This document shows positions 1 through 64,000 of a DNA stretch of 64,000 nucleotides, piece by piece; position 1 is the stretch's first letter; every line of letters starts with the position of its first letter. The DNA is taken from NCBI GenBank assembly GCA_028826165.1, contig JAPDFW010000134.1:1-64000 (forward strand). The letters run 5' to 3'. This stretch comes from Anaeramoeba ignava BMAN. Lineage: Eukaryota > Protista > Anaeramoebae. A model generated the notes under the pieces. It was not told where the DNA came from. It did no database searches and saw nothing but the letters and a program-made list of their open reading frames with translations. Position numbers and translations under genes: made by a program.

Positions 1-1792
1 TACTATTACTATTATTTCTATTATTGCTATTATTATCGTTTTTATGGTTTTCTTCTTGACTTTCGTTAGAATTATCTGAATTTTCTGGAGAACTTGATTT
101 TAAACCAGTTTTTCTACTTTCGGTTTGTATCTTTTTGACTTTTCTCATATAAAGAGTGTACATAATTTTTCAAGATTTGGTTGATCACTAGTTAAAGATC
201 TGAGTATTTGTTCTTTATCAGTTACAAGAGTTGTTAGATTTCCAACAATGGATTGATTAATTTTGTTTTCAGGAATTGGTTTAATAAATCTTTGTCTTAA
301 AATTGCATGAGGAGGATTATAATTTGTTGGGAAATTAGATCTAAACCATTCATTTTGTTTGATTTGTTCAATTGTGAATCGTTTATTAACATCTTTTTCA
401 AGTATTCCTTTTATTAATTCTTTTTTTGCTGGTGCTAAATTTTCTGGAATTGTATATTTTGCTTCTAAAACTTTCATTAAAACATCTTTTATTGATTCTC
501 CTTCAAATGGTAATCTTCCTACAAGAAAAACATATAAAATAACACCACAACTCCAAATATCCGATTTAACTCCATCATATTCATTTCCCTTTCAAATATT
601 AAATAATAAATATTAAATCAATATTAAATATTAAATCAATATTAAATATTAAATATTAAATATTAAATATTAAAAATTAAAATAAATATTAAATATTAAA
701 ATAAATATTAAATATTAAATTAAATATTAAATATTAAATTAAATATTAAATATTAAATTAAATATTAAATATTAAATTAAATATTAAATATTAAATCAAA
801 TATTAAATTAAATATTAAAATAAATATTAAATCAAATATTAAATATTAAATTAAATATTAAATATTAAATATTAGATATTAAATATTAAATATTAAAAAT
901 TAAATTAAATATTAAATATTAAATTAAATATTAAATATTAAAATTAAATCAATATTAAATATTAAAATAAATATTAAATCAAATATTAAATATTAAATTA
1001 AATATTAAATATTAAATTAAATATTAAATATTAAATATTAAATATTAAAATAAATATTAAATCAAATATTAAATATTAAATCAAATATTAAATATTAAAT
1101 TAAATATTAAATATTAAATATTAAATATTAAATATTAAATAATAAATTAAATATTAAATCAAATATTAAATATTAAATTAAATATTAAATATTAAATTAA
1201 TATTAAATCAATATTAAATATTAAATAATAAATATTAAATATTAAATATTAAATTAAATATTACTTCAATAACTTCAGGAGCAGCATAATGAGGTGAACC
1301 ACAAGAAGTTTCAAGTAATTGTCTCTCATTAATTAATCCAGCCATTCCAAAATCAGCAATTTTAATATTACCAAAAGAATCAAGAAGGATATTTTCAGGT
1401 TTTAAATCTCTATGACAAACAAGATGATTATGACAATATTCCAAAGCATAAATCAATTGTTGAAAGAAAATCAAAGATTGTTTTGTTGAGATAAATTCTT
1501 GGTTCACAAGAAAATCAAATAATTCACCACCAGGCATATATTCCATAACCATAAATAAATATTCATCTGACTCAAAAACATCAAATACTTTTAATACACT
1601 TGGATGATTTAATAATTTCAAAACTGCAATTTCTTTTTGTGCATTTATTCTTGCTTTTTCTGTTGCGAAAACTAACTTTTTTGGCATTATTTTAACTGCT
1701 ACTTGTTTTTCTGTTTCTGTATTAATTGCTAATTTTACTTTTCCTGTACTTCCTGTTCCTAAAGTTTGAAGTAATTTATAAGGTCCAATCAT
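1..1792 (-). CDS. BRSK/SAD/Gin4-like AMPK-related Ser/Thr kinase, copy 1 (3' end runs off window)
   Basis: Exon 1 1792-1265 has GTGSTGKVK, VAVK, HRDLKPEN, DFG and LETSCGSPHYAAPE. GT-AG intron 1264-589 joins APEVIE to GNEYDGVKSDIWSCGVILY. An apparent 1-nt deletion in a T-run near 166 (5 T vs 6 T in paralogs) breaks the frame. Confidence 0.9.
589..1264 (-). repeat. 676-nt intron filled with AATATTA/AAATT satellite
   Basis: Sense strand begins GTAATA and ends TTGAAAG; the interior is almost pure attaaat-type 5-7 nt units. Confidence 0.9.
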
Positions 1793-2262
1793 TGTTTTTA
1801 TTGTTTTTTTATTATTATTTTGTTTTTAATTTAGGGGTAAAATGTAAAAAGAAAAATTCAAAAAGAAAAATGATTTCAATCAAAAATTCTTTTTATTTAT
1901 CATTTTCTTTTTAAATAAAAGTTTTAATTAAAAACACACATAATTCTAATTTAAAAACAAAAACAATTAAAAACAAACAAACAAAAATTTTTCTTTTATT
2001 TATTTAAAAAGATCTTATTTTAAAAATAAAAGCAAAATTTAATTATTTATCTATTTTTAATTTTAAATTTCTTTTATATTTTAAAAATAAAAAAAAGAGT
2101 TTGGGGGTATTTATCCATTTTGTTATTTTTCTTTTTTAATTTTTTAATTTAAACAAAAAAGAAAAAGAAAAAGAAAAAGAAAAAGAAAAAGAAAAAGAGG
2201 ATTAAAATGAAAAAAGTTGATCAAAAAAAAAGCAAAAGCAAATTGAAAATTAAAAATTTAAG

Positions 2263-5200
2263 TTAAAAATTTGAAACTTTAATCAATGAATTGCAAAATT
2301 CAATAAATTCTTGAGCAGTTCCTCGTTTTGAAATTAAATAAACTTTAATTGGTTCGGTATTTAAAATTGGACATTTTTGGATTTTAATTCTAAATTTTGT
2401 TTTATTTAAATTTGCTTTAATTGTGAATATATTTGGATAAGCCCAATTAAAATTCAATTTTGTTAATCCTTCTTGGAAATTTCTCATAATTTCCATAATT
2501 GGTTGATTTATTGAAAAAGAAACGTAATAATTCTTTGCTAATTGTTCTGTTGGATTTTCAAGTATAACTTCTCCTCCTTGTTCAAATTTATTATCAAGAT
2601 GAAGTTTTTGATATTTTTTTCCTTCTTGAACTTCCATTTTTTTGGATTTTCTTTTGAAAACTTTGCCAAACCAACTTTTTTTGGTTGTTTTTGATTCTTT
2701 TTCTATATCAAAAGAAAGATCAAATTGTTCATTCTTCTTTTTTTTTTTGATAGACATTTTAACTATTTTTTAAAATTTAATTTTTTTAATAAATTAAATT
2801 GGATTAAATTTTTTATATTTAAAATTAATTACTTTTTTTCTCTTCTTGTTTTTTCTGTTTTTCTTGTAATTTCTTTTGTTTTTCTTCTTGTTTTTTTTGT
2901 TTTTCGAATTCCACTTTTTTTTGTTTTTCTTCTTTCTTTTTTTGTTTTTCTAATTCCACTTTTTTTTGTTTTTCTTCTTTTTGTTTTTGTTTTTCAGAAT
3001 TATCAGAAGAAGTTGATTTTGTAAAGCCAGTTGATTTTTCACTTAGTTTATCTGAATTTTCTTTTTGAGATTTTTCTAATTCTTTCTGAGATTTTTGTAA
3101 TCCAACTTTTTGCTTTTTTTCTTGTTTTTTTTGTTTTTCCAATTCTTCTTTCTTTTGTTTTTCTTGTTGTTTCTTTTGTTTTTCCAATTCTTTTTGAGAT
3201 TTATCCAATTCCACTTTTTTTTGTTTTTCTTCTTTCTTTTTTTGCTTTTCTAATTCTTCTTTTTTTTGTTTTTCTTCTTTTTGTTTTTGTTTTTCTTGTT
3301 TTTCTTCTTTTTTTTGTTCTTCTTTTTTTTGTTTTCAATTCCACTTTTTTTTGTTTTTCTTCTTTTTGTTTTTGTTGTTCTTCTAATTTCTTTTGCTTTT
3401 CTTGTTGTTTCTTTTGTTTTTCCAATTTTTTTTGAGATTTTTCCAATTCCACTTTTTTTTGCTTTTCTTCTTTTTGCTTTTGTTTTTCAGAATCATCAAA
3501 AGAAGTTGATTTTGAGAAATCACTTGATTTTTCACTTAGTTTATCTGAATTTTCTTTTTGAGAATCAACTTTTTGAGAATCAACTTTTTGAAAATCAACT
3601 TGTTGCTTTTCGGTTTTTTGAGATTTTTTGAGTTTTCTCATATAAAGAGTGTACATAATTTTTTCAAGATTTGGTTGTTCACTAATTAAAGATCTGAGAA
3701 TGTGTTGTTGATCAAAGCCAAGTGTTGATAGATTTCCAACAACAAATTCATTAATTTCGTTTTCAGGAACTGATTGAATGAGTTTTTTTCTTAAAATAGC
3801 TTGAGGAGGTTTATAATTTGTTGGGAAATTAGATCTAAACCATTCATTTTGTTTGATTTGTTCAATTGTAAATCGTTTATTAACATCCTTTTCAAGCATT
3901 CCTTTTATTAATTCTTTTTTTTCTGGTGATAAATTTTCTGGAATTGTATATTTTGCATCTACAACTTTCAATAAAACATCTTTTATTGATTCTCCATCAA
4001 ATGGTAATTTTCCTGTAAGTAAACCATATAAAATAACTCCACAACTCCAAATATCTGATTTAGTTCCATCATATTCAATTCCCTTTCAAATATTTAAATA
4101 TTAAATCAAATTAAATTAAATTAAATTAAATCAAATCAAATTAAATTAAATCAAATCAAATCAATATCAAATCAAATCAATATTAAATCAAATTAAATTA
4201 AATCAAATCATATTAAATCAAATTAAATCAAATTAAATCAAATTAAATCAAATTAAATTAAATCAAATTAAATCAAATTAAATCAAATTAAATCAAATTA
4301 AATCAAATCAAATCAAATTAAAATTAAATTAAATCAATATTAAATTAAATCAATATTAAATTAAATATTAAAATAAATATTAAATCAAATTAAATCAATA
4401 TTAAATCAATATTAAATCAATATTAAATATTAAATTAAATTAAATCAATATTAAATCAAAATTAAATCAAATTAAATCAAATTAAATTAAATCAAATCAA
4501 ATTAAATCAAATTAAATTAAATTAAATCAAATCAAATCAAATTAAATCAAATCAAATCAAATTAAATTAAATCAAATCAAATCAAATCAAATTAAATTAA
4601 ATTAAATTAAATCAAATTAAATCAAATCAAATCAAATTCAAATTAAATCAAATTAAATCAAATCAAATCAAATTAAATCAAATCAAATTAAATCAAATTA
4701 AATCAAATTAAATTAAATCAAATTAAATCAAATTAAAATTAAATTAAATCAAATTAAATCAAATCAAATCAAATTAAAATTAAATTAAATCAATATTAAA
4801 TTAAATCAATATTAAATTAAATATTAAAATAAATATTAAATCAAATTAAATCAAATTAAATCAATATTAAATCAAATTAAATCAAATTAAATCAAATTAA
4901 ATTAAATCAAATTAAATCAAATTAAATTAAATCAAATTAAATCAAATCAAATTAAATCAAATCAAATCAAATTAAATCAAATTAAATTAAATCAAATTAA
5001 ATTAAATCAAATCAAATTAAATTAAATCAAATCAAATCAATATCAAATCAAATCAATATTAAATCAAATTAAATTAAATCAAATCATATTAAATCAAATT
5101 AAATCAAATTAAATTAAATCAAATCAAATTAAATTAAATTAAATTAAATCAAATCAAATTAAATTAAATTAAATTAAATTAAATCAAATCAATATCAAAT

Positions 5201-6756
5201 CAAATCAAATTCAAATTAAATCAAATCAAATCAAATTAAATTAAATCAAATCAAATTAAATTCAAATTAAATCAAATCAAATCAAATTAAATTAAATCAA
5301 ATCAAATCAATATCAAATCAAATTAAATTAAATTAAATTAAATTAAATCAAATTAAATTCAAATTAAATCAAATTAAATTAAATCAAATCAAATCAATAT
5401 CAATTCAAATTAAATCAAATCAAATTAAATCAAATTAAATTAAATCAAATTAAATTAAATCAAATTAAATCAAATTAAATCAAATTAAATCAAATTAAAT
5501 ATTAAATTAAATCAAATCAATATCAAATCAAATTAAATTAAATTAAATCAAATTAAATCAAATTAAATTAAATCAAATTAAATTAAATCAAATTAAATTA
5601 AATCAAATCAATATTAAATCAAATTAAAATTAAATCAAATCAAATCAAATCAATATTACATTAAATTAAATTAAATCAAATCAAATCAAATTAAATCAAT
5701 ATCAAATTATATTAAATCAAATTAAATCAAATTATATTAAATATTAAATTAAATCAAATATTAAATTAAATCAAATCAATATCAAATTAAATCAAATTAA
5801 ATAAAATTAAATCAATATCAAATCAAATTATATTAAATCAAATTAAATCAAATTAAATCAAATTAAATCAAATCAAATCAAATCAAATTAAATTAAATCA
5901 AATCAAATTAAATTAAATCAAATCAATATCAAATCAAATTAAATTAAATTAAATCAAATATTAAATTAAATCAAATCAATATCAAATCAAATCAAATTAA
6001 ATTAAATTAAATCAAATTAAATCAAATTAAATTAAATCAAATTAAATTAAATCAAATTAAATCAAATATTAAATTAAATATTAAATTAAATCAAATCAAA
6101 TCAATATTACATTAAATTAAATTAAATCAAATCAAATTAAATCAATATTAAATAATAAATATTAAATTAAATCAATATTAAATCAATATTAAAATAAATA
6201 TTAAATCAAATATTAAATTAAATATTACTTCAATAACTTCAGGAGCAGCATAATGAGGTGAACCACAAGATGTTTCAAGTAAATGTCTTTCATTAATTAA
6301 TCCAGCCATTCCAAAATCAGCAATTTTAATATTACCAAAAGAATCAAGAAGAAGATTTTCAGGTTTTAAATCTCTATGACAAACAAGATGATTATGACAA
6401 TATTCTAAAGCATAAATCAATTGTTGAAAAATAATCAAAGATTGAGCTGATGAAATAAATTCTTGATTGCCGAGATAATCAAATAATTCGCCACCAGGCA
6501 TATATTCCATAACAATAAATAAATAATCATCTGACTCAAAAACATCAAATACTTTTAATACACTTGGATGATTTAATAACTTCAAAACTGCAATTTCTTT
6601 TTGTGCATTTATTCTTGCTTTTTCTGTTTCAAAAATTAATTGTTTTGGCATTATTTTGATTGCTACTTGTTTTTCTGTTTCTGTATTAATTGCTAATTTT
6701 ACTTTTCCTGTTGTTCCAGTTCCTAAAGTTTTAAGTAATTTATAAGGTCCAATCAT
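2263..6756 (-). CDS. BRSK/Gin4-like kinase, copy 2 (kinase, UBA-like segment, K/Q/E-rich linker, KA1-like C-terminus)
   Basis: Exons 6756-6229, 4082-2833 and 2762-2263; introns 6228-4083 and 2832-2763 are GT-AG and restore the frame. One apparent frameshift near 3330 in the low-complexity linker. The KA1 call is inference from family architecture. Confidence 0.88.
4083..6228 (-). repeat. 2146-nt intron filled with AAATC/AAATT pentamer satellite
   Basis: Plus strand is a continuous mix of aaatc/aaatt units between canonical splice sites. Confidence 0.9.
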
Positions 6757-6866
6757 TGTTTTTTTATTGTTTTTATTATTTAAAAAAAAATCCAAAAATT
6801 AAAAAAAAAATGAAAAAACAAAAATGAAAAAAAAAGCAAAAGCAAATTGAAAATTAAAAATTTAAA

Positions 6867-9800
6867 TTAAAAATTTGAAACTTTAATTAATGAATTGCAA
6901 AATTCAATAAATTCTTGAGCAGTTCCTCGTTTTGAAATTAAATAAACTTTAATTGGTTCAGTATTTCCTGATATAGAACATTGTTCAATTTTAATTCTAA
7001 ATTTTGTTTTATTTAAATTTGCTTTAATTGTGAATATATTTGGATAAGCCCAATTAAAATTAAGTTTTGTTAATCCTTCTTGAAAATTTCTCATAATTTC
7101 CATAATTGGTTGATTTATTGAAAAAGAAACGTAATAATTCTTTGCTAATTGTTCTGTTGGATTTTCAAGTATAACTTCTCCTCCTTGTTCAAATTTATTA
7201 TCAAGATGAAGTTTTTGATATTTTTTTCCTTCTTGAACTTCCATTTTTTTGGATTTTCTTTTGAAAACTTTGCCAAACCAATTTTTTTTGGTTGTTTTTG
7301 ATTCTTTTTCTATATCAAAAGAAAGATCAAATTGTTCATTCTTCTTTTTTTTTTTGATAGACATTTTAACTATTTTTAGAATTTAATTTTTTTAATAAAT
7401 TAAATTGGATTAAATTTTTTATATTTAAAATTAATTACTTTTTTTCTCTTCTTGTTTTTTCTGTTTTTCTTGTAATTTCTTTTGTTTTTCTTCTTGTTTT
7501 TTTTGTTTTTCGAATTCCACTTTTTTTTGCTTTTCTTCTTTCTTTTGTTTTTCAAATTCCACTTTTTTTTGTTTTTCTTCTTTTTGTTTTTGTTTTTCTT
7601 CTTCTTTTTTTTGTTTTTGTAATTCCATTTTTTTCTGTTTTTCTTCTTTTTTCTTTTGTTTTTTTGGATTATCTAAAGAAGTTGATCTTGTAAAATCACT
7701 TTGATTTTCACTTTGAGTTTCACTTTGTTTTTCACTTGGACTTTCATTTTGACTTTGACTTTCTTTTTGACTTTCTTTTTGACTTTGATTTTGACTTTGA
7801 CTTTCTTCTTCTTTGTGTAATTGTTGTGAAATATCAAAAGAACTTGATCTTTTGATACCAGTTGTTTTTCCACTTTGATTTTCTTGATCTTTTTTCTTTT
7901 GATATTGTTCTTCTTTTTTCTTCAATTTTTGTAATTTTTTTTGAGATTTATCTGATTCAATTTGTTTTTGTTTTTCTAGTTTTTGTTTCAATTTTTCCAA
8001 TTTTTTTTGAGATTTTTCTAATTCCACTTTTTTTTGCTTTTCTTGTTTTTGTTTTTGTTTTTCTTCTTTCTTTTTTTGTTTTTCTTCGTTTTTTTGAGAT
8101 TTTTCTGAATTATCTAAAGAAGTTGATCTTGTAAAATCGCCTGTTTTTTCACTTAGTTTTTCTGAGTTTTCTTCTTCTTTTTGGAATTTTTCTGAGGTAT
8201 CTAAAGAAGTTGATTTTGTAAAATCGCCTGTTTTTTCACTTAATTTTTCTGAGTTTTCTTGAGAAAATGTTTTTTGAGAATCAAGTTGTTTTTTCTTTTG
8301 CTTTTCTTCTTTTTTCTTTTGCTTTTCCAATTCTTTTTGAGATTTTTGTAATTCCACTTTTTTTTGCTTTTCTTCTTTTTTCTTTTGCTTTTCCAATTCT
8401 TTTTGAGATTTTTGTAATTCGGTTTGTTTTTGTTTTTCTTGTTTTTGTTTTTGTTGTTCTTCTAATTTCTTTTGTTGTTCTTCTTTTTTTTGAGATTTTT
8501 GTAATTCAGTTTGTTTTTGTTTTTCTTGTTTTTGTTTTTGTTGTTCTTCTAATTTCTTTTGTTGTTCTTCTTTCTTTTGAGATTTTTGTAATTCAGTTTG
8601 TTTTTGTTTTTCTTGTTTTTGTTTTTGTTGTTCTTCTAATTTCTTTTGTTGTTCTTCTTTTTTTTGAGATTTTTGTAATTCGGTTTGTTTTTGCTTTTCT
8701 TGTTTCTGTTTTTGTTGTTCTTCTAATTTCTTTTGTTGTTCTTCTTTTTTTTGAGATTTTTGTAATTCGGTTTGTTTTTGTTTTTCTTGTTTTTGTTTTT
8801 GTTGTTCTTCTAATTTCTTTTGTTGTTCTTCTAATTTCTTTTGTTGTTCTTCTTTCTTTTGAGATTTTTGTAATTCAGTTTGTTTTTGTTTTTCTAGTTT
8901 TTGTTTTTGTTGTTCTTCTAATTTCTTTTGTTGTTCTTCCTTCTTTTGAGATTTTTGTAATTCAGTTTGTTTTTGTTTTTCTTCCTTCTGTTTTTGTTTT
9001 TCTAGTTTTTTCTTTTGTTTTTCAGAATCATCAAAAGAAGTTGATCTTGAGAAATCACTTGATTTATCACTTAGTTTATCTGAATATTCTTGAGAAAATG
9101 TTTTTGGAGAATCAACTTGTTTCTTTTCAATTTTTTGAGTTTTTTTAAGTTTTTTCAAATAAAGAGTGTACATAATTTTTTCAAGATTTGGTTCATTTGA
9201 TCTCAAACATTTTGTAATATGTTTTTCATCATTTCCAAGAGTTGTTAAATTTTCAACAATTTGTTGATTAATTTTGTTTTTTGGAATTGGTTTAATAAAT
9301 CTTTGTCTTAAAATTGCTTGAGGAGGTTTGTAATTTGCTGGGAAATTAGATCTAAACCATTCATTTTGTTTGATTTGTTCAATTGTGAATCGTTTATTAA
9401 CATCTTTTTCAAGCATTCCTTTTATTAATTCTTTTTCTGCTAGTGATAAATTTTCTGGAATTGTATAATTTGCATCTACAACTTTCAATAAAACATCTTT
9501 TATTGATTCTCCTTCAAATGGTAATCTTCCTGCAAGTAAAACATATAAAATAACTCCACAACTCCAAATATCTGATTTAACTCCATCATATTCAATTCCC
9601 TTTCAAATAATCAATAATCAATAATCAATAATTAATAATTAATAATAAATAATAAATAATTAATAATCAATAATTAATAATTAATAATCAATAATCAATA
9701 ATCAATAATCAATAATTAATAATCAATAATCAATAATCAATAATTAATAATCAATAATAAATAATAAATAATAAATAATTAATAATTAATAATCAATAAT

Positions 9801-12004
9801 TAATAATCAATAATCAATAATTAATAATTAATAATAAATAATTAATAATCAATAATTAATAATTAATAATTAATAATTAATAATTAATAATTAATAATTA
9901 ATAATTAATAATTAATAATCAATAATAATAATCAATAATCAATAATCAATAATTAATAATTAATAATTAATTAATTGTATTAATAATTAATAATCAACAA
10001 TCATGTCAATCAATCAATCAATAATCAGCCAATAAATTAATAAATAATCAATAATAATAATAAATAAATAATTGTAATAATAATTAATAATTTAATTAAT
10101 AATTAATAATTACCAATAATAATCAATAATCAATAATCAATCAATAATTAATAATTAATAATCAATAATCAATAATCAATAATAATCAATAATTAATAAT
10201 TAATAATTAATAAATAATTAATAATTAATTAATAATTGTAATTAATAATAATAATCAATAATAAATAATAAATAATCAATCATCAATAAATAATAAATAG
10301 CCAAATAACAAATAATCAATAATCAATAATCAGCCAATCAATAATCAATAATTTAATTGTAATAAATAATAATAATTAATATTATTAATAATTAATAATT
10401 AATAAATAATAATAAATAATCAATAATCAATAAATAACAACTGTGTCAATAATTAATAATCAATAATAAATAAATAATCAATAATCAATAATAAATAATA
10501 AATAATCAATAATCAATAATGTAATAACCAATAATCACTACCAATTAATTGTAATCACCGTCAATAATTAATAATTAATAATTCAATAATTAATAATTAA
10601 TAATTAATAATCAATAATAATCAATCAATCAATAATTAATAATTAATAATTAATAATTAATAATAATCAATAATCAATAATTAATAATTAATAATCAATA
10701 ATCAATAATCAATAATTAATAATCAATAATAATTAATAATTAATAATTAATAATCAATAATTAATAATTAATAATTAATAATAAATAATTAATAATTAAT
10801 AACAATCAATAATCAATAATTAACAATTAATAATAATAATAAATAATCAATAATCAATAATCAGCCAATCAATAATCAATAATTAATAATTAATAATTAA
10901 TAATTAAATAATCAATAATTAATAATTAATAATAATTAATAATTAATAATTAAAATAATAATAATTAATAATTAATAATAATAAATAATCAATCAATAAT
11001 TAATAATCAATAATCAATAATTAATAATAAATAATAAATAATTAATAATAAATAATAAATAATTAATAATTAATAATTAATAATAAATAATCAATAATCA
11101 ATAATCAATAATCAATAATAAATAATTAATAATTAATAATTAATAATTAATAATCAATAATCAATAATTAATAATTAATAATTAATAATAAATAATTAAT
11201 AATTAATAATTAATAATTAATAATTAATAATAAATAATCAATAATAAATAATTAATAATAAATAATCAATAATAAATAATAAATAATCAATAATTAATAA
11301 TAAATAATAAATAATTAATAATTAATAATTAATAATTAATAATAAATAATCAATAATTAATAATCAATAATCAATAATTAATAATTAATAATCAATAATC
11401 AATAATTAATAATCAATAATTAATAATAAATAATTAATAATCAATAATTAATAATTAATAATAAATTAAATATTACTTCAATAACTTCAGGAGCAGCATA
11501 ATGAGGTGAACCACAAGATGTTTCAAGTAATTGTCTTTCATTAATTAATCCAGCCATTCCAAAATCAGCAATTTTAATATTACCAAAAGAATCAAGAAGA
11601 AGATTTTCAGGTTTTAAATCTCTATGACAAACAAGATGATTATGACAATATTCTAAAGCATAAATCAATTGTTGAAAAATAATCAAAGATTGAGCTGATG
11701 AGATAAATTCTTGATTCACAAGAAAATCAAATAATTCACCACCAGGCATATATTCCATAACAATAAATAAATAATCATCTGACTCAAAAACATCAAATAC
11801 TTTTAATACACTTGGATGATTTAATAACTTCAAAACTGCAATTTCTTTTTGTGCATTTATTCTTGCTTTTTCTGTTTCAAAAATTAATTGTTTTGACATT
11901 ATTTTGATTGCTACTTGTTTTTCAGTTTCTGTATTAATTGCTAATTTTACTTTTCCTGTTGCTCCAGTTCCTAAAGTTTTAAGTAATTTATAAGGTCCAA
12001 TCAT
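6867..12004 (-). CDS. BRSK/Gin4-like kinase, copy 3, with greatly expanded K/Q/E linker
   Basis: Exons 12004-11477, 9599-7439 and 7369-6867; GT-AG introns at the same positions as copy 2; frame intact. Confidence 0.9.
8330..9000 (-). repeat. Coding minisatellite (unit of about 29 aa, QKSQKKEEQQKKLEEQQKQKQEKQKQTEL) in kinase copy 3
   Basis: Near-exact repeats visible in the 7431..9488 ORF translation. Confidence 0.85.
9600..11476 (-). repeat. 1877-nt intron filled with AATAATT/AATAATC heptamer satellite
   Basis: Plus strand aataatt/aataatc/aataata units between GTAATA donor and TTGAAAG acceptor. Confidence 0.9.
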
Positions 12005-12330
12005 TGTTTTTTTATTGTTTTTATTATTTAAAAAAAAAATTGGAAAAAAAAATTTTTTTAAAAGAAAATCGAATAGCAAAAAAATAGAAAAAAATAAAAA
12101 AAGAAAAGATAAAGAGGGATAAAAAAATGATTTAAAATTAAAATTAAAATTAAAATTAAAATTAAAATTAAAAAGAAAACGAAAAGAATTTTAAATATAA
12201 ATGACGATCAATTTGATCAAAATTTAAATTTCAAAAGGAGAAAAAAAAAATATTCCACTTTTAAAAAAACAATCAAAAAAAAATAAAATAAATAAATTTT
12301 TTTTGTTCTTCTTTTTTATTTATTAATTTT

Positions 12331-12765
12331 TCATTTTTCTTGATTATCATTAATTTGATTATCATTATTTATTTGATTATCATTATTTATTTGATTATCT
12401 TTATTTTCTTGATTATCTTTATTTTCTTGATTATCTTTATTTTCTTGATTATCTTTTTGTTGATTTGAAATTTTTTGTTGATTTTTTTTCTTTTTTTTAT
12501 TTCTTTTTTGTTTTTCAATTTTTGCTTCTTCTTTTTTTTTTGTAGTTGAACCAAAAATCAAATCAAGTTGATTAACTCTATCCCAAACAATTTGGTCATT
12601 TTTTTTAAAATAACGAATTCTATGAAAAGGAATTGTTTCAATATCAAATTCATCAAAAGGAATTTCTGCAATTTCATCTGAATCTTGAAATCCAATAACA
12701 AAATCAGCAGAATCATAATTTGGGTCAAATTTTATACGATTTACAACTTCTTTAGAAGTTCTCAT
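12331..12765 (-). CDS. Stand-alone MJ1316 (DUF504) RNA cyclic-end recognition domain protein, LENG9 N-terminus-like
   Basis: MRTSKEVVNRIKFDP...FVIGFQD...IPFHRIRYFK...VWDR matches my recollection of the MJ1316 signature (R.WDP...IP.HRI.YF....VWDR); basic/NQ low-complexity tail. Confidence 0.8.
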   Translation of the reverse strand: MRTSKEVVNRIKFDPNYDSADFVIGFQDSDEIAEIPFDEFDIETIPFHRIRYFKKNDQIVWDRVNQLDLIFGSTTKKKEEAKIEKQKRNKKKKKNQQKISNQQKDNQENKDNQENKDNQENKDNQINNDNQINNDNQINDNQEK

Positions 12766-12970
12766 TACTTAAAAATTAAAAATTTTAAAGAAAAAAATGA
12801 AAAAATGAAAAACGTCACAAAAATAAAAAAATAAAAATAAAAAAAAAAAGGAGAAAAAATAAAAATAAAATAAAAAGGAGAAAATTAAAAAAAAAAATGA
12901 AAAAAAAACAATAAAAAAAATCACTTTTTTTTTCCATTTATTCTTCTTTTATTATTTTATTTTTTTACAA

Positions 12971-15900
12971 ATGAACCCAAACGATAATTTACCTTCAACA
13001 AAAACTGGATGGTTAACAAAGCAAGGCGGTTCAAGAAAAAATTGGAGAAAAAGATATTTTGTTCTAAAAAATCATGAACTATCTTATTATGAAAAAGAAA
13101 TGGATTTTTCTGAATTGAAAAAAGCAACACCTTTAGGAGTAATAAATCTTGCTCATACTTCAATTAAACAAACTTTGCCAAAAGAAGTTTCCAAAAAAAA
13201 TTGCTTTAAAATTGAACATCCTTTATCAAGAACTTATTTTTGTTCAGCAAGTAATGAAAATCAAATGAATGAATGGATTTCAGTTTTAACTCAAACTATT
13301 AATTATATTCAAGTAAGTTTTTATTTCTTTTTTTTTTAATATCTCATTGTTTATTTTATCTATCTTTTTTAAATTTGCTATTTTTTTTTTGATAATATTT
13401 AATTTAAATTGAAAAATTTTTATTTTTATTTTTATAAAATTATTTTCTTTTGCTTTTTGTTCTTAAAAAATAATTTATTAGATCAAAAATAAATCAAGAA
13501 CCAGAACTAAAATAAATATAAATATAAATATAAATATAAATATAAATATAAATATAAATATAAATATAAATATAAATATAATTATAAATATAAATATAAA
13601 TATAAATATAAATATAAATATAAATATAAATATAAAATATAAATATAAATATAAATATAAATATAAAATATAAATATAAATATAAATATAAATATAAATA
13701 TAAATATAAATAAAATATAAATATAAAATATAAAATATAAATATAAATATAAATATATATAAATAAAAATATAAATATAAATCATAAATCTAAATATAAA
13801 TATAAAAAATACAAAATATAAAATATAAAATATAAATATAAAAATATAAATATAAAATATAAATATAAAATAAAACATAAAATATAAACTTAAATATAAA
13901 ATATAAATATAAAATAAAAAAATAAAAATAAAATAAAAAAAAACAAAAATAAAAATATAAAATATAAATATAAAAATAACATAAAAATAAAAAAAATATA
14001 TAAAATAAATATAAATATATAAATAAAAATATAAATATAAAATTATAAATATAAATAAAACATAAATATAAATATTTAAAATATAAATATATAAAATATA
14101 AATATAAATATAAAATATACAAAATATAAATATGAATATAAAATATAAAATATAAATTTAAATATAAATATAAATGTAAATATAAAATATAAAAATATAA
14201 ATATATAAATATAAATAAAAATAAAAATATATATATAAATATAAAAATATAAATATAAAAATATAAATAAAATATAAATATAAAATAAATATAAAAAAAT
14301 ATAAAATATAAAATATAAAATATAAATATAAAATATAAAATATAAATATAAAATATAAAATATAAATATAAATATAAAATATAAAATATAAATATAAAAT
14401 ATAAAAATAAAAATATAAAATAACATAAATATAAATATAAAATATAAAATATAAATATAAATAAATATAAATATAAATATAAAATATGAAATAAAAATAT
14501 AAATATAAATATAAATATAAATATAAATATAAAATATAAATATAAAATAAATATAAAATATAAATATATATAAATATAAAATATATAAATATAAAATATA
14601 AACATAAATATATAAAATATAAACATAAATAAAAAAAAATAAAATATAAATATAAAATAAATATATAAATATAAAATATAAAATAAAATATAAAACAAAA
14701 AATATAAATATAAATATAAAATAAATATATATATAAATATATAAATATGAAAAAAATATAAATATAAATATAAAATATCAAATAAAATATAAAATATAAA
14801 TATAAAAAATAAAAAATATAAATAATAAAATAAATATATAAATATAAATAAAATAAAAATATAAATATAAATATAAATATAAATATAAAATATAAAATAT
14901 AAATATAAATATAAATATAAATATAAAATATGAAATATAAAATATAAACATAAATAAAATATAAAAATATAAATATAAATATAAAATATCAAAATATAAA
15001 TAAAATATAAAATATAAATGTGATAAATATAAAATCTAAATATCAATCTAAATATCCAAAATATGAAATATAAAATATAAAATATATATATAATGTAATA
15101 TAAACATAAAATAAAATATAAATATAAAATAAATAAAAATATAAATATAAAAATAAAATATAAATATAAAATAAACATAAAATATAAATATAAATAAATA
15201 TAAAATATAAAAATATAAAAAAATAAAAATATAAAAATATAAATATAAACATATAAAATAAATAAAAAAATATAAACATAAATATAAATATAAATATAAA
15301 TATAAAAATAAAAAATATAAATATAAATATAAATATAAATAAAAATATAAATATAAAATATAAATATATAAAAATATAAATATAAATATAAAATAAATAT
15401 AATAAAAATATAAATATAAACATAAATATAAATATATAAATATAAAAACATAAATATAAATATAAAATAAATATAAATATAAATATAAAATATAAAAATA
15501 TAAAATATAAAATATAAAATAAATATAAATAATAAAATATAAATAAAATATAAATATAAATATAAAATATAAATATAAATATAATTATAAATATAATTAT
15601 AAATATAAATATAATTATAAAATATAAATATAAATATAATTATAAATATAAAATATAAATATAATAAAATATAAAATATAAATTTAAAAATATAAATATA
15701 AATCTAAAATATAAATATATAAATATAAAATATAAATATAAATATAAAATATAATTATAAATATAAAATATAAATATAAATATAAATATAAATATAAATA
15801 TAAATATAAAATAAATATAAATATAAATATAAAATCATAAATATAAAATATAAATATAAAAACATAAATATAAATATAAAAATATAAAATATAAAATAAA

Positions 15901-18658
15901 AAAAAATATAAATAAAATATAAATATATAAAATCAAAATATAAATATAAATATAAATATATATATAAAATATAAAAATATAATATAAAATATAAATATAA
16001 ATATAAATATAATATTAATATAAATATAAAATATAAAAATAAAAATATAAATATATAAATAAATATAAAATATAAATATAAAATATAAATATAAATATAA
16101 AATATAAATAAACATAAATAAAAAATAAATATAAATATAAAATAATAAAATATAAATATAAATATAAATATAAAATAAATATAAATATAAAAATATAAAA
16201 TATAAAAAATAAAATATATAAATATAAATATAAATATAAATATAAAAATATAAAATATAAATATAAATATAAATATAATAAATATAAATATAAAATATCT
16301 CTATAAATATAAAAAATATAAATATAAATATAAATATAATTAGTATAAATATAAATATAAATATAAATATATAAAAATAAAAATATAAATATAAATATAA
16401 ATATAAAATATAAATATAAATATAAATATAAAATATAAATATAAATATAAATATAAATATAAATATAAATATAAATATAAATATAAAAATATAAATATAA
16501 AATATAAATATAATTATAAATATAAAAATATAAATACAAAATAAATTATAAATATAAATATAAATACAAATATAATTATAAATATAAATAAAAATATAAA
16601 TATAAATACAAATATAAATGTAAATATAAATATAATTATAAATATGAATATAAATATAAATATAAATATAATTATAAATATGAATATAAATATAAATATA
16701 AATATAAATATAAATATAAATATAAATATAAATATAAATCTAATTATACTCAATTTTTTTATTTAAATATAGGCTACAATCCCCAAACATGAAGAAAAAA
16801 ATGATTGGTTAACAAAACAAGTAAAGAGAAATTTTTTTGAATTATAGAATAAAGAGAGAAATTAATTAAAATTAATTAAAATAGGGAGGAAAACATAAAT
16901 CATGGAAGAAAAGATATTTTATGTTGAAATATAACACATTATATTATTTTAATTCTCAATCTGTAAATTAAATGAAATTAAATGAAAAAATTTAAATTAA
17001 ATTAAATTAAATGAAATTAAAAAAGCAACTTGATAAACCATTAGGCCAGATAAATTTAGTCAATGCAAGTATAATCATGACAGATTATACAATTAACATT
17101 CCAAATAGTTTTGCAATTTTAAGTAAAAATCGAAGAACTTATATAATGTATGCGAATTCAGCACAAGAAAGAGATGAATGGATAACATCAATTAGACAAG
17201 CAAGAATATGTTTCATTAGTTCAGATGAAGATATAACAAAAATCACAAATACAAAAACTGAAGAATTTGCCAAAATTATTGAATCAAAAATTAGCACAGA
17301 TAAAATTATTGAAATTAGTCGTGAATGGGCTAAAAAACGCCCACTTGGTCTTTGTGATTTTGAAGATTTTCTTGATATAATGAAAGATTTAAGTTTTAAA
17401 AGTGATACAAATAATCTTCAAAACTTTTTTGGAAAATTTGATTTTCAAGGAACTAGAACAATTGATCATCATCCTTTATTTATTGGAGCAATTTTATTTA
17501 ATAATAATTTGGATCCAAAACAAAAACTTAATAGTATATTATTTTATAATTAAAAATCAAAATTAAAATTAAAATTAAAATTAAAATTAAAATTAAAATT
17601 AAAATTCATTTTGAAATTAAAATTATATTTAAAATTCATTTATAAAATTAAAATTATATTTAAAATTAAAATTAAAATTAAAATTAAAATTAAAATTAAA
17701 ATTAAAATCAAAATCAAAATTAAAATTCATTTATAAAATTAAAATTAAAATTAAAATTAAAATTAAAATTAAAATTTAAATCTATTTTGAAATTAAATTT
17801 AAAATTCATTTATAAAATTAAAATTAAAATTAAAATTAAAATTAAAATTTAAAATTCATTTATAAAATTAAAATTAAAAATTCATTTATAAAATTAAAAT
17901 TAAAATTCATTTTGAAATTAAAATTAAAATTAAAATTAAAATTAAAATTATATTTAAAATTTAAATCTATTTTGAAATTAAAATTAAAATTCATTTTGAA
18001 ATTAAAATTAAAATTCATTTTGAAAATTAAAATTAAAATTAAAATTAAAAATTAAAATTAAAATTAAAATTAAAATTAAAATTATATTTAAAATTTAAAT
18101 CTATTTTGAAATTAAAATTAAAATTATATTTAAAATTTAAATCTATTTTGAAAATTAATTTTGAAATTAAAATTAAAATTAAAATTAAAATTAAAATTAA
18201 AATTAAAATTAAAATTCATTTATAAAATTAAAATTAAAATTAAAATTGAAATTAAAATTTAAATCTATTTTGAAAATTAATTTTGAAAATTAATATAAAA
18301 ATTGTTAGTTGTGTTTAATTTATATGATTTAAATGGAACAGGAAACATTGATTTTAAAGAATTAGTTTCAATTTTTTGTTCATTTGATCAAGCATTAATT
18401 GATCCAACAGAAGATCAACAACAACAACAAAATCAAAAAAAAAAATCAGAAAAAAAAATGGGAAATGAAACATTTGATTCAACAGAAACAATTTCACTTT
18501 TTGCAACTGATAACGCTTGTGAACTTTTTAAACAAACTCATAAAGACCCAAACAAAGATAAAATTACAGAAAATGAATTTGTATCTCGTTTACTTTTCTT
18601 TCATTTTGGAATTTCCTCTCGTTTAAAAATTGGGCATTTTTTGAAGACTCAAAAATAA
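12971..18658 (+). CDS. Tandem PH-PH plus EF-hand (calcineurin-B/NCS-like) protein
   Basis: Exons 12971-13312, 16773-16820, 16885-16962, 17026-17533 and 18309-18658, all GT-AG and in frame. PH motifs [18 protein letters not shown] and WLTKQ|[12 protein letters not shown]; EF loop [13 protein letters not shown]. Confidence 0.85.
13510..16740 (+). repeat. AAATAT-type satellite within the 3460-nt intron 13313-16772
   Basis: About 3.2 kb of aaatat/aaaatat units with almost no G. Confidence 0.9.
17550..18300 (+). repeat. AAAATT satellite within the 775-nt intron 17534-18308
   Basis: aaaatt hexamers with interspersed aaattcatttt/aaatctatttt variants. Confidence 0.9.
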
Positions 18659-18936
18659 AAAAGAAGAAAAAAGTTTTTTTAATTTAATTTAATTTAATTT
18701 AATTTAATTTAATTTAATTTAATAGTCTTCTTTTATCTTTTATTTTGATGTTTTTGATTTTGAATCTCATCAGAAAGTTTCTTTAAATAAATATGGCATT
18801 TATTTAAAAAAAAAAAAAGCAAAAAAAAAAAAATTTTTTTTAGATTAAAAAAATGATCAAATCATTTTTTTTCTTTTTAATTTGATTAATAATTTGATTA
18901 ATAATTTAATTAATTAATTTAATTGAAAAAATAATA

Positions 18937-19821
18937 ATGAGTTGGCTTTTTATTTTTTCTTCATTTTTTTTGTTATTTTTAACTTCAAACACACTCCATA
19001 ATTCAATACTTCTTGGTCTTTCATATGATTTAGATTCACAAAATCAATCGATAATTCAAATTGATTTAAAAACAAATGAAATGAAAGAAATAGCAACATT
19101 TCCCGAAGCAATTTACGCACTAGCAGAATATTCTGACATGAAGAAATCGCAACAAACCTATTTAGTTGCAATGGATACTTGGTATTTCAAAAATTATGAT
19201 GCATATAATGGTTCATGCACTTCAAAATTCTCAATTGATTATCCTTCCTTTATGAATACAGTTTTCAGTATAAATGACAATAAAGCATATTGTATTGTGA
19301 GTGATAACACCAATTTCCATATTGCCTCAGTCGACCCAGTCAGTCAGAAAATGTCTATTCTCATGACCCTTGATTCTTCTTTGGGAGTTATTCTTAATAT
19401 CAAAGCCTTTAATACTAAAACTAATGACTACTATTCCCTGGTCGACAACGGAAAGCCCAATTCTTCCCTTCTAATCGCCCATATTTCCTCTCAGACTTAT
19501 GATATCATCGACCTTGATATTGATGTCGATGGAATTATTTATTCCCCACAAAATGATGTTCTTTATGGAAACAATGGAGACTCAATTTTTACCATTGATC
19601 CCAATTCAGGTCGTTCAAGTCTCCTTATTAATGGTCTTATTGGTATCCCTGAAATGGATTCCATCGCTCTAGACCCTTCAAACTTAATCGTTTATCTCGC
19701 AAGACAAGATTTTGAGCAAGTTTTCGTTTTTGGTTACGATTTGAAAACTAAAAACCAAGTTTTCAAGATGGAAATTCCTTTTTCTTTTAGGTTCTTATCT
19801 TTTTTTCAAGGAAATAATTAA
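18937..19821 (+). CDS. Secreted protein of unknown function, possibly beta-propeller
   Basis: Intronless 294-aa ORF with hydrophobic N-terminal signal peptide and repeated strand/turn motifs (IIQIDLKT, SIFTIDPNSG, IALDPSN). The fold is inference. Confidence 0.65.
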   Translation: MSWLFIFSSFFLLFLTSNTLHNSILLGLSYDLDSQNQSIIQIDLKTNEMKEIATFPEAIYALAEYSDMKKSQQTYLVAMDTWYFKNYDAYNGSCTSKFSIDYPSFMNTVFSINDNKAYCIVSDNTNFHIASVDPVSQKMSILMTLDSSLGVILNIKAFNTKTNDYYSLVDNGKPNSSLLIAHISSQTYDIIDLDIDVDGIIYSPQNDVLYGNNGDSIFTIDPNSGRSSLLINGLIGIPEMDSIALDPSNLIVYLARQDFEQVFVFGYDLKTKNQVFKMEIPFSFRFLSFFQGNN

Positions 19822-20252
19822 TCCAAAAAAAAAGTTCCAAAAAAAAAATTTTTTCTTTCTTTCTTTCTTTCTTTTTAAAAATTGGAAATCAAAAGAAATA
19901 TGAGAGTTTTAAATTTCTTTTGATTTAAAAAAAAAAGGAAAATAAAAAGAAAAAAAAAAGGATTAATTATTTTTTTTTCTCTCTTTTTTTTTAATTGAAA
20001 ATTTCTCAAGGTTTCTATTATTTTTATCTTTTTTTAATGAAAAAAATAAATGCATTTGAGTCTTTGATACATTTGAAAAATTTCTCAATTTCTTTTAATT
20101 TTTGTAAATCCTCCAAAGATAATCTTATTTTTTGCAAATTTGATAAAAAAGATTTTGAATATTAATTCTAATTTTTAAATCTTATTTATTTTAATAAAAA
20201 AAAGCAAAAAAAAAAAATCTTTTTTTAATTTTTTAAATTAAATTAAATTAAA

Positions 20253-23200
20253 TTAAATGTAATCAATCATTGATTTGGAATTTAATTGATAAAAATCTTT
20301 TAAATTTTGAATCTCTTTTCGATTAATTTCTTTTGTTTCATCAAATTTATCATGATAAAGAAAATAAATTAATTGATGAATTGTTTCAAATGATTTTCTT
20401 GAATAATCATGAACTTGATTACTTGAATCTGAAACATTCAAAAACATTCCTTTAAATAATTCACTTCTTAATAATAATATTAATTTATGAACTTTAATTT
20501 CTTTTTCTTCAACAATTATTGTAAAATCTTTTGTTGATTCCTGTTGATATAATTTATGGAAATCTTTCAATATTCCTTTTCTTCCTTTTTTTGAATCAAA
20601 TTCTTCTAAAAATTCTTGGAAAAATTCTCTTGTTTTCTTTTCATTTTCTTCAATTTCTTTGAGTATTAACTTTGGTTCTTGACTGTCTCTCCAAAAATAA
20701 TAAATGGGATTTTTTTCATTTTGTTTTGATTGATGTGTAAATATATCAATAATTTTGGAGAAATCAAAAAAACCAGTATAAAGGAAATTTAAGGCAAGTT
20801 TAACAATTTCTTTTGGTTTTTGCGAACAAATATTGATAAATTTTTGTAAAAGAGAATCATTGTTATTAAATCGTGTTAATAAAATCAATTTATGAACTTT
20901 AAATTTTGCAAAATCATTTGATTGAATTGATAAATCTGAAAAATTATCATTTGAATTCAATAAAATATCCAAATCTTGATTAAAAGAATAAACCCTCAAA
21001 AATGAATCAACAAACTCTTTTTTGATTTCTCTTTCTTGTAAATCATAAATATCAACATCATTCTTGAGAAAAAACTGAATATTTTGTGTTTTATTATGCA
21101 TGATTGAAATTGAAAGAGGAGTTTCATTTTCTTTAGTTTTTGAATTAATATCAGCTCCTTTTGAAATCAAATATTCAATAATTTCAATTGACACATTTTG
21201 ACGACAAGTTAAATGCAAAGCATTTTCATTTCTTCGAGTTTTTGCATGAATATCAGCTCCTTTTTCAACTAAATATTCAATTATATTAAGTGGAAACTGT
21301 CTTTCACAAGCAGAATGAAAAATTGTGTAATGAGAAGAAGTTTTGACATTAATATCTATTCCTTTTTCAACTAAATATTTGATTATTTCAAATGATGGAA
21401 TATTTTGACAAAGAAAATGTAAAGCTGTTTCGTTTTCATTTGTTTTTGCATTAATATCAACCCCTTTTTCAACAAGAAATTTGATAATTTCAAATGAGGG
21501 TTTGAGATTTAAACAAGCAAAATGCAAAGCTGTTTGATTACCACTTTTGGCTTTAATATCAGCTCCTTTTTCAACCAAAAGTTGGATAACTTCATATGAT
21601 CGATATTTTTTACAAGCAAAATGCAAAGCTGTTTCATTTTGATTTGTTTTAACATTAATATTGATTCCTTTTTCGATTAAATATTTAACAACTTCAATAG
21701 ATACTTCATTTTGAAAAGCAAAATGTAAAGCTGTTTGGTTTTGATCTGTTTTTGCATTAATATCAGCTCCTTTTTCAATTAAATATTTAACAACTTCAAT
21801 AGATACTTCATTTTGAAAAGCAAAATGTAAAGCTGTTTGACTTTGATCTGTTTTTGCATTAATATCAGCTCCTTTTTCAACCAAAAACTTGATAAGTTTA
21901 AATGATGGATTATTTTGGCAAAGAAAATGTAAAGCTGTTTCGTTTTCACTTGTTTTTGCATTAATATCAACCCCTTTTTCAATTAAATAATCAATTAATT
22001 GAGGAGATGCGGAATACTGGCAAATAAGATGTAAAACTGTTTCGTTTTGGTCTGTTTTTGCATTAATATCAACTCCTTTTTCAACAAAATACTTAATGAT
22101 TTCAAGTGGTGTGCCATTTTGACAAGCAAGATGTAAAACAGTTTGATTTTGATAACTTGTTTTGGCATTTATATCAATTCCTTTTTCAACTAAAAATTTG
22201 ATCATTTCAAAAGAACGGTTATATTCTACAGCAATATGCAAGGCTGTGTTATTTAGGTTTGTTTTGGAATTAATATCTACTCCTTTTTCAATCAGATATT
22301 CAATAATTGGAAGAGATAAATTAGATCGACAAGCAAAATGCAAAAGTGTTTCATTTTGATCTGTTTTCTCATTAATATCTACTCCTTTGGAAACTAAATA
22401 CTCGATGATTTCAATAGAAATGTTTGGATTTTGGAAAAGAGAATGCAAAATTGAATCACCAAAAGTTGCTTTTGCATTTATATCAGCTCCATTTTCAACT
22501 AAATATTGAATAATTTCCAAAGATGAACTAAATTCACAAGCAATATGCAAAGCTGTTATATTTAAATGTGTTGTTGCATTGATATTGATTCCGTTTGCAA
22601 CAAATAAGTTGAGGATTTTAATTGGAGGATTGTATTGACAAATATGATGTAAAGAATTAGAACCATTTATTGTTTTTGCATTGATATCAATTCCTTTGGA
22701 GATCAAGTATTCAATAATTTCATATTTTGGGTTTGATTCACAAGCAAAATATAAAGCGTTTTGTCCATAGTTTGTTTTTGCATTAATATCAATTCCTTTT
22801 GAAACTAAATATTCAATAACTTCAAGGGATGAATTACCTTGGCAAGCAAAATGTAAAGCTGAAAAATTTTCTTGTGTTTTGGCGTTAATATCAATTCCTT
22901 TTGAAACTAAATATTCAATAACTTCTATTGAAATGTTTGAAGATAAACAAGCAAAATGTAAAGGTGTTTTATAATTATATGACTTTTCATTAACATCTAT
23001 TCCCTTTTCAACTAAGCAATCAAGAACTTCAAGAGGAATATTAGAATTTATGCAAGCAGAATGTAAAACAGATTCATTTTGATTTGTTTTTGCATGAACA
23101 TCTATTCCTTTTTCTATTAAATATTCAATAATTTCTATTGAAATATTTGGATTTTTGCAAGCAAAATGTAAAACAGATTCATCTTGATTTGTTTTTGCGT

Positions 23201-24086
23201 TAATATCAATTCCTTTTGAAACTAAATATTTAATAATTTCTATTGAAATATTTGGATTTTTGCAAGCAAAATGTAAAACAGATTCATTTTGATTTGTTTT
23301 TGCATTAATATCAATTCCTTTTGAAACTAAATATTTAATAATTTCTATTGAAATATTTGGATTCTTGCAAGCAAAATGTAAAACAGATTCATTTTGATTT
23401 GTTTTTGCATTAATATCAATTCCTTTTGGAACTAAATATTTAATAATTTCTATTGAAATATTTGGATTCTTGCAAGCAAAATGTAAAACAGATTCATCTT
23501 GATTTGTTTTGGCATTAATATCAATTCCTTTTGAAACTAAATATTTAATAATTTCTATTGAAATATTTGGATTCTTGCAAGCAAAATGTAAAACAGATTC
23601 ATCTTGATTTGTTTTTGCATTAATATCAATTCCTTTTGAAACTAAATATTCAATAATTTCTATTGAAATATTTGGGTTTTTGCAAGCAAAATGTAAAACA
23701 GATTCATCTTGATTTGTTTTGGCATTAATATCAATTCCTTTTGAAACTAAATATTTAATAACTTCTATTGAAATATTTGGATTCTTGCAAGCAAAATGTA
23801 AAACAGATTCATCTTGATTTGTTTTGGCATTAATATCAATTCCTTTTGAAACTAAATATTTAATAATTTCTATTGAGCTATTTTGACAAGCAAAATGAAA
23901 AGGTGTTTTTCCTTTTATATCTTTTGAATTAATATCTATTCCTTTTTCTATTAAATATTTAATAATTTCTATTGAAACTTTTTTTATAATTGCGAAGTTA
24001 AGGATATTATCTTCTTCTTTTAAATTTGTTTCAAATGTTTTTAATTTTTCAATTTGATTTTTTTCAATAATCTCAAATATATTCAT
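20253..24086 (-). CDS. Ankyrin-repeat protein with C-terminal tandem BTB/POZ domains
   Basis: Intact 1277-aa ORF with about 28 ankyrin repeats (T.LHFAC...YLV.KG.DINAK), then FSDLSI...FKVHKLILLTR and KDFTIIVEEKEIKVHKLILLLRSELFKGMF. Confidence 0.92.
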   Translation of the reverse strand: MNIFEIIEKNQIEKLKTFETNLKEEDNILNFAIIKKVSIEIIKYLIEKGIDINSKDIKGKTPFHFACQNSSIEIIKYLVSKGIDINAKTNQDESVLHFACKNPNISIEVIKYLVSKGIDINAKTNQDESVLHFACKNPNISIEIIEYLVSKGIDINAKTNQDESVLHFACKNPNISIEIIKYLVSKGIDINAKTNQDESVLHFACKNPNISIEIIKYLVPKGIDINAKTNQNESVLHFACKNPNISIEIIKYLVSKGIDINAKTNQNESVLHFACKNPNISIEIIKYLVSKGIDINAKTNQDESVLHFACKNPNISIEIIEYLIEKGIDVHAKTNQNESVLHSACINSNIPLEVLDCLVEKGIDVNEKSYNYKTPLHFACLSSNISIEVIEYLVSKGIDINAKTQENFSALHFACQGNSSLEVIEYLVSKGIDINAKTNYGQNALYFACESNPKYEIIEYLISKGIDINAKTINGSNSLHHICQYNPPIKILNLFVANGININATTHLNITALHIACEFSSSLEIIQYLVENGADINAKATFGDSILHSLFQNPNISIEIIEYLVSKGVDINEKTDQNETLLHFACRSNLSLPIIEYLIEKGVDINSKTNLNNTALHIAVEYNRSFEMIKFLVEKGIDINAKTSYQNQTVLHLACQNGTPLEIIKYFVEKGVDINAKTDQNETVLHLICQYSASPQLIDYLIEKGVDINAKTSENETALHFLCQNNPSFKLIKFLVEKGADINAKTDQSQTALHFAFQNEVSIEVVKYLIEKGADINAKTDQNQTALHFAFQNEVSIEVVKYLIEKGININVKTNQNETALHFACKKYRSYEVIQLLVEKGADIKAKSGNQTALHFACLNLKPSFEIIKFLVEKGVDINAKTNENETALHFLCQNIPSFEIIKYLVEKGIDINVKTSSHYTIFHSACERQFPLNIIEYLVEKGADIHAKTRRNENALHLTCRQNVSIEIIEYLISKGADINSKTKENETPLSISIMHNKTQNIQFFLKNDVDIYDLQEREIKKEFVDSFLRVYSFNQDLDILLNSNDNFSDLSIQSNDFAKFKVHKLILLTRFNNNDSLLQKFINICSQKPKEIVKLALNFLYTGFFDFSKIIDIFTHQSKQNEKNPIYYFWRDSQEPKLILKEIEENEKKTREFFQEFLEEFDSKKGRKGILKDFHKLYQQESTKDFTIIVEEKEIKVHKLILLLRSELFKGMFLNVSDSSNQVHDYSRKSFETIHQLIYFLYHDKFDETKEINRKEIQNLKDFYQLNSKSMIDYI
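23056..23880 (-). repeat. 105-nt (35-aa) near-identical tandem ankyrin units
   Basis: gcaaaatgtaaaacagattc recurs with a 105-nt period (e.g. 23161, 23371, 23581, 23791); seven near-identical units plus a diverged one. Confidence 0.9.
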
Positions 24087-24152
24087 TTGTAGAAAAAAAA
24101 TGAAAAAAATGAAAAATGGAAAATTATTTTTTTCATTTTTTACTTTTCAAAA
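24087..24152. promoter_or_regulatory. 66-bp bidirectional promoter with TCATTTT initiator-like motifs on both strands
   Basis: Divergent ATGs at 24086 (-) and 24153 (+); aaaatga motifs facing left and ttcattttt facing right. Confidence 0.55.
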
Positions 24153-25934
24153 ATGAATGAAATTATATTTTTTGGTTCAAATCAAAATCCAATTCTTTTC
24201 AAAAATAAACCAATTAAAATATTAAAACCAATTCAATTTAAATTTGAAAATGAAAATGAAAATGAAAATGAAAAACAAATTAAACAAATTTCATCAGGAA
24301 GATTTTCAACAATTTTCCTTTTTAAAAATGGAAAAGCAATAGAATATTTAGATGAAAATGATTCAAATCAAAATCCTAAAAAAATCCAAATTGAAAATAT
24401 TCAAAAAGTATCTGTTGGTGATCATAACGAAGCTATTTTAACAAAAGAAGGAAATGTATTTGCAAAAGGAAAATATATTAATCCAAAAAATCCAAATGAA
24501 TTTATCAATATTTCATCATTAATTGAAGATACAAATGATAGAATAATTGAAGATATTGTTTCTGGACATAGATCAATTTACTTATTAACTTCAAATCAAA
24601 ATGTTTATGGAATTGGTTCAAATGAATTTGGTCAACTTGGTTTTGATTCTGAAACACTGAAAAAAACAGAAAAACCAATTTTAATGATGAAAAATGTTTC
24701 TAAAATATTTTCAGGAAATTTTTCAGAATTTGTTTTTCTTTTAAATTCAAATCAAGAATTATTTGGATGTGGTGATAATTACTTTTACCAACTTGGTCTA
24801 AAAAGAACGAGAAATAACAAAATATTAAGTAAATTAACCAAAATCAAAAATATTCCAAAAGGTAAAATAATTGATATTCAAAGTGGATATCATCATTCAA
24901 TAATGTTGATTGAAGATGAACAAAAGAAAAAATCCAAAAATCCAAAAAGAAAACTTTATTCATGTGGAACCATTTTATTGCGACTAGAAGGAAAAATGAA
25001 ATTTATCAAAAAATTTACTCAAATCAAATCATCTTTATTTGAAAATGATGATGATAATATTCTTGATTTTTCTTGTGGAAATGATCATACTTTGATTTTA
25101 ACTTCCAAATCAAAATTAATTTCATTTGGAAATAATGAATATGGTCAATTAGGAACTGAAGATACAAAAGAGCAATCAATTCCAATTCAAATTGAACTTC
25201 CTAAATTAAGATTTAATGAAAATATTTCCAATTATCATGCTTCTTGTGGATATTCCAATTCATTTCTTTATTATTCTCCTCCTTCTTTTTCCAATCTTGA
25301 AGAAGATTTGATAAAATTATTTAGAAGAAAAGAATTTTGTGATATTTCATTTAAAACAGAAAATGGAGAAATAATCAAAGCTCATAAATTAATATTGAAA
25401 TATAGATTAAATCAAAATCAAAATCAAATTGAAAAACTTCAAGAAATTATTTCAAAAAAATCAATTAAAGAATCAAATCAAATATTTGAAATAATTTATT
25501 CAAACAGAATAATAAATCCAAAATTATATTCTGAAATTAAAGAAATTATAAATTTAAATGAAAAAATTGAAGAAACAATGAAAAGAATTTATTTAAATGA
25601 AAATGAAAATGAAAATGAAAAAGATTTTATAATTGAAAGAAAAGAAAAACAATATAAATTTCCAAAATTAATATTAATAATGAGAAGTGAATTATATCGA
25701 GGAATGTTTTTATCTGTAATAAATGATAAATCTAATAAAGTTACAGATTATAGTGAATTAAGTAATAAATCATTTCAAATATTTGAATATTGGATTTATT
25801 CAAATCAAATTAAAGATGAAATTCAAATTACACAAGAAATAATTAATGAAATTAAAATTGGAATTGATTATTTTCAATTAAATCAAACAAATCCAAATTT
25901 AATTGATTTATTAATTAAGAAATTTCAAAATTAA
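24153..25934 (+). CDS. RCC1/BLIP-II propeller + tandem BTB protein, copy A
   Basis: Intact 593 aa; RCC1 motifs (GSNEFGQLG, SCGNDHTLIL, FGNNEYGQLG); BTB motifs FCDISF...AHKLIL and KDFII...RSELYRGMF. Confidence 0.92.
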   Translation: MNEIIFFGSNQNPILFKNKPIKILKPIQFKFENENENENEKQIKQISSGRFSTIFLFKNGKAIEYLDENDSNQNPKKIQIENIQKVSVGDHNEAILTKEGNVFAKGKYINPKNPNEFINISSLIEDTNDRIIEDIVSGHRSIYLLTSNQNVYGIGSNEFGQLGFDSETLKKTEKPILMMKNVSKIFSGNFSEFVFLLNSNQELFGCGDNYFYQLGLKRTRNNKILSKLTKIKNIPKGKIIDIQSGYHHSIMLIEDEQKKKSKNPKRKLYSCGTILLRLEGKMKFIKKFTQIKSSLFENDDDNILDFSCGNDHTLILTSKSKLISFGNNEYGQLGTEDTKEQSIPIQIELPKLRFNENISNYHASCGYSNSFLYYSPPSFSNLEEDLIKLFRRKEFCDISFKTENGEIIKAHKLILKYRLNQNQNQIEKLQEIISKKSIKESNQIFEIIYSNRIINPKLYSEIKEIINLNEKIEETMKRIYLNENENENEKDFIIERKEKQYKFPKLILIMRSELYRGMFLSVINDKSNKVTDYSELSNKSFQIFEYWIYSNQIKDEIQITQEIINEIKIGIDYFQLNQTNPNLIDLLIKKFQN

Positions 25935-26075
25935 AATTAAAATTAAAATTAAAATTAAAATTAAAATTAAAATTAAAATTAAAATTAAAATTAAAATTAA
26001 AATTAAAATTAAAATTAAAATTAAAATTAAAATTAAAATTAAAATTAAAATTAAAATCAAAATTAAAATTAAAAT
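25935..26075 (+). repeat. TAAAAT hexamer array starting at the stop codon of copy A
   Basis: CAA AAT TAA AAT TAA AAT ... continues for about 140 nt. Confidence 0.9.
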
Positions 26076-26113
26076 TCCAAAATTATTTTTTTTCATTTTT
26101 TTTCTTTTTAAAA

Positions 26114-28018
26114 ATGAATGAAATTTTATTTTTTGGTTCAAATGATTCAACTCTTATCAAAAATAAACCAAATAAAATATTAAAACCAATTCAATTTAAA
26201 TTTGAAAATGAAAATGGAAATGAAAATGAAAATGAAAATGAAAATGAAAAACAAATTAAACAAATTTCATCAGGAAGATTTTCAACAATTTTCCTTTTTA
26301 AAAATGGAAAAGCAATAGAATATTTAGATGAAAATGATTCAAAACAAAATCCTAAAAAAATCCAAATTGAAGAAAATATTCAAAAAGTAACTGTTGGCTA
26401 TGAAAATGAAGCTATTTTAACAATAGAAGGAAATGTATTTGCCAAAGGAAAATATATTAATTCAAAAAATCCAAATGAATTTATCAATATTTCATCATTA
26501 ATTGAAGATATAAATGATAGAATAATTCAAGATATTGTTTCTGGATTCAATTCAATTTATTTATTAACTTCAAATCAAAATGTTTATGGAATTGGTTCAA
26601 ATAAATATGGTCAACTTGGTTTTGATTGTGAAACACTTGAAACAACAGAAAAACCAATTTTAATGATGAAAAATGTTTCTAAAATATTTTCAGGAAATTC
26701 TTCAAATCATGTTTTTCTTTTAAATTCAAATCAAGAATTATTTGGATGTGGATTAAATAGATTTGGTCAACTTGGATTAGGAGAATCAAGAAAAGAAGAA
26801 ACAAAAATCCATAAATTAACCAAAATCCAAAATATTCCAAAAGGCAAAATAATTGATATTAAATGTGGAAATGGTCATTCAATAATGTTGATTGAAAATG
26901 AAAATGAAAATGAAAATGAAAATGAAAATGAAAATGAAAATGAAAATGAAAATGAAAATGAAAATGAAAATGAAAATGAAAATGAAAATTCAAAAAGAAA
27001 ACTTTATTCATGTGGATTTTGGCAATATAATGGGCTTGACGAAGATGAAGATGAAGATGAAGATGAAAATGAAAATAAAGATGAAGATGGAAATACTTAT
27101 AAATTTACTGAAATTAAATCATCTTTATTTGAAAATGATGATGATATTCTTGATTTTTCTTGTGGATATAATCATACTTTGATTTTAACTTCCAATGGGA
27201 AATTAATAGTATTTGGAAATAATTTATTTGGTCAATTAGGAACTGGAGATACAAAAAATCAATTAATTCCAATTCAAATTGAACTTCCTAAATTAAGATT
27301 TAATGAATATATTTCTAATTATCATGTTTCCTGTGGATATTTCAAATCATTTCTTTATTATTCTCCTCCTTCTTTTTCCAATCTTGAAGAAGATTTGATA
27401 AAATTATTTAGAAGAAAAGAATTTTGTGATATTTCATTTAAAACCAAAAATGGAGAAATAATTGAAGCTCATAAATTAATATTGAAATATAGATTAAATC
27501 AAAATCAAAATCAAATTGAAAAACTTCAAGAAATTATTTCAAATAAATCAATTAAAGAATCAAATCAAATATTTGAAATGATTTATTCAAACAATTCCAA
27601 AATAAATCCAAAATTATATTATGAAATTAAAGAAATTATAAATTTAAATGAAAAAATTGAAGAAACAATGAAAAGAATTTATTTAAATGAAAATGAAAAA
27701 GATTTTACAATTGAAAGAAAAGAAAAACAATATAAATTCCCAAAATTAATATTAATAATGAGAAGTGAATTATATCGAGGAATGTTTTTATCTGTAATAA
27801 ATGATAAATCTAATAAAGTTACAGATTATAGTGAATTAAGTAATAAATCATTCCAAATATTTGAATATTGGATTTATTCAAATCAAATTAAAGAAGGAAT
27901 TAAAATTACACAAGAAATAATTAATGAAATTAAAATTGGAATTGATTATTTTCAATTAAATGAAACAAATCCAAATTTATTTGATTTATTAATTAGGAAA
28001 TTTAATAATCAAAATTAA
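26114..28018 (+). CDS. RCC1 + tandem BTB protein, copy B (long poly-EN insert)
   Basis: Intact 634 aa, colinear with copy A; (GAAAAT)n tract at about 26894-26989. Confidence 0.92.
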   Translation: MNEILFFGSNDSTLIKNKPNKILKPIQFKFENENGNENENENENEKQIKQISSGRFSTIFLFKNGKAIEYLDENDSKQNPKKIQIEENIQKVTVGYENEAILTIEGNVFAKGKYINSKNPNEFINISSLIEDINDRIIQDIVSGFNSIYLLTSNQNVYGIGSNKYGQLGFDCETLETTEKPILMMKNVSKIFSGNSSNHVFLLNSNQELFGCGLNRFGQLGLGESRKEETKIHKLTKIQNIPKGKIIDIKCGNGHSIMLIENENENENENENENENENENENENENENENENSKRKLYSCGFWQYNGLDEDEDEDEDENENKDEDGNTYKFTEIKSSLFENDDDILDFSCGYNHTLILTSNGKLIVFGNNLFGQLGTGDTKNQLIPIQIELPKLRFNEYISNYHVSCGYFKSFLYYSPPSFSNLEEDLIKLFRRKEFCDISFKTKNGEIIEAHKLILKYRLNQNQNQIEKLQEIISNKSIKESNQIFEMIYSNNSKINPKLYYEIKEIINLNEKIEETMKRIYLNENEKDFTIERKEKQYKFPKLILIMRSELYRGMFLSVINDKSNKVTDYSELSNKSFQIFEYWIYSNQIKEGIKITQEIINEIKIGIDYFQLNETNPNLFDLLIRKFNNQN

Positions 28019-28304
28019 AATCAAAATTAAAATCAAAATTAAAATTAAAATTAAAATCAAAATTAAAATTAAAATTAAAATTAATATTCAAAATTAAAAT
28101 TAAAAATTAAAAATTAAAATTAAAATCAAAATTAAAATTAAAATTTAAAATCAAAATTAAAATTAAAATTAAAATCAAAATTAAAATTAAAATTTAAAAT
28201 CAAAATTAAAATTAAAATTAAAATTTCCTTTTAATTTTTTGGAAAGAAAAAGAAAAAATGGAAAACAATTTTTGGATTTTAAATTTAAATTTGATTTTAA
28301 ATTT

Positions 28305-29675
28305 TCATTTTAACAAATCATTCAAAAGTTCAACTTCTCGATTCAATTTTTCATCACCAATGATTTTAATTTCCTTTTCCAAATAATCAATAAATTTTTT
28401 TACCTTTTCTTTTCCTTCATCATTTCGTTGGAAATTATTAACAATATCAACAAATCTGACTAACAAAATAGCTTTTCGAATACTCAAATCTTGGAAGAAT
28501 TCAGATTGATCGTTTTGGAGTTCAGGAAAGGCAATATTGATGACTTCTTGATATTCTTTTCCAAGTTTGTCTTTGAAACTGATGGTGATATTCAAGGGAA
28601 GACCATCACCAACAGATTTATCCATTTTGAGTAATAAAACACCACCTTGAACCTCATTATTCTCATTGACATTACTTGGCATAACTGTGGAAATATTAGC
28701 GATTGTTGTTTCCTTCTCGGATTCCGCATCGGGTGATCCATATACAGAAAGAATTTTCGCACCATCCACCTTGATTGTTGCATCAAAACATATTGGAGTC
28801 ATAACATAATCAAAATCAGTATCCATTCTTCTTTTGAATTCAGAAGATGAATTAACTGAGTAATAATTTGCTCCCTTTGTTTTTGTGATGATATCAATCA
28901 ATTCAACATTGAAATCAACTCCAATCCCGATAAAGGTTGTAAAAATAGCCTTTTCGGAAGCCTTTCTTGCCAAAGTGAATAAACCTTCACTTCTTGTTTC
29001 ACCAGTTGTTGGTTGAGCATCAGTTAAGAAAATGATCCTATTTTCGCGTTCCAAATCTTCCTTCTCTTGACTTTTCAAATATTTCTCAATCATTCGTGAT
29101 CCTTCAATAAACCCCTCTGCCATATTTGTTCCTCCTCTTGTTTTCAACTTGTTGATTTTATCATTCATTTTTTCCTTGTCAATTTTCCCGAAATTTTGGA
29201 ACGCGATCAATTCTTCTGCATCATCATCAAAAATTACAACTCCAAAATTATCCTCATCATTCAAATGTCCAACAAGACCAAGAAGCGATCTCTTCGCAAT
29301 TTCAAGTTTACTTGAATGTGATTCAACATTATGATATTCGCCTGTAAATGAACAGCTCATTGATCCAGAAATATCAAGAACAATCACACAATTCAACTTG
29401 GGTCGTCCTATTTCTTGAATTCCTTCTCCATCATATTTCGATTTTGTTGCTAATGATAGAAAATATTCCTTTTCGTTCGTCTCTAAATTGTTCACAATTC
29501 CACAAAAAGGTTCTGCTGTGAAAATTTTTTGCTTTTCAATTTTGCCTGCGTTGAAATAATATTCAAAAAATAATCCATGATAAGTCATTTTTGGAATAGA
29601 AGGAGTTCTTCTTGAACGGATTTTTAATCTAGTATTTGTTGTATCTTTTGCTCCATGAAAAGCACAACTTGACAT
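28305..29675 (-). CDS. von Willebrand factor A (vWA) domain protein, YfbK/archaeal-type
   Basis: Intronless 456 aa; MIDAS motifs VLDISGSM, TRGGTNM and IIFLTDAQP; N-terminal GAKD...TYHGLFFEYYF segment. Confidence 0.85.
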   Translation of the reverse strand: MSSCAFHGAKDTTNTRLKIRSRRTPSIPKMTYHGLFFEYYFNAGKIEKQKIFTAEPFCGIVNNLETNEKEYFLSLATKSKYDGEGIQEIGRPKLNCVIVLDISGSMSCSFTGEYHNVESHSSKLEIAKRSLLGLVGHLNDEDNFGVVIFDDDAEELIAFQNFGKIDKEKMNDKINKLKTRGGTNMAEGFIEGSRMIEKYLKSQEKEDLERENRIIFLTDAQPTTGETRSEGLFTLARKASEKAIFTTFIGIGVDFNVELIDIITKTKGANYYSVNSSSEFKRRMDTDFDYVMTPICFDATIKVDGAKILSVYGSPDAESEKETTIANISTVMPSNVNENNEVQGGVLLLKMDKSVGDGLPLNITISFKDKLGKEYQEVINIAFPELQNDQSEFFQDLSIRKAILLVRFVDIVNNFQRNDEGKEKVKKFIDYLEKEIKIIGDEKLNREVELLNDLLK

Positions 29676-29914
29676 TTTTTATTATAATAATAATAAAAAG
29701 AAAATAAAAATGAAAAGTGAAAAATGTTTTTAATTTTTTTTAAATATTTTTGGAAAGTTCCAACTTTAAGGATTAATAAGAAAAAAATAATTAAAGTAAT
29801 CAAAATAAAAAATATTTGCGAAAAATACTTTACTTTTCCTCTTTTCTTTTATTTTATATTTTTAACAAATTCAAAAATTCATTTTTTCATTTTTCATTTT
29901 TTTTCTTTTAAAAA

Positions 29915-31701
29915 ATGAATGATTGTTTATTTTTTGGTTTAAATCAAAATCCAAAACTTTTCAAAAATGAACCAAATAAAATAACAAAACTACCAATTCA
30001 ATTTAAATTTGAAAATGAAAATGAAAATGAAAATGAAAAACAAATTAAACAAATTTCAACAGGTTGTTTTTCAACAATTTTCCTTTTTGAAAATGGAAAA
30101 GCAATAGAATATTTAAGATATCCAAATTCAAATGAAAATCCTGAAAAAATTCAAATTGAAGAAAATATTCAAAAAGTATCTGTTGGTCATGAAAACGAAG
30201 CTATTTTAACAATAGAAGGAAATGTATTTGCCAAAGGAGATGATATTAATCCAAATAATCCAAAAGAATTTATCAATATTTCATCATTAATTGAAGATAC
30301 AAATGATAGAATAATTCAAGATATTGCTTCTGGATGGGATTCAATTTACTTATTAACTTCAAATCAAAATGCTTATGGAATTGGTTCAAATAAATATGGC
30401 CAACTTAGTGTTGATTCTAAAACACTTCCAAAAACAGAAAAACCAATTTTAATGATGAAAAATGTTTCTAAAATATTTTCAGGAAGTACTTCTTATTATA
30501 TTTTTCTTTTAAATTCAAATCAAGAATTATTTGGATGTGGATCTAATCATTGGGGACAACTTGGATTAGGAGAATCAAGAAAAGAAGCAGAAATCCAAAA
30601 ATTAACCAAAATCCAAAATATTCCAAAAGGCAAAAGTAATTGATCTTAAATGTGGAGAATGCCATTCAATAATGTTGATTGAAAATGAAAATGAAAATCC
30701 AAAAAGAAAACTTTATTCATGTGGAGATTCTAAACAAAATGGACTTAATAAAAATGAAGATACAAGAGAATTTACTGAAATTAAATCATATTTATTTGAA
30801 AATGATGATAATATTCTTGATTTTTCTGTTGGATATCATCATACTTTTATTTTAACAAAAAAAGGGAAATTAATAGGATTTGGATACAATTATTATAGTC
30901 AATTAGGAACTGGAGATATAAAGTGGAATCAATCAATTCCAATTCAAATTGAACTTCCTAAATTAAGATTTAATGAAGATATTTCCAATTATCATGTTTA
31001 TTGTGGATATGAAAATTCATTTCTTTATTATTCTTCTTCTTTTTCTAATCTTGAAGAAGATTTGATAAAATTATTTAGAAGAAAAGAATTTTGTGATATT
31101 TCATTTAAAACAGAAAATGGAGAAATAATTGAAGCTCATAAATTAATATTGAAATATAGATTAAATCAAAATCAAAATCAAAATAAAAATGAAATTGAAA
31201 AACTTAAAGAAATTATTTCAAATAAATCAATTAAAGAATCAAATCAAATATTTGAAATGATTTATTCAAATAGAATAATAAATCCAAAATTATATTCTGA
31301 AATTAAAGAAATTATAAATTCAAATGAAAAAATAGAAGAAACAATGAAAAGAATTTATTTAAATGAAAATGAAAATGAAAATGAAAAAGATTTTATTAAT
31401 TGAAAGAAAAGAAAAACAATATAAATTTCCTAAATTAATATTAATAATGAGAAGTGAATTATATCGAGGAATGTTTTTATCTGTAACTGATGATAAATCA
31501 AATAAAGTTACAGATTATAGTGAATTAAGTAATAAATCATTTCAAATATTAGAATATTGGATTTATTCAAATCAAATTAAAGAAGAAATTGAAATTACAC
31601 AAGAAATAATTGATGAAATTCAAAGAGGAATTGATTATTTTCAATTAAATGAAACAAATCCAAATTTATTTGATTTATTAATTAATAAATTTAATAATTA
31701 A
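29915..31701 (+). CDS. RCC1 + tandem BTB protein, copy C (two apparent 1-nt insertions)
   Basis: ORF pieces 29915-30643, 30672-31403 and 31363-31701 are colinear with copy A; extra base at about 30636 and about 31397. Assembly error or recent pseudogene. Confidence 0.8.
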
Positions 31702-31910
31702 AATTAAAATTAAAATTTAAATTAAAATTAAAATTAAAATCAAAATTAAAATTAAAATTAAAATTAAAATTAAAATTAAAATTAAAATTAAAATTAAAAT
31801 CAAAATCAAAATTAAAATTAAAATTAAAATTAAAATTAAAATTAAAATTAAAAAATCAAATTTTTTAAAATTAAAATAAAAATTAAAATTAAAAATCATT
31901 TTTCATTTCA

Positions 31911-33683
31911 ATGAATATCCATTTTTTTATCAAAAATGAACCAGATAAAATAACAAAACCAATGAAAATTTGAAAATGAAAATGAAAATGAAAATGAAAA
32001 TGAAAAACAAATTAAACAAATTTCATCAGGAAATTGTTCAACAATTTTCCTTTTTGAAAATGGAAAAGCAATAGAATATTTAGAATATTCAAAACAAAAT
32101 CCTGAAAAATCCAAATTGAAAATATTCAAAAAGTAACTGTTGGTAATAATAATGAAGCTATTTTAACAAAAGAAGGAAATGTATTTGCAAAAGGAAAAGA
32201 TATTTATCCAAGAAATCCAAATGAATTTATCAATATTTCATCATTAATTGAAGATACAAATGATAGAATAATTAAAGATGTTGTTTCTGGAAGATATTCA
32301 ATTTACTTATTAACTTCAAATCAAAATGCTTATGGAATTGGTGACAATTATTATGGTCAAATTGGTTTTGATTCTGAAACACTTGAAAGAACAGAAAAAC
32401 CAATTTTAATGATGAAAAATATTTCTAAAATATTTTCAGGAAATTCTTCAGATCATGTTTTTCTTTTAAATTCAAATCAAGAATTATTTGGATGTGGTGA
32501 TAATATTTCTAGTCAACTTGGATTAGGAAAATCAAGAAAAGAACAAAGAATCCAAAAATTAACCAAAATCCAAAAAATTCCAAAAGGCAAAATAATTGAT
32601 ATTCAATGTGGATATTCTCATTCAATAATGTTGATTGAAGATGAAAATCAAAATCAAAATCAAAATCAAAATCCAAAAAGAAAACTTTATTCATGTGGAT
32701 ATTATGAATATAATGGACTTGGCCGAAATGAATATACTTATGAATTTACTGAATTCAAATCATCTTTATTTGAAAATGATGATAATATTCTTGATTTTTC
32801 TGTTGGAAAAGAGCATACTTTGATTTTAACTTCCAATTCAAAATTGATAGTATTTGGAGATAATGAATATGGTCAATTAGGAACTGGAAATACAAAAAAT
32901 CAATCAATTCCAATTCAAATTGAACTTCCTAAATTAAGATTTAATGAAAATATTTCTAATTATCATGTTTCTTGTGGAATGATTAAATCATTTCTTTATT
33001 CTTCTCATCCTTCTTTTTCCAATCTTGAAGAAGATTTGATAAAACTATTTAGAAGAAAAGAATTTTTGCAATATTTCATTTAAAACCGAAAATGGAGAAA
33101 TAATTGAAGCTCATAAATTAATATTGAAATATAGATTAAATCAAAATCAAAATCAAAATCAAAATCAAATTGAAAAACTTAAAGAAATTATTTCAAAAAA
33201 ATCAATTAAAGAATCAAATCAAATATTTGAAATGATTTATTCAAACAGAATTATAAATCCAAAATTATATTCTGAAATTAAAGAAATTATAAATTTAAAT
33301 GAAAAAATTGAAGAAACAATGAAAAGAATTTATTTAAATGAAAAAGAAAATGAAAATGAAAAAGATTTTATTATTGAAAGAAAAGAAAAGAAATATAAAT
33401 TTCCTAAATTAATATTAATAATGAGAAGTGAATTATATCGAGGAATGTTTTTATCTGTAACTGAAGATAAATCTAAATAAAGTTACAGATTATAGTGAAT
33501 TAAGTAATAAATCATTTCAAATATTTGAATATTGGATTTATTCAAATCAAATTAAAAGATGAAATTCAAATTACACAAGAAATAATTGATGAAATTAAAA
33601 TTGGAATTGATTATTTTCAATTAAATCAAACAAATCCAAATTTATTTGATTTATTAACTAATAAATTTAATAACCAAAATTAA
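31911..33683 (+). CDS. RCC1 + tandem BTB protein, copy D (several apparent indels; possible pseudogene)
   Basis: ATG at 31911 with shortened N-terminus; colinear with paralogs to TAA 33681-33683; frameshifts near 31968, 32108, 33066, 33477 and 33557. Confidence 0.7.
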
Positions 33684-34250
33684 AATTAAAATTAAATCAA
33701 TATCAAAATTAAAATTAAAATTAAAATTAAAATTAAAATTAATATTAAAATCAAAATTAAATTAAAATTAAAATTAAAATTAAAATTAAAATTAAAATTA
33801 AAATTAAAATTAAAATAAAATTCAAAATTAAAATTAAAGTAAAAATTAAAATTAAAAGTTTTGGATTTTATCTTTTTTTCTGTGTTTTAACAAAATCCAA
33901 AACTTTTTATTGTTTATTCCAATAAAAAAAAATTTTTTTTTTTGTTAAAAATAATAAAAAAACAAAAAAGAAATTGAATAAAAGGGGAGTTTCAAAACAG
34001 TAACAAAAAAAACCAAAAAAAGAAAGAAAAAGATCAAAAAAAAATAAACCTTATTGAAATTCAATTAAAACTTTTCAATCTCAGAAAACGATAACGATCA
34101 TTTTAATTTAAATCCATTTTAATTTAAATCTATTTTAATTTAAATCTATTTTAATTTAATCCAAAAACAAAAAAAAAAGCAAAAAAAAAGAAGAAGCAAA
34201 ACAAAAAAAATTTTTTATTTCCATTTTCATTTTTAATTTAATTTTTAAAA

Positions 34251-36036
34251 ATGAATGAAATTTTATTTTTTGGTCAAAATCAAAATCCAAAACTTTTCAA
34301 AAATGAACCAAATAAAATAACAAAACCAATTCAATTTAAATTTGAAAATGAAAATGAAAATGAAAATGAAAAACAAATTAAACAAATTTCATCAGGAATA
34401 TGTTCAATAATTTTCCTTTTTAAAAATGGAGAAAGCAATAGAATATTCAAAACAAAATCCTGAAAAAATCCAAATTGAAGAAAATATTCAAAAAGTATCT
34501 GTTGGTCATAAAAATGAAGCTATTTTAACAAAAGAAGGAAATGTATTTGCCAAAGGAAGTGACATTAATTCAAAAAATCCAAAAGAATTTATCAATATTT
34601 CATCATTAATTGAAGATACAAATGATAGAATAATTCAAGATATTGTTTCTGGACATAGATCAATTTACTTATTAACTTCAAATCATAATGTTTATGGAAT
34701 TGGTTCAAATCAATTTGGTCAAGTTGGTTTTGATTCTAAAACACTTCAAAAAACAGAAAAACCAATTTTAATGATGAAAAATGTTTCTAAAATATTTTCA
34801 GGAAATTTTTCATATTCTGTTTTTCTTTTAAATTCAAATCAAGAATTATTTGGATGTGGTGATAATGAAGATAAACAAATTGCTGCAAAAGAAGAAAAAA
34901 AAATCCAAAAATTAACCAAAATCCAAAATATTCCAAAAGGCAAAATAATTGATATTAAATGTGGAAGTGCTTATTCAATAATGTTGATTGAAAATCAAAA
35001 TGAAAATGAAAATCCAAAAAGAAAACTTTATTCATGTGGGCATTATCAATATAATGGACTTGGAAAAAATGAAAATACTTATGAATTTACTGAAATCAAA
35101 TCATCTTTATTTGAAAATGATGATAATATTCTTGATTTTTCTGTTGGATATAATCATACTTTGATTTTAACTTCCAATTCAAAATTAATTGGATTTGGAA
35201 GTAATTATTATAGTCAATTAGGAACTGGAGATACAAAAAATCAATTAATTCCTATTCAAATTGAACTTCCTAAATTAAGATTTGATGAAGATATTTCTAA
35301 TTATCATCTTTCTTGTGGTGATTACAATTCATTTCTTTATTCTTCTCCTTCTTTTTCCAATCTTGAAGAAGATTTGATAAAACTATTTAGAAGAAAAGAA
35401 TTTTGTAATATTTCATTTAAAACCAAAAATGGAGAAATAATTGAAGCTCATAAATTAATATTGAAATATAGATTAAATCAAAATCAAAATCAAAATCAAA
35501 ATCAAATTGAAAAACTTAAAGAAATTATTTCAAAAAAATCAATTAAAGAATCAAATCAAATATTTGAAATGATTTATTCAAACAGAATTATAAATCCAAA
35601 ATTATATTCTGAAATTAAAGAAATTATAAATTCAAATGAAAAAATTGAAGAAACAATAAAAAGAATTTATTTAAATGAAAATGAAAATGAAAATGAAAAT
35701 GAAAATGAAAATGAAAAAGATTTTATTATTGAAAGAAAAGAAAAGAAATATAAATTTCCTAAATTAATATTAATAATGAGAAGTGAATTATATCGAGGAA
35801 TGTTTTTATCTGTAACTGAAGATAAATCTAATAAAGTTACAGATTATAGTGAATTAAGTAATAAATCATTTCAAATATTAGAATATTGGATTTATTCAAA
35901 TCAAATTAAAAATGAAATTGAAATTACACAAGAAATAATTGATGAAATTCAAATAGGAATTGATTATTTTCAATTAAATGAAACAAATCCAAATTTATTT
36001 GATTTATTAATTAACAAATTTAATATTCAAAATTAA
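34251..36036 (+). CDS. RCC1 + tandem BTB protein, copy E (one apparent 1-nt insertion)
   Basis: 34251-34463 and 34426-36036 overlap; aatggagaaagca versus paralog aatggaaaagca. Confidence 0.85.
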
Positions 36037-36114
36037 AAATTAAAAATTAAAATCAAAATTAAAATTAAAAATCGAAATTTTTTTTTCATTTTCATTTTTC
36101 ATTTTTTTTTTGAT

Positions 36115-37092
36115 ATGGATCGACTTTCTTTTTCAGAACAATGCTTTATTATTCAAGGAATCAAAGATAACATACGAAACGATGCAAGAACAAGACTTGA
36201 TTATAGATATTTTTCAATTGAAACCGGAATACTTCCACAAACAAACGGATCATCAAGATTAAGACTTGCTGGAACAGAAATTGTAGTTGGAATCAAAACG
36301 GAAATAGGCGAGCCATTAAAAGAGTCTCCAAATGATGGGCGAATAGAGGTTTCTGTTGAATGGTAAATGATACAAAAAGAGAAAAAAAAAATATCAAAAA
36401 AAAATTTATAATAAAAAAAATTTCGAAAAAAATTTTTTTCTTTTTACTTATTTTTCTGTGATCAAAAAAGTACGTTTTCAACCAGTGAAAGAAGGTCTAA
36501 GGAAGTTCTAAATCAAGAAATAACGGCAATGATGCAAAAAATATATTCAGGAGGAAAAGCTATTGATTTAACAAATTTGAGTATTTTAAAAGAAAAAAAA
36601 TGTTGGATTTTATATATTGATGTTTTAGTTTTAAGATCAGATGGGAATCTTTTTGACGGCGTTTCACTAGCAATCAAAGCCGCATTATTTAACACAAGAA
36701 TTCCCAAAGTCCAGGTTGTTCCTGGCGAGCGTTCTGGCGAGATAGAAATTGAGGTTTTTGATGAACAACAAAGTGAAAAAATTAATATAAAAAATGTCCC
36801 TATTTGTGTCACTATTTCTCAAGTTTCTGGATTTGTTGTAATTGACACTACTGTTTATGAAGAGCTTTGTATTGATTCAAGTTTAGTTGTTGCTATTGAT
36901 TCTTCTTCTAATTTGTTTGGAATTCGCAAATATGGAAATGATGGAATTGAATCAAGTTCTTTAATTGAAATTATTAATTTAGCTTCAAAAGCTGGTCAAA
37001 ATTTACATGCTCGTTTGGACTCTCTTCTTCAATTCGAAGAGAAAAATAGAATTCAAAATTCTCTTGATTTGGATTTTATTCATCAAAAATAA
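36115..37092 (+). CDS. RRP42: Exosome complex RNase PH-like subunit RRP42 (EXOSC7)
   Basis: LSFSEQCFIIQGIKDNIRNDARTRLDYR, TNGSSRLRL, CWILYIDVLVL..DGNLFD, AALFNTRIP; intron 36363-36470 is GT-AG and restores VE|C in frame. Confidence 0.88.
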
Positions 37093-37199
37093 TTATTCCT
37101 TTAAGTTTTCTTTTTTTCATATTTGAGAATAGAGTTTATTTTCCATTGATAAATTCAACAAACAAAAATATGATTTTTTTTTTGAAAAAAAAAAACGAT

Positions 37200-37870
37200 T
37201 GAATTAAAAAAAAGATTTGATTGAATTTTATTGAATTGAATTTTATTGAAATGAATTGAATTGAATTGTTTTGAATTGAAATGAAAAAAAGATTGAATTG
37301 AATTTTATTGAAATGAAAAAAAGATTGAAATGAATTGAAATGAAAAAAAGATTGAATTTTATTGAATTTTATTGAATTGAATTTTATTGAATTGAAAAAA
37401 AGATTAAAATGAATTGAATTGAAATGAATTGAATTGAAATGAAAAAAAGATTGAATTTTATTGAATTGAATTTTATTGAAATGAATTTTATTGAATTGAA
37501 TTGAATTGAATTGAATTGAATTGAAATGAAAAAAAGATTGAATTTTATTGAATTTTATTGAATTGAATTTTATTGAAATGAAAAAAAGATTGAATTTTAT
37601 TGAATTGAAATGAATTGAAATGAATTTAAATGAATTTTATTGAAATGAATTTTATTGAAATGAATTTTATTTAAATGAATTTTATTGAATTGAATTGAAT
37701 TGAATTGAATTTTATTGAATTGAATTTTATTGAATTGAATTGAAATGAAAAAAAGATTGAATTTTATTGAATTGAAATGAATTGAAATGAATTGAATTGA
37801 ATTTTATTGAATTGAATTTTATTGAATTGAAATGAATTTTATTGAATTGAATTGAATTGTTTTTTATTGA
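37200..37870. repeat. Intergenic TTGAA-type satellite between convergent genes
   Basis: ttgaa/ttttattgaa/atgaaaaaaagattgaa units. Confidence 0.9.
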
Positions 37871-37892
37871 ATTGGATTTTAAATTTTAATTT

Positions 37893-39773
37893 TTAGAAAA
37901 AACATTCAATTTCATCAACAACCCATTTATCATAAGAACCAGCTAAATAACTCTGAGCTTGATTGTTTCCCCACATTATATCTTTTTGGAAGATGGAAAG
38001 TATAACCAAAATTTAACTTCCCAGATTTTAAATTGGATTTGATTTTAATATCATTTCCACCTCCAAAAACTGGACCATTTTTTAATCCATAATAAATTGC
38101 ATTTTTTGCTTCCTTTTTTTTAATTGAAAATTTTTCTGGTTGTCGATCTCCTTTATTATTTCTTAATGAAAAAATAAATGCATCTGAATCATTAATATAT
38201 CCATCATAAAATTGTGTATCTTTTTGATTCGATTTTGATTTATTTTTTTTCCATCCAACTTTTGTAAAACCTCCAAAAATAAAATTTTGTTTTGTTTTGA
38301 TAACAACTAATGTTTTTCCTTTATTATCAACTGCTTTATGCCAATTTTCACAATTAAATCCATCTCTTTTGGCTGAAAATCCTTTTTTCATTTTAGAAAA
38401 AAAATCATTATCATTTATCCATTCTTGTAATTTCTGAACATATCGATTATCATTAATAATTTCTGAATCTTTAAATTCAATTTTATTTTCATTTTCATTT
38501 TGAATTTGATTTTGATTTTGAATTTGATTTTCTTCTTGATTTTCATTTTCATTTTCTTTTTCTTTCTTTAATTCAGTCAAAGATTTCATTTTTTTAATCT
38601 TTTTTTTCAAAATTTCATTCTCTTTTTCTTTTTTCTTAATTATTCGATTTTTTTTTTATTCTCTTTTTTTAATTGAAGATTTTCCGCATTTTTTTCCTTA
38701 ATTTCTCGTTTTTTTGCTTTAAATCCTTTTCTCAACTTTTCATTTTCTTGAATTTTTGTTTGATTTTCTTTATCTTGAATTTCAAAAATAGTTCTTTCAA
38801 AATTAATTAAAAAAGATTTGGGAAGAAAAAAATCAAATTGTTTTAATTTATCAAAATCTTGTGTTTTGAAATTGAATTTTTATCAAATAATGAAAAAAAA
38901 GAATGAAATAATCTTTTCTTTTCATTCATTTTCTGTTTATATTTCCTTAATTTTAATGATTTAACTCTTTTTTCAATCCAATTATTTAAAAATTGAAAAA
39001 AATCAAATTGAAAAATTTCTTTTTTTTCTTGTTTAAATTGAATAAATTTGATAATTTCTTCTTTGAGTTAAATTGAATAAGTTCTCATTATTCTGAATTT
39101 GGGAAAAATTTTGATTTATTAATTCAAAGCATTTTATTTTAATTTCACCTAATTTTAAATTTCGATTTTGGAATAAAAATTGGAAAAAATTTGAATAATT
39201 AATTGAATTCGAAATTTTTTTTTGAATAATTTCTTTCAATAAATTTAATTTAAAATAAATTGAAATTTCCAATAATTGAATAAGATTTTCTTGATTCTCA
39301 AAAGAAATATTTCCATGATAAATATAACTCAAAATTGATTCCATTTCTTTTTTATTAAATTGATTTAAAGAAATTTTATTAATATCATTTTGTCCTTTTA
39401 AAAACTCATTAAAAAAAGGAGATCTTGAAGATAAAATTGATTTATGAACTTTAATTTCAAAAGGATTTGATTTATTCTCAATAAAAATTGAAAAATCTTT
39501 AAATGAATTTTCATTTAAAAGGTTTGAATAATCTTTAATTAAATTTTTTGTTACTTTTTTTTCTAAATTTTTCTTTTCAATTTGATTTTGATTTTCAATT
39601 TCAATTTCTTTTTGATTTTCATTTTCATTTTCATTTTCATTTTGATTTTCAATTTCTTTTTCAATTTGATTTTCAATTTGATTTTCTTTTTGATTTTCAT
39701 TTTCAATTTGATTTTGATTTTCAATTTGATTTTCAATTTGATTTTCAATTTGGTTATTATTGTTATTTTCCAT
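37893..39773 (-). CDS. BTB-(BACK)-coiled-coil-TLDc protein, multiply frameshifted
   Basis: BTB FKDFSIFI...KVHKSILSSRSPFF; TLDc RDGFNCENWHKAVDNKGKTLVVIKT..IFGGFT and GPVFGGGND; shifted terminal frame reads ...VDEIECFF-stop at 37893. Several indels: errors or pseudogene. Confidence 0.7.
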
Positions 39774-39904
39774 TTTAAAAAAAGAAAAAAATGAAAAAAA
39801 AAAAAGGAAAAAAAAAGGAAAAAAAAATAATTAACAAAAAAATTTATTTACATTTTTTTTTTCAAAATTGAATTATAATTTTTTTTTCAAAATTATTTGC
39901 AAAA

Positions 39905-42900
39905 TTAAAAACGATCTTGATTTTTTCTTGATTTATGTTTATGATGATAATGATGATAATGATTTTGATTTTGATTTTGATTTTGATTTTGATTTGAATT
40001 TCGATTATGATTTTGATTTGAATTTTGATTTGAATTTTGAATTTTGATTTGAATTTCGATTTTGATTTTGATTTTGATTTGAATTTTGATTTGAATTTTG
40101 ATTTCGATTTTGATTTTGATTTTGATTTGAATTTTGATTTTGATAATTATGTTTTTTTTGATATTGATTTGAATTTTGATTTGAATTTTGATTTGAATTT
40201 TGATTTGAATTTTGATTTGAATTTTGATTTTTATTTCTATGTGCTAGATTTTGTTTGCGTTTCCATGTTCTTCTAAAAGCAATTCCTTTAAAATTAACTT
40301 GATCATGTTTATTTTCATGATTTAAATTCTTATTCTTTTTTGAATGTTGAGGTTTTCTAAAAAAAGCAAATTTATCATCATCTTGATTTTCTTGAATAGA
40401 TTGATTAGTTGAATTTTCATGATTTTTTGGGTTTGATTTTGGAGGTTTTTTCCAAGATTTTGGTTTGATTCGATTTTCTTGATTTGAAGAATAGTTCCAT
40501 TTATGGGTTGTTTTTTTTGGAGGATTTGGAGGATTTGGTGAATAAGTATGATTTGGAACAATAAGAGGCACTGGAGTTAAATCCATTTGAGTATTTGCAA
40601 AATATAAATTAGCAGGATTGATATGGAATTTGTAACCAGGTGAAAATTCCGTTTCTGGAGGAATAAATTCAGGAATTTCTGATTGATTTATTTGTAAGTT
40701 GAAATCATTTGGAAATTGATTTTGAAATTCATTTTGCAAATCATTTTGTTGTCCAAATGATTGATTCTCATAAAAATTATCTTGATTCAAGAAAGGATCA
40801 ATTGTTCTGTGAGGAGGATAGATAAATTGAGGAATTATTTGTTCAGATGTGAGTGTATCAGGAGGGAAATAAGATGGATTGAATAAATAATTTGGAATAT
40901 TTGGATGATGTTGATAAGGAGATAGTTCTGAAAAATGATTTGGTGGTATTTTTGAAGAATAATCAATGTTTGTGATATTTGGAATAGAGTTTTCTGTTTG
41001 AATATTTTGTGGTGTGAAAGGTTGATTATTCATATTATTCATATTATTCATATTATTCATATTATTTATATTATTCATATTATTTATATTATTTATATTA
41101 TTCATATTATTCATATTATTCATATTATTCATATTATTCATATTATTCATATTATTTATATTATTTATATTATTCATATTATTCAGATTATTCAAATTAT
41201 TCATATTATTCATATTATTCATATTATTTATATTATTCATATTATTCATATTATTCATATTATTTATATTATTCATATTATTCATATTATTTATATTATT
41301 TATATTATTCATATTATTCATATTATTTAGATTATTTATATTATTCATATTATTCATCGGTTGATAAACTTCTGATTTGTTAATATTTTCTTCAGGAAAT
41401 CTATATTTAATTGAATCAATACTCCGAAATTTTTCTGTTGATTCATTTAATTCTCTTTCATTGAAATTTTTATTTATATTCATTATATTTCCCATTTCTT
41501 CTTTTTGTTTATTTATAATATTTTGTTTATTTTCTTGTGATTCTTCATATGATGAAAATATTTGATCTATTTTTGATTCAAATTGTATTGTATTTTGATT
41601 TTCATTTTCATTTTGATTTTTAATTTCATTTTCATTTTCATTTTGATTTTGATTTTGATTTTGATTTTGATTTTCATTTTTAATTTGATTTTGATTTTCA
41701 ATTTGATTTTGATTTTGATTTTCATTTTGATTTTGATTTTTATTTTTATTTTTATTTTTAATTTCATTTTGATTTTTAATTTTAATTTCATTTTCATTTT
41801 CATTTTCATTTTCATTTTCAATTTGATTTTGATTTTGATTTTTATTTTCATTTTGATTTTGATTTTGATTTTCATTTTGATTTTCATTTTCAATTTCAAT
41901 TTGAATTTTTGATTTTTAATTTTTGATTTTTAATTTCATTTTCATTTTCATTTTTATTTTTGTTTTGATTTTGATTTTCATTTTGATTTTCATTTTCATT
42001 TTCATTTTCATTTTTAATTTGATTTTGATTTTGATTTTGATTTTCATTTTTAATTTGATTTTGATTTTGATTTTTAATTTGATTTTCATTTTCATTTTGA
42101 TTTTGATTTTCATTTTCAATTTGATTTTGATTTTCAATTTGATTTTGATTTTGATTTTTAATTTCATTTTGATTTTTAATTTCATTTTCATTTTCATTTT
42201 CATTTTCATTTTCATTTTTAATTTGATTTTGATTTTGATTTTGATTTTCATTTTTAATTTCATTTTGATTTTGATTTTGATTTTTATTTTCATTTTGATT
42301 TTCATTTTCATTTTCATTTTCATTTTCATTTTTAATTTGATTTTGATTTTCATTTTGATTTTGATTTTCATTTTTAATTTCATTTTGATTTTCATTTTCA
42401 TTTTCAATTTCATTTTGATTTTGATTTTTAATTTGATTTTCATTTTCATTTTGATTTTTGTTTTGATTTTGATTTTTAATTTGATTTTCAATTTGATTTT
42501 CATTTTGATTTTGATTTTCATTTTCAATTTGATTTTTATTTTGATTTTTATTTTTGATTTTGATTTTTAATTTCATTTTCATTTTCTTTCTTATCATCAT
42601 CATGTTCAACTAAATTGATATTTGGTTTAATTTTTTGAATTTTTTGAATTTTTTGATTTTGAGATAAATTTTCATTTGAATTTTGATCAACTTGAATATT
42701 ATTACGATCATAATTAAGAACTGATTGATGAATTTTTTGTGGAATAGAATTATCATTTGAGATTTCAGGAGTTTTTCTTGAAGAATTATCATTTTCAAGA
42801 CTTGGACTATCAACATTATTTCTTTTAGGAAGAAGAAGACTTTTTGTAAGAATTGAGGATAAGCCAGCACTTTGTTTCAACAACTGCATTGCCTGATCAA

Positions 42901-43922
42901 AAAGAGAGGTACATTGTTCTGATTGCATAAGTGCTCCTAGTAGCGTTGCAAGCCTGAGCTAGAGGGTCAACAATAACGGGAATTTCAGGTTGAGATTGGG
43001 AATAGAAAATACTTGTTGGCTTGTAAAAATAGTAGCCACCATTGAGAATTGAGATGCCATAGACACGAAAATTAAAGCAAGCATAAACACCGAAGAAATC
43101 AATTAGTAAGGAACCTAGATTTACTGTTTTTGGAGACTGATTATACCCGACATGGAACTGTAAAAAGGATACAATCAAAAGTAGCAAGGAAAATGAAGAC
43201 AGTCCGCCATGAAAGGGTTCGTTGAGAGAATGCACCTGTAAAAAGCGCTTGGTAACGAGGAGCAAAGGAAGCAAAGGAGGATAAATATTTATTAAATATC
43301 TTGTGAAAGTAACACTGCGATGACAGGTAGAAACGTTAAAAGAAATATCGATCTGAAAGAGGGATTTCAGATCAAGTAGTTTGATAATCGGGACACGAGC
43401 AAAAGGCAGAGTCTGAATTATTTTCAAACGCCCTTTCTCGGCATGCTGGTTCAAGTGGTTTCCAAGCTGATAAACAAGTTCTCTTTCGGGTAACTCACTT
43501 TCCAAAAAAATTGTGATATCGATATCTGAGTCTGGGAGATAGGTACCACTAGGATAAGATCCATAGACCACAACCTCACATTCTCGCCAACGCTTCTGTA
43601 TGACCCGCTTGATACGCTCACAGGCTTCTTTCCGTTTTTCATCTTGGCTCTTGTTGGGTCGATGCTCCTCAAAAAAATCCATTATTTCGGCATGAAGTCT
43701 CATTGTTGGGTCTTCGTGAAGATATGTGAACTTTGGGCTCCTTCGCATTTTATGTGCTGACATATATTTCTTTCTTGTCGTTGGCGTTATTCGCCCATCG
43801 TTTTTTGTTGGTGTTCTTTCTACTTCTTTTGACATTTTTTCATATTCTTTCATGATTTCTTCCATTTTTTTTGCTTCTTCTTTTCTTCTTTTATTTTCAA
43901 TTTGGTTTTTATCTGGTTTCAT
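39905..43922 (-). CDS. Trf4/PAPD5-like non-canonical poly(A) polymerase with very long N/Q-rich C-terminal tail
   Basis: Pol-beta NTase motif YGSYPSGTYLPDSDIDI, ARVPIIK, QIDISFN, GGLSSFSL and PAP-associated IVDPL. The tail is joined across apparent 1-nt indels near 42900, 42560, 41910 and 40040, ending ...KNQDRF-stop at 39905. Confidence 0.8.
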
Positions 43923-44149
43923 TTTTATTCTTATTTTGTTTTTTAATTTTAAAGATGATAAAAATTATAATAATAAAAGAAAAATGAAAAATGAAAAAAA
44001 AAAAGAAAAAATTTTTTTTTGCTTTTTTTATTTTTGAATCAAAATTACTAAATTTTTGATTTAAATTATTAATTCTTTTTATTTTTTTTTAATTTAATTT
44101 AATTTTTTCATTTTTTTCCTTTTCATTTTTTATTATTATCTTTTATTTT

Positions 44150-47100
44150 ATGAATTTGATTAGAAGAACTTACGACGACGGTTCTATTTATGAAGGAGAG
44201 TTTTATGATGAAATGAGACATGGGTTTGAATAATCCTAATTAAATTTAAAACAAAATTCAAATCAAAATTAAAATTAAAATCAAAATTTAAATTAAAAAT
44301 TTAAATTAAAAATTAAAACCAAAATTAAAAATGAAAATCAAAATTTAAAATAAAAATTTAAAATAAAAATTTAAATTAAAATCAAAATTAAAATCAAAAT
44401 CAAAATCAAAATGAAATTAAAAATCAAAATTAAAAATCAAAATTAAAATAAAAATTTAAATTAAAATTAAAATTAAAATCAAAATCAAAATTAAAATTAA
44501 AATCAAAATCAATATCAAAATTATTTTCAGATATGGAAGCTATACTTTTTATACTAATGATTTTTATCGAGGAAATTGGAGATTTGATCAAAAACATGGA
44601 AAAGGAGTTTATATTTTTGCAACAGGAGGTATTTATGAAGGAGATTGGGATAATGGAAGAAAAACAGGTCAAGGTATTTTTTTTCAATTAAATTCAAAAA
44701 TTTAATTAAATTAATTTAACTTAATTATTTATTTTTTATTTATTTTAATTTATTTTAGGAGTTTTTATATTTCCAAGTGGAGATCAATATACAGGAACTT
44801 GGAAAGATGATAAAAGAAATGGGTAAAATATTTCAAATCATTTATTTTTAAATCAACTTTTAAATTAACTTTTAAATCAATTCTTAAATCAATTTTTAAA
44901 TCAATTCTTAAATCAATTCTTAAATTAACTTTTAAATTAACTTTTAAATTAACTTTTAAATCAATTTTTAAATCAATTTTTAAATTAACTTTTAAATTAA
45001 CTTATAAATCAATTCTTAAATTAACTTTTAAATCAATTTTTAAATTAATTTTTAAATCAATTTTTAAATCAATTTTTAAATCAATTTTTAAATCAATTTT
45101 TAAATTAACTTTTAAATTAACTTTTAAATCAATTCTTAAATTAACTTTTAAATTAACTTTTAAATCAACTTTTAAATTAACTTTTAAATCAACTTTTAAA
45201 TTAACTTTTAAATTAATTTTTAAATTAACTTTTAAATTAATTTTTAAATTAACTTTTAAATTAATTTTTAAATCAATTTTTAAATCAACTTTTAAATCAA
45301 TTCTTAAATCAATTCTTAAATTAACTTTTAAATCAATTCTTAAATCAACTTTTAAATTAACTTTTAAATTAACTTTTAAATTAACTTTTAAATCAATTTT
45401 TAAATCAATTTTTAAATCAATTCTTAAATCAATTCTTAAATTAACTTTTAAATCAATTTTTAAATTAATTTTTAAATCAATTTTTAAATCAATTTTTAAA
45501 TCAATTTTTAAATTAACTTTTAAATTAACTTTTAAATCAATTCTTAAATTAACTTTTAAATTAACTTTTAAATCAACTTTTAAATTAACTTTTAAATCAA
45601 CTTTTAAATTAACTTTTAAATTAACTTTTAAATTAACTTTTAAATTAACTTTTAAATTAACTTTTAAATTAACTTTTAAATTAACTCTTAAATCAATTTT
45701 TAAATCAATTTTTAAATCAATTCTTAAATTAACTTTTAAATTAATTTTTAAATCAATTCTTAAATTAATTTTTAAATCAACTTTTAAATTAATTTTTAAA
45801 TCAATTCTTAAATCAATTTTTAAATTAACTTTTAAATCAATTTTTAAATTAACTTTTAAATCAATTTTTAAATCAACTTTTAAATTAACTTTTAAATTAA
45901 CTTTTAAAATCTGTTTAGTTTTGGAATTTATCAATATAATAATGGGTAAAAATCAATATAAAAATCAAAATTTAAAAATCAAAATTTAAAAATAAAAATT
46001 AAAAATTTAAAAATAAAAATTAAAAATTAAATTTAAAAATAGTGATAGATATGAAGGTTTTTGGTTTGAAGATCAAAAACATGGATTAGGTTATTATCAA
46101 TATGCTTCAGGATCTGAATATATTGGAGAATGGACAAAAGGAATTAAAGCAGTAAAAATGTTTTTTTTCTTTTTTAAAAAATAATTTAAATTAAAATTTA
46201 AATTAAAATTTTAGGGTTTTGGGAGATTTTATTTTAAAATTGGAGATATTTATGAAGGTCAATGGCAAGAAGAAAAAAGAAATGGGTACAAAGAAATTTA
46301 TTTCAAAATTTATTTCAAAATTATTTCAATATTTATTTCAAAATTTATTTCAATATTTATTTCAAAATTTATTCCAAAATTTATTTTAAAATTTATTCCA
46401 AAATTTATTTCAAAATTTATTTCAAAATTTATTTCAAAATTTATTTCAAAATTTATTTCAAAATTTATTTTAATATTTATTTCAAAATTTATTTTAATAT
46501 TTATTTCAATATTTATTTCAAAATTTATTTTAATATTATTTTAAATATTTATTTCAAAATTTATTCCAATATTTATTTCAAAATTTATTTCAAAATTTAT
46601 TTTAAAATTTATTTCAAAATTTATTTCAATATTTATTTCAAAATTTATTTCAATATTTATTTCAAAATTTATTCCAAAATTTATTCCAAAATTTATTTCA
46701 ATATTTATTTCAATATTTATTTCAAAATTATTTTAAAATTTATTTCAATATTTATTTCAATATTTATTTCAATATTTATTTTAAAATTTATTTCAAAATT
46801 TATTTTAATATTTATTTCAAAAATTTATTTTAATATTTATTTCAATATTTATTTCAATATTTATTTCAAAAATTTATTTTAATATTTATTTCAATATTTA
46901 TTTCAATATTTATTTCAAAATTTATTTCAATATTTATTTCAATATTTATTTTAAAATTTATTTCAATATTTATTTTAATATTTATTCCAAAATTTATTCC
47001 AATATTTATAAATGTTTAGTTGGGGAATTTATTTATATGCTCGTGATGGTGATAGATATTATGGTCATTGGAGATCTGATAACAAACATGGATTGTAAAT

Positions 47101-49800
47101 TTCTCATTAAAATTTTGTTTTCACTTTTCAAAAATTTATTAATTAATTTATTATTTATTTATTTAGAGGAACTTATATTTATCAAAATGGAGATTGGTAT
47201 TTTGGAATTTGGAAAGATGGAGAAAAAGAAGGAATGTAAATTGAAATTAATTTGAAAATGAAAAAAAAAGAAAATTTCTTTTAAAATTATTTAAAATGAT
47301 AAATATTTTCCTTTTATTTTTTAGAGGAGTATTTCATTATGCCGAAAGTGATAGTCAATATATTGGATTTTGGTAATAAAATCAAATCAAATTAAATAAA
47401 ATCAAATTAAATAAAATCAAATTAAATTCAAATTCAAATTAAAATCAATTCAAATCAAAATCAAATTAAATTAAATTAAATCAAAATTAAATTAAATTAA
47501 ATTAAAATCAAAATCAAAATCAAATCAAATCAAATAAAATCAAATTAAAATCAATTTAAATTAAATCAAATTAAAATCAAATTAAAATCAAATTCAAATT
47601 AAATTAAATTAAATTAAATTAAATTAAATAAAATTAAATCAAATTAAATTAAATTAAATTAAATTAAATTAAAATCAAATTAAATAAAATCAAATTAAAT
47701 AAAATCAAAATCAATTCAAATCAAAATCAAATTAAATTAAATCAAATTAAATAAAATCAAAATCAAATCAAATCAAATCAAATTAAATTCAAATTTAAAT
47801 TAAATTCAATAAAATTAAATTAAAATCAAAATAAAATCAAATTAAATTCAAATTAAATAAAATCAAAATCAAATTAAAATTAAAATCAAATTAAATCAAA
47901 ATCAATATTAGGCATAGAAATCAAAGACATGGATTCGGAATTTATTATTTTGCAAGTGGAGATATTTATAAAGGTATTTAATTTTAAATTTAAATTTCAT
48001 TATTTAATTTTGAATTTCATTTTAATTATTTTTATTATTATTTAGGATATTGGAAAATGGATCAAAAAGATGGAAAAGGAGATTATTTTTATCCAAATGG
48101 GTATTGCTTAAAAAATTTATTTAATTCTGTTTAAAAAAATTTATTTAATTCATTTTAAAAAAATTTATTTAAATTCTGTTTAAAAAATTTATTTAAATTC
48201 TGTTTAAAAAAATTTATTTAAATTCTGTTTAAAAAATTTATTTAATTCATTTTAAAAAAATTTATTTAAATTCATTTTAAAAAAATTTATTTAATTCTGT
48301 TTAAAAAATTTATTTAAATTCTGTTTAAAAAAATTTATTTAATTCTGGTTTAAAAAAATTTATTTAAATTCTGTTTAAAAAAATTTATTTAATTCTGTTT
48401 AAAAAAATTTATTTAAATTCAGTTTAAAAAAATTTATTTAAATTCTGTTTAAAAAATTTATTTAAATTCATTTCAAAAATTTATTTAAATTCATTTTAAA
48501 AAAATTTATTTAAATTCTGTTTAAAAAAAAAGTGATAAATTTCAAGGTGAATGGAGAGATGATCAAAAATCAGGATTAGGAACTTATTTTTATGGAACTG
48601 GAGAAATCCATTCATCAAAATGGAGAAATGGAGTAAAACATGATCCATTTGCGAAAATATTTCCAATAAAACCCGCAAATGTTGTTATCATGAAACAATT
48701 TGTGAATGGAATACCGCAAACACAATCAGAACCAATTAAATGCAATCCAAAAGAAAAACCAGAGTTTGAATATAATCAATTCCAAACAGAAGAAGAGCTT
48801 CTCAGAAAAAGACTCAAAATAGCAGATTTAAAGTTATCACATCCAAAATTTATAATTCCAAGATCAATTGCAATTATTTGTTCAAAAGTTATTTTATCAT
48901 CAAGATTTTCAGCTCCTCGTTTTCATCTATTAATGAATCCTGAAATGTTTCCAATAGAAACTGTTGATGTTTATTATTGGGATAATGAAAATTGCTTGAA
49001 TATCAATTTATATAATCAAAATATTTTGGAAGATTATCTTAAAAACAAACCATTATTAGATTGGTCAACAGAAGATGTTGAGACTTGGCTCAATATAATT
49101 GGTGTTCCAAATCTCAGAGATCTTCTTAGACAAAATGGTGTTGATGGGAAATCTCTTTCTTCATTTGATTCGATAATGATGAAAAATTTTGGATTTCGTG
49201 AGATTGGTTATCGAATTAAAATTATTCAAAAATTGAAGGCAATTCGAGAATATCAAGGAAAATAATCCAAATCTAAATATTTCAACAAATCAAATCGAAA
49301 TTGAAAACCAATTTCAAATTCCATTCAAAATTGAAAATCAAATCCAAAATCAAATTCAAATTGAAAATCAAATAAACGAAGAACAAATAATAAATCAATT
49401 GGGTGATTCCATTTTCCAAATTCAATCAATGAATATCGGAACAGATCGTTTTAATCCTCATCTTTACTCTTTTAAATCAAATGTTTCAATCTCAAACGAT
49501 TCAAATTATCAAAATTTTTCTAAAATTGGAATTGATGAATCAAAAATTCAAAAATGGTTGTTAGATTCAAAAGAAAAAACTATTCCAGAACATCTTAAAT
49601 GTCCAATTTCACATAAAATTATGCAATTACCAGTTATTGCAAGTGATGAAGTTACTTATGATTTTGATTCAATTATACAATGGATGAAATCAAATGATCA
49701 TAGTTTTGTTCATAAACAAATTAAATTTTCTTCTAAATTTTTGATTCCAAATTTTACTATTCACAAATTAATTGAAGAATTTTTGGAACAAATTAATTGA
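44150..49800 (+). CDS. MORN-repeat + SAM + U-box protein
   Basis: Eleven GT-AG introns (44224-44530, 44674-44758, 44823-45918, 45946-46042, 46152-46214, 46286-47019, 47095-47166, 47236-47324, 47373-47911, 47974-48045, 48101-48532) give continuous YEG.W....R.G.G repeats. SAM motif WSTEDVETWL...NGVDGKSL; U-box PEHLKCPISHKIMQLPVIASDEVTYD...LIPNFTI, reached after a +1 shift near 49257. Confidence 0.82.
44850..45905 (+). repeat. 12-nt satellite TT(T/C)TTAAAT(T/C)AA-type in MORN intron 3
   Basis: cttttaaattaa / tttttaaatcaa / ttcttaaatcaa units. Confidence 0.9.
46295..47010 (+). repeat. 12-nt satellite ATTTATTTCAA(A/T) in MORN intron 6
   Basis: Direct inspection. Confidence 0.9.
47378..47905 (+). 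repeat. AAATC/AAATT satellite in MORN intron 9
   Basis: Direct inspection. Confidence 0.88.
48108..48530 (+). repeat. About 24-nt minisatellite AAAAAAATTTATTTAAATTCTGTTT in MORN intron 11
   Basis: Direct inspection. Confidence 0.88.
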
Positions 49801-49960
49801 AATTCAAATTAAAAAAAAAAATAATTGTTTATAAAAAAAAAAATGAAAAGAAAAACAAAATAATAAAAATATTTTTTTTTTGCTTATTCAAAATTATTTT
49901 CCCTAAAAAAAAAAATTATTTTTTTGTTAATTAAAAAAAAGTAAAAAAAAAAGAAATTGT

Positions 49961-52900
49961 TCAAAAATCAATTAAATTTAAACTTGTTAAACTTGGAGCT
50001 AATTGACGTTTTAATTCTCTGAACATTTTTGTTAATTTTGAATGCAAAGGACGAAATTCATCAGAAACAAGAACATTATGTAACTTTAATCCTTCTTCAA
50101 CAACTTCTTGTTGTTTTTTCAAAGCAAGTTTTAATCGAACAACTAAATGTTCATCATTAGGACTTTCAAGTAAATATTCATCAACAAAAAAAGCTTGTTG
50201 ATATTTCAAAACACCTCCATTAACAGCAGCATCAATTACTCCATTTAATGACATTGTAAGTGGATTAAAGTTTTCATTTTGATGAGTTTTATAGTAAGAA
50301 ATCTTGTTAATCAATTCAATGTTTTTGTTTTCTGTTGTATTAACTGCATTTTGAATAGGAGTTAAAATTTTGATTTTCTTTTCAACTGAACGTAATCTTC
50401 TTCTTACGTTTGGAAATGGTTCTTCTAAAATTAAATATTCATTTCTTAACCATAAATCTTTAAACTCATTTTTGAGTGATTTATCTTTTCTAAAAGGTTT
50501 TGAATAAAGAAAAACATTAATATTTGTATTTTTTCCTGTTTTGAATAACTTGTTGAGGAATTTTATGATTAAATGGAGGAGATTCATCATTTAACTAAAT
50601 AAATTAATATTCATTTTAATATTAAATTAAAAATTCAAATTCAAATTCAAAATTTAATTTGTTTACTTCATCCATTGATGATGGTGTTAATGCTGCAACT
50701 TGAATATACATTCCTTCTCCTTCTCTTTGTTCTTGAGATGGATCATCTGTTCCAATAATTGAACCTGGATATTTCAATTTAATTTTCTCAATAAATTCAG
50801 ATACTCTTTCCAATAATTCGCCTTTATAAACAAATTCGCTATCCTTCAAATCAATATACTTATCATCATCAAAACCCTTTCCATAATATCCAACTCTAAA
50901 ATAAGAGGGATAGACTCTGCTATCATTAATTAAATTACGAAATAATTCCAATTCTTTTCTTAAAGATTGCTGCAAATTAAAGTAATCAAATTTTGTGAAT
51001 TCAAAATAACTTGAAAGTTCTCTATTATATTTAATTGCAGTTTCCCAAGATTTTCCTTGATTCAAACAATCAACAGCAAGTTTAATGATTTTCTGTTTTC
51101 GTTCTGTTGATATTTCTCTTGGAAATCCAAATTCTTTGGGTTCTATTTTTTTCGAACTCCATGACAATAATTCTGAATATAATAAAAGTGTATTTCCTGA
51201 TTCAATACTATTATTAAATTGTTGATTTAAATTGTATAACATTCTTATATATCTTGGAATCATAAAATATTGTTTTTTCTTTCTTAAAAATTCTATTAAT
51301 CGGATTATTGCTTCTGATTTTTCATCTTCCAATCCTTGCAAATCCTGATATTTTCTTAATAAGAATATTTGTGCAATAATTTCTTTTAATTGATCAAGGA
51401 AAAATTTTCCCTAAATTATATGAAATTTATATTAAAAATTAAAAATTAAAAATTGATTTGAATTGAAATTAAAATTGAATTTTCTACTTTTTTCTCAAGT
51501 TCAAAGTTATTTTGAAATTTATCAATCATATAAGGAAAAAATATCTTTTCAAACTTATTATAATTTCCTTTCTTCATTGCTTTATCGACAATTCCCAAAG
51601 TATTTTGTTCAACAGTAGCAAAATCACCAGTTTTTGAGAATTCAAAAACAATCGTTTCATAATACAATTCAAGACCAATTCTTTGCAATCTGGAATTATC
51701 CAACAAAATCAAGGATAGAAATGGGTCAATTAAATCAGGCATTAAATCCAAACGATTATCACCACAAATCTTCCACATTCTTCGAACAATATTTGCGGCT
51801 TCTTGTCGCATATCTCCTTTACTATCCAAAATATTGAGTTGAGTTGTATAATTTGGTAAAAGTTCGATTTGAAGATCATTTGCATTAATAAAATTCACGC
51901 AAAGCAAGAAGAATTTCAACCAAAGATCCTTTTGGTAATTTTCGTCTGTTTGTGCTAATAAAATATTGATGGATCTTCGGATGATCTTCAATATTATCGA
52001 ATAATGAAATAGCTGTATTTCTTGTGCATCTTTTGGATATATTTTGTTTTTGCGAGATTCTGTCAAAAATTCAAACAATTCAAAAAGAGAGGATTTTGGT
52101 GATCTTCTTGAATAAGTTTCTGCAATCGCTCCAAGTAAATAATCCAAACTTGAGAATTCCAAAAAATGAAACATTGAGAGTAAAATTGAAACAATTTCTT
52201 CTTTTAAATCATTTTTTTCCTTGATAAGATCTATTTCTTGCAGTTTCTGTTCCTCTCCCATTTCTTTTGCTTGAGAAATTTCATTGAGAAAGGAATTATT
52301 TTCTCGGAATGCCAACATTAACAAAGATGGAAATTGTGCAAGTCCAGTAAGTTGTATTTTGAGAATTTCTTCCTTTTCTAAAAATCCTATCATAATTTCA
52401 TTTGGCATTTGGTTTGTTTCTTGGTTTTGTGCATCTATTTGTTGTTCTGATAAATTTTGTATTTTCACTAAAATATTCCTTAAAATTGTGGTTGATTTTG
52501 CAATGTTTTCCTCACTTGCCAAAATATTTTCTTCCACTCTTTTAAGTAATAACGGCAATATAACACATTGTGATTTTGCTGAATCCATAAACACTCCATT
52601 TGAAAATTCAATTAAAAAATTCATTTTTTCAGCATCAAGTTCTTTTCTTCCTTCAGAAATACTTTGGAATATTGAGTCCATAAACGCAATAATCATTGTG
52701 ATATCAAATACTTTTGTCAATTCAACAGTAATTGGATATAATTTCTTCAATATTAACACTTGTGCTCCATTAATCCACTCAGGTTTTAAACGTTGAAACA
52801 AGCGGTTAATTGTTTCCAATAGCTGAATCATATCCTGATCAAATTTCATATCCTGAACCGCTTTTGGATCAATTTTGATTTCAAGCATTCTTGAGTTGAT

Positions 52901-55900
52901 TATCAATTCAAACAAATATCCCATTTCTTTGATTGCTTTTCTCATTTGAACTCCTGTTTCTTCGTTATCATAGTTTTCGATATAACCCAAAAGTTGTTGG
53001 ATAAACCATGTGTAAATTTTGGATAAATATTTCTTCTTGTTTTCGTCTTGTTGGATAAAGAACCTATCATTAATATAATCTTTTAAAATGATTTTGAAAC
53101 TTTGTAATTGTGATTCAATTGATGTGATAATTTCAATAAATCCATCAAAAATGGTTTTTTGTATTTTTTCTCCATATTCAGAAACAATTTCAAAAAGATT
53201 ATCAAAAATTATTCCAATAAACTATAAAACAAAGAAATAAAATAAAATTTATATATATATATATATTTTTTTGTGTTTTGAATAATTCAAAATCAAAATA
53301 CTGGGAGTATTTCATTAAGATTAACCGATGTGATGTTATTCATTATATTTGAAAATGATTTAAGATCATTCATATTGATTAATTGTCTCCAATTTAAAAA
53401 AGATATTAATTCAGGAATTTGTGGAATTATTGTTGAACATAAATTGTAATTCACATTTAGTGTATCTTTTGTTGGTGATATTTTGGTTTTGGAATTTGCT
53501 GATATTGTTTGTTTTAAATATATTTTTGGATCTAATTTTGCTTGATGTTTATAAACTGTTAAATTTTCATCATTTTGATTTAATATAACACCATTTTCAT
53601 AAATGTATTTATAACAATATCCAAATATTTTTTCCGGTTTTTCTTTTAAAAAAATTTTCAAATTTAAATTAAAATTAAAATTAAAATTAAATCAAATTTT
53701 AGATTTAAATCTAATACTTGGTTCATTTGGACAACTTAAAAGAGTGAAAAATAAATGAGCTTCTCTTAATAAATGCAAAGGTAAATTGATTCTAATAAAA
53801 GAATTATATATCGGATCTAATCTATGATAATAAATAACACTTTCCCATTTTGAAGTTGGTTTTAATTGATCTCCAGCAAATATTCCATTTGGAATAACAT
53901 CTCCTTTTTCATTTCTTATTTCCATTTCAATCTTAATATTTTTGGTTTTGGAAGTGTGGAAAGCACCTGATTTTATTGTTAGAAATAAATCATTAAAAAA
54001 TTGTGAAGGTAAAACAAGTTGAGGAAGTTTCATGTTTCTTGTTTGAGTTGAAATATTTCGATCAGGAAATAAATCGAGTTCTTTTTTTGGTTGAAGTGTT
54101 AATTTAATTGTTAAATATTCATTATCATGAAATACTCTTGGATCTTCTTCAGAAATTACTAAAATATAATTAAATATAAATATATTTAAAATATATATTT
54201 TTTTTTGATTAATTTTGGATTGGATTTATTACATTCATTCATAATTGGAAAAAAAACTTCTTGTTGTGGAACAAAAATTTTCATAACAAGTTCTTGTGTT
54301 CTGTTTTTATATCCTGTTAATAAATTACTTGAAAATTGTAATGAACTTAATCCAACTGGTCTTTGATATTTTGGAGTTTTTTCTTCAAATTTTCTTTTAA
54401 TTTTTTTTTCTTTAAAAACCATATCACCAATTCTAAATATTTTACAGATTAATTGATGGTTATCGATATCCTGATGCATAATATCCTTTTTTTTTTTGAA
54501 TTTAAATATATTTTGGAATTTAAATATATTTTTTGAATAAATATATTTTAAAATTTAAATATTTTTGGAATTTAAATATTTTAAATATTTTTGGATTTAA
54601 ATATATTTTTAAATAAATATTTTGGATTTAAATATATTTTTGAATTTAAATATATTTTTGGATTTATTTTTGAATTTAAATATATTTTTGGATTTAAATA
54701 TATTTTTGGATTTAAATATTTTTAAAATATTTTTGGATTTAAATATTTTTGGAATTAAATATTTAAATATTTTTGGAATTTAAATATATTTTTGGAATTT
54801 AAATATATTTTGAATTTAAATATATTTTTGAATTTAAATATATTTTTGAATTTAAATATATTTTTGAATTTAAATATATTTTTTTGGAATTTAAATATAT
54901 TTTTGAATTTAAATATATTTTTGAATTTAAATATATTTTTGAATTTAAATATATTTTGAATTTAAATATTTTTTGAAATAAATATTTTTTGGAATTTAAA
55001 TATATATTTTGGAATTTTTATTTTTGGAATTTAAATATTTTTGAATTTAAACATATTTTTGAATTTAAATATTTTTGAATTTAAATATATTTTTAAATAA
55101 ATATTTTGGATTTAAATATATTTTTTGAATTTAAATAAATATTTTGGATTTAAATATATTTTTGAATTTAAATATATTTTTGGATTTAAATATTTTTTAA
55201 TACTTGAAATTCAACAAATTTTGGAGAATCTGGATCTGTAATTGGTTTATGATTTTCATCAAGATATAATGGATATTCTTCAGTTATAAAGACTTCTTTC
55301 TCTGTATTATATAGAGAAAATAATAATATTAATGGTTCTTTAATTTGAATTAAAACTGACTATTGTTTTTTTGAATAAAATCAATTAAATGAGAAATGAT
55401 TTAAAATTATAAATTATATTTTTTACTTTGAATTCAAGAAATAATGAATAAGAAAGTTCTTGTTCTTCTTTTGAAATTTCTTTTGGAATTTCATCCAAAT
55501 CTTCATCTTGTATTTCCTCTTTTTGTTTTTCTTGTTCTTTTTGTTTTTTTTCTTGAGCTTTTTTATAAAGTTGATAATAATCAAGAAAATTAGTATTATC
55601 ATCTTTAGCAATCCAACCTTTTGGAGTTCTAAGTGTATTTGGGATTTTTAAATATTTATTTTCTTCTTCTATTGTTTTGATAACTTCATTTTTCAAAGCA
55701 ATTAAATTTTCCTATTTATATTTATATTTATATTATTTTAAATAATTTAGATTTATATTTATATTTATATTATTTTAAAGATTTATATTTAGATTATATT
55801 TATATTTATATTATTTTAAATATTTAATTTAGATTTATATTTAGATTACTTTGGATAAATGTGGTTTTAACATTGTTTTTCTTAATCCTAAAAGATTCTT

Positions 55901-56393
55901 AATTTGTGGAATAATAGCATTTACTTCTTCTATTTTCTTTTCTTTAAAAAGATGAAACATTATAAGTCTCCATTCTTGAACAACACTTTCAATTTCTAAA
56001 ATAATTGGATCAACTTTTAAATAAAAATGGAATTCAGATTTCATAACTTCAACAATTGAATCAATTTCTTCTTCAATAACTTCAATAAAATTAACAGGAA
56101 ATAAACCAACTCTTCCTGAATTTATACATTTACCTCTAAACCAACCTAAACATTGTTCTTTAATTTCAACATAATCACCAATTTGAAGTGGTAATTGATT
56201 TAATGATTCAGGAACAAAATGATAAAGTGCTTATTTTATTTTTATTTTTATTTTTGTTTTATTTTTTAATTTTGGATTTTTGAAATAATTTTTTTAATAA
56301 ATTATTTTTTTTTTTAATTTTTGGAAAATTTTTTTCATTTTAATTCCTTAACTTACAAACCCCATATTTTTCATATTTCCTCCAATCACCCAT
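49961..56393 (-). CDS. DOCK-family Rac GEF (SH3, C2/DHR-1, DHR-2; DOCK1/2-like)
   Basis: Starts MGDWRKYEKYGV|SLY; SH3 LQIGDYVEIKEQCLGWFRG; C2 NDLFLTI...WESVIYYH...HLFFT; DHR-2 YFRVGYYGKGF and LNGVIDAAVNGG. Nine GT-AG introns (56356-56230, 55849-55712, 55426-55360, 55203-54486, 54232-54159, 53717-53643, 53301-53222, 51487-51411, 50666-50595); one extra A near 50530. Confidence 0.9.
54500..55198 (-). repeat. About 18-nt satellite (TTTTTGAATTTAAATATA) in the 718-nt DOCK intron 4
   Basis: Direct inspection. Confidence 0.88.
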
Positions 56394-56603
56394 TTTTAAA
56401 ATAATAAATTTAAAAAAAAAAAATATTTTAAAAAAAGAATTAGATTTAAAAAGAAGAAAGAAAGAAGAAAAAAAAAATGAAAAAAAAAATGAAAAAAAAT
56501 TTTTTTTATAATTTTTTTTATTTAAAGAAATTTTCCAATTTTAAATTTTAAATTTTAATAATTTTTATTTTGCTTTTTTTTAATAATTTTGGGATCAATC
56601 AAT

Positions 56604-59600
56604 TTAATCTTTTTCATTAAAAATTTCTTCTTTTTCTTTTTTTAAAAATTCTTTTGAAAATGTAAATAATTCTTTATATTTTTCTGATAAATCGATAAAA
56701 GAATGAAAAGAATTTGGATTTGGAATTGGGATTTTAGTTTCAAATTCGAAATCATTAATAATTGGAGAAATGAGATGATTATGAATTAAATTTAATTCTT
56801 GAATTATTTTTTTTTCTGATTCATTTTCATTTGAAAGTTCATTGATTCTTTTTTGAATTTCTTGAACAAAAAGTATTTGAATTGAATTAAATTTTGTATC
56901 TGAAAAAAGGAAATCAAAAAACCATTTATTATTTGGAATTTCCTTTTGATTTTGAATAATTTCATCATTTTGTTTTTTGGAAATCATTTTAATAATATTA
57001 AGAATAATTTTGATTTGGTTAATTTCATTGCTTTGAATTGAAACAATTTTAGGAATTAATTTTTTAATTAAACAAGTAATTATGATTTGAAGAAACCAAA
57101 AAAGATTTTTAGACAGATTTTCTGCAATTGTTTTCTTAATAAAAATGTAATAAATTTGAATCAAAGCTTCAAAAAGTCTGTTTTCTTTTATATTATTTAA
57201 AGCGGATAAAAACTATTTATATTTTTTTATATTTATAATAAAAATTAATTGTTGCTTTTTTAAATAAAAAGAAATCAAATTACTTGTTCTGTATTAACAA
57301 CATGGGCTGAATATTGATATTGAAGTAAAGAAATTTGATTTAAATCAAATGAGTTTTGAAGAATTTCTTGATAAATTAATTGTGCAATTTTTGAAGAGCA
57401 TAATTGATTTTTTTCAGAATTACAAATTGGACAATTCACTCCTTTTTCACACCATGGAAATAATTGAATATTTTTCTGAATATTTTTTTCTATTATTTGT
57501 TGAATATTTTCATTTGGATATTGTTTAGAAAAAACTTCTTGAGCAATAAAAAAATCCATTAATTGATTCTTTTGATTGTAATATGAGTATGCAATCAATC
57601 CCAATAAAGAAGGGTCTTTTTTTTCATCAACCAATTCAACCGATAAATTTTTTTGTATTTTGTTTTTCGATTTATGAAATTTTTCTTTGAAATTTCCCCA
57701 AATTTGGTTTTCTTTTTGTAAATGAAAATTTTGATTGTTATTCGAGATTTCGCTGAAAAGAAGTTTGTTTTCGTTTGCAATTTCATTGGTTAATGGAATT
57801 GGAACCAAATCAGAGAAATTCATCATGTCATCCAAAGCGTTTGAATTTGTGTTTTCAAATTGAGTTGATGGATGTCTATTTTGCAAATAGATTAAACAAT
57901 AACAGTATGCACCATCTGTTTTAAATGAAGATTTAATCACAATATCTTCTGTTACTTCTTCAACAATATCATCTTGAAATTTAATCCATTTCGAATTCAA
58001 ATTGTTATATATAAAAACATAATAATCATTTTCATCATTATTGTTATTTTTTTCTTGCACAAAAATAGCATAAATTGAATAGTTTGTTTCTTGTTTTTCA
58101 TTTCTGATATTTTTTGAAACGAATTTGTCAAGATTTATTGTTTTTTCCAAATGAAAATTATCAGAAATTTTTTGGTTTGTAAAATTCTTATCCAATTCAA
58201 AAAGTAAAATTTGAGGTAAAAAAATAAATTCTTTTTCTAAATTATCAGATTTTTGAGTATTTGCAAATTGCTCCAAACTTGAATAAATAGATTGATAAGA
58301 TGGATTAAATGGAATTGAATTGAAAATGGATTCTTTTACTTGATTTTTTTCTTCTGTAATTTTTCCTGTAAATATTTTTGCGAATTCACCAATAATTTCA
58401 GTTTTAATATTTGGTTCAAATGAATCAATATCTGGAAGTGTTATATCAAAAGGATCGATAATTTCCTTTTTTGAAGAAAAGAAATCTTGTGCAATTTCAG
58501 AAGCTTCATCACATTTACGAATAAAAAAAGAGAGAAAATCTGAAATTTGAGTTTTTTGGAAATCTGAAAAAGGTTGATTTAAAAGATTAATTGCTGATAA
58601 AATTGGTTTTGAAGAAATGAATTTTGATTGAGAATGAGAAAGATAAGCGAAGAATTTTTGGATTGTGAAAAAAACTAGAATAAAATTCAATTAAAATTCA
58701 ATTAAAATTCAATTAAAATTCAATTAAAATTCAATTAAAATTCAATTAAAATTCAATTAAAATTCAATTAAAATTCAATTAAAATTCAATTAAAATTCAA
58801 TTAAAATTCAATTAAAATTCAAATAGAATTCAAATAAAATTCAATTAAAATTCAATTAAAATTCAATTAAAATTCAATTAAAATTCAATTAAAATTTAAT
58901 TAAAATTCAATTAAAATTCAATTAAAATTCAATTAAAATTCAATTAAAATTCAATTAAAATTCAATTAAAATTCAATTAAAATTCAATTAAAATTCAATT
59001 AAAATTCAAAAATTAAAATTTAAATTAAAATTCAATTAAAATTCAATTAAAATTCAATTAAAATTCAATTAAAATTCAATTAAAATTCAATTAAAATTCA
59101 ATTAAAATTTAATTAAAATTCAATTAAAATTCAATTAAAATTCAAATAAATTAAAATTCAATTAAAATTCAATTAAAATTCAATTAAAATTTAATTAAAA
59201 TTCAATTAAAATTCAATTAAAATTCAATTAAAATTCAATTAAAATTCAATTAAAATTCAATTAAAATTCAATTAAAATTCAATTAAAATTCAATTAAAAT
59301 TTAATTAAAATTTAATTAGAATTCAATTAAAATTCAATTAAAATTCAATTAAAATTCAATTAAAATTCAATTAAAATTTAATTAAAATTCAATTAAAATT
59401 CAATTAAAATACAATTAAAATTCAATTAAAATTCAATTAAAATTCAATTAAAATTCAATTAAAATTCAATTAAAATTAAAATTTCTTTTGATTGTTTTTT
59501 ACAAAAAAGAATATCTATTTTTTCTTCAGATAAAATTCCATTATTTTGATTTTCTATATTTTTTAATTGATTTTCTTCAATTTGAAAATGAAAAATCTGT

Positions 59601-60675
59601 TCTAAAAATTGAGGAATAAAATTTAAAGATTGTAGAAAAGAGTTAAAATAAGATGTTTGATTTAATTTCAATAATCCAATAGGAAGGTCTTTTTCTCTAA
59701 TTTTTTCATTTGATTTTAAGTTTTGAATTTGATAAGAAAAATCAAGAAATGATTCTCTATCTCTTTGTTTTTTTTTAAATTGATCAATTTGAAAATTTTG
59801 AAATGATTGTAAAGATTGATTTATTGCAAGAATATAATCAGAATCAAAATCATCATCTTTTTTATTAATTTGGTTATTTTCTAAAAAATGATCTGGTCTT
59901 TCAAAAACATTTGCTTCTATTTTGTTTTTTTTTTTGAATTAAAATTAAAATTAAAATTAAAATTAAAATTAAAATTAAAATTAAAATTAAAATTAAAATT
60001 AAAATTAAAATTAAAATTAAAATTAAAATTAAAATTAAAATTAAAATTATAATTCATTTTAGAAATTAAAATTAAAATTAAAATTAAAATTAATATTAAA
60101 ATTAAAATTATTAAAATTAAAATTAAAATTAAAATTAAAATTAAAATTAAAATTAAAATTAAAATTAAAATTAAAATTAAAATTAAAATTAAAATTAAAA
60201 TTAAAATTAAAATTAAAATAAATTAAAATTAAAATTAAAATTAAAATTAAAATTAAAATTAAAATTAAAAATTAAAATTAAAATTAAAATAAAAATTAAA
60301 ATTAAAATTAAAATTCATTTTAGAAATTAAAATTATAATTAAAATTTAAATTAAAATTAATATTAAAATTAAAATTAATATTAAAATTAAATTAAAATTA
60401 AAATTAAAATTAAAATTAAAATTAATTAAAATTTATGCACCAAATTGTGACTTCTCTTGATTATCAACAAGATTTAAACCTAAACCATCAAATAAATCTG
60501 TACCATCAAAACCAGGAATATCATCATTATAATTATCTTTTTTTTCTTCTTCTAAAAATTGTAAAATTTTCTCATCATTAAAAGAATAAATTTCAATAGC
60601 TCTTAAAACACTTTCTTCTGGAAAACCAAGAGAAACAAAATATTTAACTTTTTCATTTTGAATTTTTTGATTCAT
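56604..60675 (-). CDS. USP25/28-like ubiquitin-specific protease homolog (UBA-like N-terminus, peptidase C19 fold), predicted inactive
   Basis: Exons 60675-60441, 59916-59503, 58674-57284 and 57212-56604. UBA-like FVSLGFPEESVLRAI; Cys box PIGLLKLNQTSYFNSFLQSL; LPQILLFEL; His box YSIYAIFVQ...NDYYVFI...WIKFQDDIV. Confidence 0.78.
58680..59480 (-). repeat. 11-nt satellite AAAATTCAATT in the 828-nt USP intron 2
   Basis: Highly homogeneous tandem array. Confidence 0.92.
59938..60432 (-). repeat. AAAATT satellite in the 524-nt USP intron 1
   Basis: Direct inspection; sense donor is GTGCAT at 60440. Confidence 0.88.
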
Positions 60676-60792
60676 TTCTTTTTTAATTTAATTTAATTTA
60701 ATTTTTTAAAAAAAGGAAAAAAATGAAAATTAAATTTTTTTTTTTGAATTTTTTTTTTCATTTTTTTTCATTTTTCTTTTTTTTTTTTTAAA

Positions 60793-61588
60793 ATGAATTA
60801 TTCACCAAATGAATTTATTGGAACAATAATTATAAATAAAAAGTTAAAATTTCATCATGAATGTTTTATTGGAGATCAAGAAAAAGTGAATGAAATGATT
60901 TCTTCTGATCAAACAGTGTTAAATAATTATGATGATAATGGACTTGCTCCACTTCATCTTGCAGTTCATGGAAATCATTTAAATATAATTGAAATTCTTT
61001 TAAAAAATGGTGCTGATCCAAATATTCGTAAAAAAAATGGAGATCAAACTCCTTTACATTTTGCTGCTTTTTTTGATCGTGTTGAAATTGCTGATTTGTT
61101 GCTTAAATTTAAAGCTAATGCTGATTTAGTTGATGAAAAAGGATGGTGAGTTTTAGTTTATTTTGTTTTTTTTTTTTGAATTAAAAAATTCAAATCTAAT
61201 TTAAAATTTAAAATTTAAAAGGAAATTGCAAGCAAATAATAATTTTAAAAATAAATTAATAAATAAATTAATAAATAATTTAATAAATAAATTAATAAAT
61301 AAATTTATAAATAAATTAATAAACAAATTAATAAATAAATTAATAAATAAATTAATAAATAAATTAATAAATAAATTAATAAATAAATTAATAAATAAAT
61401 TAATAAATAAATTAATTAATAAATAAATTAATAAATAAATTAATAAATAAATTAATAAATAAATAAATAAATTAATAAATAAATTAATAAATAAATTAAT
61501 AAATAAATAAATTAATAAATAAATTAATAAATAAATTAATAAATAACAAATTAATAAATAAATTAATAAATAAATTAATAAAACAAAT

Positions 61589-61619
<31 letters not shown>

Positions 61620-64000
61620 AAAAATAAATAAATAAATTAATAAATAAATTAATAAATAAATTAATAAACAAATAAATTAATAAATAAATTAATATAAATA
61701 AATTAATAAATAAATTAATAAATAAATTAATAAATAAATTAATAAATAAATTAATAAATAAATTAATAAATAAATTAATAAACAATTTAATAAACAATTT
61801 AATAAATAAATTAATAAATAATTAAATAAATTAATAAACAAATTAATAAATAAATAAATAAATAAATTAATAAATAAATTAATAAATAAATTAATAAATA
61901 AATTAATAAATAAATTTATAAATAAATTAATAAATTAATTAATAAATAATTTAATAAATAAATAAATAAATTAATAAATAAATTAATAAATAAATTAATA
62001 AATAAATTAATAAATAAATTTAAATAAATTAATAAATAAATTAATAAATAAATTAATAAACAAATTAATAAATAAATTAATAAATAAATTAATAAACAAA
62101 TTAATAAACAAAATAATAAATAAATTAATAAATAAATTAATAAATAAATTAATAAACAAATTAATAAATAAATTAATAAACAAATTAATAAATAAATTAA
62201 TAAATAAATTAATAAATAAATTAATAAACAAATTAATAAACAAATTTAATAAATAAATAAATAAATAAAATAATAAAAAATTTAATAAATAAATTAATAA
62301 ATAAATTAATAAATAAATTAATAAATAAATTAATAAATAAATTAATAAATAAATTAATAAATAAATTTAATAAATAAATTAATAAACAAATAAATAAATA
62401 AATTAATAAATAAATTAATAAATAAATTAATAAATAAATTAATAAATAATTTAATAAATAAATTTAATAAAATAATTTAATAAATAAATTAATAAATAAA
62501 TTAATAAATAAATTAATAAATTAAAATTAAATAAATAAATTAATAAATAAATTAATAAATAAATTAATAAATAAATTAATAAACAAATTAATAAATAATT
62601 TAATAAATAAATTAATAAATAAATAAATAAACAAATTAATAAACAAATTAATAAATAAATTAATAAATAAATTAATAAATAAAATAATAAACAAATTAAT
62701 AAATAATTTAATAAATAAATTAATAAATAAATTAATAAATAAATTAATAAATAAATTAATAAATAAATAAATAAATAAATTAATAAATAATTTAATAAAT
62801 AATTTAATAAACAAATTAATAAATGAATAAACAATTTAATAAATAAATTAATAAATAAATTAAATAAACAAATTAATAAACAAATTAATAAATAAATAAA
62901 TTAATAAATTAATAAATAAATTAAATTAATAAATAAATTAATAAATAAATTAATAAATAAATAAATTAATAAATAAATTAATAAATAAATTAATAAATAA
63001 ATTAATAAATAAATTAATAAATAAATTAATAAATAAATTAATAAACAAATTAATAAATAATTTAATAAATAAATTAATAAATAAATTAATAAATAAATTA
63101 ATAAATAAATTAATAAATAAATAAATAAATTAATAAATAAATTAATAAATAAATTAATAAACAAATTAATAAATAAATTAATAAATAAATAATAAATAAA
63201 TTAATAAATAAATAAATAAATAAATTAATAAATAAATAAATAAATAAATTAATAAATAAATAAATAAATAAATAAATAAATTTAATAAATTAATAAATAA
63301 ATAAATAAATTAATAAATAAATTAATAAATAAATAAATAAATAATTTAATAAATAAATAAATAAATAATTTAATAAATAATTTAATAAATAAATTAATAA
63401 ACAATTTAATAAACAATTTAATAAACAAATTAATAAATAATTAGGAATCCTTTGCATTGGGCTGCTTATAAAAATTCACACAAAATAACGAATTTATTTT
63501 TAAACTATGATAAATCTTTAATAGACAAACGAGACAATTTAAAAAACAAACCACTTCACATATCAGCATTTGCAGGAAGTGTTGAATCAGGACAAAAAAT
63601 ATTAACAATTTCACACAAAAAATCTCACAATAAAGACGGATATTCACCAATTCATATTGCAGCACTTTCAGGAAAAACAGAATTCATAGAAATACTAATG
63701 AACAAAGGATATGATATCAATTCACTTAGTTCTAATAAAGAAACACCACTTCATATTGCTTGTTTATTTGAAAAAATTGAAGTTGTTCAGTTTTTATTGA
63801 AAAATTCTTGTAAAATTGATCTGAAGGATTCAAAAGGAGCAACTCCTCTTTGTTATTCTCAAATGAAAAATAATCTTGAAATTTCACGTTTATTAATTAC
63901 TCATGGAGCACGTAGTGAACTTCATTTTTTTGCAAGAGAAGGAGAGTTTTCTCAATTAAGTTCTTTATTATCAAAAATGAATTTAAATTTAAATTGTAGG
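60793..64000 (+). CDS. Ankyrin-repeat protein (runs off window)
   Basis: Exon 1 60793-61145 (GLAPLHLAV, QTPLHFAA); intron 61146-63444; exon 2 from 63445 (W|NPLHWAAY, YSPIHIAA, ETPLHIAC). Confidence 0.88.
61250..63440 (+). repeat. 12-nt satellite AATAAATAAATT in the 2299-nt ankyrin intron
   Basis: Direct inspection. Confidence 0.92.

Follow-up and report, generated by a model that had tools for sequence, protein, structure and literature searches.

Transposons and deletion bias are the usual explanation for differences in intron size. Repeats that arise by slippage in AT-rich non-coding DNA, and corresponding low-complexity protein tracts, are familiar from Plasmodium, Dictyostelium and intronic VNTRs, although in Plasmodium and Dictyostelium the repeats mostly have units of 1–3 nt and make up part of short introns. 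In the "sequence stuttering" of avian dot chromosomes, local imperfect tandem expansions fill introns between conserved exons (Hron et al. 2026, PMC12954441), and in chicken, copies of the adjacent exon edges are found in 3.4% of dot-chromosome introns (PMC12954441). The Y-loop introns of the Drosophila genes kl-3 and kl-5 are transcribed and composed of AT-rich simple satellite, for example (AATAT)n (Fingerhut et al. 2019, PMC6508621). The Anaeramoeba ignava BMAN assembly comprises 42,843,398 bases in 147 contigs (PMC11550330, Table S1) and contains 32,108 introns with a mean of 300, a median of 102, a mode of 76 and a maximum of 4168 nt (PMC11550330, Table S3A, Note 1). These introns are 8.14% GC and occupy 22.5% of the genome, and the genome paper describes only their length skew and AT richness (PMC11550330); neither its text nor its supplement, when searched, yielded any reference to intronic satellites or tandem repeats. 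No published description of satellite-filled long introns was found for Anaeramoeba or for another protist.

The window analysed here is a 64,000-nt stretch of A. ignava contig JAPDFW010000134.1 (positions 1–64,000), and the proteins it encodes match deposited A. ignava proteins (NCBI). The assembly derives from R9.4/9.5 nanopore reads processed with ABruijn 1.0, Racon and a 2017 Nanopolish, and all array lengths given below are assembled lengths. A wider sample of 279 kb, non-random within the genome, was taken near kinase and MutS loci. Introns of the sample were called with a self-trained HMM whose training set included the hand-rebuilt genes of the window, and which recovered 32/32 hand-built introns exactly, the same introns being present in the training set. 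In AT-only DNA, TRF coverage says little by itself, since shuffled sequence reaches 40–50% cover; best-lag identity was used as the periodicity test because TRF over-calls such DNA.

Thirty-two GT-AG introns were rebuilt in nine genes of the window, with open reading frames restored in 32/32, as expected of major (U2-type) spliceosomal introns. The initial annotation had counted 14 long and 20 short introns; the 14 long ones (307–3460 nt, all tandem arrays) stand, whereas the short ones number 18, still at 63–138 nt. Its statement that each long intron consists almost entirely of one tandem unit is borne out by TRF, which finds a single dominant array in 14/14, and its description of the genome as compact agrees with spacers of 66–473 nt among the first eleven genes. 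The flanking exons tested carry ordinary Pfam domains (PH, MORN/SAM, DOCK, UCH and ankyrin), and NCBI models agree with the junctions of two window introns (KAJ5067087.1 and KAJ5067088.1).

The PH-domain gene (plus strand) contains the longest intron of the window, 13313..16772 (3460 nt), in which a non-repeat start of about 195 nt with an internal AG at 13481 is followed by a 6-nt TAAATA array, and a second long intron, 17534..18308 (775 nt), built of an AAAATT array interspersed with variant blocks (TRF and open frame for both). Between them, at 16821..17025, lie two short introns, 16821–16884 (64 nt) and 16963–17025 (63 nt), placed by the open frame, of which the latter already contains 5-nt units. 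A short intron of 108 nt at 36363..36470 (plus strand, open frame) belongs to what is presumably an exosome-subunit-like gene, named by eye from its translation. The MORN/SAM gene (plus strand) alternates long and short introns. Its long introns, supported by TRF and the open frame, are 44224..44530 (307 nt, AAAATT-type 6-mer), 44823..45918 (1096 nt, a 12-nt unit, with 158 nt duplicated exactly inside the intron at an offset of 408), 46286..47019 (734 nt, a 12-nt unit unlike that of 44823..45918), 47373..47911 (539 nt, 5/10-nt units) and 48101..48532 (432 nt, a unit of about 24–25 nt), and its six short introns (85, 97, 63, 72, 89 and 72 nt; open frame) fall within 44674..48045. The DOCK gene (minus strand) has one long intron, 54486..55203 (718 nt, or 733 nt with the alternative in-frame acceptor at 54471; TRF, HMM and open frame), with a unit of about 18 nt, and eight short introns of 67–138 nt within 50595..56356 (open frame). 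The ubiquitin hydrolase gene (minus strand) combines a short intron of 71 nt at 57213..57283 (open frame) with two long ones defined by TRF and the open frame, 58675..59502 (828 nt, an 11-nt unit with 95% matches) and 59917..60440 (524 nt), whose unit AATTTT is the reverse complement of the AAAATT hexamer. The ankyrin gene (plus strand) carries the intron 61146..63444 (2299 nt; TRF, open frame) with a 12-nt unit and an internal AG at 61221.

Three tandem BRSK-like kinase genes at 1–12004 interrupt the same codon with one phase-0 intron, which is also present in 14 other genomic copies. On the minus strand, copy 1 carries 589..1264 (676 nt; TRF), composed of 7/19-nt units from AATATTT, and its spliced product is KAJ5067087.1; copy 2 carries, at the position of copy 1, 4083..6228 (2146 nt), with 5-nt units AATTT/GATTT and the junction of KAJ5067088.1; and copy 3 carries, at the position of copies 1 and 2, 9600..11476 (1877 nt; TRF, open frame), with 7-nt units AATTATT/GATTATT. 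The exons of the three copies are 93–97% identical, yet the arrays are built of 7/19-, 5- and 7-nt units, with the first 14 and last 9 bases of the intron common to all three. The words amplified in copy 1 (a 7-mer) and copy 2 (a 5-mer) both occur in the shared 5′ stub. Across 17 A. ignava paralogs the homologous intron ranges from 67 to 2146 nt, with differing units and periods from 5 to about 144 nt; long and short forms are intermixed across the paralog tree, and short ones (107 and 116 nt) already contain small arrays. For the fourth paralog, a EukProt transcriptome-derived protein (Trinity c21421_g4_i1) matches the spliced product at 270/270 residues across the homologous junction. This sole RNA-based support concerns a sister paralog with a 353-nt intron and covers no intron of the window.

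The same phase-0 position is common to A. ignava and its sister species A. flamelloides. In two A. flamelloides strains the homologous introns are stable in length, at 2295/2296 nt and about 947/947 nt; they are about 98% identical between strains, 20–24% GC and non-repetitive. Arrays cover 0–1% of the A. flamelloides sequence (105 kb) against 31% of the A. ignava window. Since the intron position is the same and the arrays are absent in A. flamelloides, the intron is old and the arrays are lineage-specific; the array process is specific to the A. ignava lineage.

The sample yielded 149 confident introns with a mean of 327 and a median of 104 nt, close to the published 300/102, both sets of statistics coming from one assembly. 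Two log-normal components describe their lengths best (BIC 320 vs 443): 55% fall in a sharp peak at 79 nt and 45% in a broad hump at about 437 nt. The two size classes proposed initially are thus retained as peak and hump, but not the empty gap at 138–307 nt: 17/149 introns lie at 140–299 nt in a shallow trough, so that the gap of the window is a small-sample effect. Repeat content climbs with intron length, and 43/43 introns of at least 300 nt are tandem arrays, with 93% of their bases under TRF. Best-lag identity reaches 0.77 in long introns against 0.50–0.51 in dinucleotide-resampled controls, and 42/43 introns of at least 300 nt exceed all 40 controls. The one long intron that escaped TRF, run at periods up to 60 nt, consists of about six copies of a minisatellite unit of about 144 nt. 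By number, about 29% of the sampled introns reach at least 300 nt, and these contribute about three quarters of all intron bases; extrapolated genome-wide from this non-random sample, this corresponds to roughly 9,000 array introns and roughly 17% of the DNA. Introns are about 92% AT, and the GC content of the long ones is 1–14%. The array pattern is present on all contigs sampled. These observations confirm that satellite-filled long introns are a real genome-wide feature of A. ignava, undescribed in the genome paper.

Arrays extend beyond introns. About 63% of the bases in introns lie in strong arrays, as do 33% of those between genes and 3% of those in coding sequence, so the array process is genome-wide and intron-enriched, and the initial picture of an intron-specific phenomenon is overstated: arrays also make up a third of the DNA between genes, and one occurs in a coding frame too. 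The intergenic case in the window is a 5-nt array of 659 nt at 37220..37878, detected by TRF between convergent genes, and the coding case, called as coding by the HMM, is a 994-nt hexamer array at 41592..42585 (minus strand) in a TUTase-family gene, with a poly N/E/Q tract and an apparent internal frameshift. The claim that the units are private to each intron holds in part, with 26 10-mer clusters among the 43 long introns, although 14 of the introns fall into one cluster built on an AAAATT/AAAATC hexamer family.

Taken together, the long introns are probably genuine spliceosomal introns, with bodies made of AT-rich micro- and minisatellites that were born at the locus, produced by slippage-type local amplification and filtered by splicing. 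The starting point is visible in the minimal introns, which are 60–110 nt long, about 90% AT and often furnished with a few imperfect repeats. Replication slippage would then amplify one local word, and unequal exchange or gene conversion may occasionally duplicate a larger block; some block duplications are present within the arrays. In such a process the sharp peak at minimal size and the broad hump on a log scale, capped near 4 kb, would arise because gain and loss scale with array length. Every locus would drift toward its own unit mix, with variants spreading within an array by turnover, as the kinase paralogs illustrate. The local, transposon-independent self-amplification proposed initially is thus supported by paralogs that are 93–97% identical in their exons and carry different arrays grown from words of a shared stub, but it is not confined to introns. 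The array process probably acts genome-wide, and introns may simply be where it is best tolerated.

Splicing appears to tolerate arrays in which sense-strand AG is avoided and the terminal signals are preserved. Sense-strand AG occurs 65 times against 250 for CT and is rarer than CT in 23 introns vs 5 (p=0.0009), a deficit that is partly built in, the gene finder ending introns at AG. The strand biases (low AG, and C in excess of G in 29 introns vs 14), together with the estimated 17% of the genome given over to intron array despite short spacers, could also be taken as signs that the arrays are functional, for example by tuning transcription or splicing time or by binding proteins. Such a role is very doubtful: near-identical paralogs conserve neither the unit nor the length, the arrays are absent in A. 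flamelloides, and similar arrays lie between genes. The A. ignava arrays are most likely non-adaptive. The probable mechanism is ordinary, and no new function or machinery is claimed.

An origin of the long introns from decaying transposons, or of their satellites from a transposon seed, is largely refuted and has a very slight probability indeed. Reverse-transcriptase matches do occur in the genome, 17 of them, but the arrays occupy nearly the whole intron, with median distances of only 17 nt to the donor and 11 nt to the acceptor, GC content is 1–14%, and the units trace to local stubs. The absence of transposon remnants reported for the window extends to the sample, as no mobile-element sequence was found in the sampled long introns, and rve integrase gave zero matches genome-wide. 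Judged by reverse-transcriptase and rve matches, mobile elements look scarce in A. ignava.

Another reading is that loss of mismatch repair drives the expansions. Repeat units of 5–12 nt lie in the loop-repair range, and MSH3 is the best PDB match for 0/6 MutS homologs, both of which fit such a loss. It is nonetheless improbable, since MSH2, two MSH6-like proteins, three further MutS homologs and four MutL homologs are present with long open frames, and Msh2-6 are listed for Anaeramoeba (PMC10710043, Fig. 5). The inspection of mismatch-repair genes suggested by the initial annotation thus found MutS and MutL homologs in place, and the gene inventory gives no support for a defect. Several Anaeramoeba Msh genes carry inteins, and polymerase zeta is absent (PMC10710043); mismatch-repair activity might conceivably be reduced through the intein-bearing Msh genes.

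The start of a second contig (C60) is a reverse-complement copy of the window from 1 to about 25,500. All four long arrays are shorter in C60 than in the window (about 1100 vs 3460, 189 vs 775, 446 vs 2146 and about 500 vs 676 nt), with a 3–5-fold difference in three of them, and the exact array lengths are uncertain because this copy carries much shorter arrays. The C60 arrays use the words of the window in another order and length, and the unit order near exons also differs, whereas the short PH intron 16963–17025 is longer in C60 (78 vs 63 nt). C60 has one kinase gene fewer than the window. Substitutions in its kinase exons are almost all synonymous, and exon 1 of the single-copy PH gene shows zero substitutions and several one-base indels. 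At the tip of C60 identity falls to 70–75%, with many single-base indels in exons. The substitutions were considered as proof of a second haplotype but given less weight, since other paralogs carry most of them as well, leaving only three private third-position changes. With slightly better than even probability C60 is a second haplotype with hypervariable arrays; the alternative is an under-polished nanopore copy, possibly with artefactual lengths.

The shorter C60 arrays, found for 4/4 long introns, also bear on the possibility that the arrays exist but were lengthened by ABruijn, Racon and Nanopolish, the true introns being a few hundred bases long as in C60. The old pipeline (R9.4/9.5 nanopore, ABruijn 1.0 and 2017 Nanopolish) and array middles that are noisier than the ends point the same way. 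We consider inflation of this kind unlikely. The C60 tip is the poorer copy, with low identity at its end and exon indels, its introns are themselves still long arrays, and its one longer short intron runs against a uniform inflation of the window. Exact internal duplication exceeds the Markov control in only 2/14 window arrays, and thus wholesale block copying by the assembler is not the pattern. The sample statistics agree with the published ones, though the assembly is shared. Locus-born arrays remain the preferred reading.

A stronger version of this reading is tentative, and we hold it somewhat short of even likelihood. Under it the arrays would represent a genome-wide, active "AT stuttering", in which thousands of hypervariable introns, extrapolated to about 17% of the genome, would change length several-fold between haplotypes whose exons are near-identical, despite a full set of mismatch-repair genes. 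If so, intron stuttering would need neither GC richness nor G-quadruplexes, and it would join transposon insertion and weak deletion bias as a third way in which introns grow. In the culturable, transposon-poor A. ignava, about three quarters of the intron bases appear to stem from locus-born arrays, and a sister species with longer, array-free introns provides a natural contrast. Thousands of replicate loci are thereby offered for measuring satellite birth, turnover and the splicing filter.

Among known systems, the general picture of Plasmodium and Dictyostelium repeats differs from A. ignava, where almost every long intron is filled nearly completely. Drosophila Y-loop introns share with those of A. 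ignava a composition of simple AT-rich satellite. They are, however, of megabase scale, occur in about six heterochromatic genes, are made of shared chromosomal satellites and come with a dedicated expression program (PMC6508621), in contrast to arrays of 0.3–4 kb in thousands of ordinary genes (by extrapolation) in A. ignava. Intron gigantism of the Y-loop type was rejected, as it needs hundreds of kilobases to megabases; the word "gigantism" used in the initial annotation is likewise unsuited to introns of 1–3 kb, the longest in the sample being 3460 nt and the published maximum 4168 nt. Avian stuttering is GC-rich, linked to G-quadruplexes and high recombination and confined to ten small chromosomes, and involves blocks of tens to hundreds of bases with occasional exon copies (PMC12954441), whereas A. 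ignava introns are about 92% AT, are affected on all sampled contigs and have units mostly of 5–25 nt. No exon copies were seen in the 43 long introns, whose matches to their own exons (7.9 nt) resemble those to other exons (7.7 nt), in a sample too small to exclude a 3% rate. The A. ignava introns are not assigned to the avian class, because the GC-rich and G-quadruplex association is absent at a long-intron GC of 1–14%, exon copies are unseen and any variation within the species rests on C60, a possibly under-polished copy. Avian stuttering is nevertheless the closest system: in both, imperfect tandem expansion of a strictly local kind fills the introns, homologous introns have expanded independently and differ in unit and length, and the surrounding DNA is gene-dense, poor in interspersed repeats and affected between genes as well. 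A. ignava also offers a test of whether the stuttering of avian introns depends on GC-rich DNA, as has been proposed.

Five introns open with a 5' piece that resembles a short intron, ends in AG and lies upstream of the array, at window positions 13313-13511 and 61146-61240 and at the sampled loci L036:3916-4946, L037:3258-4215 and L046:2863-3338. These pieces are followed by a few exon-like bases, without a GT donor, and in the PH gene (13313-13511) by a 30-nt in-frame stretch. The AG-ended piece may reflect an alternative acceptor, a skipped mini-exon or chance. One BRSK intron is itself a minisatellite (L037:3350-4215) of ~6 copies of a ~144-nt unit, which is the 3' part of the same intron repeated, with AG at the unit's end position present in the last copy only.

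In the 279-kb sample a period of 6 is displayed by 15 of the 17 intergenic arrays, three of which are non-independent as copies within a tandem gene family, in contrast to 12 of the 43 intron arrays. Intergenic examples occupy window positions 25927-26076, 27998-28225 and 33676-33857. Window 24152-36033 holds six tandem, intronless genes, presumably RCC1-BTB-like by our own reading. Several are frameshifted in the assembly, and hexamer arrays and one unrelated gene lie between them. Satellites are also found within coding sequence (41025-41357, 41592-42585, 39567-39752 and 26893-27001), reaching ~1 kb and encoding N/E/Q-rich tracts; their host genes are of TUTase-family, BTB and RCC1-BTB-like types. 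Separately, the MORN-SAM gene model ends near 49262 while a U-box-like frame runs on in another phase (49237-49797), through a frameshift, a missed intron or a separate gene.

The start of the window (1-25500) has an overlapping duplicate on a separate contig, C60 (L031/L032, G000:C60:1-13800), representing either a haplotype or an assembly artefact. This copy differs in array lengths and contains one kinase paralog fewer, the 5' end of copy 3 running directly into the intron and 3' end of copy 2. Synonymous sites of the kinase paralogs at window 1-12004 are mosaic, each resembling the others in patches, through gene conversion or mis-polishing. The paralogs also bear extended repeat regions that are rich in K/E/Q and seem to contain frameshifts.

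None of the MutS homologs found had MSH3 as best PDB match. In three (L048, L052 and L053) intein-like inserts split the Walker A motif, an interruption of MutS homologs already published (PMC10710043).

Follow-up and report, generated by a model that had tools for sequence, protein, structure and literature searches.

Tandem RCC1-BTB Genes of Anaeramoeba ignava With Hypervariable Loops on One Predicted Propeller Face, a Candidate Binder Repertoire

Results

Organization of the Locus

The window analyzed here is a stretch of 64,000 nucleotides from Anaeramoeba ignava BMAN (contig JAPDFW010000134.1). It carries five tandem RCC1-BTB gene copies, named A to E, and the following features.

20253..24086, minus strand: neighboring gene in divergent transcription, with a homologous BTB-BTB tail joined to about 28 ankyrin repeats
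24113..24152, plus strand: T-rich conserved 5' element (TTTTCATTTTTT..CTTTTCAAAA), abutting the ATG and common to most paralogs
24153..25934, plus strand: copy A, intact ORF of 593 aa (propeller, aa 1-374; BTB-BTB tail, aa 375-593)
24177..25256, plus strand: hypervariable span of copy A, 39 codons in 19 patches (entropy of at least 2 bits, 69 paralogs)
25293..25595, plus strand: BTB-1 of copy A, aa 381-481, degenerate, without the A2 helix and the B3 strand
25614..25931, plus strand: BTB-2 of copy A, aa 488-593, complete BTB core
26114..28018, plus strand: copy B, intact ORF of 634 aa
27998..28225, no strand: (AAAATT)n microsatellite, 3' of the stop codon of copy B
28305-29675, minus strand: VWA gene, which splits the array between B and C
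29915..31701, plus strand: copy C, full length, in three frames as assembled, with breaks near 30636 and 31400
31911..33683, plus strand: copy D, decayed, with an N-terminal deletion that takes the first strand and loop, and four to five one-base indels
34251..36036, plus strand: copy E, full length, with its frame broken once, by a G inserted near 34437

A first, sequence-only reading of this locus had described five paralogs with near-identical strands and BTB domains. All five are present, but only A and B are intact ORFs, C, D and E being frame-broken as assembled. Copy B is longer than copy A because Asn-Glu runs encoded by (GAAAAT)n sit in two of its loops. Introns were rejected as an explanation for the shifts of frame in copies C, D and E: neighboring HSPs lie end to end or overlap, and one-base indels are visible in the DNA alignment. 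At 30636, C-specific short-read unitigs (runs X1 and X2, with C's own loop sequence) have one base fewer than copy C as assembled, and this break is therefore probably an assembly error; the break in copy E was left undecided by the short reads.

The 5' element was defined by aligning the upstream regions of 69 copies. The (AAAATT)n satellite also lies 3' of copies A, C (31686-31894) and D, and of most paralogs outside the array. A mobile element was considered as carrier of the copies and rejected, since flank similarity comprises only neighboring paralogs, a 5' element of about 35 nt and the satellite. A shallow look at the flanks showed no transposon features. The BTB-BTB tail of the ankyrin neighbor shares 32% identity with that of copy A.

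Domain Architecture and Predicted Fold

Both A and B give Pfam matches to RCC1 repeats and, in two stretches, to BTB, with 98-103 bits for PF00415 (RCC1; cut-off 21.7) and 80-89 bits for PF13540 (RCC1_2). The AF2 model of copy A (pLDDT 87.9, pTM 0.83) displays seven b, seven c and seven d strands, strand 4-9 being d7, so that the propeller is modeled as seven four-stranded blades with the N-terminal strand closing blade 7. The top Foldseek matches were RCC1, the HERC2 RLD, RPGR and UVR8, with TMt of 0.76-0.81 against the RCC1 and HERC2 RLDs; among proteins of solved structure, UVR8 is also the one that matches best in sequence. The conserved GTPase-contact and catalytic residues of an RCC1-type GEF were not found on the binding face. 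Variability within the family peaks at the G-x-x-H/S loop positions (3.0-3.6 bits), which makes one conserved GTPase partner unlikely.

In the tail, BTB-1 was delimited from the Pfam BTB stretch 388-466 and the AF2 secondary structure, and BTB-2 resembles the BTB of KBTBD4 (E = 0.004). The AF2 model of the tail (pLDDT 89.7) is best matched in structure by 4u2m and 4u2n, single-chain constructs of two tethered BTBs that form a dimer, and in this model the two BTBs of the tail make up a pseudo-dimer within one molecule. Taken singly, its domains match SPOP-Cul3 4eoz_A (TMt 0.73), KBTBD4, KBTBD2-CRL3, Keap1 and BCL6 in Foldseek; the canonical dimerizing BTB/POZ fold was thus recognized twice by Pfam and again by Foldseek. 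The 3-box/BACK helices are absent from the AF2 model, in which the protein stops right behind helix A5 of BTB-2. The phi-x-E position, aligned to L-K-E of KBTBD4, is polymorphic: A and B carry I-N-D, most paralogs T-E-D or T-N-D. Judging from single unspliced ORF pieces, the A. ignava genome encodes a Cul3-like cullin: the largest piece at G000:C58 has Cullin-3 (4e-119) and then Cullin-4 (2e-101) as best PDB matches. On these models, a role of the tail as Cullin-3 adaptor is plausible.

Size and Distribution of the Family

A 29-nt motif of BTB-2 occurs 1,259 times in the 42.8 Mb A. ignava genome, and its reversed control does not occur. By this sequence count, the array of the window consists of five tandem members of an intronless, species-specific A. 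ignava family of about 1,260 genes, whose copies form tandem arrays and are also scattered over most contigs. The scored loci (n = 74) showed 81-85% identity, and 72 of them were open. In the protein database, 732 entries matched at E <= 0.001; the best 120 of these 732 are all named A. ignava, as are the ten full-length relatives that were looked up. The database search found no relative of the same architecture above 35% identity outside A. ignava, and we found no mention of the family in the published Anaeramoeba literature searched. With respect to RNA evidence for the subfamily, no run recorded as RNA contains the window stretch. Transcriptome-derived database entries are divergent subfamily members only, and the short database fragments of the family are genome-annotation pieces from broken copies, not transcripts.

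Hypervariable Positions

The sequence-only reading had claimed a constant scaffold with hypervariable loops, and every loop string that it quoted can be read from the window sequence. The alignment of 69 intact paralogs, which match copy A best and hence form a non-random sample, bears this out, as 413 of its 587 columns lie below 0.5 bit and 39 reach at least 2 bits. The list of variable sites given in that reading was real but covered about half of the 19 patches. In copy A, the hypervariable residues are:

9, 11, 12, 21, 22, 50, 67, 90, 91, 107, 139, 140, 158, 159
170, 190, 192, 193, 208, 210, 223, 224, 226, 246, 247, 273
275, 276, 282, 310, 311, 327, 329, 330, 339, 340, 342, 367, 368

The patches include the G-x-N-x-x-GQLG loops, the residues immediately ahead of every innermost strand, as well as the N-terminal strand closing blade 7. 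Chance or misalignment was rejected as the source of variability, the hypervariable columns having less than 20% gaps and being flanked by invariant residues. When entropy was placed on the AF2 propeller topology, as that reading had proposed, all 39 columns fell in the propeller and none among the 219 residues of the tail (Fisher p = 1e-8). All 39 sites lie within b-c or d-a loops or at strand ends touching those loops, and none on the opposite face. Hypervariable residues make up 13 of 24 in the b-c loops and 19 of 86 in the d-a loops, that is 32/110, against 0/90 in the a-b and c-d loops (p = 8e-10). The anticipated restriction of variable sites to a single face was thus recovered: on the basis of strand topology and UVR8 homology rather than measured coordinates, the hypervariable sites are predicted to be confined to one ('top') face of the propeller.

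The UVR8 interface is formed by residues of the GWRHT motif and W94 (PMC4501546), and the hypervariable positions coincide with these residues; residues 310/311 of copy A, for example, align with W233/R234, W285/R286 and W337/R338. The richness in Y/H/W/R/D remarked on earlier also held, as Tyr (5.3x), Trp (36x), His (3.5x), Arg (2.7x) and Asp (2.3x) are all enriched in hypervariable over scaffold positions, a composition that resembles that of a paratope.

Selection on the Loop Codons

A dN/dS above 1 had been anticipated for the variable sites, and this is what was observed. The hypervariable pN was 0.49 (Jukes-Cantor 0.80) vs. a scaffold pS of 0.086, and dN/dS was about 2.4 within the hypervariable codons alone. 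Ascertainment bias was controlled by a split-sample design, in which half of the sequences served to define the sites and the other half to test them; with 17 independent pairs, hypervariable pN was 0.496 vs. a scaffold pS of 0.079. Moreover, piN exceeded scaffold piS more than fourfold in 43 columns. At scaffold sites (entropy <0.5 bit), pN/pS was about 0.14, showing that the proteins are under constraint. Tree-based site models were set aside because recombination invalidates a single tree. The loop codons have been pushed nearly to saturation by diversifying selection.

Within the hypervariable codons, variation was 0.55, 0.49 and 0.31 at the first, second and third positions, respectively. 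Synonymous divergence was itself raised, at 0.27-0.29 inside hypervariable codons vs. 0.08 in the scaffold. Synonymous diversity was 0.25 in the Gly codons adjoining hypervariable codons vs. 0.078 elsewhere, and along the scaffold it was highest beside hypervariable codons (0.12), dropping to 0.035 farther off. A local mutational process could be an alternative source of this raised synonymous diversity.

Exchange Between Copies

Scaffold distances between pairs fall in a narrow range (0.049-0.071), the scaffolds being about 94% identical. Linkage is short: r2 amounts to 0.15 for sites up to 10 nt apart and to about 1/N at greater spacing, and for synonymous sites near 50/50 frequency it is about 0.017, with four gametes in 77% of site pairs. 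The distances calculated on 5' and 3' halves have a correlation of 0.04, and a Sawyer-type run statistic was greater than in 40 of 40 permutations (z ~6.5). Close pairs are mosaics and loop patches are mutually independent. An excess of loop alleles shared among the five local copies was rejected, as 16 of 190 patch pairs were identical vs. 16.4 expected from family-wide allele frequencies. The almost complete linkage equilibrium of the scaffold, together with the mosaic pairs, points to pervasive gene conversion in short tracts, combined with diversifying selection. These sequence patterns indicate that the family evolves as a pool, whose scaffold is homogenized, and whose loop patches are reassorted independently, by frequent conversion of short tracts and by unequal exchange.

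Discussion

Comparison With Known Systems

The HNWD genes of Podospora anserina (HET-D, HET-E) are about 10 NACHT NLR genes with WD40 repeats and death effectors (Paoletti, Saupe and Clave 2007, PMC1805685). Like the A. ignava family, they combine a beta-propeller recognition domain, concerted evolution with exchange, and a few interaction-face residues per repeat under positive diversifying selection. HNWD thereby constitutes a germline repertoire for non-self recognition, a role which for the A. ignava family is hypothetical. Exchange in HNWD concerns single repeats, within or between loci, whereas in A. ignava whole genes of 1.8 kb, about 1,260 copies, are pooled. The domains also differ, WD40 and NACHT on one side, an RCC1-like propeller and a constant BTB-BTB tail on the other, and Pfam detected no NACHT or NB-ARC domain in A or B, giving RCC1 and BTB only. 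By analogy, the A. ignava family would work like HNWD, to which it does not belong.

The MATH-BTB and F-box families of Cullin adaptors in nematodes and plants show adaptive evolution, and their authors proposed that they tag foreign proteins for degradation (Thomas 2006, PMC1524861; summarized in PMC4334554). These families and that of A. ignava are alike in being large, lineage-specific birth-and-death families with a selected binding domain. The cullin-binding domain is conserved in the former; in A. ignava the tail is conserved and its cullin binding is putative. The binder is MATH or FTH/FBA in the former and RCC1 in A. ignava. MATH-BTB and F-box families comprise hundreds of genes that have diverged in an ordinary tree-like fashion, in contrast to the A. 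ignava pool, with its scaffolds about 94% identical and in linkage equilibrium, and MATH-BTB proteins have one BTB dimerizing between chains, where the A. ignava proteins have two in a single chain.

The domain order of the family is that of RCBTB1/2 and IBTK (RCC1 repeats and one to two BTBs), and the A. ignava proteins carry the PANTHER-style name 'BTK-binding protein-related'. IBTK and RCBTB1 have been reported as Cul3 partners. Unlike the A. ignava family, RCBTB1/2 and IBTK are single-copy, conserved genes; as regards orthology, the architecture is common and the full-length relatives down to 35% identity are all A. ignava paralogs. UVR8, whose W233, W285, W337, R286, R338 (GWRHT) and W94 sit exactly at the hypervariable positions, is a conserved single gene without BTB, in which the same face serves homodimerization and photoreception. 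At the DNA level, a constant scaffold with few specificity codons and conversion or unequal exchange is also found in TAL effector RVDs, PRDM9 zinc-finger arrays and lamprey VLR. The units of TAL and PRDM9 are short intragenic repeats and VLR are assembled somatically, whereas those of A. ignava are whole dispersed genes.

A Candidate Binder Repertoire and Its Alternatives

Taken together, our data make it fairly probable that the family is a repertoire of propeller binders, diversified by selection in an exchanging pool and feeding a Cullin-3-type ubiquitin ligase. Each copy would be a binder of its own specificity, BTB-2 would pass the bound ligand to the ligase, and the built-in pseudo-dimer would keep about 1,260 near-identical BTBs out of mixed dimers. 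We hypothesize that the ligands are numerous and fast-changing, such as prey-bacterial, symbiont, viral or mobile-element proteins; an immune receptor function of the family is likewise a hypothesis. A more far-reaching version, rather doubtful at present, is that of a combinatorial library of about 1,260 propellers with paratope-like loops, reassorted by gene conversion, for ubiquitin-coupled intracellular recognition of bacterial, viral or mobile-element proteins.

The paralogs might instead each target a protein of the cell itself (e.g., Rab, Rho or Ras GTPases, or trafficking proteins) for turnover or localization, loop diversity then reflecting subfunctionalization. Small GTPases are the classical ligands of RCC1 propellers, on the same face, the Rab and TBC families are greatly expanded according to the Anaeramoeba genome paper, and one database model (P0007) joins a Ras-family domain to the RCC1-BTB architecture. 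Stable pairing with self proteins predicts conserved, co-inherited loop sets and a tree-like structure, whereas here the loop sets of about 1,260 copies are nearly unique, the patches combine freely, dN is near saturation and relatives of the same architecture above 35% identity were found in A. ignava only; we regard such an endogenous function as unlikely. Targeted local mutation, by patch hypermutation or templated micro-conversion, with selection as a mere filter, would account for the synonymous divergence of 0.27-0.29 in hypervariable codons vs. 0.08 in the scaffold and for the value of 0.25 vs. 0.078 in adjoining Gly codons, although diversity-maintaining selection in a recombining pool also predicts such a narrow peak of neutral diversity at linked sites. 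The greater variation at codon positions 1 and 2 (0.55 and 0.49) than at position 3 (0.31) and the strongly non-random residue spectrum indicate selection at the protein level, and an unsystematic look revealed no template repeat or enzyme, so that we hold this explanation to be quite improbable. A diversity-generating retroelement is a poor candidate, given that the diversity lies between germline paralogs, that all three codon positions vary and that a template repeat is not apparent.

The satellite behind the copies, their tandem arrays and spread over most contigs, and the presence of some broken copies would also fit a selfish, satellite-bracketed cassette without function for the organism, whose loops vary for want of constraint. 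Yet a pN of 0.50, six-fold above a pS of 0.08, goes beyond relaxed constraint, and a scaffold pN/pS of about 0.14, the 72 open frames among the 74 top loci and the variable sites on one face only make this very improbable. Hardly credible, finally, is that mosaicism and hypervariability are assembly or polishing artefacts of a high-copy repeat. The frameshift at 30636, if no other, conflicts with the short-read unitigs, and Logan unitigs across the family reach just 60-100 nt; but unitigs from four runs agree to 98% or better with the loops of C, D and E, other differences being unreported, and polishing miscorrection drives sites to the majority allele, not to a 50/50 synonymous equilibrium at a spacing below 30 nt.

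Implications

About 5-6% of the genome of a free-living protist is devoted to one RCC1-BTB family, whose design resembles an engineered binder library, with a fixed scaffold and about 39 randomized, Tyr-rich positions on one face. The family offers an exceptionally clean natural case of concerted evolution vs. diversifying selection, with linkage equilibrium down to about 10 nt, which is of use to population-genetic theory of multigene families. Should the combinatorial library hold, conversion might also occur within clonal lineages, cells of one culture would then differ, and the family would be a protist counterpart of antigen-receptor repertoires, with a scaffold and an effector that are not used in this way elsewhere. 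If the proteins of the candidate binder repertoire are made and coupled to a cullin, it would be among the largest germline recognition repertoires known in unicellular eukaryotes, with RCC1 as a new scaffold and the single-chain BTB pseudo-dimer as a new effector logic, and cell-autonomous immunity and the control of symbionts and prey in Metamonada would become directly testable questions.

Organization of the array

The G+C content of the 64-kb window is about 20%, and the A. ignava BMAN genome is 80.65% A+T (PMC11550330). Five plus-strand copies (A to E) of one RCC1-BTB gene span positions 24153-36036. The sequence-only reading had counted five paralogs at this place; all five copies are present, but only A and B have an intact ORF, whereas C, D and E are frame-broken in the assembly.

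Features of the array and its vicinity
Copy A, plus strand: 593 aa, intact ORF
Copy B, plus strand: 634 aa, intact ORF
Copy C, plus strand: full length, spread across three frames
Copy D, ATG at 31911, plus strand: N-terminal deletion, 4-5 one-base indels
Copy E, plus strand: one G inserted near 34437
20253-24086, minus strand: ankyrin-BTB-BTB gene, 1,277 aa, about 28 ankyrin repeats
28305-29675, minus strand: VWA (von Willebrand factor A) domain gene, 456 aa, between copies B and C
26892-27182 in copy B, and homologous loops in the other four copies: (GAAAAT)n coding microsatellites, giving Asn-Glu runs

Introns were ruled out as the source of the frame changes in C, D and E because the HSPs abut; the changes are therefore indels. 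Short-read unitigs from two runs match copy C, including its own loop sequence, except for one base that they lack and that the assembly carries at position 30636; this break is therefore probably an assembly error. Database fragments of the family such as KAJ5067136.1 are annotation pieces from broken copies, and some of its "pseudogenes" may be long-read consensus errors. Spurious ORFs also arise from the opposite strand of the (GAAAAT)n satellites.

Kilobase-scale AT-only satellites lie at 4100-6223, 9606-11466, 13508-16748 and 61238-63440, with (ATTAA)n, (AATAATT)n, (TAAATA)n and one 12-mer as units and G+C down to 1.7%. The plus-strand gene at 36115-37092, which from its sequence we take to encode an exosome RNase-PH-type subunit, consists of two ORF pieces and is apparently intron-split; the RCC1-BTB family, by contrast, is intronless.

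A very large, species-specific family

A 29-nt motif of the second BTB domain (BTB-2), searched with at most 2 mismatches, gave 1,259 matches in the 42.8 Mb genome and none with the reversed control. The matches are commonly about 2 kb apart, in arrays; at about 1.9 kb per unit, the family makes up roughly 5-6% of the genome. The unit comprises a T-rich 5' element of about 35 nt, the intronless CDS and an (AAAATT)n satellite, and the reading frame is open in 72 of the 74 best-matching loci. A protein search returned 732 matches at E <= 0.001, the best 120 of which, the window's own entry aside, all belong to A. ignava, with 71-83% identity. An exhaustive representative search brought in divergent full-length RCC1-BTB relatives with identity down to 35%; all ten that were looked up are from A. 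ignava, two of them with additional entries derived from transcriptomes. The family is thus very large and species-specific.

A constant predicted fold with one hypervariable face

Pfam detected RCC1 repeats and two BTB stretches. We codon-aligned 69 distinct intact CDSs from the same genome; among 587 well-aligned columns, entropy was below 0.5 bit in 413 and at least 2 bits in 39. These 39 hypervariable columns group as 19 patches, all in the propeller, with none in the 219-residue BTB-BTB tail (aa 375-593 of copy A). Four-residue patches show 53-56 distinct variants in the 69 sequences. Every loop string quoted in the sequence-only reading was recovered in copies A to E, and the variable patches it described are real, but it had listed only about half of the 19. 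The richness in Y, H, W, R and D that it reported holds across the family: Tyr reaches 16.7% of hypervariable positions (5.3-fold enrichment), Trp is enriched 36-fold, His 3.5-fold, Arg 2.7-fold and Asp 2.3-fold, while Ile, Leu, Gly, Pro and Met are depleted.

The AF2 model of copy A, built from a 72-sequence alignment (pLDDT 87.9, pTM 0.83), has RCC1, HERC2 RLDs, RPGR and UVR8 as top Foldseek matches. Its strands form seven blades (a-d), blade 7 being closed by the N-terminal strand 4-9. In a four-stranded antiparallel propeller blade, the b-c and d-a connections share one face, and the hypervariable residues of the loops all fall there (top versus bottom loops, p = 8e-10).

Hypervariable residues by element of the modelled propeller
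b-c loops (top): 13 of 24 residues
d-a loops (top): 19 of 86 residues
Strand ends touching b-c or d-a loops: 7 residues
a-b loops (bottom): 0 of 60 residues
c-d loops (bottom): 0 of 30 residues

Independently, in an alignment with UVR8, the post-Gly pair (N310/D311 in copy A) falls at the GWRHT-motif residues W233/R234, W285/R286 and W337/R338, and the G-x-N-x-x-GQLG patch has its first residue at the W94 position; these UVR8 residues belong to its dimer interface (PMC4501546). Strand topology and alignment agree in placing the variable loops on one side of the propeller, as had been proposed, and the model describes a constant fold with a single hypervariable face. The Asn-Glu runs, which differ greatly in length among A to E and are by far the longest in B, sit in two loops: c5-d5, which belongs to the non-variable face, and d5-a6, inside which they come directly after the SCG patch.

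Selection and exchange among copies

Nei-Gojobori estimates from 600 random pairs of the 69 paralogs gave, for the conserved scaffold, pS 0.086 and, at sites below 0.5 bit, pN 0.012; for the hypervariable codons, they gave pN 0.49 (Jukes-Cantor 0.80) and pS 0.27. As a control against circularity, sites were defined on 34 sequences and tested on 17 disjoint nearest pairs from the other 35: hypervariable pN was 0.496 versus a scaffold pS of 0.079, so that, by this measure, the variable sites do not fall in the range of dN/dS <= 1. In 43 columns piN exceeded scaffold piS more than fourfold. Relaxed constraint was ruled out as the cause of loop variability, since it cannot give pN > pS; the variability therefore requires selection that favours diversity, or else a local mutational process combined with selection. 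Variation in hypervariable codons is greater at positions 1 and 2 than at position 3, where G+C holds at 0.07. These computations show diversifying selection on the loop codons.

Exchange between copies is pervasive. Pairwise scaffold nucleotide distances are bunched (0.049-0.071, 5th-95th percentile), and hardly any tree structure is seen in the family: for informative scaffold sites, r2 drops from 0.15 at spacings up to 10 nt to about 0.015 (1/N) at larger ones. For synonymous polymorphisms of intermediate frequency (36/29, 33/32, 36/33 and others), r2 stands at about 0.017, with all four gametes present in 77% of such site pairs, whatever the distance. The distance correlation is 0.29 between interleaved codons and only 0.04 between 5' and 3' halves; a Sawyer-type run-length statistic lay above 40 of 40 site permutations (z about 6.5), and mosaic structure is visible in the closest tandem pairs. 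Loop patches are statistically independent of one another, and comparisons among the five local copies give 16 identical patches versus 16.4 expected from family-wide allele frequencies.

These observations jointly fit a paralog pool that very frequent short-tract conversion homogenises while loop-codon diversity is actively maintained, and this combination predicts narrow peaks of linked neutral diversity beside the loop codons. Synonymous diversity is 0.12 at one codon from hypervariable codons, 0.06 at two and about 0.035 far off; for Gly codons it is 0.25 adjoining hypervariable codons versus 0.078 elsewhere. Alternatively, a local hypermutation process could possibly raise synonymous diversity at the same places.

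The BTB-BTB tail and its possible partners

Modelled alone, the tail (pLDDT 89.7) best matches 4u2m and 4u2n (TMq 0.56), engineered single chains in which a pair of BTB domains is held together as a dimer, so that the BTBs of each protein appear to pack against each other as a pseudo-dimer within the chain. Among the matches to single domains are Cul3-bound SPOP, KBTBD4, KBTBD2-CRL3, Keap1 and BCL6. In the AF2 models, the core of BTB-2 is complete, and BTB-1 lacks A2 and B3. A 3-box is absent, since the chain ends at helix A5. The BTB-2 loop aligning with the Cul3-contacting phi-x-E (residues 523-526 of copy A, window 25719-25730) is among the few variable spots of the tail, being polymorphic across the family (VIND, VTED or VTND), which puts I-N-D, T-E-D or T-N-D at the phi-x-E position.

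Cullin genes carry introns and were assigned from single ORF pieces; on this basis, the genome has one Cul1/2-like cullin, several Cul4-like ones and one with Cullin-3 as best match. At least four separate Cullin-4-like genes (loci L071, L072, L075 and L076, at places C64, C71, C74 and C109 of the A. ignava genome, G000) were found, and cullins seem expanded.

The ankyrin-BTB-BTB gene and copy A lie on opposite strands, with their starts 66 nt apart. In the ankyrin protein, seven 35-aa repeat units in a row are near-identical, which argues for recent internal amplification. A homologous BTB-BTB tail (32% identity) ends this protein and divergent RCC1 subfamilies, and thus, by sequence, looks like a common effector module behind different binders.

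The RCC1-BTB architecture is widespread. The main text of the Anaeramoeba literature examined mentions neither RCC1 nor BTB, and in a supplement, PANTHER labels of RCC1 type appear only for candidates of lateral transfer. The family shares its logic with the fungal HNWD propeller repertoire (PMC1805685) and with the MATH-BTB and F-box adaptors for which Thomas described adaptive evolution (cited in PMC4334554); new in A. ignava are the scaffold, a pool made up of whole genes, the scale and the pairing of two BTBs in a single chain. We infer that the copies would serve as binders linked to a Cul3-type ligase; that their targets are foreign proteins is a hypothesis. The pseudo-dimer would keep the near-identical BTBs of about 1,260 genes from forming mixed dimers.
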